IMG/VR virus record: IMGVR_UViG_3300012942_000093
Span: 1-34,797 of that record
Source: a virus
Lineage: Duplodnaviria; Caudoviricetes
Strand: one strand, 5' to 3'
DNA: 34,797 nt
Shown: positions 1 to 34,797 of the stretch, piece by piece
How the letters are laid out: the number at the start of each line of letters is the position of its first letter
How positions within the stretch are numbered: position 1 is the stretch's first letter
Position numbers and translations under genes: made by a program
The notes under the pieces: generated by a model
Databases searched by the model: none
What the model was told of the DNA's origin: nothing
What the model saw: the letters and a program-made list of their open reading frames with translations, nothing else

Positions 1-139
1 CCAAGTGCGGGACCAAGTGCGGGACCAAGTGCGGGACCAAGTGCGGGACCAAGTGCGGGACCAAGTGTGGGACCAAGTGCGGGACCAAGTGTCGGACCAA
101 GTGTCGGACCAAGTGCGGGACCAAGTGTGGGGCCAAGTG
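1..139 (+). repeat. 12-bp coding tandem repeat CCAAGTGCGGGA, 11 units plus a partial
   Basis: Units start at 1, 13, 25 ... 133. Variation is almost all in one codon (CGG/TGG/TCG). Confidence 0.97.
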
Positions 140-877
140 GAAAAAGAAAAACTCGAAATATTCACCTGGGCGTGGGAATCTCTAGCGTGGAGGTCTGATG
201 ACTTCTCCTATCTTGATTTCTTCTATCAAATTGGAATCACTGACCACGAGGGATTAAAGAAATATATCGACTATTTACAGTCTGGCGTATTCTTCGCTAT
301 TTTCCTAGGGGGATTCGCAATCGTTTCACGACGTCCCACAGCGATACGGAGAGATACTAGCCATGCATTAGACAGCGACCAATTACCTGCTATCGAATTT
401 AAGGATGGATATAAACTATGGTTCTTACACGGTGTAGCTTTTGAGGAAGACATTTGGAAAAGAGTAGTATCTCAAGAACTTACTTTACCAGAGCTTGCAA
501 AACTCAACTTAGGTGCAGACCAGAGGGCAGTAGCAATTCAGATGCTTCGCCCGGACCGGCTACTCGAACAGATGGGTGCTAAGAAAATCGCCACAGGTCT
601 TAAGTATACAAAACTCCAAGAAATGTATGGTGAAGACTACTGTGCCGCAAACTTCCCGTGGAGTCTTAATACTCCTACTGAGCTGTACGAGGTCAAGAAC
701 TTTATGGATACCGGTCGTACCGAATATTGTATGAAGATGGAACATCCCTCTATTAAAGGAAAGTTCTACATTGAATGGGTTGAACCTGAAATAGGCAAGA
801 AAGCCGATGCAGACTTAGCACAGGCCCACGCGTTCGGTATGAGCGTTGAAGAATACTTTAAGGCAAGCGAGGCGTAA
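1..877 (+). CDS. 5'-truncated repeat protein with DUF6745-like C-terminal domain
   Basis: Frame open from the window edge. (R/W/S)DQV repeats are followed by RPTAIRRD...PAIEFKDGYKLWFLHGV, recalled as typical of DUF6745 proteins. Confidence 0.7.
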   Translation, partial: QVRDQVRDQVRDQVRDQVRDQVWDQVRDQVSDQVSDQVRDQVWGQVEKEKLEIFTWAWESLAWRSDDFSYLDFFYQIGITDHEGLKKYIDYLQSGVFFAIFLGGFAIVSRRPTAIRRDTSHALDSDQLPAIEFKDGYKLWFLHGVAFEEDIWKRVVSQELTLPELAKLNLGADQRAVAIQMLRPDRLLEQMGAKKIATGLKYTKLQEMYGEDYCAANFPWSLNTPTELYEVKNFMDTGRTEYCMKMEHPSIKGKFYIEWVEPEIGKKADADLAQAHAFGMSVEEYFKASEA

Positions 878-880
878 ACT

Positions 881-1372
881 ATGAAAACAATTAAACTAGC
901 AGACGGCACAGACCTCACCCTAAGTGACGGGAAGTACGAAGAGTTTAAGAAACAGTTCAGTACACCTGAGAATGTACGGTGGAGAGCGGGGCGTAAGGAA
1001 GAATACTGGTTTGTTGATGAGGAGGGCGATGCCTGGGATTGTATAGAGACTGACAGTACTAAAGATGAGTGGCGGTATAACACAGGTAACTACTTCAAAT
1101 CTGAATCTGAAGCAGAGCACCATAAACAAGTCCTCCTAGCTACTCAGAAGATTAAAGACTACGCATTACAGTTTGGGTATACTCCTGATTGGAGTAATGT
1201 CGACGAGTTCAAATATGAAGTCATTTATTACCACGATATTAAAAAGCTAAATGTCTATATTCGTACATCATCGCAATTTAGCACATTGCCTTACTACCGA
1301 ACATCTGACGACGCATACAAAGCTATTAAAGAACTAGAAGCAGAATACAAACTAGTATTCGGAGTTGAGTAA
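881..1372 (+). CDS. hypothetical phage protein
   Basis: 163-aa ORF tightly packed after the upstream gene. Confidence 0.8.
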   Translation: MKTIKLADGTDLTLSDGKYEEFKKQFSTPENVRWRAGRKEEYWFVDEEGDAWDCIETDSTKDEWRYNTGNYFKSESEAEHHKQVLLATQKIKDYALQFGYTPDWSNVDEFKYEVIYYHDIKKLNVYIRTSSQFSTLPYYRTSDDAYKAIKELEAEYKLVFGVE

Positions 1373-1498
1373 TGGACGATACAGAACCAAACCAACTAAA
1401 GGAGCGAGAGTAATGAACCGTCGTCAAATCTTATGGGAGTTAATGGTATGAGTAAGATAGCGAGTAAACTAACACAAGAGGAGGGAAGTGATGAGTAA
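1372..1498 (+). other. three coupled minicistrons: 1372-1413 (13 aa), 1413-1451 (12 aa), 1448-1498 (16 aa)
   Basis: TAATG and ATGA overlaps; each ends with an SD-like AAGGAG, GGGAG or GAGGAGG. Confidence 0.5.
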
Positions 1499-1895
1499 TG
1501 ATACTGAGCTCTTTGAGCTATGTAAGGAAGTGTATGAGAAGTTTCCTGAATGGAATGACACACTTCAATGTGTTTGGAACGGTAAAATATCAATGCCCGA
1601 GAAAAGCGTCGTTGATTACGGTATTGAATCAAAGTACACAGGCTATCACCCTCTCTATACCTCTGACTACCTACTAGAGAAGCTACCAACTAAAACACGG
1701 GTCGAAAAACATCACATCATGGGTCATCCCGACAAGCGAAAACACCTACCAGACTACGACGTTTATAACGCCTACCGTCACACGGCAACCGCTCAGCACT
1801 GGGTACAATCCGACACCCCACTTAAAGCCCTCCTAAAACTAACCCTAGCGCTTCATGAAGCAGGTATTGAGCTAAAGGAGCCTAGTGATGTCTAG
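1491..1895 (+). CDS. hypothetical phage protein
   Basis: ORF with SD GAGGAGG; ATG 1491 preferred over GTG 1488. Confidence 0.8.
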   Translation: MSNDTELFELCKEVYEKFPEWNDTLQCVWNGKISMPEKSVVDYGIESKYTGYHPLYTSDYLLEKLPTKTRVEKHHIMGHPDKRKHLPDYDVYNAYRHTATAQHWVQSDTPLKALLKLTLALHEAGIELKEPSDV

Positions 1896-2307
1896 TGATA
1901 CGGAAGCCTTACGAGAACCGTTCTATGCAGTCGCTGTAATGCACCAAGGAACAGAGCCAGATGGTGGTGACTCGTTCAGTATTAGTAAGAAAGACTTTAA
2001 CGCATATATCTATAATCTTGAAGCCACCCTAAAAGCTGAATATGAGGAGAAGATACGGGAGGCACGCAAGCAGGGCTATATCGATGGTATTAAATCAGAC
2101 GAGCGATCAACTGACGAGGTAATAACCAAATCAACTATTAAAGCTCTTGAAGACATAAGGATGTATGCACTTGATTGTACTTTTGGTACTAGCTGGGAAA
2201 GTAAACATGTTGAGAAAGCGGTTCCAATCAAGTCTATCGAGAGCAGGATAGAATATTTCAAGTCAACCCTTAGCGCCCAAAAGAAGGAGCTAGAACAAGA
2301 TGAGTAA
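1888..2307 (+). CDS. hypothetical phage protein
   Basis: ORF with AAGGAG SD, overlapping the previous stop. Confidence 0.75.
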   Translation: MSSDTEALREPFYAVAVMHQGTEPDGGDSFSISKKDFNAYIYNLEATLKAEYEEKIREARKQGYIDGIKSDERSTDEVITKSTIKALEDIRMYALDCTFGTSWESKHVEKAVPIKSIESRIEYFKSTLSAQKKELEQDE

Positions 2308-2437
2308 CCAACCACAGAAGATAGATACCCATATAGAAACGAGCGAAGGATATGAGATAGAGAAGCGTGACGATGATCTCATCCAGGAATTAATCGAACA
2401 ATGGAACAACCTTGTAGATTATCTAGGAGGTCAGTAA
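2300..2437 (+). CDS. small acidic hypothetical protein (45 aa, MSNQPQKID...)
   Basis: Not in the ORF track; SD AAGGAG; TAATG coupling to the next gene. Confidence 0.65.
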   Translation: MSNQPQKIDTHIETSEGYEIEKRDDDLIQELIEQWNNLVDYLGGQ

Positions 2438-2745
2438 TGACTAACTTACCAGACGATGAGGGGTTGAGGGAGGAGCTAAAGAAGTGTTTTGTTGACACTG
2501 AGATGCAGCACGATGATGAGCTTACCTTGTTTGATACAGACATGACTATTGAATCTATCATGGCTCTTATCTCCCAAAAGATTTTAGAGGCAAGGCAGGA
2601 TGAGTTGGGCCGTGTTGAACCAGTGGATGAGGTAATTATTTGGACGACTGGAGATGACCCTGAACTAGCCATGACTATCAAGGAGCGTATCGCTGAACTT
2701 GAATCCACCCTCACCACTAAGCAAGACACAAAGGAGAACCTATGA
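2437..2745 (+). CDS. hypothetical phage protein
   Basis: Start revised to ATG 2437 (AGGAGG SD, TAATG overlap). Confidence 0.75.
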   Translation: MTNLPDDEGLREELKKCFVDTEMQHDDELTLFDTDMTIESIMALISQKILEARQDELGRVEPVDEVIIWTTGDDPELAMTIKERIAELESTLTTKQDTKENL

Positions 2746-3029
2746 GTACACAAGCAGACAACACACAGGGGCTAGGAGAGATATTGGAACGCTACAAACT
2801 CGGCAGTTATCTTGATTTTCCTAAAGACATAAGGTACGCCAGAACTGAGGATGAGACGGTACAAGCTATCTTAGGTTGGGTTGATAAGGTGGTGATAGGT
2901 GAAAACGAAGCAGGGGAACGACGTGGTATGAGATATGTTGCCAACTCAAATACCGCTCGTCGTAATACTCTACGCAATAAGCAGCGTAACATATTAAGGG
3001 AGCATGGCTATAAGGAGAAAACACTATGA
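2742..3029 (+). CDS. hypothetical phage protein
   Basis: ATGA overlap, AAGGAG SD. Confidence 0.75.
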   Translation: MSTQADNTQGLGEILERYKLGSYLDFPKDIRYARTEDETVQAILGWVDKVVIGENEAGERRGMRYVANSNTARRNTLRNKQRNILREHGYKEKTL

Positions 3030-3268
3030 CATATAGACAAATGCTCTACACCAATAGCTGTAAGGCCTGTAGGATCATTGATCGACTCACGACACTAACA
3101 GCCGAATTGGCAGTATTCACGTTTATGGTGCACAACAATGGGCTAAAGGGAATGGTCCTATTCATTTTTATGCAACCTATCATCTTATTAGCAGCTTTTA
3201 TTGTCCGAAAGACATTGCCGATGTCACACCACATGTTTAATGAACAATTCTATAAGGAGGATAAGTAA
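3026..3268 (+). CDS. small membrane protein with N-terminal CxxC
   Basis: ATGA overlap, TAAGGAG SD, hydrophobic segments. Confidence 0.7.
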   Translation: MTYRQMLYTNSCKACRIIDRLTTLTAELAVFTFMVHNNGLKGMVLFIFMQPIILLAAFIVRKTLPMSHHMFNEQFYKEDK

Positions 3269-3423
3269 TGTTAATGACACAAGTACGCCTAATTAGACCA
3301 GTGGGAGAATTAACAAGGGGTATGTATACAATGGCGACGGCGAATATCCCTCAGAAAGTGCATACGCCGTTTGCAAGAAATGTGTTACAGAGCATCCGAA
3401 GGAGGTCATGTGAGAAAGAATAG
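3268..3423 (+). CDS. small hypothetical protein (51 aa)
   Basis: TAAGGAGG SD and TAATG overlap; reading frame uncertain. Confidence 0.4.
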   Translation: MLMTQVRLIRPVGELTRGMYTMATANIPQKVHTPFARNVLQSIRRRSCEKE

Positions 3424-3571
3424 AGGCGCGTTATTTTACATAGTTATTACCGTATTAGCATTAACAATATCAATTATCTGTTATGCGTTTTGGTTTACCG
3501 CGCCATGTTCGCAATTTAAGACCTTTCCACTCAATATTGGATATGCGCCAGCTAGATGTATAGGTGAATAA
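3410..3571 (+). CDS. small single-pass membrane protein
   Basis: GTG after AAGGAGG; hydrophobic LFYIVITVLALTISIICYAFWF. Confidence 0.6.
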   Translation: MRKNRGALFYIVITVLALTISIICYAFWFTAPCSQFKTFPLNIGYAPARCIGE

Positions 3572-4061
3572 TATGACAGATGAAGAACTTAAGCAAAAGA
3601 TCCACGATATAACTCAGACAATGTTAGAGGCTCTTAGCGAGTGGCAAGCCGGCGCGGTAGTGAGCTATACGTCGATAAAGGAAAAAGGCCGTCAAGATTT
3701 GTTTGATCTCATTAAGCCTGTGGATAACCACCTTGAGGAAGACCTAAAACAGGTTTCCACGCGTGAAAAAGGATCACTAAACAGTATCCTGAAAGAGCTT
3801 GTAAACGATATTGACGATGACCCTATGTTTATGACAAACGGAGCATACATCGAAAAGGCTGAGAAGGACATTCAATCCTACATAGATGCTAATTATGTGG
3901 CTAAGAAGGACGCATTCGTTTACTTCGATACGGGTAAGAGCAAGACCGTAATGCCAGAAGGGTCAACACTCATGAGCAATGTTGGTCAGTCAAATGGATA
4001 TAGAGGTGACGCCCTTGAGACCCAGAAGCACGCAGAGATGATAAATAAGGAGAAAGAGTGA
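3564..4061 (+). CDS. hypothetical phage protein
   Basis: 165-aa ORF in the packed operon. Confidence 0.75.
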   Translation: MNNMTDEELKQKIHDITQTMLEALSEWQAGAVVSYTSIKEKGRQDLFDLIKPVDNHLEEDLKQVSTREKGSLNSILKELVNDIDDDPMFMTNGAYIEKAEKDIQSYIDANYVAKKDAFVYFDTGKSKTVMPEGSTLMSNVGQSNGYRGDALETQKHAEMINKEKE

Positions 4062-4276
4062 TGGCAGAACCAATAAGTTATACAGTGACAGCAGAATACA
4101 TTCAGCATCGAGTTGTAAATGGCACATATCAAGCACGCCTCTATTGGAGGGTGCAAGATGGCATCGTCTATGTGAAGGAACCTGATGGTTGGCTACCCAC
4201 AAAAATACCCGTTGAGTTCTTGAAAGAAGCCTTACCAAAAGAGGCCAAGCAGACCCCATTTATAGGTAAACATTAG
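4061..4276 (+). CDS. hypothetical phage protein
   Basis: TAAGGAG SD, TGATG coupling. Confidence 0.7.
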   Translation: MAEPISYTVTAEYIQHRVVNGTYQARLYWRVQDGIVYVKEPDGWLPTKIPVEFLKEALPKEAKQTPFIGKH

Positions 4277-4284
4277 GAGAGAGA

Positions 4285-4470
4285 ATGGTAAGCAAGAAAC
4301 GTCCCAACGCCTTTGTAGATAGAAGCGCAAAACGTAAAGGTCTACCAGTAGGAGCATATGAGAAGTTACTAATAAATATGAGCCTACAAGAAATGATACA
4401 GCGCTCAGGGGGGAAGCATAATGAAACAACTGACTCATCTTCTAACCAAGGAGATGACACCAAAAACTAA
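4285..4470 (+). CDS. small basic hypothetical protein
   Basis: AGGAG SD upstream. Confidence 0.55.
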   Translation: MVSKKRPNAFVDRSAKRKGLPVGAYEKLLINMSLQEMIQRSGGKHNETTDSSSNQGDDTKN

Positions 4471-4576
4471 AAAGAACTTGAATGAGATCGCTTTTATATG
4501 GGGTTTAGCAGGCCTGTTTACTCTGCTTTTCCTTTTGTCTTTGGGGATTGATAGTATTGAGAAGTTATTAAGCTAA
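4421..4576 (+). CDS. small membrane protein (51 aa)
   Basis: Not in the track; MKQLTHLL...IAFIWGLAGLFTLLFLLSLGI hydrophobic segment. Confidence 0.55.
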   Translation: MKQLTHLLTKEMTPKTKKNLNEIAFIWGLAGLFTLLFLLSLGIDSIEKLLS

Positions 4577-4608
4577 TATTGAAAGCTTGCGAAAGTTTAA
4601 GGTAAATT

Positions 4609-4896
4609 ATGAACGTGGCAGAACATGGAAAGAAGCAAAGTACAAATGAATATATGCCAGAAGACTACATATCCTATATAGGCATCAGACTCAATAAGTA
4701 CAATGAGTTTGTTTCATATATGATAATGTTTAGATGTCCGACTGGCGAGGTGAGAGGGTTCCGTGCTTATTCCAAGAGGTCAATCATTGAAAATTGTACT
4801 CTCGGAGCGTTAGGTTTCAAGGATATTCCTGGATCATGGACAAATGTGGAACCTATAAAGGATTCGAATGTTTTATATCACGGTGATCTAAAATGA
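4609..4896 (+). CDS. hypothetical protein
   Basis: 95-aa AT-rich ORF. Confidence 0.6.
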   Translation: MNVAEHGKKQSTNEYMPEDYISYIGIRLNKYNEFVSYMIMFRCPTGEVRGFRAYSKRSIIENCTLGALGFKDIPGSWTNVEPIKDSNVLYHGDLK

Positions 4897-4999
4897 AATA
4901 CATAAAGCTAGATGAAACAGAGCTATTAGGTTATCGCTAGACATTAACAGTGTTGAGAGACTGATTAGTTAAGAATCTTATACTTTCTTTCAAAAAGTG

Positions 5000-5028
5000 T
5001 TGACTTATAAGCATAACTGATATATTAT
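5000..5028 (+). promoter_or_regulatory. sigma70-type promoter
   Basis: TTGACT-17 nt-TATTAT. Confidence 0.75.
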
Positions 5029-5065
5029 AGATACATAAGATAAATCATAGAAAGGCAATAAAGCT

Positions 5066-5224
5066 ATGACATACGAAGAAGTAAAGTACGAGCTACAAAT
5101 GATGAGTAGTGAAGAAATAAACTCTTGGATGGTTCGTAACTATGGTGAGACAGTAGAATCACTTTACGGCGTTCTACCTCGTGAAGAACTTATCCACCAG
5201 ATCGCAAGCAACAACGCACAATAG
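5066..5224 (+). CDS. small hypothetical protein (52 aa, MTYEEVKYEL...)
   Basis: Not in the track; own promoter and AGAAAGG SD. Confidence 0.7.
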   Translation: MTYEEVKYELQMMSSEEINSWMVRNYGETVESLYGVLPREELIHQIASNNAQ

Positions 5225-5266
5225 TATGTGACCTGAGTATGTCCTTAAACTGCTTTGCCTTATTAG

Positions 5267-5275
5267 TGCTATACT
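5267..5275 (+). promoter_or_regulatory. extended -10 promoter
   Basis: TGcTATACT; predicted +1 near 5282. Confidence 0.55.
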
Positions 5276-5329
5276 AAAGTCAGTACCTTTACATCTACGG
5301 CCAAGTTAAGTTTAGAAAGAAGTTTAGTT

Positions 5330-5623
5330 ATGAAAGCAGAAGTTAGTTATTCAAGCTTCCTTATTGATACCAAAGATGGGACATTTGTTCCCATCAGTCA
5401 TAGAGAGCTAGATAGTTTAGTAGGTCGTCTTATGCAGATGTGCGACTTGATTGGTGATGTAGAGCAACGTAATGCTCTAAAGGATACCATCAAGCGCAAT
5501 TGCAGGGACTGGCTAGATGATGAGTATGCCAACAGAGGCTACGACAAATACGAAGGTGCACGCATCGGATCGCACTATATTGACGCAACAGACACTTCAG
5601 TTGTAGAAACTGTCGAAAATTAA
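5330..5623 (+). CDS. hypothetical protein enclosed by a long-range RNA stem
   Basis: 97-aa ORF flanked by complementary arms 5282-5305 and 5632-5655. Confidence 0.75.
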   Translation: MKAEVSYSSFLIDTKDGTFVPISHRELDSLVGRLMQMCDLIGDVEQRNALKDTIKRNCRDWLDDEYANRGYDKYEGARIGSHYIDATDTSVVETVEN

Positions 5624-5651
5624 TTAACCACCTTGGCCGTGGTTGTGAGAG

Positions 5652-5660
5652 TGCTATAAT
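5652..5660 (+). promoter_or_regulatory. extended -10 promoter
   Basis: TGcTATAAT. Confidence 0.6.
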
Positions 5661-5701
5661 AGAACCACAACAAACTATTCGTGTTTGTACACCGACGAGA
5701 C

Positions 5702-5740
5702 TAAATAAACCCTGTCATAACGATGGGGTTTATTTATATA
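5702..5740. terminator. probable bidirectional intrinsic terminator
   Basis: TAAATAAACCCTGTC-ataac-GATGGGGTTTATTTA, 15-bp stem with 2 G-U pairs. Confidence 0.7.
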
Positions 5741-5770
5741 CCAGAGTATTGTGATATATTTAAACTAGAT

Positions 5771-6184
5771 ATGGGAATGACTACAAAGCAAGTCACTGAC
5801 ATGAATCGCAACCCTAAGGGTAAGGGCGGTTTCGGTGACAATCCACAGAACCGTAGTGACGGTGGTTGGAAGAAAGAGATGGTATTCTCTTACCAGTATA
5901 GGCGCTTTATGAATATGAGCCTTAATGAGCTCAATGATTGGCGTGGACTTGCTGATATGGATAAGAAGGTAGTTGAAGAGCTGGCTTACCAAGCAGTAAT
6001 GAGAGCTAAGGCTAGTCTACCTGATGTTAAAGAGATAACAGATAGAACTGAGGGTAAGGCTAAGGAAAGCATTGATATTACTACAGACGGTGAATCACTT
6101 AATAAGGTACGCCAACTAAGCGATGATGAGTTAGCAGAAAGACTCAGAGAGTACATGAGCAGAGGGAAAAGCGATGGCAAATAA
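5771..6184 (+). CDS. terS: terminase small subunit (putative)
   Basis: NPKGKGGF...NR N-terminus and DRTEGK...IDIT...LSDDEL C-terminus typical of TerS; sits upstream of terL. Start 5771/5777 chosen because 5723 lies inside the hairpin. Confidence 0.75.
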   Translation: MGMTTKQVTDMNRNPKGKGGFGDNPQNRSDGGWKKEMVFSYQYRRFMNMSLNELNDWRGLADMDKKVVEELAYQAVMRAKASLPDVKEITDRTEGKAKESIDITTDGESLNKVRQLSDDELAERLREYMSRGKSDGK

Positions 6185-6299
6185 ATCATCTGTGATATAT
6201 CAAGTAACATACTCAGCTAATAAGGTGCCAGAATTTACGGGTTTATACAAAATTGTATCAAAATGTCTTATCACAGATGGTATAAATGGAAGATTATAG
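6174..6299 (+). CDS. possible 41-aa bridging ORF between terS and terL
   Basis: Overlaps both neighbours; GAGGG upstream. Confidence 0.3.
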   Translation: MANKSSVIYQVTYSANKVPEFTGLYKIVSKCLITDGINGRL

Positions 6300-7896
6300 C
6301 CTAATCGAGCTTCTTGATGAGGCAGACAGGCGTGAAGCACGTGCCAACTGTGTATTCTTCATTGAGCACTACCTAAAGACCTTTGACCCACGTCCCGAGG
6401 CCTACCCACACCATCTACCATTCAAGCTCTACGACTTCCAGAAGGACTATGTAAATGGCCTCGTAAAGGCAATTAGAGAGGGTTACGATGTATTCGATGA
6501 GAAGTCTAGGGATATGGGTGTCTCATGGCTAGCCTTGGCTGTACGCTTTTGGTTCTGGAACTTTGAAGATGGTTATCAGGGCTTACTAGGTTCGCGTAAA
6601 GAAGAGTACGTGGATGATGGCACGCTAGCGTCTCTTTATGGTAAGCTGGACTATTTCATACAGAATATATCCGACCCGCTCATCCTACCTGAGGGATTCG
6701 AGACAAAGAAGCATCGAACGTACATGAAGCTCGTCAACCCAGCTAATGGGAACGTGTTAAAAGGCGAGAGTTCAAACAAGAACTTCTCACGTGGTGGACG
6801 CTACAAGGATGTATTCTTTGACGAGATAGGCTTCTGGCCTGATGCTCGTAGCTCTTGGACTGCAGCAGGAGATGCAACGCACTGCCGACATGGAGTTACT
6901 ACCCCACCTGACGAACCATCATATGCGAGGACGTTGAGATTTTCAGATAAAGTATTAGTACGTACATGGCACTGGTCACTTCACCCTCATAAGGACAAAT
7001 CATGGTACGAGTACGAGAAGACCAGGCGTAGTGAGGAGGAAGTCCTCCATGAGATAGACATCAGCTGGGAATACTCAAACACCGGCCGGCCATACCCTGA
7101 GATTACACGCGTGCCTATCCAACAGGTGGATTATGATGAAGAACTACCTCTTTACGTAGCGATGGACCTTGGCCTTGATGCTGTGGCCCTGGGGTATTAC
7201 CAACCTATAAAGAATAGCGAATGGATAGCTATGATAGACGCACACTTAGAGAGCGACCATATCATGGAGTGGTACTTTCCATTCCTTGGCCTAGAGGATT
7301 GTGTAAACGTAGAAGAGTGCCCGTGGTGTGGAGGCCAGCATAACTTCGAGTACACAGACAAGCAACTGGAGTTTATTAAGAAGGCCAAAGGATGGCGCAA
7401 GGATGTTGTGTTTGGTGACCCATCAGGCAAGCAACGGCATATTGAGTCAGGTGTTAGTCCTTATAAGATACTAGAAGACCATGGCATTGATGTACAAGTG
7501 AATGATATGGAGAATGACTGGATACACCGTAGGGATGCTACGAGACGTTTGTTTACTAAGCTCGTCGTCAACGATACAGAGGGAACACGTTACTGGGCTG
7601 AATGTATTAAGAACGCTCACTACCCCAAGCGTGAGGAGACGAGTCAATCAGTCACCCCAATTACAAAACCGGTGCACGACTGGACATCCCACCATAGGAC
7701 GCAGACAGAGTTCTTCTCAGTGAACTATAAGGGAGAGTATGATATTAACCCAGGGTTTGTTGAACGCAACCCACCAAGTGGTGAGAAAGCAAAGGTAGAG
7801 TGGATGGGACAGGACGATGGTACAATTCAGGGAACAGGTATTGATTTACAACAACTATTAAGTGGAACTGGTGACAGAGATTGGAGAAGCATGTAA
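6286..7896 (+). CDS. terL: terminase large subunit
   Basis: Adenine-binding YDFQ, Walker A EKSRDMGVS, Walker B VFFDE, nuclease AMDLG, GDPSG, PVHDWTSH. Confidence 0.93.
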   Translation: MEDYSLIELLDEADRREARANCVFFIEHYLKTFDPRPEAYPHHLPFKLYDFQKDYVNGLVKAIREGYDVFDEKSRDMGVSWLALAVRFWFWNFEDGYQGLLGSRKEEYVDDGTLASLYGKLDYFIQNISDPLILPEGFETKKHRTYMKLVNPANGNVLKGESSNKNFSRGGRYKDVFFDEIGFWPDARSSWTAAGDATHCRHGVTTPPDEPSYARTLRFSDKVLVRTWHWSLHPHKDKSWYEYEKTRRSEEEVLHEIDISWEYSNTGRPYPEITRVPIQQVDYDEELPLYVAMDLGLDAVALGYYQPIKNSEWIAMIDAHLESDHIMEWYFPFLGLEDCVNVEECPWCGGQHNFEYTDKQLEFIKKAKGWRKDVVFGDPSGKQRHIESGVSPYKILEDHGIDVQVNDMENDWIHRRDATRRLFTKLVVNDTEGTRYWAECIKNAHYPKREETSQSVTPITKPVHDWTSHHRTQTEFFSVNYKGEYDINPGFVERNPPSGEKAKVEWMGQDDGTIQGTGIDLQQLLSGTGDRDWRSM

Positions 7897-8114
7897 TGTG
7901 GACTTGGAGCATTATTTTAACAAGCAAGAACCTACCTCAGGCTGTTCCTTATTTCTGTATGCGTTGCCGGTCAAGACTGTTTCACGTTAATAGAGATGTG
8001 ATGGCAGTATGGCAAGGTGATGGTTATCCTGAGTCTGAGATACCCAAGAACATGGGACTGGTACAAAAGAAATGCCACGGTTGTGAGACTGTATACAACT
8101 TTTATTTCCAGTAA
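7896..8114 (+). CDS. Com-like C4 zinc-ribbon protein, candidate late regulator
   Basis: CMRCRSRLF ... VQKKCHGC resembles the Mu Com pattern with a longer spacer; TAATG-coupled to terL. Confidence 0.6.
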   Translation: MWTWSIILTSKNLPQAVPYFCMRCRSRLFHVNRDVMAVWQGDGYPESEIPKNMGLVQKKCHGCETVYNFYFQ

Positions 8115-8116
8115 TA

Positions 8117-8172
8117 TGCTACAATGCAATCATAAGGTAATAGAGCCGTACATCTTCGTGCGGCTTATTTTA
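8117..8172 (+). promoter_or_regulatory. late leader copy 1 (promoter plus AGCCG hairpin attenuator)
   Basis: TGcTACAAT-N6-ATAAGG-TAATAG-AGCCGTAC/GTGCGGCT-TATTTT. Confidence 0.85.
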
Positions 8173-8187
8173 TAGAGGAGAAAAGCT

Positions 8188-10374
8188 ATTAACCCCCAGC
8201 TCTTTGCGCAACCGCAATCTGACTACAACCTCGACGATCTTGCGAATAAGGATGGTGAGCTTTATCTTCTTCCTGCCGTAAGCCTCGATTTGCCAGATGA
8301 CTACATCATTAAAAACCTACACACAATCATTGAGGACTCTCGCGACTACTACAATGACATCAATCACTTTAACCTCAAGAACAAGCGGTTAAAGAACGCT
8401 CAGATGCTCCAGGGTGCACACCTTGAAGAGAACAAACTGTACCGTCACCAGACACCTTACATTGATAACGAGATATTTGTGGGTATGGATGCTATTCTCG
8501 CCTATGTATGTGCTCAGACTCCTAACGCAGAGGTCTATCCGGCATCAGATAAAGCAGACTCTATGGTACTCGCACGGAATCTAGAGAAATACCTGCACGC
8601 TCACTCTGAGAAGTTTGAGCTACCTCGTAAGCTTGAGGGTGCTGTCTATAATATGGTGGGTAAGTTCGTTGGATTGCTTAAACTTCGATGGGACCCGCTC
8701 TACGGACAGAATGGCGAGATTGTCCCAGAAGTAGTTGACCCTAACCATGTAATTATTGATAAGAACGCCAAGCTAGGTGAGAACCCACGCTTTATCTGTC
8801 ACGTGTTAAAAGACTCAGTTGAGGGGTTATGCGCTAAGTTCCCCGAGAAAGAACAGATAATCCTCGGCCACTTCTCTATCAAGCGCAAAGGCTCACGTAA
8901 CATGAGCGCTGAGGTAGCCTACCGAGAGGTTTGGTTTACCTACTACGATAATGACAACAAACCCCAAGAAGCTGTTGCGTGGTATGTAGACAACATCGTC
9001 CTAGATAAGTCCCCTAATATTAACTGGCTATACGGTGATGAGGGCGAGAACTTCCTCGACGCCCCTATGAAGCCATTTATCCCATTCAACCTTACTAATG
9101 ATGGGTCGCACTGGATTGACCGCACAAACGCATTGGAGCAGGCAATACCCCAGCAGGATATTCTTAATAAGCTGGGCCGCCAGCTACTAGACAACATCGG
9201 TACAGCTAACGGATTTAAGGTTATTGATTCACACGCAATGACTAAGGATGACGCACAGAACTTTACTGGTGACCCTAACCAGCTCCTATTAGTGAAGACA
9301 AAACCAAACCAACGCGTAACTGATGTCGTGGCGCAGCTTAACCCTCAGATGGTATCTGCACAGCTTATCGGTGAAGTAGCGAACGCTAAGCAGGCCGTCC
9401 ACAACATTCTTGGTACACCGTCACAGTTCACTGGCTCAGACGAGAACAAGACTGAAACCGCATCAGAAGCGATGATGATTAAAAACCAGGCCTCAGGCCG
9501 ACAGGATAAGATTGTACGCTCTGTAGACTACGGTATGGGTAAATATTTCCAGTTCCTCGCACAAATGATTACCGTCTGGTACACGGAAAAACATTACGTA
9601 ACAGTTAACGGTGGCGATGGTAGGTTTGATTTTATCGAAATGCACCGTGATAAAATCGAAAAAGGCATGATGGTCAAAGTCCAATCTGGTACCACTCTAC
9701 CATTCGATAAGAGCCGTCAAGAGTCTGTCGCAGTTAACCTCCTTAAGATAGGTGTCATCAGTCCGTACGATGGATATAAACTACTTCATATGGATGACCC
9801 GCAACAGCTTTACGATAACTTTATGAAGTGGAAGTCAGACCCAACCCAACTCGCTATGGACATTGCCACAAATGACGCAAATAGCGATGCAGTGGTAGAC
9901 TGGACGCAGTTAATGAACGGCCAAACGCCTGAGGATAGAGAAGACCCAACCCACGAATATATCGAGCAGATGCGTAAACTCCTTATCTCAGATGAGTTTA
10001 TGAAAGCTAAGCCAAAGATTCAGGGCATCACGATTAAGTTCATCAACAAGGCTATCGACAAGTTCCAACTACAACAGGAACTCCACCAAATGTCTCAAGC
10101 ACCTGAACAAGAGCGCCCGCTACCACCACAAGTCCTCGCCACTGGTGTCCAGCAAGTACAGCCTATGCAACCTCCTATGCCTATGGGTGCTCCGGCGGGA
10201 CAGCCAATGCCGCCTCAAGCCCCACAAATGGGTATGCCTCCTTCTCAATCTCCAATGCAGGCTATTATGCAACAGCCTACTGCAGCGCCAGGAGTTCCAC
10301 CAGTATCAGCTAATGGAGCGCCAGTACAACCTAATGTTAACCTAGGTAACCCAGCACAATTGCCACCAGTTTAA
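8188..10374 (+). CDS. portal protein (P22-like size, Pro/Gln/Met-rich tail)
   Basis: Position after terL and length; start extended to ATT 8188, 7 nt after GAGGAG and in frame with TTG 8290. Confidence 0.85.
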   Translation: MNPQLFAQPQSDYNLDDLANKDGELYLLPAVSLDLPDDYIIKNLHTIIEDSRDYYNDINHFNLKNKRLKNAQMLQGAHLEENKLYRHQTPYIDNEIFVGMDAILAYVCAQTPNAEVYPASDKADSMVLARNLEKYLHAHSEKFELPRKLEGAVYNMVGKFVGLLKLRWDPLYGQNGEIVPEVVDPNHVIIDKNAKLGENPRFICHVLKDSVEGLCAKFPEKEQIILGHFSIKRKGSRNMSAEVAYREVWFTYYDNDNKPQEAVAWYVDNIVLDKSPNINWLYGDEGENFLDAPMKPFIPFNLTNDGSHWIDRTNALEQAIPQQDILNKLGRQLLDNIGTANGFKVIDSHAMTKDDAQNFTGDPNQLLLVKTKPNQRVTDVVAQLNPQMVSAQLIGEVANAKQAVHNILGTPSQFTGSDENKTETASEAMMIKNQASGRQDKIVRSVDYGMGKYFQFLAQMITVWYTEKHYVTVNGGDGRFDFIEMHRDKIEKGMMVKVQSGTTLPFDKSRQESVAVNLLKIGVISPYDGYKLLHMDDPQQLYDNFMKWKSDPTQLAMDIATNDANSDAVVDWTQLMNGQTPEDREDPTHEYIEQMRKLLISDEFMKAKPKIQGITIKFINKAIDKFQLQQELHQMSQAPEQERPLPPQVLATGVQQVQPMQPPMPMGAPAGQPMPPQAPQMGMPPSQSPMQAIMQQPTAAPGVPPVSANGAPVQPNVNLGNPAQLPPV

Positions 10375-10389
10375 TAAGAAAGGAATCAA

Positions 10390-11331
10390 ATGGAAGAAGA
10401 AGTAAAGCCGATCGAAGAGGCCAAACCTGTAGAAGAAGAAAAAGGGTTTAAACTTAATCCAAACCGCCCTCTAAAGAACCAAGTTGATGCGCTTCTTAAA
10501 TCTCTACCAGAGGAGAAGACGGAAGAAACCGAAGAGGAGCCTAAAAAGGTAGAGGAAAAACCTGATACAGTCGAAGAAGTACCCGAAGAGATTGAACTAG
10601 AAGACCTCCCAGAAGAAACAAAGCTCGAACCGCTACCTGACTGGCAGAAGTACGTTCTAGACAACCTCCCTAGCATTCAAGTTATGGGCCATCAGGGTGA
10701 AGAGGGTAAGGATAAAGTATTCACTGTTAAGCGTCTTGAAGACTTACCAGACGACTTTGAATTTGCAAGCAAACGCGCGGAGCTAGCATTTAACTCGGCT
10801 ATCGCTTCACAAGAAGTGAACGCACGCGACCTATTATCTGAATACCGTGGTAAAGAGTCTCAGAGGGCACAAGCAGAGTTTGAGGCACTAGAAGCTGTAG
10901 ACATCCAGAATGATGTTAAGAGCCTCCAAAAAGCTGGTATTCTCCCTAAGTTTAAATATGAAGTGAACGACCCACGCTTTAATGAAGACCCTGCTGTTGA
11001 TGAATCAAACAAGATTTATGACTTCTATAAGAAAATCAACGACGATTACTTTAATAAGTACAATGGGTCAGGCCGTATGTACCGTGTATCGTATGAAGAT
11101 GCTGCTTACCGATACTACGCTCTTCATCCTAAAGAGGCTTCTAAGGAAGTAAAAGAAGCCATCAAAAAGGAAGAAGCTAAGCCTAAGAGTGAGAACCAAG
11201 AGAATCGCGAAAAGGTAGCCTCTAAGGTGAGTGCCCCACAAGGTGCCACACCTGAGGGTAAGTCTCGTCCATTGCCTCCTGGTACTGACTTGAACAGGGT
11301 TTATCAACTATATAAGATGGGAAGAATTTAA
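10390..11331 (+). CDS. capsid scaffolding protein (putative)
   Basis: Acidic, low-complexity, between portal and capsid. Confidence 0.7.
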   Translation: MEEEVKPIEEAKPVEEEKGFKLNPNRPLKNQVDALLKSLPEEKTEETEEEPKKVEEKPDTVEEVPEEIELEDLPEETKLEPLPDWQKYVLDNLPSIQVMGHQGEEGKDKVFTVKRLEDLPDDFEFASKRAELAFNSAIASQEVNARDLLSEYRGKESQRAQAEFEALEAVDIQNDVKSLQKAGILPKFKYEVNDPRFNEDPAVDESNKIYDFYKKINDDYFNKYNGSGRMYRVSYEDAAYRYYALHPKEASKEVKEAIKKEEAKPKSENQENREKVASKVSAPQGATPEGKSRPLPPGTDLNRVYQLYKMGRI

Positions 11332-11498
11332 TGGAAAACTACATCACACTACTAATCGCTACTTTGGAGCATTTAGAGCTCGTTACGGCTAAGGAAGCCG
11401 AGAAACTCAATAAGGAGCTACGCAATACTACACTACCTGCTTCATATAGGGAAACTAAAGACCTTGTCGAGAAAGTATTTGAAAAGGTTAAACTATAA
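11331..11498 (+). CDS. small hypothetical protein (55 aa, MENYITLL...)
   Basis: Not in the track; TAATG coupling. Confidence 0.65.
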   Translation: MENYITLLIATLEHLELVTAKEAEKLNKELRNTTLPASYRETKDLVEKVFEKVKL

Positions 11499-11503
11499 TA
11501 TAG

Positions 11504-11574
11504 TTGACGCAACTACCTCTCGATGTATAATGAGGGTATAAAGGTAAGAGAGCCGCAGGGCTCTCTTATTTTTT
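11504..11574 (+). promoter_or_regulatory. late leader copy 2
   Basis: TTGACG-16-TATAAT-N6-ATAAAGG; TAAGAGAGCC-gcag-GGCTCTCTTA-TTTTTT. Confidence 0.9.
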
Positions 11575-11607
11575 GTACTAAACTTAAGGAGCAATAAGGA
11601 ACAAAAT

Positions 11608-12696
11608 ATGGCTGGACAAATTTTCACCAACCGTGTGACTGATATTACTTATCAGTACATTTTGCCCGCGCTTGTAGACCAGGTGTCTAACTCCAACGTC
11701 TTCACAAGCAAAATTTTGTCAGAAACGTGTGACTGGGAGGGTGTTAGCTATAACGTTCCTATCCAGACAGCTTTCAGTACAACGGGCGGCTCATTTAACG
11801 GCATGGATACATTCTCTACTGCCGCAACAAACAACACTCGTCAGATGACGTTCTACTTGACTGGTCAATACCAATCAATCGTTATCCCTGGCATCGAAGC
11901 AGCAGTAAACGGTAACACTGAGTCTCAGGTCATTAAGTTGCTTACTGCTAAGATGGACGAAGCAAAAATCTCAATGGCTGACGCTATCGGTACCGAGCTT
12001 TACGGCTTTGGTCTTGGTAAAGCCTTTGACGGTCTCGGCAACGTAGTAGACAACGGTACAAACGCACCAACATACGGTGGTCTGAGCCGCACTACCTACC
12101 CGTTCCTTGACGCTGACGTTACAGCTGTAGCAAACGGTACAATCACACTTAGCTACCTATCAAGCGAATTTGATAACGTGAGCGCAGCAAGCTCTACCTC
12201 AGAGTCTCCAGACTACGGTCTCACAACCAAAGCTATCTGGACATACGTTGAGGGTCTTATCCAACCAATGCTTAGCGCTCGATATGAGAGCACAAGCATC
12301 CGTGGCTACAACCGCGTAGATGGAAAGACTCCACGCAGCACTGGCCCTAACACTGGTGCAGAACTAAGTGGTGCAGGTGGCTTCATCTCTATCACTTGGC
12401 GCGGTCGCGATATGTTCGCAGACGACAAAGCAACAGGTGGTACGTTCTTCTGGATTAACCAGAAGTACCTCGACTTCGCTGTACAGAAGAGTCCTGAACT
12501 TCGGGACATCGGCTCTACAGTTGAGAGTATGCAAGGTTTCTACGAAGATGTTCCGTTCCCATCAGCATTCCAATTCCGCGACATGATGAGCTCAATCAAC
12601 CAGCTCGGTCAGGTAGGTGTTGTGATTCTATTGGGCAACCTTATCTGCCGCCAGCCACGCCGTAACGGTAAACTAACTGGTATTACAGGAAACTAA
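11608..12696 (+). CDS. major capsid protein
   Basis: 362 aa after the scaffold, own promoter and strong SD; C-terminal GNLICRQPRRNGKLTGIT fits a capsid-protein ending. Confidence 0.85.
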   Translation: MAGQIFTNRVTDITYQYILPALVDQVSNSNVFTSKILSETCDWEGVSYNVPIQTAFSTTGGSFNGMDTFSTAATNNTRQMTFYLTGQYQSIVIPGIEAAVNGNTESQVIKLLTAKMDEAKISMADAIGTELYGFGLGKAFDGLGNVVDNGTNAPTYGGLSRTTYPFLDADVTAVANGTITLSYLSSEFDNVSAASSTSESPDYGLTTKAIWTYVEGLIQPMLSARYESTSIRGYNRVDGKTPRSTGPNTGAELSGAGGFISITWRGRDMFADDKATGGTFFWINQKYLDFAVQKSPELRDIGSTVESMQGFYEDVPFPSAFQFRDMMSSINQLGQVGVVILLGNLICRQPRRNGKLTGITGN

Positions 12697-12706
12697 GGAG
12701 AAATAT

Positions 12707-13459
12707 ATGCAAACAGGACCTCGCTATCTCACTAGCTCCGACCTCAACACGTTCAGCACAACCAAGCAAGACCAGCTTGGTGCAGAAGGTGTCACGGAAG
12801 ACGGAAGTAAGTTCCGTTACGTAAAGTTTGGTGGTACTTCAACCATCAAGGCTGGTCTACTTATGGTCGGTCCAGCTGCACCTGCAAACTCTACCGCACT
12901 AGCTATCACAGCAGTCGGCACAGGCGGTCAGACGACAGCTAACCTACAGGCAGGCTCACGCCAGCTCGTAGTAACAAATGGTGCCACCTCAGTAACGCAA
13001 GACCAGTTCCAGGAAGTTGTTATCAACTCTGCTGCCGATGGTTACTACAGCCTACGCGTAGAAGGTAACACCGCTGCTGGTAACGGCGGCTATGTAACTC
13101 TCTTACTCGCTGACCCAATCCCACAGGGTGCCACGCAACTTATCCCTGGTACTGACACGGTAGACCTCGTACTTTCAAAGTACAATGGTGTCGCACCTTC
13201 AACGACTGGTAACGCACCCGTTGGTGTTACGATTAACGCGGTACCTAACAGCTCAACAGTAACTAACTACGGTTGGGTACAGAGTAGTGGTCTCGCCAAG
13301 GTATCTGCCACGACTGCAACTATCGGTCTCGGTGTAGCGCAAGACCAGGCTGGTACAGCTGGTTATGTGATTATCTCAGCTGCGACAACCGGTAACCTAG
13401 ATTGGGCTAAGACTTCGGCAGCATCAAGCGCCGCTCTCGTAGACCTCAACATTAACTAG
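12707..13459 (+). CDS. capsid decoration/cement protein (putative)
   Basis: Follows the capsid gene; FRYVK and YGWVQ motifs; Ala/Gly/Thr rich. Confidence 0.6.
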   Translation: MQTGPRYLTSSDLNTFSTTKQDQLGAEGVTEDGSKFRYVKFGGTSTIKAGLLMVGPAAPANSTALAITAVGTGGQTTANLQAGSRQLVVTNGATSVTQDQFQEVVINSAADGYYSLRVEGNTAAGNGGYVTLLLADPIPQGATQLIPGTDTVDLVLSKYNGVAPSTTGNAPVGVTINAVPNSSTVTNYGWVQSSGLAKVSATTATIGLGVAQDQAGTAGYVIISAATTGNLDWAKTSAASSAALVDLNIN

Positions 13460-13467
13460 GAGATTCT

Positions 13468-13743
13468 ATGTCTACACAAGATTTAGGACAATACAATGCG
13501 GCAGTTCGACAGAATGGTGTACGACTCGGTGCAAATGAACCACTCGTGGTATCGGGCTCAACGACACTCCCAAGCGGGACACTCGTTGGTACAGCTGGTA
13601 TCTACAGCGGCGCAGGTGCTCCATCACTGAGTGCTCCGAAAGGCTCACTCTACACGAACACCACTGCATCGACTGCATCTACCCGAGTGTATGTAAATAC
13701 TGACGGTAGTACGACCTGGGCAAGCTTCACAGCTTCGGCCTAG
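13468..13743 (+). CDS. small virion protein
   Basis: AGGAG SD; GAP...GSLY...YVN...W module shared with 19527-20369. Confidence 0.7.
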   Translation: MSTQDLGQYNAAVRQNGVRLGANEPLVVSGSTTLPSGTLVGTAGIYSGAGAPSLSAPKGSLYTNTTASTASTRVYVNTDGSTTWASFTASA

Positions 13744-13761
13744 TAAAACAAACAAAAGTCT

Positions 13762-13790
13762 TAGCCTCAGAAATGGGGCTATTTCTTTTT
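13762..13790 (+). terminator. intrinsic terminator of the capsid operon
   Basis: TAGCCTC-agaaat-GGGGCTA-TTTCTTTTT. Confidence 0.8.
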
Positions 13791-13819
13791 CAATCAACCT
13801 ATGATAATATGCAGACAAT

Positions 13820-13999
13820 ATGGAACTCAAGCAACTCAACGATAAGAAGTCAGAGCTTGAAACTGCTTTTAATTCTCTAGAATCTGAGAAGCAGCAATTA
13901 AATAAACGTCTCAACGAAATCGCAACCGAGCAGGTTAAAACGCAGGGTGCGCATTCTTTAGTGGAAGAACTTATTAAAGACTTTAAGGAGAAGAAATAA
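13820..13999 (+). CDS. small coiled-coil protein (59 aa, MELKQLND...)
   Basis: Not in the track; TGaTATAAT at 13802-13810 lies 9 nt upstream; TAATG coupling. Confidence 0.7.
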   Translation: MELKQLNDKKSELETAFNSLESEKQQLNKRLNEIATEQVKTQGAHSLVEELIKDFKEKK

Positions 14000-14520
14000 T
14001 GGACAACGATTACTACGGTGCACCATCAAATACAGAGGTAAAACCAATTCGTGAACGCCTACGCGGCATGTACGAACCAGAAGACTTTGTAACCGTTATC
14101 AATGGCGACACTCACCCATTAACGTATCAGTTCGCGGCCCCTCAAGACCAAGAAACATACTCAGACTACCCAGGCCATAAGAATACTTTAATGAAGCGTC
14201 CACCACAGCGCATCACTCTCCAGCCTGGCGATACTAAGCTTGTCCCAGCATACGAAGCAGACCTTATGATTGAGGCAGGTATTAAGCAAATGGCTATGAG
14301 TAAACTACAGGAACGGGTTGACGGTGGGCTTGTTGATGCACGCCAGGCTTCAACTGACTGGACAGACCCATATTTCCAGGTGGAAGCTATTAAGAAGTTC
14401 TACGTAGGGAAAAAAGATATTCTCGCCGCTTACAACACTCAGCCAGTAGCTGATGTAGCAAAGGATTTAGAACTTGATGAGCCAAAGCGACCAATCGGCC
14501 GACCTCGCAAAGAAGTCTAG
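13999..14520 (+). CDS. hypothetical protein with C-terminal AT-hook-like motif
   Basis: Ends PKRPIGRPRKEV. Confidence 0.75.
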   Translation: MDNDYYGAPSNTEVKPIRERLRGMYEPEDFVTVINGDTHPLTYQFAAPQDQETYSDYPGHKNTLMKRPPQRITLQPGDTKLVPAYEADLMIEAGIKQMAMSKLQERVDGGLVDARQASTDWTDPYFQVEAIKKFYVGKKDILAAYNTQPVADVAKDLELDEPKRPIGRPRKEV

Positions 14521-15343
14521 AGAACTCGAAGAAAAGGAACGGGTACTTAATGCTCGTGAGAATATCTTAGAGCGCGAAAAAGCCATACAACAACGCCAAA
14601 AGGTGTTTGATGATGCTGAAACAAAACTCGAAGTACTCCGTAAACAAATCACTGCCCAGGAGGAGATTCTAGAGTCGCGTAAGATGGAGATAGAGAAATT
14701 TACGGATGATGCCAAAGAGAAACTCGATTCTTTCAAAGCTCAAGAATCCGTTGCTAGGCAAGCCACTAAAGCACAGGAAAATAAGCTATCTGACTTAAAG
14801 CGTAAAGAAGCTTTACTCGGTGCCTCTATTAAATCTAGAAACTCAGAACTATCCGACCTCAAAGCCCAGATTAAAGAGACAAAAAGTTATCGAGAAGAAC
14901 AAGAAAAGCTCTCAGAAACCACCATTAGTGAGTGGAATGTCACTTTACAGGAGTTTCGTAAAGAGGCAGATAACATTCAGCTTGATAAGAATAAACTCTC
15001 CGCAGATATTATCCGCCTTGAGCAAGAGAAGATAACCCTTTCGGAGGCCATTGCCCTTACTGAGGCCAAGTTTAACAACCTTGATGCTGGATATACCCAG
15101 AAAGTAGAGGAGTATAAAGACAAACTCCGCGAGTGGGACACTAAGGTTAATGAAAAACGCAATGAGTTTGATAGTCTCGTCTCCTCTATTGATATGAAGA
15201 AGCTAGAAATATCTACGCGCGAAAAGTCGGTGAGGCTTAAAGAGAATGACCTTAACCGTCGTTCTCTTGAGCTAGACCAGAAAGACCGGCGTCTTAGGGG
15301 TGCGTACGGTATGGCTGGAATTGGTTACGAGAATGACGTATAA
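14477..15343 (+). CDS. long coiled-coil protein
   Basis: E/K/L/R heptad-rich throughout. Confidence 0.75.
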   Translation: MSQSDQSADLAKKSRELEEKERVLNARENILEREKAIQQRQKVFDDAETKLEVLRKQITAQEEILESRKMEIEKFTDDAKEKLDSFKAQESVARQATKAQENKLSDLKRKEALLGASIKSRNSELSDLKAQIKETKSYREEQEKLSETTISEWNVTLQEFRKEADNIQLDKNKLSADIIRLEQEKITLSEAIALTEAKFNNLDAGYTQKVEEYKDKLREWDTKVNEKRNEFDSLVSSIDMKKLEISTREKSVRLKENDLNRRSLELDQKDRRLRGAYGMAGIGYENDV

Positions 15344-15383
15344 TACCCTCATAAGGTAAGAGCCGTCAGGGGCTCTTTTTATT
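15339..15383 (+). promoter_or_regulatory. late leader copy 3
   Basis: TATAAT-N6-ATAAGG-T; AAGAGCC-gtcagg-GGCTCTT-TTTATT. Confidence 0.88.
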
Positions 15384-15395
15384 AGGAGAATTGTC

Positions 15396-16010
15396 ATAGC
15401 TAACTGGACTAACGCGCCACAACCATTCGGACCTAATCACGCTCCACTCCTCGAGGGACTCTCTTCTGTTGATGGCGACACCCCCGTACCTGTAGCCGTT
15501 AACCCAGTAGATGGTTCGATACTAGTCTCTGCCGTTAGCGGAGGGAACACCCAGTATACAGAGGGTGCGACCACCTCTCCAGCTATAGGAACCGTAGCAT
15601 TAGGAAGGTATCTTGCTGCCCCTCCAGGAACTCTAGCGGATGGAGCCCTATCCGCTCCTCTCATGGATAATTATGGCCAGCTGAAAGTCGTTCCTGTAGG
15701 AACGGTTACGGTCTCAGGAAGTGTCGCCATATCATCCTCTGTTGGTACAGCCAACTTCGCCACAGGACAGGTCGCACTCGCAAGCACTGCCACTCAGATT
15801 GTTGCCAGTAGGGCGACTCGGCGCTCAGTAACTATAGTTAACCTAAGTACCACTGACATGTACATAGGCGCTTCAGGCGTCACCACAAGTACAGGACAGT
15901 TACTCCTCGGTGTTAAGGGAGCAGCTATTACTATGGAGGTTGTAGGGGCTGTATATGGAATTGTTGCAACTGGCACTCCATCAGTGAGCTTTGAAGAGGA
16001 ATATGCATAA
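15396..16010 (+). CDS. virion structural protein with probable ATA start
   Basis: AGGAG-7 nt-ATA GCT AAC TGG; 89 open codons in frame with ATG 15663. Confidence 0.7.
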   Translation: MANWTNAPQPFGPNHAPLLEGLSSVDGDTPVPVAVNPVDGSILVSAVSGGNTQYTEGATTSPAIGTVALGRYLAAPPGTLADGALSAPLMDNYGQLKVVPVGTVTVSGSVAISSSVGTANFATGQVALASTATQIVASRATRRSVTIVNLSTTDMYIGASGVTTSTGQLLLGVKGAAITMEVVGAVYGIVATGTPSVSFEEEYA

Positions 16011-17194
16011 TGGCAGGTGGAAGGCTTGATTATCCACCTGGAGGAAGTGGTGGACCATCTCCTCTCACAACAAAAGGTGACCTCTACACTTACTCCACAG
16101 CAGATACTCGGCTACCTGTAGGCACGGATGGGCAAGTACTTAGCGCGGATTCTGCGCAAACAACAGGATTGAAATGGATTGCCGCCGGAGGCACTGGTAC
16201 AGTTACTTCTGTAGCAGTCAGCGGGAGCAATGGTATAGGAATATCAGGTTCTCCTATTACTACAACTGGAACCATCACACTTTCTCTTGGGGCAATCACA
16301 CCTACCTCTGTAAACTCTGTGGTTATATCTGGTGCATCAACCCCTACCTTAGCAGTTACAGGCACTTCGAGTATCTCGGGCTCTAACACTGGTGACCAAA
16401 CTATTACATTAACTGGAGACGTGACGGGAAGCGGTACGGGGAGCTTCGCAACCACACTCGCTACGGTGAACTCGAACGTGGGCTCATTCACGAATGCTAG
16501 TATAACTGTTGATGGTAAGGGTCGTATCACAGCTGCATCAAGCGGTACAGTTCCAGTAACATCTGTAGCGGGTACTACAAACCGTATTACAGTAACGGGC
16601 ACTACATCAGCCGTGGTAGATATAGCTGCTACCTACATTGGACAGACCTCTATAACTACTCTGGGTACTGTCGCTACAGGAACTTGGAGTGCCACTACTA
16701 TAGCCGTGAATAAAGGGGGAACAGGCCAGACTACCTATACCGATGGTCAGTTACTCATTGGTAATACAACAGGTAATACGCTTACTAAGGCTACTCTCAC
16801 AGCAGGTACAGGAATTAGCGTTACTAACGGCAGCGGTTCAATATCTATTGCAGCTACAGGTTCAAGTATAACGTGGAATAACGTTACGGGTACTTCACAG
16901 GCAGCCTCAGTTAATAATGGGTACATTGCTAATAATGCAGGGCTTGTAACTATCACAATGCCTTCCACCGCTTCTATAGGACAGATTGTAGAGGTTGCGG
17001 GGGCAGGTGCTGGTGGGTGGAGAATTGCACAGAATGCGAGCCAGGTAATAAATTTCGGAGTACTAGCGACTACTTCAGGCACAGGCGGCCGACTTGATAG
17101 CGTAAATAGGTACGATTCTGTACGTCTCATCTGCATTACAGCTAACACTACATGGTCAGTAATAAGTTCTCAAGGAAACATTACGGTTACCTAA
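16010..17194 (+). CDS. fibre protein
   Basis: Thr/Gly/Ser rich; TTKGDL, GQVL, GTVTSV and ITVDGKGRITAA fibre-type motifs. Confidence 0.8.
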   Translation: MAGGRLDYPPGGSGGPSPLTTKGDLYTYSTADTRLPVGTDGQVLSADSAQTTGLKWIAAGGTGTVTSVAVSGSNGIGISGSPITTTGTITLSLGAITPTSVNSVVISGASTPTLAVTGTSSISGSNTGDQTITLTGDVTGSGTGSFATTLATVNSNVGSFTNASITVDGKGRITAASSGTVPVTSVAGTTNRITVTGTTSAVVDIAATYIGQTSITTLGTVATGTWSATTIAVNKGGTGQTTYTDGQLLIGNTTGNTLTKATLTAGTGISVTNGSGSISIAATGSSITWNNVTGTSQAASVNNGYIANNAGLVTITMPSTASIGQIVEVAGAGAGGWRIAQNASQVINFGVLATTSGTGGRLDSVNRYDSVRLICITANTTWSVISSQGNITVT

Positions 17195-17195
17195 T

Positions 17196-18221
17196 ATGGC
17201 TACTCCTAACCCTATTTATGGAAATGGTTCGGATGGTTCGTTAAGCGTAACTACGGGAACTACCAATCTATTATTAGATAATAAATATCAATATACAACA
17301 GTCAGTTTATCTGCCGGTGCTTTTATAAGTACAACCGCAACAAGTGGGTCTGTATTATATATTCTCGCAAATACGAGCATCAGTATTAGTGGTACCATTG
17401 ATGTCTCAAATAAGATAACAGCAGGGCAAAATAGTGGTTCAGTTGTTATTGATAGTACTACCTACAATAACCCATCAGTGGCCAATGGTGGTTCTGGTGC
17501 TCCTAATCTCTACACTACAACAGGAGGAGCACAAGGTAGTGGCTTCGGTGGTGGTGGTGGTGGTGGTGGAACCACAGCCGGTGGAGCATTTAATGCGGCT
17601 GGTGGCAATGGAGGAACTGGTGGCACTCCTGGTGGCAATGGAGGAACTGCCGTTACCGCTTCGACATCAACAGTCGTAGGGAATAACGGTGGTACATCAG
17701 CAGGAGGTAGTGGCGCAGCAACGAGTTTAGCCACGTCTGTCACTTCTGGAGCTGGTGCGAATGCATATGGAAATAATGGATCGAACGGTGGTGGGAATGG
17801 AACAAGTACTGCCTCGGGGGGAGGAGGAGGTGCTGGTGGAAATTCTGGGAAAGCTGGTGTACATATTGTTCTTAAAGCTCCTTCTATTACTATTAGTGGT
17901 ACAATTATAACCTCAGGTACTGCTGGCTCTAATGGAGGGAATGGTGGTACAAGTAGCGCTCTAGCAGTCTCAGGTTCTGGTGGTGGTGGTGGTGGTGGTG
18001 GTAACGCTGGCAATGTGTATCTCGTATATGCAACACTTAGCGATACAGGAACCTATACCCTTACAGGCGGAGCTGGAGGTACAGGAGGAACAGGCAACAG
18101 TAACGGTGGTAATGGTGTAGGCGGTGCTAGTGGTGCTAAGATTAGAACCACCGAACCATCAAATGTCACATCTTTAACAGGAATTTCATCAGTAACAGGG
18201 TTATCAAGTATAACAATGTAA
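17196..18221 (+). CDS. glycine-rich adhesin-like protein
   Basis: Poly-Gly runs and GxxG repeats between fibre genes. Confidence 0.7.
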   Translation: MATPNPIYGNGSDGSLSVTTGTTNLLLDNKYQYTTVSLSAGAFISTTATSGSVLYILANTSISISGTIDVSNKITAGQNSGSVVIDSTTYNNPSVANGGSGAPNLYTTTGGAQGSGFGGGGGGGGTTAGGAFNAAGGNGGTGGTPGGNGGTAVTASTSTVVGNNGGTSAGGSGAATSLATSVTSGAGANAYGNNGSNGGGNGTSTASGGGGGAGGNSGKAGVHIVLKAPSITISGTIITSGTAGSNGGNGGTSSALAVSGSGGGGGGGGNAGNVYLVYATLSDTGTYTLTGGAGGTGGTGNSNGGNGVGGASGAKIRTTEPSNVTSLTGISSVTGLSSITM

Positions 18222-18229
18222 GGAATATT

Positions 18230-18850
18230 ATGGCTACTAATAACTCATCAAACAACCAGTACACAAACAACGCCGACGGATATACTCTCGGGGGTGGTAC
18301 AACGACCCGTAATTTTACCTTAACAGGTGGTAACGTAACACTTACGGGATCGGGTTCTAATGTTTATACAATGCCAGCGGCTACTGACACACTAGTAGGG
18401 CGTGCTTCCTCTGATACTCTAACGAATAAGACCATGACTAGCAGCACAAATAGTGTTGGTCCAGCTGCACGTACTGGCGGTTTCTTTATCGGTACTATAT
18501 CTGCTTCAACCGTTACTAATACTACAGGGAATAAGCCTATAACTGGGGTAGGATTTACTCCTAAGCTTGTAAGGTTTACTGCTATTCCGCCAGCAAGCAC
18601 AGGTGCTACAGAGGTGGCTATGGGCGCTATGACTGCTTCAGCCCAATATTACACTTCTAGCGCTTCTCAGAACTCATCAGCTATCTATGCTCGAAACTCG
18701 TCTACCTCTGCATGTATCGGCTATGTCTTTGCTGGTAGTTCTACGCCTGCTATGCTTGCAAGCTATGTGAGTATGGATGCTGACGGATTCACTATCAATG
18801 TAACAACAGCTAGCAATTCCTACGATATTGCCTTTGAATGTTATGCATAA
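18230..18850 (+). CDS. fibre tip protein
   Basis: DTLTNKT shaft motif; ITGVGFTPKLV...DGFTINV beta-rich C-terminal domain. Confidence 0.7.
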   Translation: MATNNSSNNQYTNNADGYTLGGGTTTRNFTLTGGNVTLTGSGSNVYTMPAATDTLVGRASSDTLTNKTMTSSTNSVGPAARTGGFFIGTISASTVTNTTGNKPITGVGFTPKLVRFTAIPPASTGATEVAMGAMTASAQYYTSSASQNSSAIYARNSSTSACIGYVFAGSSTPAMLASYVSMDADGFTINVTTASNSYDIAFECYA

Positions 18851-18881
18851 ATAAGCTATAGATTTGCTAGGGATTATCCTA

Positions 18882-18927
18882 TATAATTACCTTATAAGGC
18901 TCCAGCCGCTACTGGAGCTATTTTATT
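18882..18927 (+). promoter_or_regulatory. late leader copy 4
   Basis: TATAAT-N6-ATAAGG; GCTCCAG-ccgcta-CTGGAGC-TATTTTATT. Confidence 0.85.
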
Positions 18928-18936
18928 AGGAGATAT

Positions 18937-19338
18937 ATGTCTACTTACACATTCACACAGAAAACCGCACCAGTAGAACCAGGTCCAGAGAGTCTATTTG
19001 GTGGACTTAGAAACGATGGCAACCATAACGCACTCACAGGAGCTATTGGTAATGGCCCGCAGACAGTTGATATTTCAGCAAGCCCGATCGTGTCCCCGGC
19101 TACTGTCTCTAACTCAGCGGTGACAACGCTCACAATCCCCCTGAATGCCGTACGGGTTAACTTCTTAGCAACAACTAACACAGTAAATATCAGCGAGTCA
19201 GATAATACTGTAGCTAGTCATTACTTCACTATTCCTACGGGAGTACAAGTAGAAGTAGATGTAGCGCTGACCAGTGTCCTGTACTTAAAGGCTAATACGG
19301 GTGCTTCTACCCTATCGTTTTACTTTGACATCGTTTAA
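18937..19338 (+). CDS. virion structural protein
   Basis: AGGAG SD; beta-rich composition. Confidence 0.7.
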   Translation: MSTYTFTQKTAPVEPGPESLFGGLRNDGNHNALTGAIGNGPQTVDISASPIVSPATVSNSAVTTLTIPLNAVRVNFLATTNTVNISESDNTVASHYFTIPTGVQVEVDVALTSVLYLKANTGASTLSFYFDIV

Positions 19339-19347
19339 GGAGGTATC

Positions 19348-19527
19348 ATGGTTAAGAATCCGACATACTGGACGCCACAATCAGGAATAGGATATGTAGT
19401 ACCTCAGTTGGGACTTTACCTTCAAGATAACCTTGGTAATACGATTGTTGATAACTCGCTAAACTTTATCATTCCCAATCCTTATTACGTAATTGGTAAG
19501 TACGCCACACTTTGGAGTCAAATCTAA
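19348..19527 (+). CDS. small virion-associated protein (59 aa, MVKNPTYW...)
   Basis: Not in the track; perfect TAAGGAGGT SD; TAATG coupling. Confidence 0.75.
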   Translation: MVKNPTYWTPQSGIGYVVPQLGLYLQDNLGNTIVDNSLNFIIPNPYYVIGKYATLWSQI

Positions 19528-20369
19528 TGTCAAACGTAATTCTAGGCGGAACTGCAACGGGAGCCACTGTACTTCCGACTGCGAACAGTATTGATGGTAC
19601 CAACGACTACTTAGCTATTTATACTAACTCTGCTCTTGCTACGCAGCGCATCAACCGCTCTACTCTTCTTGGTGTTACAGGGCAACCAGTCGATACTAGC
19701 ACAATCCAGACTCTACAAAACAAGACGATAGACAACACTAATACATTTTCTATCAAAGACTCTCTCTTCACTCTTGTGGATAATGGAGATACTACTAAAA
19801 AGGCGCAGTTTCAGCTATCAGGCATTGCAACGGGTACAACTCGCACTTATACTCTTCCTGATGTAAACGATACAATCGTCACCCTTACAGCCGCGCAAAC
19901 GCTCACGAACAAAACTCTTACAAGCCCGACAATTAACGCACCTACAATTACCAACGCTAATATTACTGCCGACGCAATTGTAGGTTACACTACCTCCAAC
20001 ACAGGAACACTCTACGGCATATCTGTTACCGCGGGTGCAATCAGTAGCGCTCTCTCGCTCACTAGTACATTATCTGTCACGGGGGCATCCACACTATCGG
20101 GTGCAATTACTGCTGGTTCGACCATCTCGACGACTGGACAATTAAGCCTACAGACTTCTACCGCTCCACCGGCTGCAGGTGCCTCCACTTCTGGTATTAA
20201 GTTCTCATCTACTGCTAACCTAGGGATATTCTGGGGTTCTGGTGCTCCTACGTTCTCGGCAGCACAGGGGTCTTTGTATATTCGTACTGACGGTTCATCC
20301 ACATCAACGCGCCTATACGTAAACTCTACAGGGTCTACTACATGGGTTAACTTCACGAGTGCCTCATAA
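19527..20369 (+). CDS. tail fibre protein
   Basis: QTLQNKT and QTLTNKT repeats; start revised to ATG 19527. Confidence 0.75.
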   Translation: MSNVILGGTATGATVLPTANSIDGTNDYLAIYTNSALATQRINRSTLLGVTGQPVDTSTIQTLQNKTIDNTNTFSIKDSLFTLVDNGDTTKKAQFQLSGIATGTTRTYTLPDVNDTIVTLTAAQTLTNKTLTSPTINAPTITNANITADAIVGYTTSNTGTLYGISVTAGAISSALSLTSTLSVTGASTLSGAITAGSTISTTGQLSLQTSTAPPAAGASTSGIKFSSTANLGIFWGSGAPTFSAAQGSLYIRTDGSSTSTRLYVNSTGSTTWVNFTSAS

Positions 20370-21265
20370 TGTTGACTCTCAACCAAATATCTTCAAGAAC
20401 CTACGACATGGTTGGTTCACCAAATGATAATGGTATAACCATCGCTAATATTAACCAAGATATTAAGCAAGGCCTCCAGCTGTTTAAAAACGCCGCAAGA
20501 CGCTATTGGACACGTAAACAGATACAGGCAAGTCTGGTCAACGCCCAACAGGACTATCAGTTACCGGCGGACTTCGTGCGTACAACCGAGGTAACGATTA
20601 CTGCGAATGGTATCGTCTATCCGCTTACTGAAGTACCGAGCGAACACAAATGGAATGAACTTAATATTATTCCAGCAGTCACTATTTATATCCCTACGAT
20701 GTACTTCGTTAAGGGCTTTAATGTCATTTCGGTATGGCCTGCACCTTCAACGAGCAACGTAGGAACGCTTAACGTCTCATACGAGCCTCGATTACCTGAC
20801 TTCTCACTACCAGACGTTACGGGAACTGCAAGCGTTTCTAACGGCTCTCAGACAGTCACAGACAGTGGTGCTAGTTTCACCCAGAGTATGGTTAATATGT
20901 GGTTCTCGGTCACCGATGGAACGGGTGGCAACTGGTACCAGATTGAATCAGTTTCTAATTCTTCTACCCTGACTCTCGCCAATTACTACCAAGACCAGAC
21001 GAATGCCACAGCTTCATATATAATCGGTGCGTGTCCAGACATTCCAGAAGATTATCATATGGGCCTAGTCTACTACGCTGCTTACCAGTTCTATCTAAAG
21101 CGGAAAGATGAGGGAAACGCAAATCAGTTCCTCTCTCTCTACCAAAATCTCCTTGACCAGTACCAAGAAACATATGCAAGTAAGACAACGGGTGTTGTGT
21201 TCACCAAGCAAGCTGGCGATGTTTATAATATTTTTAACATTCCACCAACACAGCTGACGGGTTGA
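20369..21265 (+). CDS. head-tail adaptor (tail tubular A-like)
   Basis: QQDYQLPADF, ISVWPAP and PDIPEDYHMGLVYYAA adaptor-like motifs. Confidence 0.7.
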   Translation: MLTLNQISSRTYDMVGSPNDNGITIANINQDIKQGLQLFKNAARRYWTRKQIQASLVNAQQDYQLPADFVRTTEVTITANGIVYPLTEVPSEHKWNELNIIPAVTIYIPTMYFVKGFNVISVWPAPSTSNVGTLNVSYEPRLPDFSLPDVTGTASVSNGSQTVTDSGASFTQSMVNMWFSVTDGTGGNWYQIESVSNSSTLTLANYYQDQTNATASYIIGACPDIPEDYHMGLVYYAAYQFYLKRKDEGNANQFLSLYQNLLDQYQETYASKTTGVVFTKQAGDVYNIFNIPPTQLTG

Positions 21266-21266
21266 T

Positions 21267-23327
21267 ATGGCTAAGTCTGGTAATTCATCTAAGATTCAGA
21301 TTAACACCAACTTCTTCACAGGCGGTGTTTCTACTTCTAATAAATTAGGGGTTTCTAACTCATTCTATAAGTCTCGTAATCTTGACTTCCGTTCTGACCC
21401 GGCCCAGATGTCTGTATTACCTGCGCCTCGCGCCCTTAGTACAACATTATCTGACCTACCATTAGCAATTGAACAGGACTTAAATGGCGTACGTTGGATG
21501 GTTGGTGACCAAGGTTTCATTTATAGGATTAACACATCCAATGTCATATCAGACGTAGCAAAAATGTCTGAGGCGGGCTCGGCGGGTATCCTCTATAACC
21601 AAGTTACCGACCAGCTATATATTCCAGGACAAACGACTGTTTCGATGTATGGGCAGGTCACTACTGGAAATACGGGGCAGCCTGCGTTTAGAAACGCTAA
21701 CTTTGCACAATCGGTATCAATAAACAACGGTACGACCCAGATATATAACCCAGATGATGGAAACTTTGATGGTGCATTACGATCTGTAGCCGTTACCCAA
21801 GGGGCAACTGCGAAAGTTCCAACCGTTCTAGTGGAAGACCCATCAACCTATTGTCTCTTTTCACCAGACATCGAACCTGGTTATTCCATCTCTGTTTATA
21901 TCGCCTCTAAGGGTACGGGGGATTATACTCTTACACTTCACGACTCGCAGAATAACAAACTAGCCTCTAAAACATTAACAAATGCTAACATTACCTCCAA
22001 TGCACTAAACGAGTTTGTATTCGGCTCTCAGATTCGCGTATTAGTAGGTGGTGGCATCGCGTCAGGCGCGGCAAACTACCATTGGCATCTCACATCCACA
22101 GTAAACGATGGCACAATTGCCGTTGTGCCGACTTCGTATGGTTCGAGTGCCACAGGAGACTTTATGTCAGCTTATATGACGTGGAGTGCCTATAGGCTTG
22201 TACAAACAACGAACGGATGGCATCCTACAGCTTTGTTTAGTGTAGCCACGGGTACGGGTAACGGTCAGGCATTATGTATTGGAAATGGACAGTATCTTTC
22301 TACTTATAACTTCTCAAGTGACAATAATCCATCAAATAACGATTGGATTCGTCACCAACTTGTGTTTAAGGCAGGCTATGAGGTTTGTGGTCTTACAACC
22401 AACAACAACCAACTAGTGATTGGCGTAGAGCGTCGCAGTAAGAACTCTAGCAGGAATTTCCAGGACGGGGCCTTATATTTCTGGGATGGAACGACGCCAC
22501 AGCCTACCTCTATTATTGATATACCTATGGGCGCTCCGTATGGCCTTTACTCAGTAAACAACGTCGTGTACTTCACGGTCGCTGGTTCCCTCTACGCTTG
22601 GAGCGGCGGCACGACAGTCATCAAGGTCAGGAAGATTGCCTACCAGAACACTGACTATTTAGGTACATCGGACTCAACTATCATAAACCCTAATATGTTC
22701 ACTTCCCGCTATAATATCCTTTTAATTGGTTATCCATCCTCAACGACAAATGCCAATGTAGATTACGGAAATTACTCATGGGGCGCGGTTGAGATGACAT
22801 TTCCTAACTCGTTTGGGTATTCCTACCAGATGTCCAATGGTCTGTTGAATAACAATACGAACGGTATTACCAATTTACAGATAGGTATGAACCAAAACTT
22901 TGTAGATACTCTCTATACTTCATGGGCATATACTCAATCTGGTGTTACTCATTATGGGATTGACGTACTAGACAACACATCAACTGCGGCGCAGTCTGGT
23001 ATGTGGGAATCACTCATATTTGATGGCGGGTCAAGGTTTAAACAGAAATATGCCAACAGGGAAAAGGTAAGTTTCACTGGTCTTCCTTCTGGTGCTACGG
23101 TTACACCATACTATAAGTTAGATAGAGGCAATAAAGTATCGCTCGCATCGGTCACTACGACAGGTGCCACTGATGCTCTTATAGAGATAAACACAAGGTT
23201 CCATGAAATATCTTATGGATTCGATTTCACAATGCCACCGGGTCTTACTACCCCACCGGACTTTACGGGTGTTACACTAGAGGTAGACCCAACGATGGGT
23301 GAAGTAGAAGTAGCCCCAGACGATTAG
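21267..23327 (+). CDS. tail nozzle/stabilisation protein (tail tubular B-like)
   Basis: 686 aa, N-terminal NFFTGG, beta-rich, follows the adaptor. Confidence 0.65.
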   Translation: MAKSGNSSKIQINTNFFTGGVSTSNKLGVSNSFYKSRNLDFRSDPAQMSVLPAPRALSTTLSDLPLAIEQDLNGVRWMVGDQGFIYRINTSNVISDVAKMSEAGSAGILYNQVTDQLYIPGQTTVSMYGQVTTGNTGQPAFRNANFAQSVSINNGTTQIYNPDDGNFDGALRSVAVTQGATAKVPTVLVEDPSTYCLFSPDIEPGYSISVYIASKGTGDYTLTLHDSQNNKLASKTLTNANITSNALNEFVFGSQIRVLVGGGIASGAANYHWHLTSTVNDGTIAVVPTSYGSSATGDFMSAYMTWSAYRLVQTTNGWHPTALFSVATGTGNGQALCIGNGQYLSTYNFSSDNNPSNNDWIRHQLVFKAGYEVCGLTTNNNQLVIGVERRSKNSSRNFQDGALYFWDGTTPQPTSIIDIPMGAPYGLYSVNNVVYFTVAGSLYAWSGGTTVIKVRKIAYQNTDYLGTSDSTIINPNMFTSRYNILLIGYPSSTTNANVDYGNYSWGAVEMTFPNSFGYSYQMSNGLLNNNTNGITNLQIGMNQNFVDTLYTSWAYTQSGVTHYGIDVLDNTSTAAQSGMWESLIFDGGSRFKQKYANREKVSFTGLPSGATVTPYYKLDRGNKVSLASVTTTGATDALIEINTRFHEISYGFDFTMPPGLTTPPDFTGVTLEVDPTMGEVEVAPDD

Positions 23328-23335
23328 GAGAGTAT

Positions 23336-23665
23336 ATGTACCAAGATGGCGGATTTGAATCACAAGTATCGGCAAATGCCCCCAACGCGAGCATGATGAT
23401 GATGGCGTACTCCTCAACCTTTGGGAACGCTAATTTTCAGATAATGCCCGCATCTCAAGGAGAGATACAAGAAGGATTTGTTACTGTTCCTTACTTGTCC
23501 TTAGAGGCACTTCTTTATAACGGCCAAATGTCCAATCAAACTGTTGCCCCTCGACAGATTCAGACAGGTTCAACAGCTGGTACGCAAAACTTACAAGGTG
23601 GCACAACGGTTACTGACTCGCAAGGTAACATTCGTGTCTCGATAGGCACAACTGGTGGCTTCTAA
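23336..23665 (+). CDS. hypothetical virion protein
   Basis: AGGAG SD, in the tail cluster. Confidence 0.65.
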   Translation: MYQDGGFESQVSANAPNASMMMMAYSSTFGNANFQIMPASQGEIQEGFVTVPYLSLEALLYNGQMSNQTVAPRQIQTGSTAGTQNLQGGTTVTDSQGNIRVSIGTTGGF

Positions 23666-24512
23666 CTCTGCAGGTATACGAGTTACTCAGATTGGGGTAA
23701 GCGACCCTTTCGCTGCTGATTACCAGTATGTATTTAACTCAGACTGGCCGTCTTTAGCTATTGCATACGAAGCAGTTGTACAAGTCCCCTATACCGACGG
23801 ACTATCAGTGAGTGCAACGGTTACTCATGGATTAAAGTTTTATCCCCTCACTATGGGGTGGACTATACTGAATGGAGTGAGTATCGGTAGGACCTTCGCC
23901 ACATCTGGTAACCTTTCGAGTGCCCAGAATGATGTTACATTTTCATTCGATAATGATAAGATATATTTTGTTAACCATGGAACTTATAACGCTATAACCT
24001 ATACGATAAGTATAAAATGCTATAACGTGGATATTTCGCAGGGTATAGATTATACGTTGCCTAGATTCCCAACCGTTTCCACACCGTACGACCCCACCAC
24101 GGGTATAAAAGTGTCTAAATCCCAGAAAAGCATCGCTTCAAATGACTTGAGAGACTTTATTCTTCACTCCCGGGCACAATCACCCGCCGTGCTTTCTATC
24201 GTCACTAACGTCTCTACAACCCCATCAGGAGTTAAATATATTGGATATAATAACCCCGCTAACTATACGCCGTGGGTATTAGCATTTGCTGGTGGTCCAG
24301 GACAAGGAACTACATACATGCCAGTCGCGCCTGGTACTCAACAGAACGGATACATATTTGCTATTCAAAGTGCGACACAGGCTAAATCGTCAGGCTTCAC
24401 ACAAGCACGTATTCAGGCATCGTTTCTGGCTAATCCTAATAATAACTTTGGTAGTTTAGTGGTTCTCAGGGACCCACTCGTAGTGCCAAATACTTTAAGG
24501 GTAGTTTACTAA
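23655..24512 (+). CDS. tail-associated protein with internal duplication
   Basis: GIRVTQIG...YVFNS and GIKVSKSQ...FILHS repeats. Confidence 0.65.
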   Translation: MASNSAGIRVTQIGVSDPFAADYQYVFNSDWPSLAIAYEAVVQVPYTDGLSVSATVTHGLKFYPLTMGWTILNGVSIGRTFATSGNLSSAQNDVTFSFDNDKIYFVNHGTYNAITYTISIKCYNVDISQGIDYTLPRFPTVSTPYDPTTGIKVSKSQKSIASNDLRDFILHSRAQSPAVLSIVTNVSTTPSGVKYIGYNNPANYTPWVLAFAGGPGQGTTYMPVAPGTQQNGYIFAIQSATQAKSSGFTQARIQASFLANPNNNFGSLVVLRDPLVVPNTLRVVY

Positions 24513-25030
24513 TGCGCAGCGATCTTGGCCCTATATCTGTGTCTGCTCCTAATACTTCTCTCACGACAGCAGAGGGGCAGCATTTAACATTTAACACCCG
24601 CTATCCTTTTGCTAAGCTGGACTCTACTAATAAAAATAGTTTCCAGATTATTACTGTGTTCTTTAACACTGAACCGCCTAACCCCACAGGGGGCCCAGGA
24701 ACAACGACAACAAAGAAAACTCTCATTTACCAATACAAGCACGGATATACATATGAACCGTCTGCCTGGTTTCTTCTGTCTACAGACAATTTTGTTACTG
24801 TTCTAGGCTCTGAGGGGTCCTGGCTACTAGGTAATGCAACTGGTACATCTGACCGCATTGCAAAATTTGAAGTAGAAGTAGATAGCACCTATGTGAATTT
24901 CTACATAGACAAGCAATGGACAAATACAGGAAGCAACTCGCCTCCTAATATTATTGGGTTCAGCGTTAATGTACGTGCGTATATATTCGTCGAAGGCCTG
25001 GACGGGACGTCGGTGCCATCTCAGGGTTGA
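24512..25030 (+). CDS. tail-associated protein
   Basis: ISVSAP...LTFNT start resembles the repeat in the upstream gene; HGYTYEP. Confidence 0.65.
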   Translation: MRSDLGPISVSAPNTSLTTAEGQHLTFNTRYPFAKLDSTNKNSFQIITVFFNTEPPNPTGGPGTTTTKKTLIYQYKHGYTYEPSAWFLLSTDNFVTVLGSEGSWLLGNATGTSDRIAKFEVEVDSTYVNFYIDKQWTNTGSNSPPNIIGFSVNVRAYIFVEGLDGTSVPSQG

Positions 25031-25044
25031 TTTGTTTTGTTTTA

Positions 25045-25092
25045 TGATACAATGATTGTATAAGGTAAAGAGCCGCACGAAGCGGTTTTTTT
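25045..25092 (+). promoter_or_regulatory. late leader copy 5
   Basis: TGaTACAAT-N6-ATAAGG-TAAAG; AGCCGC-acgaa-GCGGTT-TTTTT. Confidence 0.88.
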
Positions 25093-25101
25093 GTTTGTAA
25101 A

Positions 25102-25977
25102 ATGCCATTATCAACAGCCGATATAGACCAAATGCAATCGAAACAGTATCAGCAAGATACTGCTCTTCAAAATTTCTATAACCAAAACGCTACTAACGCC
25201 ACCAACCAATATAACACTGCGTATAATGCCTCAAACCAGGCACAAGGCGACCTCTCTAAATTCACGAAGAACATGGTTAGTGGCAACGATGCTTACCAGA
25301 AGCAGCTTCAACTCGCCAACCAGAACGCGGGTTATGATGTTAATAATCTCAATCAGGCACAGAATCAGGTATCACAGCTCACGGGTATACTTGGCGGTCT
25401 TCCTCGCGCTATTCAGGCGTCTAACGCTAACTATGGTGCGACCGCAGGTAACGTGGCGAACCAATATGCCACTACGGGAGCTAACTTAAACCAATCTCTC
25501 CAACTTGCTAACCAGAACGCTCAGAATCAGTTAGCTAAGCAGCAAGGTGGACTCACAGGGGCTCAACAGGGTACGCAGGCCGTCTTGCAGGCACAAGACC
25601 AACAGAGGCAGGCATACACGGCAACTGCTAATAACGCCGCACAAGTTATGGCTACAGCGCAGCAACAAATGCAGGCGATGGTTGCAGCACAACAACAGGG
25701 TCAGCAGCTCACAGCTAACGACCAAGCGACATTCGGTCAATTACGACAGGCATACGCAGCTGCAGCGGCCTCATATGCTCAAGCGAACCTACTTGCTAAG
25801 CAAGCCGAGGCAGCAGATCTTGCGAATCAGCAGACCAGAGATCTTATGTCTCAGGGAACCAATAATAATGTTGACAATGGTTCAGGAAATTATACATCGC
25901 AGTACGGAAACTACGCGCCAGGTGTAAGTAAAGTAACTCAGAAGAATGGAAATATCTTCTACACCCCTAACTTTTAA
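25102..25977 (+). CDS. internal virion/DNA ejection protein (putative)
   Basis: Gln/Ala/Asn-rich helical protein after the tail genes. Confidence 0.55.
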   Translation: MPLSTADIDQMQSKQYQQDTALQNFYNQNATNATNQYNTAYNASNQAQGDLSKFTKNMVSGNDAYQKQLQLANQNAGYDVNNLNQAQNQVSQLTGILGGLPRAIQASNANYGATAGNVANQYATTGANLNQSLQLANQNAQNQLAKQQGGLTGAQQGTQAVLQAQDQQRQAYTATANNAAQVMATAQQQMQAMVAAQQQGQQLTANDQATFGQLRQAYAAAAASYAQANLLAKQAEAADLANQQTRDLMSQGTNNNVDNGSGNYTSQYGNYAPGVSKVTQKNGNIFYTPNF

Positions 25978-25985
25978 GGAATGAA

Positions 25986-27845
25986 ATGAACCCCAACGAC
26001 CCAAACTCTATATCTAGCTATCAGGACTTATCGCAAGTTAACAACACCCCTAGCGGGCCTAATAAGCCAGGTGATTTTTGGTCAACGGTCGGTGGTATAG
26101 CTTTACCTGTGCTTGGTGCACTCCTAGCGCCAGAAACGGGAGGGGCATCCTTACTCGCTAGCACCGCCCTATCTGGGCTAGGTAGTGCTGCAGGTAAGGC
26201 GGTGGATGAGGGTGTATCTGGTGGAGAGTCATCACCTGGAGATATTCTTAGCGCTGGTCTTACGGGAGCTGCTGGAAACCTAGCAGGTGGAGCACTAGTA
26301 AAGGGAGCTGGAAAAGTCCTTAAGGGTGTGGTTAAGCCAGCTGCAGATAAGGCAGCAACATCGCTTGTTCAAGGCCAGGGACAAGGCGCACTAGATAAAG
26401 CAACGTCCGATTACCTTTATAAGAATGGCGTTACCGACCTAAGACAAATGGGTGATATTCATCCTATTGTCACAGGGGAAGGCGGCGCTTTGAATAACGC
26501 AGTAAACAACTCCTTGCTTAACGCGGCTGATGAGGGAGCGCGACTCGACCTTAGTAGCCTTGCTCCCGTTGGGAAAGGTGCACCGGGCAATACTGTACTC
26601 AATGCTGTGCGCGAGGCGGGAATCGCGGGTGATTCTAACTCAGTGAAAGGTGTACAAGAGTTTATTCAAGGGCAACTCGAAAAGTATAATCCTGATGCGA
26701 TTAAAAGCGTAGCGCCGAAGAGAGGAGGAGGCGTTGTAAACAGTTTTGATAATGGTGTTCTTAACGCGCAACATCCTCTCGACGCATTAAATATGACTAA
26801 AGCTATGGATAGTCGGGCAGCAGCATGGCTAAAATCTTCGTCTCCTAACATCCAAGCTCAAGGAAAAGCACTACGGAACGTATCGAACACTATTAAGGAC
26901 AATCTCTATGGTGAGAGGACCTCTATCGGTCAGACTGGCATCACTGACCAAGTACGAAAAACTGCTATAGATGAACTCGCACCCCTTAAAGATATAAATC
27001 CTACTTACTATGAAGCGAAAGTTAATGAACTGAATGGTGCTAAAACTATTGGCGAACTCCGCACTGCTCAAAAGCCAGAGGTAATTGCTAACCAGGCATT
27101 AGAGTTCGCTCAGAATAAAGCCAATACAACAGGTGGTACTAACTTACCTGAACTATTCAAGGTTGGGGCACCTGTAGCTGGTATGTCTGTTGGTGGTCCT
27201 GCTGGCCTAGCCGCAGGTATGATCGCACCTAAAGTTCTCGGCTCAAATGCTGCTAACGTAGCAGGTGCCGGTACGCTCGCTAAGCTATCTAAGACTATCG
27301 GTAATGAGAAAGCACAGAAAGTTATGGACACACTCGGACGAGCTGGAGGTGTTCTAGCAGCTAATGCTCCTAATATGGGTGCTGCACCAGTAGAAAGCTT
27401 ACCTAACACATCTTTACAAGGAGAAACTATGAACGGAGGTCAACCCCAGAATCAGAATACTATCAATGCTCTCTTGCAGACCATGTTAACTCATCCATCC
27501 ATATATGGTGGCCAAATGGGCGGAGTGTTATCCTCTATCGCACCTCAGCTTCAAAGTAACGCTATACTACAAGGTGAAATCGGCGCACTACCTGGTGGCA
27601 TAGCCAATGCTGGTGGCGCACAAGGCCTAGGTGGTATCGGTAGTGTTATATCCGGCCTCGTACCAGGAACCGCTGCGAACGCCTACCGAGGTCAACAAGC
27701 GGCTGTTGCAGCTCAGCTTGCTAAGACTCTCGGCATTTCTCCTGAGGCGGCACAGCAACTTCTTCCTAGTCTTCTGCAAAACGAACAAACTGCCGGAATG
27801 CGGCAGAATGTTCTTGGTGGTATCGCTGGGGCTTTGCCTAGCTAA
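25986..27845 (+). CDS. internal virion/DNA ejection protein (putative)
   Basis: Gly/Ala-rich hydrophobic segments (LAPETGGASL, GGPAGLAAG). Confidence 0.6.
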   Translation: MNPNDPNSISSYQDLSQVNNTPSGPNKPGDFWSTVGGIALPVLGALLAPETGGASLLASTALSGLGSAAGKAVDEGVSGGESSPGDILSAGLTGAAGNLAGGALVKGAGKVLKGVVKPAADKAATSLVQGQGQGALDKATSDYLYKNGVTDLRQMGDIHPIVTGEGGALNNAVNNSLLNAADEGARLDLSSLAPVGKGAPGNTVLNAVREAGIAGDSNSVKGVQEFIQGQLEKYNPDAIKSVAPKRGGGVVNSFDNGVLNAQHPLDALNMTKAMDSRAAAWLKSSSPNIQAQGKALRNVSNTIKDNLYGERTSIGQTGITDQVRKTAIDELAPLKDINPTYYEAKVNELNGAKTIGELRTAQKPEVIANQALEFAQNKANTTGGTNLPELFKVGAPVAGMSVGGPAGLAAGMIAPKVLGSNAANVAGAGTLAKLSKTIGNEKAQKVMDTLGRAGGVLAANAPNMGAAPVESLPNTSLQGETMNGGQPQNQNTINALLQTMLTHPSIYGGQMGGVLSSIAPQLQSNAILQGEIGALPGGIANAGGAQGLGGIGSVISGLVPGTAANAYRGQQAAVAAQLAKTLGISPEAAQQLLPSLLQNEQTAGMRQNVLGGIAGALPS

Positions 27846-28086
27846 GCTTCTTAATGGTCAGTTCTCTATCTGGAGACTTAAGGTCAATGCTAAATTCAAG
27901 TTCATCGTCTAGCGAGTAGCCTAACTTTACGGCTACCTGCTTTATATATTCGGTTTTTAGCTGATTAAACCAGTAGTCACTACCTCTTTGTACATTGTCT
28001 AGGTTTGTGAGGTATTGGAAGTCCACGTCATCAATAGTATACTTTTTCTCTACTTCTTCGATTTGTTTTTTAATCTTTTGGCTCAT
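27838..28086 (-). CDS. hypothetical protein
   Basis: Last gene of the inverted operon; AAGGAGG SD. Confidence 0.7.
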   Translation of the reverse strand: MSQKIKKQIEEVEKKYTIDDVDFQYLTNLDNVQRGSDYWFNQLKTEYIKQVAVKLGYSLDDELEFSIDLKSPDRELTIKKLS

Positions 28087-28327
28087 AGTCCTCCTTCTTA
28101 ATGATTTTTATACCGCGGAATGTAATTTCACCGAGCATATGATATGGAGATGATAACATTTTTGATACCTCTTTTTTAAGCCTTTTATATGTGGCATCGG
28201 TAACCACTATAATATCTGGACGCGAAGATAATTTACCGGCCACTGTTCTATCATCTATCTCTTTGCTTATATATTTTGATACAGGAGACGGTATATCTTC
28301 TGAAAACATAAGAATAAGTTGACTCAT
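28070..28327 (-). CDS. hypothetical protein
   Basis: ATGA coupling. Confidence 0.65.
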   Translation of the reverse strand: MSQLILMFSEDIPSPVSKYISKEIDDRTVAGKLSSRPDIIVVTDATYKRLKKEVSKMLSSPYHMLGEITFRGIKIIKKEDYEPKD

Positions 28328-28572
28328 AATTCTCTCTCAATCCTTTTAATTACATCTTCGCTAAAATACTTTTTGGATTCCTCAGGGTAGTTTTTAATAA
28401 ACTCTGGGTTCGCCTTACTATCTTTATAGGGTTGGATAATCTCTTTAGAGAATTGTTTGCGTTCCATATCGTGACGCCATTCCTTATGGGTTGGGTTTAC
28501 ATCAAAACCCATTGGTTTATCCTCCCCACGGTGGTACTTTCCATCAGAGCCAATATATCCTGTTGAGGTCAT
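28324..28572 (-). CDS. hypothetical protein
   Basis: ATGA coupling. Confidence 0.7.
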   Translation of the reverse strand: MTSTGYIGSDGKYHRGEDKPMGFDVNPTHKEWRHDMERKQFSKEIIQPYKDSKANPEFIKNYPEESKKYFSEDVIKRIEREL

Positions 28573-28808
28573 ATATTCCTAATCCTTGCCTGTTCCTCAC
28601 GTTCTATCTGGTCAGGAGTTTTAGGGGACACGATGTATGATTGTTCAGTAACATCAGCATACCCAGGACGGAGAGGAGTTATTACTCTAGCCTCTGGTTC
28701 GGGGTCGCGATTCCATATATTTCTCGCTAACTCTAGTATACGGTGCAAGTACAGACCGATGTGTACACCTGTCGAAAGTCCAATTAAAATTCCCACTATA
28801 AGTTCCAT
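28569..28808 (-). CDS. small protein with N-terminal membrane anchor
   Basis: Start revised to ATG 28808 (MELIVGILIGL), just after the groEL stop, with AAGGAG SD. Confidence 0.7.
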   Translation of the reverse strand: MELIVGILIGLSTGVHIGLYLHRILELARNIWNRDPEPEARVITPLRPGYADVTEQSYIVSPKTPDQIEREEQARIRNI

Positions 28809-28809
28809 A

Positions 28810-30333
28810 CTACTCCTTGTCTGGGTCTGGTAGTGCGGCACTTGCCGTAATGAGGCCCCTTACTAGTGCAATAGCGTTTGTCGCTACTTCTGAAATGACT
28901 AATGATGGGTCAATGACGCCTTCTTCTAGCATATCTACAGGTTTGTCTGTGATGTTGCGGAGGTTGAAACCTTGCCATACGTCTGCCTCTTCTAGTTTAG
29001 CAAGGTAAGATTCTGGATTAAGACCGGCGTTATCGAAGAGTGCCTTAAATGGTTGTTTAAATGCCTCATCAAACTCAGTGCCTTTTACTCGGGCGAGCGT
29101 AGAACCACCACCTGGTAGGATTCCGTCTTTCATCGCGCTCTGAACTGCACAAACGGCATCTTGAACACGCAATTTAGTCTCTTCGCGCTCAAATTCAATC
29201 GCACCACCCACGCGGATGATAGCCATTTTACCCGTGAGACGTGCGAGGCGTTCCTTGATGAACTGGATGGATTGCGGATGCTCTTCTTCTGCGAGTTGCT
29301 TCCTGAGGCTCTCGATACGCTCCTTTACCTCTTTATCATCGCTATCGCCTTGTAAGATGGTAGTTGAGTGTTCAGTGACAAGGACTTCACTAGCAAACCC
29401 TAAGTGTGCTTCAGGAGAGAAGTTTACACCATCATATACAGTCGCACCTGTCTTGAGTGCAATGTCATCGAGGAAGAGTGTACGACCACCTACGGTATAT
29501 GGAGGGTCGATAGGGACAGCTAGAAGAAGACCTTTCGCGCGGGTCATTACAAGAGTTTCAAGGGCTGCATTATTGACTTCGCCAACAATAACAAGTTCTT
29601 TTATACCTTTCCTCACAATACTATTAAGGAGTTCGCCAATTTCAACTTCTGTATTAAAAGCCTTGTTAGATACGAGGATAGCCACATCTTTATGAAGAGA
29701 CTGATTTGAAGATTGGTCGTTAATGAGTGCAGTATCTTTATATCCTCTAGGAAAATAGAAGCCATCTACGATGTCGTTGTGGACACCGAGACCCTCGTAC
29801 TGTTCAATCATCACACCACCATCTACCCCAACTTCTTGGAGGACATCTGAAATCATCGCTCCTAGCTCAGGGTCGCCCGCAGAAACCGTGGCGACTTTTT
29901 GTAAGTCTTCCTCGGTGGTTTTCTTTTTAATAGAGTCGATGTATTCGAGTACTTTCTTTTCGGCTTGTCGGAGTTTCTCTGAAACCTCCATAGGATTTAC
30001 ACCCTTACTCTCAAGCTTTCGAGCAGCCTGTAAGAGGTGGTGTGAGAGAATAACGACTGCGGTTGTTCCATCGCCTACCTTTTGGTTGTTCTTTTCAGAA
30101 GCTTCTACGATTACTTTCGCAATGTCATCCTCGATTGCATCGGCGAGTTTGATACGCTTAATGTTCGTTACGCCATCCCTTGAGAGAAGTGGTGCGCCCG
30201 ATTTAAACCCTACGATAACATTACCAGCCTTTGGCCCATAAGCGGCTTTAGCTACTTTATATACTTGCTCGCTAGCACTAGCAGTCTTATTCTGTAGTAC
30301 GTCTCTGTCAGTTACGATGTCCGTTGCTTTCAT
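28810..30333 (-). CDS. groEL: chaperonin GroEL (Cpn60), divergent phage-encoded
   Basis: YGPK, DGVT, GDGTT, ERLARL, IRVGG, RVQDA, GILPGGG, GVIDP. Confidence 0.95.
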   Translation of the reverse strand: MKATDIVTDRDVLQNKTASASEQVYKVAKAAYGPKAGNVIVGFKSGAPLLSRDGVTNIKRIKLADAIEDDIAKVIVEASEKNNQKVGDGTTAVVILSHHLLQAARKLESKGVNPMEVSEKLRQAEKKVLEYIDSIKKKTTEEDLQKVATVSAGDPELGAMISDVLQEVGVDGGVMIEQYEGLGVHNDIVDGFYFPRGYKDTALINDQSSNQSLHKDVAILVSNKAFNTEVEIGELLNSIVRKGIKELVIVGEVNNAALETLVMTRAKGLLLAVPIDPPYTVGGRTLFLDDIALKTGATVYDGVNFSPEAHLGFASEVLVTEHSTTILQGDSDDKEVKERIESLRKQLAEEEHPQSIQFIKERLARLTGKMAIIRVGGAIEFEREETKLRVQDAVCAVQSAMKDGILPGGGSTLARVKGTEFDEAFKQPFKALFDNAGLNPESYLAKLEEADVWQGFNLRNITDKPVDMLEEGVIDPSLVISEVATNAIALVRGLITASAALPDPDKE

Positions 30334-30608
30334 TCTTCTGAAGTCCCATCTATATCATTTATTAAAATAAGTGCTAGTTTCTCTCCAGTAGGAAGAACGC
30401 CAACTCTTAGGTCATCCTTGTATAGTTTCCAGTAACCTATTTTTCCTACAAGATACCCATACGAATCTTTATCTTTTTCATTGACTGATAGTATCGTACC
30501 GCTCGTTACACTATCATAAGTTTTCTCTGGCACTGGAATAGCGCCATATTCAGAAGTTTCGAGTCTGACGAGCACACGTCCTTCTTGGGGTTCGATCACT
30601 CTTTGCAT
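30330..30608 (-). CDS. groES: co-chaperonin GroES-like (Cpn10)
   Basis: IEPQEGRVLVR...IPVPE...SGTILSV...LILINDIDG mirrors the GroES layout; ATGA-coupled to groEL. Confidence 0.8.
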   Translation of the reverse strand: MQRVIEPQEGRVLVRLETSEYGAIPVPEKTYDSVTSGTILSVNEKDKDSYGYLVGKIGYWKLYKDDLRVGVLPTGEKLALILINDIDGTSEE

Positions 30609-30670
30609 ACCTCGCACTATACTATATAATCACCTTATAAGGCAACAGCCGCGTCAGTGCGGTTGTTTTT
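30603..30670 (+). promoter_or_regulatory. late leader copy 6
   Basis: TTGCAT-16-TATAAT-N6-ATAAGG-C; AACAGCCGC-gtcagt-GCGGTTGTT-TTT. Confidence 0.88.
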
Positions 30671-30683
30671 AATAGGAGAACCT

Positions 30684-30878
30684 ATGAAAGACATGAAGAA
30701 AGTACTATCAAAGGCTAAAGCAGCTAAAGAGGCTCGTGGTGGCAAAGATATGGGCAAAAAAGGCAAGAACTTCGATAAAATCGCAGATAAAGCCGGTAAA
30801 GAGTACGGCTCTAAAGAGGCCGGTGAACGTGTAGCAGGCGCGATGTTCCAGAAAATGAGGAAAGCGGGAAAACTCTAG
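30684..30878 (+). CDS. small Lys-rich basic protein
   Basis: ATG 30684 after AGGAG. Confidence 0.75.
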   Translation: MKDMKKVLSKAKAAKEARGGKDMGKKGKNFDKIADKAGKEYGSKEAGERVAGAMFQKMRKAGKL

Positions 30879-31244
30879 ATGAAAGTCGAAGTAGGGTCAT
30901 TTACCGTCAACAGCACAAATGTTCTGATTGACCTTAATGACTATACAATGAATGTTAGAGGTATTTCTTTTCAAGTCACTCCGAGTACAACGAGCAGCGC
31001 AGAGTCATCTACAGGATTTAGCGATGGTACACGTAACCGTTCTAAGTCAATTCTTGTAGACAGCACCAAACGTGAATCATACCGCTCTACAACTTACGCG
31101 ATTATGCATTATAGGAATGTCAGTGGTACAAGCACTCGTAAGCTCGCAGGATACGTCACAAGCTTTTCTCAAGGCGAGTTTGGAATGACTTTCGATAATT
31201 ACGATGCTACATTAACAGTTGACTTTATTGTATACGGGGACTAG
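30879..31244 (+). CDS. stand-alone domain resembling the fibre tip of 18230-18850
   Basis: Visual alignment to the C-terminal domain of the fibre tip protein. Confidence 0.6.
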   Translation: MKVEVGSFTVNSTNVLIDLNDYTMNVRGISFQVTPSTTSSAESSTGFSDGTRNRSKSILVDSTKRESYRSTTYAIMHYRNVSGTSTRKLAGYVTSFSQGEFGMTFDNYDATLTVDFIVYGD

Positions 31245-31246
31245 AC

Positions 31247-31561
31247 GTGGAACAACGCTCACAAGCAGAATCAGAACAGCCAGCCAAAGTATACCAGCTC
31301 GATGCCGTGATGAATAAAGTTCTAGAGGTAAATGGTAAACTTGACACGCTCCTCACCCAGACAAGTGGCCTCGTGACCACCTCGCAACTTTCCGCAAGTG
31401 AGCAAACCACCAATGAAAAGATTAAGGAAGAGATCGAAAAGATACATCTTGAGTATGGCCCTTTAAAAAGGAACATTAACTGGTTATTTAGGACAATTAT
31501 TGGCGAATCCGTAATTATTATTGGAGAGGCGATAATAATGTACCTCGCCTTAAAAAAATAA
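31247..31561 (+). CDS. coiled-coil membrane protein of the lysis cassette
   Basis: Coiled coil plus C-terminal hydrophobic segment. Confidence 0.6.
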   Translation: MEQRSQAESEQPAKVYQLDAVMNKVLEVNGKLDTLLTQTSGLVTTSQLSASEQTTNEKIKEEIEKIHLEYGPLKRNINWLFRTIIGESVIIIGEAIIMYLALKK

Positions 31562-32043
31562 TGAAAAAGCTGAGATATATAGCATGGTTCGTATTACTCA
31601 TAGCTTTAGCGGCAAGTGTGCTTACTACTTATATACTCATTCAACAACAAGGTTCTCTTAAAGAGAATCTAAAAGATGTTATTTCTTCACAGGTCCATTC
31701 AGAGATAAGCAATATTCCAACCCCTACAAATGGAACGGATGGTAAAAATGCCACTCCCGAACAGATAAGCCACGCTGTTAGCACCTATCTCGCGCAGAAC
31801 CCAATTAAAAATGGGTCTAACGGTACGAATGGCTCAAATGCAACAGACGAACAAGTACAGCAAGCAGTCAATAACTATTTAATAGCTAACCCTATAAAGA
31901 ACACTGACGGAAAAGATGGTATCGACGGGAAAACCCCACAGATACAATGTAACCTACTTAAAAACAGATGGGAGGTAAAGTATTCGGAAACAGATAATTG
32001 GCAGGTACTCAACGGCCAGATTGTTAAATGCGCAATAAATTAA
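31561..32043 (+). CDS. membrane-anchored protein with short collagen-like repeats
   Basis: N-terminal TM; GTDGKN, GSNGTNG, DGKDGIDGK; repeated AV..YL..NPIKN. Confidence 0.7.
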   Translation: MKKLRYIAWFVLLIALAASVLTTYILIQQQGSLKENLKDVISSQVHSEISNIPTPTNGTDGKNATPEQISHAVSTYLAQNPIKNGSNGTNGSNATDEQVQQAVNNYLIANPIKNTDGKDGIDGKTPQIQCNLLKNRWEVKYSETDNWQVLNGQIVKCAIN

Positions 32044-32054
32044 AGGAGATAAAT

Positions 32055-33239
32055 ATGCCAAGTATTGATTCAACAATTCAGTGGTACGAAGATAGAAAGG
32101 GTAAGGTAACTTACTCTATGACAGAACGTCGCGGCCCTAATAGCTACGATTGTTCTAGTGCGCTATATTTCTCTCTCATTCAAGGTGGGTTCTTACCATC
32201 AAACATCTATATCGGCAACACGGATACTCTGTTTAATGATTTAGAGCATAATGGATGGGTACAATTGCAACCAAACGCTCAGGGAAACTTTGATACTAAA
32301 CGCGGTGATGTATTTATATGGGGTATTAGGGGCAATTCCACAGGAAGTCTAGGACATACTGGTATATTTACGGACGAAGATAATATAGACCATTGTAGCT
32401 ACGGATATAACGGTATAGCGACTAGTAATTATGACTGGCTTCATTCAGTTAATGGTAATGTTCCCCAGACTTTCTACAGGTACAGCGGCACTACTCAGGG
32501 GATAGTTAATAATCCAACAGACCAAGTAGTAGAGATTGGTTCGTATATCGCGTTCGATCAGTCGTATACAGCTGATGATGTACAAGCTATTAGCGACGTT
32601 TGGCAAGTACGCACCAATGTTCTGTGTCCTGTTGGCTTTACTTGGGCTGATAATGGCATCCCTGCCGCTGCCGTAGTAGAAGTTGACTCAGATGGCTACG
32701 CTACTACCGACCAGGTGCTCGATATTGGTTCACATTATAAGATTCCTGGAAAGTTTCTTGTATCAGACGTTGGACAAAGTAGTGGACGATGGTTGGCTAA
32801 GATTGAATATAGTGGATTATCATTCTGGGTAGACCTTGAAACTGCTACAGAGGTATCGGGTGATAACTCAGGTACACCAGTTCCTATTGCACGTCCATTA
32901 CCTGTGCCGACAATATCATCACCAACCGCGCCACAACAACCCGTACATCAAGAAGAGCCAGAAAAGCCACCAGTTGTGAGCCAACCTCAAGATACAGCTA
33001 CACAAACACCTGCGGTCGGTAACACTGGCATACTACAGGATATGTACACTAAACTAGAGTCTAATAAGACGATACTAACTAATATCGTCATTACATTCTT
33101 ACAGACAGCTGGTGCAACGTGGGCTACTACAAACTTCTCTATGGATAGACTTGCTTTAGCTGGTGCGATTGGCGCAGGATTCTCTGCAGTATACAACTTG
33201 GTTCTAAAGCCTGCATTTAAAGCCCTGCTGAATAAATGA
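32055..33239 (+). CDS. endolysin (NlpC/P60 Amidase_5-like) with C-terminal holin-like segment
   Basis: VTYSM...GPNSYDCSS, RGDVFIWG, GHTG; AAGGAG SD before ATG 32055. Confidence 0.88.
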   Translation: MPSIDSTIQWYEDRKGKVTYSMTERRGPNSYDCSSALYFSLIQGGFLPSNIYIGNTDTLFNDLEHNGWVQLQPNAQGNFDTKRGDVFIWGIRGNSTGSLGHTGIFTDEDNIDHCSYGYNGIATSNYDWLHSVNGNVPQTFYRYSGTTQGIVNNPTDQVVEIGSYIAFDQSYTADDVQAISDVWQVRTNVLCPVGFTWADNGIPAAAVVEVDSDGYATTDQVLDIGSHYKIPGKFLVSDVGQSSGRWLAKIEYSGLSFWVDLETATEVSGDNSGTPVPIARPLPVPTISSPTAPQQPVHQEEPEKPPVVSQPQDTATQTPAVGNTGILQDMYTKLESNKTILTNIVITFLQTAGATWATTNFSMDRLALAGAIGAGFSAVYNLVLKPAFKALLNK

Positions 33240-33439
33240 AAGAGCTCACGGAGTTTTTAGTACAGAACTTTGGGTACCCTTATGGTGGGCTCTACTCAAA
33301 CCTGATTGCCTCTGCCATACTTGCTGGATTAGGGTATCTATGGGGACGAAGAGCGGAGTCTAACCACGAGCGCAGGCACCAGGAAGCGTTAGAGATGCAC
33401 CGCAAAACTCATGAATTACTAGACAAGAAGAAAAAGTAA
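33236..33439 (+). CDS. small membrane protein, holin/antiholin candidate
   Basis: One TM, charged basic tail, ATGA overlap with the endolysin. Confidence 0.55.
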   Translation: MKELTEFLVQNFGYPYGGLYSNLIASAILAGLGYLWGRRAESNHERRHQEALEMHRKTHELLDKKKK

Positions 33440-33440
33440 G

Positions 33441-33769
33441 TTTACAATAGAATAGTTCGAACAAGTTAAACCCCTCCTAAGTACACGGAGGGGTTCTTTC
33501 TTTACCTGCTACACGTACTATATACACATAACGGGTCTCTCCCTACTACTTAGGAAGTTAACCGTAAAACCCTCTACAATCTATTCTCACTACCAGACAA
33601 TGCTCTAAGGACTACTCCTTGCTTGCCAGTTCCGATCTGTCTCAACTGATAGTTCAATAGTTCAGTACTTAGTAAGTCGGGGAAACTTAACATTTAATCA
33701 CGGCGTTTCCCAAGCCTGTAAGTACTGCACCGGCAGTTTTATATAGGCTGCGAACTATTTTATTGTAAA
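33441..33769. repeat. 19-bp inverted repeat bracketing a structured non-coding segment
   Basis: TTTACAATAGAATAGTTCG (33441-33459) vs CGAACTATTTTATTGTAAA (33751-33769), 18/19. Confidence 0.85.
33469..33503 (+). terminator. intrinsic terminator of the lysis operon
   Basis: AACCCCTCC-9 nt-GGAGGGGTT-CTTTCTTT. Confidence 0.8.
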
Positions 33770-33774
33770 AGTAT

Positions 33775-33844
33775 TTGCATATAAATCTGTAGATGCTATA
33801 ATAAGAGCATCTACGAAACGTACCTGGCTTAACCGCCAGGTTTT
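33775..33844 (+). promoter_or_regulatory. promoter with overlapping palindrome and immediate hairpin
   Basis: TTGCAT-16-TATAAT with TG; GTAGATGCT/AGCATCTAC; ACCTGGC-ttaacc-GCCAGGT-TTT. Confidence 0.7.
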
Positions 33845-34069
33845 ATATATACCCCCTACTAAGTTTTTCTACGAAACGTTTCAGTTATTTATATTATACC
33901 ACAGCCAAGCAAAAAGCCTGTGGACTTTTTTTGATGAGGGTAAGTAATCAAAAGGGAGGACCACAGGCTTGCAAGTTTTTGAACTACACACGAAAAACCA
34001 CCACATGCAGATTCCGTGTATTAGTATAAGGTACGCAGCTGTAGGGAGCTGATACTTGCATCATACACC

Positions 34070-34098
34070 AAAAAACGCCCCGTGGGAATGGGGCGTTT
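34070..34098. terminator. intrinsic terminator (best on the minus strand)
   Basis: AAAAAACGCCCC-8 nt-GGGGCGTTT. Confidence 0.7.
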
Positions 34099-34177
34099 AG
34101 AGAGTTGAAAGGATGTGACCAAACTATTTAACAACTCCGGTAAATAATACCATACGGAAATTAAATAGCCAATAGTA

Positions 34178-34206
34178 TTGCATCGTAATACCACTTGTGC
34201 TACAAT
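34178..34206 (+). promoter_or_regulatory. sigma70-type early promoter
   Basis: TTGCAT-17-TACAAT with extended TG. Confidence 0.8.
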
Positions 34207-34233
34207 AAGGATAACAAGAAAGGAAATGACCAA

Positions 34234-34797
34234 ATGAGCGAAACAACAGAAAAGACTGGCATTATGCAGGCCATCTTTAACATTCAGCAACAAGCCGAAT
34301 ACCTAAAGAAGGAGTCTAGTGGACAAGTGGGTCAGGGTAAGTTTAAATACTCTAACCTAACGTCTACGTGGGATTCAGTGAAACACTTATTAAAAGATAA
34401 TCAGGTGGTGGTGTATGGTTCTGTAACCTCATCAGATGACCGAGGAATATCAGGGAATTACTACAAGAGTACCCTATACCACTTGCCAAGCGGTGAAGAA
34501 AAGACTGAGTACATGATGATGGTACTCACCAGGCAAGACCCGCAGGCTGTAGGAGCTGCTATTACTTACTATAGGCGTTACATGACAACTACAATGCTAG
34601 GACTCATCCCAGACGATGATAATGACGCTAGGGAGCAACGACTAGCTACAGCCCAGCAGAAGCTACAAATTGTCGGTGCAGTTAAAATGACATTCAACAA
34701 CGATGATAAGGAATGGCGACCAGAAGATATTAACAAGACGATTGAGAATATTATCGGAAAACATCCTAGCCTTATTAGGGAATCTGAGGCTGATAAC
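34234..34797 (+). CDS. erf: ERF-family single-strand annealing protein, 3'-truncated
   Basis: Not in the track; KFKYSNL, LYHLPSGE, DPQAVGAAITYYRRY...LGL...DDDNDA; GAAAGGA SD. Confidence 0.9.
   Translation, partial: MSETTEKTGIMQAIFNIQQQAEYLKKESSGQVGQGKFKYSNLTSTWDSVKHLLKDNQVVVYGSVTSSDDRGISGNYYKSTLYHLPSGEEKTEYMMMVLTRQDPQAVGAAITYYRRYMTTTMLGLIPDDDNDAREQRLATAQQKLQIVGAVKMTFNNDDKEWRPEDINKTIENIIGKHPSLIRESEADN

Follow-up and report, generated by a model that had tools for sequence, protein, structure and literature searches.

How a phage turns on its late genes, and whether a small zinc-ribbon protein encoded between the terminase and portal genes could be the switch, are the questions raised by this locus. 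We addressed them in an IMG/VR virus record of 34,797 nucleotides (the window, ~88% of the genome), for which a first-pass annotation had proposed that a Com-like RNA binder acts as an antiterminator at several leaders marked by an AGCCG motif. The gene content is podovirus-like and includes GroEL, an Amidase_5 endolysin, and a portal and an adaptor of the SU10 type. The host is likely Saccharibacteria (TM7)-like, judging from the sequence relationships, because the closest named phage is the TM7 phage DolZOral124_53_65 (MG269973; capsid identity 52%) and one relative sits within a 0.9-Mb MAG. The features discussed below are collected in Table 1.

Table 1 Features of the late region in the window, and the HTH genes of related genomes
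Feature	Positions	Strand	Basis or elements
Predicted ungated promoter of the terS-terL-zinc-ribbon unit	5633..5660	+	TTGGCC/16/TG-TATAAT
Terminase small subunit, probable	5723..6184	+	Position; without family match
Terminase large subunit, terL	6286..7896	+	Family searches
Candidate antiterminator: C4 zinc-ribbon protein of 72 aa, remotely related to Com	7896..8114	+	ORF, homologues, HHalign
Leader 1	8117..8175	+	Extended -10 8120-8125, GGT 8136-8138, AGCCG 8144-8148, hairpin 8143-8166, U-tract
Portal, SU10-type	8188..10374	+	Likely ATT start at 8188 behind GAGGAG SD
Leader 2	11504..11576	+	TTGACG/16/TATAAT promoter (-10 from 11526), motif, covarying terminator hairpin, U-tract
Major capsid protein	11608..12696	+	phrog_9953
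Leader 3	15339..15383	+	-10 from 15339; precedes structural gene (likely ATA 15396)
Structural gene after leader 3	Likely ATA start 15396	+	
Leader 4	18882..18925	+	-10 from 18882; AGCCG runs into terminator loop; precedes gene 18937 and adaptor/tail block
Leader 5	25048..25095	+	-10 from 25048; precedes genes 25102-27845 (likely ejected internal proteins); without clear SD
Leader 6	30625..30672	+	-10 from 30625; precedes 30684-33439 block including Amidase_5 endolysin (32028-33239)
HTH gene	L125:20335-20556; G008:C1:3162-3362; five more genomes		After capsid gene

For the portal, the apparent start codon is an in-frame ATT with its SD at normal spacing, and ATT, ATC, ATA or ATG stands at the equivalent place in the relatives L001-L005, L018, L031, L093 and L122. 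Such recurrent non-AUG starts may reduce the yield of low-copy virion proteins. A GroES-like/GroEL (Cpn60) operon that includes four small genes (27838-30617, minus strand) is divergent from leader 6 and also occurs in the TM7 phage and in MW202566. The endolysin joins Amidase_5 and zoocin A target-recognition domains, which are typical against Gram-positive walls; given that this is likely a Saccharibacteria phage, we speculate that the enzyme might attack the host's own host. The DUF6745 gene start (1-139) contains a 12-nt tandem repeat coding DQVR units. The non-coding region 33434-33830 holds a 26-nt inverted pair with TACAAT-type -10s, ~290 nt apart, and two motif-less promoter and terminator sites (33443, 33797), from which small or antisense RNAs are possible.

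The zinc-ribbon gene and its relation to Mu Com

The 72-aa protein carries C21-x2-C24, LF at residues 28-29 and K59-C60-x2-C63, as the first-pass annotation had read from the sequence. Its coupling to terL was also read correctly, with a TAATG junction in which the last A of the terL TAA is the A of the ATG, and so was the distance of 5 nt between its stop codon (8112-8114) and the -10 of the TG-C-TACAAT element of leader 1. This geometry holds in the window but is not general, since the gap in relatives ranges from 0 nt to several hundred nt, with inserted genes, or the gene has its own promoter. In almost every locus the gene is flanked by terL and portal, and in capsid-anchored loci it is upstream of portal wherever that region is covered, with the fragment L032 as the exception. 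No motif leader was found after the predicted promoter of the unit (5633-5660). In the relative G004 (C1:15154) a motif leader, absent in the window, lies upstream of the zinc-ribbon gene itself, which suggests positive autoregulation. A zinc-ribbon-like gene (10311-10598, E 8e-4) also lies between terL and portal in MW202566 (L136), where capsid identity is only 27% and the capsid leader has a promoter and terminator (13860-14000).

We aligned 68 family members, taken from homologues and from genes read out of the loci, and the four cysteines (C21, C24, C60, C63) are invariant in all of them. The cysteines and the beta-ribbon structure model (pLDDT 72) fit a four-Cys zinc-ribbon pattern, by which the protein would bind zinc. 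Pairwise HHalign comparison of this family with the Mu Com family gave a probability of 96.2% (E 2.3e-9), with both knuckles colinear and a ~20-aa insert in the phage family; against the single Mu Com sequence the probability was 93%. The Com score was reached by none of 100 shuffles with fixed cysteines for alignment A5 and by 1 of 100 for the narrower alignment A3, and one family member is labelled 'FluMu protein Com' by JGI. The window protein did not match PF10122 (Zn_ribbon_Com) in a Pfam search, and only 5 of the 68 members did so (E 0.017-0.1), while S27e was matched by 10 and Zn_ribbon_4 by 13. Searches of Pfam, PHROGs and NCBIfam found no family for the window protein, only a weak HNH knuckle match. 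Thus, by profile comparison the protein is Com-like through remote homology, which upholds the earlier assignment, but the similarity lies below the Pfam cut-off, spans the ~20-aa insert and does not make the protein a member of PF10122.

Two other relationships were considered and rejected. S27e and MsrB gave weak knuckle matches in a PDB sequence search, with the knuckles of S27e in permuted order, and a P2 Ogr-type DNA activator gave an HHalign probability of 1.8% over 7 columns, with near-consensus promoters in the phage. Foldseek found no match in PDB or BFVD at E<=0.001 and the best VIA-align Z was 3.8; these fold searches are uninformative and should not be taken as evidence of a new fold. 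The ESM Atlas returned matches only to unnamed or generic ribbon clusters (0.92).

In PMC6483171, the Com target is described as a short hairpin with the motif CC(N)2-3GAG, a C-G closing pair and an important A in the GA; this hairpin adjoins an inhibitory structure and has the GA/A at the 3' side of its loop. Like Com, the phage protein is a small zinc ribbon of the C4 type and shares the colinear signature rCxxCxxLFk ... iEikCxxCk. It too belongs to a phage late-gene context, and its proposed hairpin target lies beside an inhibitory structure; in one lineage the leaders match the Mu site. It differs in the spacing between knuckles (35 aa compared with 16 in Com) and in having an N-terminal extension and ending 9 aa after the last cysteine, whereas Com has a C-terminal tail. 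The inhibitory structure is a predicted terminator instead of the SD- and start-sequestering hairpin of Mu, and there are six targets across the late region instead of one gene. No mom gene was seen in the window.

Terminator-type leaders with a two-part motif

The six leaders of the window all lie on the plus strand, each before a late gene, and their targets are the portal, the capsid, two structural blocks, the block starting at 25102 and the lysis block. Each is a composite of a -10, 6-9 nt, AAGGY, a variable gap of 2-6 nt, AGCCG, a hairpin and a U-tract. With patterns fitted post hoc to these same data, a loose scan found six leaders on the plus strand and none on the minus strand, whereas 1963 shuffles averaged 0.13 and never exceeded 3, and the strict pattern had no match in 200 shuffles. 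A motif-free scan for a strong -10, a terminator and an ORF returned the same six sites and one site on the minus strand. AGCCG by itself, which had given the leaders their name, is at chance level in the window (47 matches, 44 expected), so that the repeated element is the composite and not the pentamer.

The hairpins have predicted energies of -11 to -21 kcal/mol, with z values from -2.5 to -6.7, and are followed directly by the U-tract. Comparison of 11 close capsid leaders reveals double changes at 6 of the 12 stem pairs, which supports the earlier view that the leaders are of terminator type, and an invariant AGCC whose A is often mismatched. Sequestration of the SD was rejected for the window, since in all six leaders the U-tract precedes the start region, which is outside the hairpin. 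Rfam gave no leader match, only one chance IRES match (E 0.13).

Among distinct terminator-bearing capsid leaders, the two-part motif RGY...AGC(C) is present in 70 of 76 and missing as defined in 6, with the conserved A unpaired in ~20, by a recount in which L091 is incomplete. GGY lies upstream of the stem and unpaired in 28 leaders, AGC(C) lies in the terminator loop in at least 9, and both halves lie within the 5' arm in 26, as assigned by an automatic classifier that took a wrong hairpin or motif start in L029, L030, G014, G009, G011, G015 and G018. Because GGY can stand outside the stem and AGC(C) in the loop, each half is conserved beyond what termination needs. The spacer between the halves varies from 4 to 17 nt, which fits RNA recognition better than a DNA dimer site. 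A motif-blind control found the motif in 86 of 101 promoter-proximal hairpin and U-tract sites but in 13 of 74 others, and by eye 11 of these 13 resemble leaders with weaker -10s.

Highly expressed phage mRNAs, such as that of T7 gene 10, can carry 5' hairpins and U-rich tracts before their SDs. With this precedent, the hairpins could be unregulated, either as stabilizers of the 5' end with U-rich translation enhancers or as leaky constitutive terminators that tune dosage, and the portal motif hairpins of L091, L116 and L118, which have no U-tract, would suit this view. However, the U-tract abuts the stem directly in 64 of 65 capsid leaders, the sequence is kept where it is unpaired or mismatched, and leaders are missing wherever the zinc-ribbon gene is missing (see below). 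We consider unregulated hairpins very unlikely. The hairpins that follow the zinc-ribbon gene in L091, L092, L116 and L118 are promoter-proximal and carry the motif with a longer 5' stem, GGCAA/TTGCC, which in L118 is GACAA/TTGTC, a double change. They have neither a U-tract nor a clear SD, and here the zinc-ribbon protein possibly acts on translation or stability.

In every arrangement of the capsid leaders, pairing of GGY with GCC would take bases from the terminator. This helix has only 3 bp (-2 to -4 kcal/mol) and is nearly invariant, almost without covariation support (one double change by eye, in L121). In the lineage G001:C70, five leaders read AAGCC-N3/4-GAGCA and three of these five match both the CC(N)2-3GAG motif of Com and the Mu site, a match spotted after inspecting several lineages. 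The same motif is found in one of three leaders of G003 and in none of the six in the window.

Co-occurrence of the gene and the leaders

We placed the relatives on a 95-taxon tree of capsid proteins, from which L019 was left out for its truncated capsid gene. The tree holds 62 phages with both gene and leader, 19 with neither, one with the gene only (G008), none with the leader only, and 13 leader-positive fragments whose gene status was scored as unknown. Capsid leaders thus occur in 62 of 63 gene-positive and none of 19 gene-negative phages, and the refuting case named in the first-pass annotation, a related phage with leaders but lacking this gene, was not found among them. In L032 leaders are present and the zinc ribbon is not, but this fragment lacks terL and is 19% complete, and it was scored as unknown. 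The gene-negative phages form two clades only (support 0.997 and 0.984, with a weak root), so their co-absence amounts to roughly two independent events. In G008, which retains the gene, a search of the whole sequence found no leader.

The TM7 phage DolZOral124_53_65, which is complete, shares with the window its capsid similarity, the adjacency of terL and portal and a Cpn60 gene on the opposite strand, but it has neither zinc ribbon nor leaders, and its capsid gene is followed by an HTH gene. Its wider clade was sampled by an IMG/VR portal scan, from which 7 of 36 records were left out, in place of the metagenome contigs L059-L070, which do not reach the capsid genes. Within this clade, 11 of 28 records have the gene. 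A capsid leader is present in 10 of these 11 and in none of the 17 gene-negative records. Portal leaders are absent from this clade whether or not the gene is present, its gene-positive members mostly have one or two leaders, and many gene-positive phages lack a portal leader.

The first-pass annotation had recognised no other late activator in the window, a statement that is weak by itself for a window of ~88% of the genome. A comparison of gene families between 13 leader-positive and 11 leader-less genomes put the zinc ribbon at the top together with one other family, a coiled coil (14474-15343) of similar pattern that is found in 12 of the 13 and none of the 11. In the window, the stretch 13762-15343 contains an ordinary motif-less terminator (13762-13781), a fresh -10-like site and genes for 59 aa, 173 aa and the 289-aa coiled coil. 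The leaders could accordingly be true attenuators opened by this protein, whose unit appears ungated, by the product of a gene in the missing ~12% or by a host factor, leaving the zinc ribbon as a packaging accessory that goes with terL and portal. The coiled-coil protein, however, has no nucleic-acid-binding domain match, ranges in length between 100 and 300 aa and may owe its matches to low complexity. The packaging role would agree with the place of the zinc-ribbon gene between terL and portal and with its retention in G008, but 19 phages have the same terL-portal module and no zinc ribbon, so packaging does not need it, and the closest profile match is an RNA binder whose site is matched by the leaders of one lineage. 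We regard another opener, with a packaging role for the zinc ribbon, as unlikely.

In 7 of the 11 leader-less genomes, including G008, the capsid gene is immediately followed by a small HTH gene, an arrangement seen in none of 14 others. The capsid promoters of the HTH-carrying genomes lack a -35 of the TTGACA type, and a GCC/GTC-ACAG/AGAG-like element upstream is common to them. It is possible, from these sequence patterns, that the HTH protein is a DNA-binding late activator that replaced the RNA switch.

A candidate late switch by local antitermination

We propose, as a fairly probable reading, that the zinc ribbon is a Com-derived RNA binder which holds the small GGY/GCC hairpin and so prevents each terminator from folding, an antitermination that would act locally at multiple sites. 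Com homology, terminator-type leaders and co-occurrence all speak for the antiterminator reading put forward earlier, while the lack of a Pfam hit, the absence of the Com motif from the window's leaders, G008, the reduction of the co-absence to two lineages and the coiled-coil family hold it back.

Host RNA polymerase would start at the consensus promoters and by default stop after ~35-45 nt; the promoter and terminator sequences are observed, whereas their function and the steps that follow are what we infer from them. The transcript's 5' end would first fold the weak 3-bp GGY-loop-A-GCC hairpin. One or both halves of this hairpin form part of the 5' arm of the terminator, so the two structures are mutually exclusive. 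The zinc ribbon, supplied by the ungated terS-terL unit, would bind this short hairpin in the way that Com recognises its GA-containing loop, a step to which Com homology and co-occurrence point. Held by the protein while the polymerase crosses the U-tract, the hairpin would keep the terminator from forming, and the portal, capsid, tail, ejection and lysis units would come on together once the protein accumulates. Such action is predicted to be local and not processive, because each unit has its own motif copy that overlaps its own terminator.

The proposed circuit combines features of known systems. In BglG, SacY and LicT control, the protein stabilizes a weak leader hairpin (RAT) that overlaps the 5' arm of a terminator. 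The same stabilization is proposed here, but the protein is unrelated (no such domain match), the element has 3 bp and lies within ~15 nt of the predicted start, and it serves a phage late programme with no metabolite signal. The late activators P2 Ogr and P4 Delta are likewise 72-aa C4 zinc-binding proteins, but they lack profile similarity to this family, and the promoters here are near-consensus with the conserved element downstream of the -10.

Lambda Q acts processively, by modifying polymerase at a single promoter. In the PR'-tR' arrangement of lambda, the late promoter is constitutive but a terminator gates it until a phage protein opens the way, and Q loads at promoter-proximal pauses. 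The window resembles lambda in its predicted terminator-gated late promoters and their proposed opening by a phage protein, but has six promoters, each with its own overlapping motif and terminator. The zinc ribbon could act on RNA polymerase in this way, Q-like or processively, with AAGGY/AGCC as a DNA or pause-loading site. The place of the motif behind the -10 is early and fixed, and TAAGGT, which resembles a -10-like pause element, is found in three of the six window leaders. Against this, many relatives, like leaders 4 and 6, lack the final T of the hexamer, and the spacer length varies, as described above. The motif also always overlaps its own terminator, and the whole set-up is repeated for every unit, which would be needless if the action were processive. 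Action on the polymerase is in our judgement quite unlikely.

To our knowledge, Com is known from one target only, the translation of mom in Mu. Our literature searches found no description of late control of the kind proposed here. The main text of PMC5737381, as far as it was available, does not mention 'Com' or 'zinc', although its supplements could hold a related motif, and nothing relevant was found in the accessible part of PMC13059738.

A broader view, for and against which we see the case as evenly balanced, is that Com-type zinc ribbons are a widespread and so far undescribed class of late master regulators of phages, acting as multi-site RNA-binding antiterminators on a minimal 5'-end hairpin. 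They would be the ancestral late switch of Saccharibacteria phages, with lineage-specific protein-RNA codes, one of which still matches the Mu Com site, and with replacement by an HTH protein in one lineage, and the use at Mu mom would be derived.

If the local antitermination proposed here is true, a 72-aa Com relative would control all of the late programme, with a ~12-nt motif as its means of opening six terminators. Apart from the polymerase of the host, only a ~45-nt leader and a small protein would be needed, and the lineage-specific motif variants would provide natural cognate and non-cognate pairs that may be used as compact orthogonal transcription switches. It would also give a concrete gene-control circuit for phages that infect Saccharibacteria-like bacteria, in which regulation is little studied.

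Follow-up and report, generated by a model that had tools for sequence, protein, structure and literature searches.

The window analysed here is a 34,797-nt stretch of phage DNA (IMGVR_UViG_3300012942_000093; all positions are plus-strand coordinates of the window) that carries six short leaders and a small zinc-ribbon gene (Table 1). A preliminary description of this DNA had reported six −10 boxes, each followed by exactly 6 nt and ATAAGG (ATAAAGG in copy 2) and then by AGCCG in a hairpin with a T tract; all of these elements were found in 6/6 copies at the positions listed. Its gene labels stand for the portal, capsid, tail-fibre/structural and endolysin genes, which have PHROG hits, whereas the 'ejection genes' have none. 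The 'lysis operon' assigned to copy 6 does contain an endolysin gene, but four genes on; its first gene encodes a 64-aa basic protein.

Table 1. Six leader copies and the zinc-ribbon gene in the window; +1 positions, terminators and protein function are predictions.
Feature	Position	Strand	Promoter	GGY, loop, GCC	AGCCG	Terminator	Context
Zinc-ribbon gene	7896..8114	+					72 aa, CCCC, between terL and portal; candidate RNA-binding antiterminator, Com-like
Copy 1	8120..8173	+	−10 8120-25; +1 ~8132	GGT 8136, AATAGA, GCC 8145	8144	stem 8144-8165; T tract 8166-73	5′ of portal (ATT start 8188)
Copy 2	11504..11574	+	−35 TTGACG 11504; −10 11526; +1 ~11538	GGT 11543, AAGAGA, GCC 11552	11551	long stem; T tract 11566-74	5′ of major capsid
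Copy 3	15339..15383	+	−10 15339	GGT 15355, AAGA, GCC 15362	15361	T tract 15376-83	5′ of 204-aa gene (ATA start 15396) and fibre cluster
Copy 4	18882..18927	+	−10 18882	GGC 18898, TCCA, GCC 18905	18904	T tract 18919-27	5′ of gene 18937 and tail/structural cluster
Copy 5	25048..25096	+	−10 25048	GGT 25064, AAAGA, GCC 25072	25071	T tract 25086-96, reaching start codon	5′ of gene 25102; Shine-Dalgarno absent
Copy 6	30625..30670	+	−10 30625	GGC 30641, AACA, GCC 30648	30647	T tract 30663-70	5′ of ATG 30684 (64-aa basic protein) and endolysin operon; groES-groEL lies back to back

Three independent patterns each matched exactly these six sites on the plus strand, with no match (two patterns) or one match on the minus strand; the six copies are the sole leaders of this type in the window. 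The motif is far from equally common at random positions: TAYAAT-N6-ATAA was observed 6 times, compared with a mean of 0.3 (maximum 3) on both strands of 200 dinucleotide shuffles, and a looser −10..AGGY..AGCC pattern, which misses copy 2 by its gap limit, was observed 5 times versus a mean of 0.055 (maximum 2) in dinucleotide shuffles. TAYAAT hexamers number 39 on the plus strand, 33 of them without the motif. The promoters had been called host-type; a clear −35 element is present only in copy 2 (16-nt spacer). An N4-type DNA hairpin promoter was ruled out, as the hairpin lies 3′ of the −10 box and no large virion polymerase gene is present.

Analysis of the leader RNAs added a new element: the two conserved halves are predicted to pair with each other (GGY with GCC) in a 3-bp hairpin, and in 6/6 copies this is the fold of lowest energy for the nascent RNA (first ~18 nt). 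In the predicted folds, this mini-hairpin overlaps and excludes the terminator stem in all six window copies and in 121/121 exact leaders, with predicted energies of −2 to −4 kcal/mol for the mini-hairpin and −11 to −21 kcal/mol for the terminator. The preliminary description had held AGCCG to be conserved as sequence, since part of it falls in the terminator loop, and the loop positions are as described: the loop holds the G of copies 2 and 3 and the CCG of copy 4. In 32/121 exact leaders the terminator fold leaves all or part of AGCC unpaired, so terminator pairing alone does not explain its conservation.

The preliminary description had proposed a search of related phages, and such a search recovered the leader type family-wide. 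Hairpin/T-tract sites in related phage loci were collected without reference to the motif, those with a −10 box 24–56 nt upstream were classed as promoter-linked and identical leaders were collapsed; a generic promoter-terminator scan was too loose (1165 matches) and gave way to stricter ones. AGGY..AGCC was present in 92/134 promoter-linked late-strand sites, compared with 3/40 promoterless terminators and 1/62 sites on the other strand; AGCC by itself was found in 14 of the 40 promoterless terminators. Exact GGY..GCC occurred in 100/134 promoter-linked sites (64 GGC and 36 GGT), the two variants placing C-G or U.G opposite the same G. The loops of these mini-hairpins span 3–13 nt and their final base is A in 96/100; such variable half-site spacing argues for recognition as RNA and not as duplex DNA. 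The base after GCC was C in 54, G in 33, A in 11 and T in 2 of the 100 leaders. Only AGGY and AGCC are thus kept family-wide, and the ATA and the final G of AGCCG, which the preliminary description had included among the conserved words, are clade traits. Of 70 distinct capsid leaders identified solely by position, 67 have a T tract immediately after the stem, and stem and tract resemble the ordinary terminators of the family. Capsid and portal leaders within one genome have a similarity of 0.87 (13 loci), whereas orthologous leaders of the two main clades reach 0.64. For the most distant capsid, that of L002, the search returned no relatives.

The host of the phage is likely among the ultra-small Saccharibacteria. 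In 401 genomes of the putative host phylum the pattern was not enriched, and of the matches examined 1/26 had both hairpin and T tract. The element is therefore a phage signal, and a host-type signal was ruled out. The preliminary description had not recognised it as a named element; Rfam gave no match at the gathering score and, at E ≤ 1, one chance match (IRES_Bip, E 0.13) on the minus strand in a coding region, and literature searches did not find the leader element.

Base-pair changes across the family support a paired element. As MAFFT loses the register of the six copies, leaders were aligned by their two half-sites in scripts; the alignment holds 213 of 266 leaders, the 53 with more than two mismatches being left out and identical leaders collapsed. 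It contains six double-sided Watson-Crick changes versus 1.56 expected (p 0.003, 5000 shuffles that ignore relatedness), which touch all three pairs; one belongs to an unrelated hairpin and a single phage accounts for three, which leaves about three events. Whole sub-lineages have a broken outer pair (A.C in 6 and G.G in 5 of 160 leaders), and three leaders have A.G at the inner pair. On another reading, no trans factor is involved and strong constitutive promoters are damped by leaky terminators, whose strength the competing mini-hairpin tunes, to set gene dosage and end upstream read-through. Such a reading fits the imperfect T tracts of some leaders, the frequency of AGCC in ordinary terminators and the premature terminators that are common directly after phage promoters (PMC10914365). 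It leaves unaccounted for the fixed loop A, the sequence-specific pairs, the concerted variants within each genome and the loss of the zinc-ribbon gene together with the terminator, described below, and the mini-hairpin could hardly compete unaided with a terminator of the predicted stability; we regard it as quite improbable.

The zinc ribbon encoded at 7896-8114 is the best candidate for a trans-acting factor. Its family has four invariant cysteines, and its distribution follows that of the capsid-leader terminator: among near-complete relatives, 26 have both gene and terminator, 5 have neither and none has only one of the two. All five gene-less relatives carry a small HTH gene. The co-loss amounts to 1–3 independent events on the capsid tree, so a Fisher p of the co-distribution is not valid as a test. 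In a blind gene-content screen of 13 attenuator-positive and 7 negative genomes, the zinc ribbon ranked first (11/13 versus 1/7); of the two misses, one has a divergent copy and the other a C-terminal remnant at the edge of a contig. No other gene family spanned both attenuator-bearing clades. The HTH gene was found in 6/7 terminator-less and 0/13 attenuator-positive genomes, and in 7 loci of terminator-less lineages a site near the −35 region of the capsid promoter is conserved, which would fit a replacement of late control by the HTH gene and this upstream site. Two loci depart from the pattern: L155 (86% complete) keeps a divergent zinc-ribbon gene and lacks the attenuator, and L159 has neither terminator nor gene but retains the mini-hairpin sequence. 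Three terminator-less genomes have single near-matches, one in an ordinary terminator stem and two with weak context. For the co-distribution, L150, L157 and L166 were searched in part, and in one profile search for the gene most positives, L055 and L058 excepted, were already in the query alignment.

A further reading is that the attenuators are opened by another factor, such as an antiterminator loaded on DNA in the manner of Q, a host protein or a small RNA of the phage, and that the zinc ribbon is unrelated and serves, for example, in packaging. Its gene does sit in the terminase-portal block, L155 lacks attenuators although it has the gene, TAAGGT is similar to a −10-like pause element and ~5 kb of the genome is absent from the window. 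Yet one clade has moved the gene away from terL, with its own promoter, and only the zinc-ribbon family spans both attenuator-bearing clades. No Q, sigma or regulator hit was obtained among the 52 window proteins and the 27 private to the closest complete relative, and neither PHROG nor Pfam gave a hit to a Q-family gene, whether in the window or among the genes private to G406. A Q-like DNA element with a pause was ruled out, as the six −35/−10 spacers share no element and TAnnnT occurs in only 36/160 leaders; the window holds no antisense match outside the elements, and the signal is not enriched in putative host genomes. We consider this alternative unlikely.

The zinc-ribbon family bears a modest likeness to Com of phage Mu, a translational activator with its site in the com-mom mRNA, a hairpin closed by G-C and C-G with CC(N)2-3GAG in the loop, which ends in GA, and a −2.4 kcal/mol fold (PMC6483171). 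HHalign of the family profile against a five-sequence Com alignment gave a probability of 96% and a score of 42.9; against Mu Com the score was 35.7, and Cys-preserving shuffles reached at most 19.5. Controls with Ogr, DksA and HNH gave about 1% probability, and E. coli MsrB scored 82%/33.2 against the same profile. In Pfam, the window protein had no hit to PF10122 (Zn_ribbon_Com); the best family member reached 14.9 bits against a gathering cut-off of 22.9, 3/42 members matched at E ≤ 0.1, and on a Com model the window protein scored 0.4 bits. A PDB sequence search returned MsrB and eS27 (E 0.007-0.04), an NCBIfam search nothing decisive and the ESM Atlas only unnamed clusters. Two AlphaFold models had pLDDT values of 65 and 63, and Foldseek of the latter, low-confidence model against viral and PDB libraries found no match at E ≤ 0.001. 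On the RNA side, loops end in GA in 4/6 window copies and 50/160 leaders; a closing Y-G pair is general, C..GA loops occur in five aligned leaders from three phages, and the L032 capsid leader has 12 bases identical to the positional Com site of phage Chuche. Com-like protein and Com-like loop do not co-occur in the same phage (L031, 27.8 bits; L032, 3.5 bits).

The precedent of Com (PMC6483171) speaks for a role after transcription, in which the zinc ribbon binds the 5′ hairpin but affects the translation or stability of the mRNA; the large hairpin with its U tract would then be a 5′-UTR structure and translational enhancer and not an effective terminator. The leaders are 45–70 nt long and end in a ribosome site, the T tract of copy 5 abuts an ATG that has no Shine-Dalgarno sequence, a weak hairpin is predicted over the Shine-Dalgarno sequence of copy 6, the portal and copy-3 genes have ATT and ATA starts and L159 has a mini-hairpin but no terminator. 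Against this, the large hairpins hold neither Shine-Dalgarno sequence nor start codon in 6/6 predicted folds, unlike the translation inhibition structure of Mu, and the T tract follows the stem in the capsid leaders as in ordinary terminators, which makes a post-transcriptional role unlikely. Several leader T tracts are interrupted; with the layout of copy 5, this suggests that the tract may also serve translation.

We propose that the six leaders probably act as protein-stabilised antiterminators overlapping intrinsic terminators, with the logic of BglG and its RAT site and a Com-like factor. We infer start sites, termination, binding and the direction and timing of the switch as follows. A predicted sigma-70 promoter would start each leader RNA, the first ~18 nt of which would fold into the weak GGY/GCC hairpin. 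The Com-like zinc-ribbon protein would likely bind this hairpin and so block the overlapping predicted terminator, allowing host RNA polymerase to continue into the late genes; in the absence of the protein the stronger terminator would prevail, with release of 35-45-nt RNAs. The core of the preliminary description, an attenuator opened by a trans factor, thereby gains comparative support from the family-wide motif, its association with promoter-linked and not with ordinary terminators and the joint loss of terminator and candidate factor, although the recognised element is most likely a GGY/GCC hairpin and not two single-stranded words, AUAAGG and AGCCG. The zinc-ribbon gene is apparently read from an unattenuated promoter, so the antitermination model does not account for the source of the delay.

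If correct, this model would supply a late-control mechanism for a large family of phages, probably of Patescibacteria, without a recognisable sigma factor, Q or activator, and give a function to orphan Com-like zinc ribbons. More tentatively, Com-type zinc ribbons in general might be late-gene antiterminators, the translational use in Mu being a special case. On that broader view they would form a class of late control distinct from sigma factors, DNA-binding activators and Q, in which a ~70-residue RNA-binding protein acting on a 3-bp hairpin in the first 20 nt opens all late promoters together, and which would be evolutionarily interchangeable with an HTH activator. The parts are tiny (a 72-aa protein, a 40-nt leader and a sigma-70 promoter), which opens the model to direct tests in E. 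coli or in vitro; if it holds, the element would also make a transcription switch of very small size that is potentially orthogonal. Specificity could be swapped by means of the natural variants, which change in concert, and the natural replacement of attenuator and zinc ribbon by HTH gene and upstream site would give a rare view of late-control exchange.

Among known systems, proteins of the BglG/SacY/LicT type stabilise a weak RAT hairpin overlapping an intrinsic terminator at its 5′ arm. The leaders described here would share this arrangement in a short leader, with site-specific and not processive action, but differ in that the hairpin has 3 bp compared with a ~30-nt RAT (no Rfam match), the proteins scanned gave no CAT/PRD domain hit, no PTS signal is involved and the controlled genes are viral late genes with several copies of the element. 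In lambda Q/pR′/tR′, a constitutive host-type promoter produces a short terminated leader and a phage protein licenses the late genes; Q binds promoter DNA, needs a −10-like pause and modifies polymerase processively at one promoter. BrrG, a Q21-like protein of the Bartonella GTA, likewise binds promoter DNA and acts processively, in a pause-dependent manner, at one promoter (10.1101/2024.11.20.624540). A host-type promoter, a short terminated leader RNA and a licensing phage protein are common to these systems and, as predicted, to ours, which differs in having a conserved predicted RNA fold at six promoters, no Q gene and no shared promoter-DNA element. Six Pseudomonas phages have 42 premature terminators in 5′UTRs, directly 3′ of promoters and giving rise to both short and long transcripts; one lies before the major head gene of YuA. 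These phages are unrelated, and the available text assigns no factor, motif or mechanism (PMC10914365). Mu Com is, like the candidate here, a small CCCC zinc ribbon, with the layout C-x2-C-x2-LF..IE-x-C-x2-C in both; its target, a weak hairpin whose loop ends in (G)A and which overlaps and excludes a larger inhibitory hairpin, resembles the predicted mini-hairpin. The window family has an added N-terminal strand, and its Cys pairs are ~19 residues further apart. Com acts at one site in its own mRNA before the methylase, opening a structure that hides the start codon of the overlapping methylase gene, whereas the zinc ribbon here would act in trans at up to six sites 5′ of virion and lysis genes, where the excluded structure is a predicted terminator and not a translation block.

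The six leaders are real and family-wide. On re-inspection of the window, all six matched the preliminary description exactly, with a -10 box, six nucleotides, ATAAGG (ATAAAGG in copy 2), a hairpin containing AGCCG and a T tract. The motif is far commoner than chance would give: its -10/ATAA part occurs six times versus 0.3 per shuffled genome and a looser full pattern five times versus 0.055 (200 shuffles), and the window holds no further promoter-hairpin-T-tract site with the motif. A search of Rfam returned no match for the leaders.

Some 110 related capsid loci were collected for comparison. In a survey that chose capsid-upstream regions by position alone, a hairpin and T tract lay behind a -35/-10 promoter in 67 of the 70 distinct sequences of the first set; the exceptions were TM7 phage DolZOral124_53_65 and two loci whose T tracts are shorter. 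The AGGY..AGCC motif belongs to promoter-linked sites: in a motif-blind survey of intergenic hairpin/T-tract sites in related phage loci, it was present at 92 of 134 late-strand sites with an upstream -10 box, 3 of 40 without one and 1 of 62 opposite-strand sites. Whole genomes of the two main clades carry 4-6 copies, and those of the L033 clade a single copy, upstream of the capsid gene. In the putative host phylum, none of 401 genomes held the pattern more than five times, a frequency within the range of a reversed-pattern control, and a hairpin with a T tract accompanied 1 of 26 matches examined. L004, a 98%-identical relative with an inserted HNH gene, carries a seventh copy there. Terminators with unrelated stems in the L033 clade conserve a long C-rich loop, absent from the window; one lies directly 5′ of the leaderless zinc-ribbon gene.

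The two words of the preliminary description are complementary, GGY to GCC, and are most likely the pairing halves of one small hairpin rather than separate words. The exact triplet pair is present in 100 of the 134 promoter-linked leaders (GGC in 64, GGT in 36, against the same G), with loops of 3-13 nt whose last base is A in 96 of these 100. For the first ~18 nt of each of the six window copies, the predicted structure of lowest energy is this 3-bp mini-hairpin (-2.0 to -4.0 kcal/mol); the predicted terminators of these copies reach -11 to -21 kcal/mol. In every one of the 121 exact leaders the two folds are mutually exclusive, both where the terminator stem is short and begins at AGCC and where it is long and begins at AAGG; AGCC is partly unpaired within the terminator in 32 of the 121. 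In the covariation set (266 leaders, 213 of them aligned at no more than two mismatches), the 213 gave six double-sided Watson-Crick changes, at all three pairs, versus 1.56 in shuffles that ignore kinship (p 0.003). Because of that kinship, and because one change lies in an unrelated hairpin, three come from a single phage and two sub-lineages have outer bases that do not pair (A.C in 6 and G.G in 5 of 160), these changes back the pairing only moderately. Leaders are more alike between paralogues within a genome (0.87, 13 loci) than between orthologues of different clades (0.64), as expected if one phage-encoded reader served all copies; leaky terminators working without any factor seem very unlikely to us.

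The candidate reader is a 72-aa CCCC zinc ribbon, whose gene ends six bases upstream of leader copy 1. All 15 near-complete records of a first set, and 11 of the 16 in a second, have exactly one copy of the gene; its relatives form about 50 clusters among 1.84 billion representatives, and the 401 putative host genomes gave only three marginal matches. When all gene families were screened blind, the gene ranked first, being found in 11 of 13 attenuator-positive versus 1 of 7 negative genomes; of the two positives missed, one has a divergent copy and one a C-terminal remnant at a contig edge. No other family in the screen occurred in both positive clades and was missing from the negatives, and we regard another factor opening the attenuators as quite unlikely. 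Of the records with a completeness of 90% or more, both the gene and a capsid-leader terminator are present in 26, neither in five and only one of the two in none; the remnant and divergent-gene cases, counted apart, both have terminators. Two less complete records comprise one without gene and terminator and one (L155) with a divergent gene and no attenuators, and L159 retains the mini-hairpin sequence, its terminator and zinc-ribbon gene being lost. As the capsid tree implies only 1-3 loss events, this co-distribution is suggestive, not statistical proof. In genome G459 (L160, L192-L194), six leaders share a concerted variant with loop end C instead of A, the zinc-ribbon gene is left only as a C-terminal piece at a contig edge beside an HNH-like start, and terL appears to bear an intein.

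We file the zinc ribbon as working like Com, the RNA-binding zinc ribbon of phage Mu, not as a Com member. Its family profile aligned with Mu Com at 92.9%, across the two Cys pairs and with an insertion of 19 residues. Against an alignment of five Com members it reached 96% (score 42.9); shuffles that preserve the Cys residues scored at most 19.5, Ogr, DksA and HNH proteins gave about 1%, and MsrB reached 82% (score 33.2). No family member was above the cut-off of the Pfam Com model, the protein encoded in the window ranks with the least Com-like ones, and predicted folds were uninformative. Independently of the protein comparison, the leader RNA resembles the Com site, described as a short C-G-closed hairpin with loop CC(N)2-3GAG that adjoins and overlaps a structure destabilised by Com (PMC6483171); the computed fold of the Mu site is -2.4 kcal/mol. 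Loops end in GA in 4 of 6 window copies and only 50 of 160 leaders, three relatives have C..GA loops, and 12 bases of the L032 capsid leader are identical to the correspondingly placed site in the Com-bearing phage Chuche, a site predicted only by position. Across relatives, Com-like proteins and Com-like loops did not coincide.

We favour, as the probable mechanism, attenuation operated by the zinc ribbon, which would hold the mini-hairpin and so block the overlapping terminator. Judging from the -10 spacing, host polymerase would start at about the A of ATAAGG, and the mini-hairpin would fold before the terminator. With the protein bound, the terminator's 5′ arm would be unavailable and polymerase would cross the U tract; otherwise the terminator would form and release a 35-45-nt RNA. 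That the same protein acts post-transcriptionally instead is unlikely. Transcription of the zinc-ribbon gene appears to come from a promoter without an attenuator: in the window the gene would be read together with terS-terL, and in the L033 clade from a leaderless promoter of its own. A delay would then come from build-up of the zinc ribbon or from some other control, not found in this analysis.

Lineages lacking the terminators may use another activator. A small HTH-like gene, with weak Pfam HTH matches, is present in 6 of 7 attenuator-negative genomes and in L157 versus 0 of 13 positives, and an A-rich/T-rich inverted site is conserved near the -35 position of the capsid promoter, which lacks TTGACA, at seven loci; the gene may encode a different late activator, with the site as its target.

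The window covers 34.8 kb of a tailed-phage genome, with terminase, portal, capsid, tail/fibre and endolysin genes and groES-groEL on the opposite strand. The host is likely to belong to Saccharibacteria/Patescibacteria, because the closest annotated relative, TM7 phage DolZOral124_53_65 (capsid identity 52%), has candidate division TM7 as recorded host and another capsid relative sits in a 0.9-Mb assembled genome, of a phylum with genomes of 0.4-2.1 Mb. Two further capsid matches, in bins named Prevotella and Eubacteriales, were taken for binned phage contigs. groEL was found in all 20 genomes screened. In relatives, the start codons of the portal gene and the gene after copy 3 switch among ATG, ATT, ATC and ATA.

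Coordinates of features in the window and in related records
Feature	Record	Position	Strand	Remarks
ORF	window	5-877		run of VRDQ repeats; DUF6745 match E 2e-8, above cut-off
Portal start	window	8188		ATT; good Shine-Dalgarno upstream
Start of gene after copy 3	window	15396		ATA; good Shine-Dalgarno upstream
groES-groEL	window	28810-30617	minus	phage-encoded; promoter region back to back with leader copy 6
Non-coding region, 750 bases	window	33440-34200		divergent -10 boxes (33797 +, 33898 -, 33767 -); inverted repeat spans 33797 box; 11-mer repeated near 33810 and 33869; several hairpin/T-tract sites; may be an origin, an operator region or a source of small RNAs
Seventh leader copy	L004	8793-8840		compensated (GGA/TCC); heads gene after capsid
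HTH-like gene, 53-72 aa	L001	18285-18506	minus	also L153, L155-L158, G458; usually directly after capsid gene
C-rich-loop terminator	L088	1400-1480
C-rich-loop terminator	L200	11300-11370
C-rich-loop terminator	L148	16152
C-rich-loop terminator	L154	8439

A literature search with limited coverage of subscription papers found no description of the leader element or of Com-type antitermination, and motif tables in supplements could still hold one. Among known antitermination systems, BglG/RAT attenuation has the same logic as the proposed leader switch and lambda Q the same purpose. Premature 5′UTR terminators are documented in Pseudomonas phages, in an account naming no factor (PMC10914365), and BrrG (10.1101/2024.11.20.624540) may be set beside lambda Q for its like purpose.
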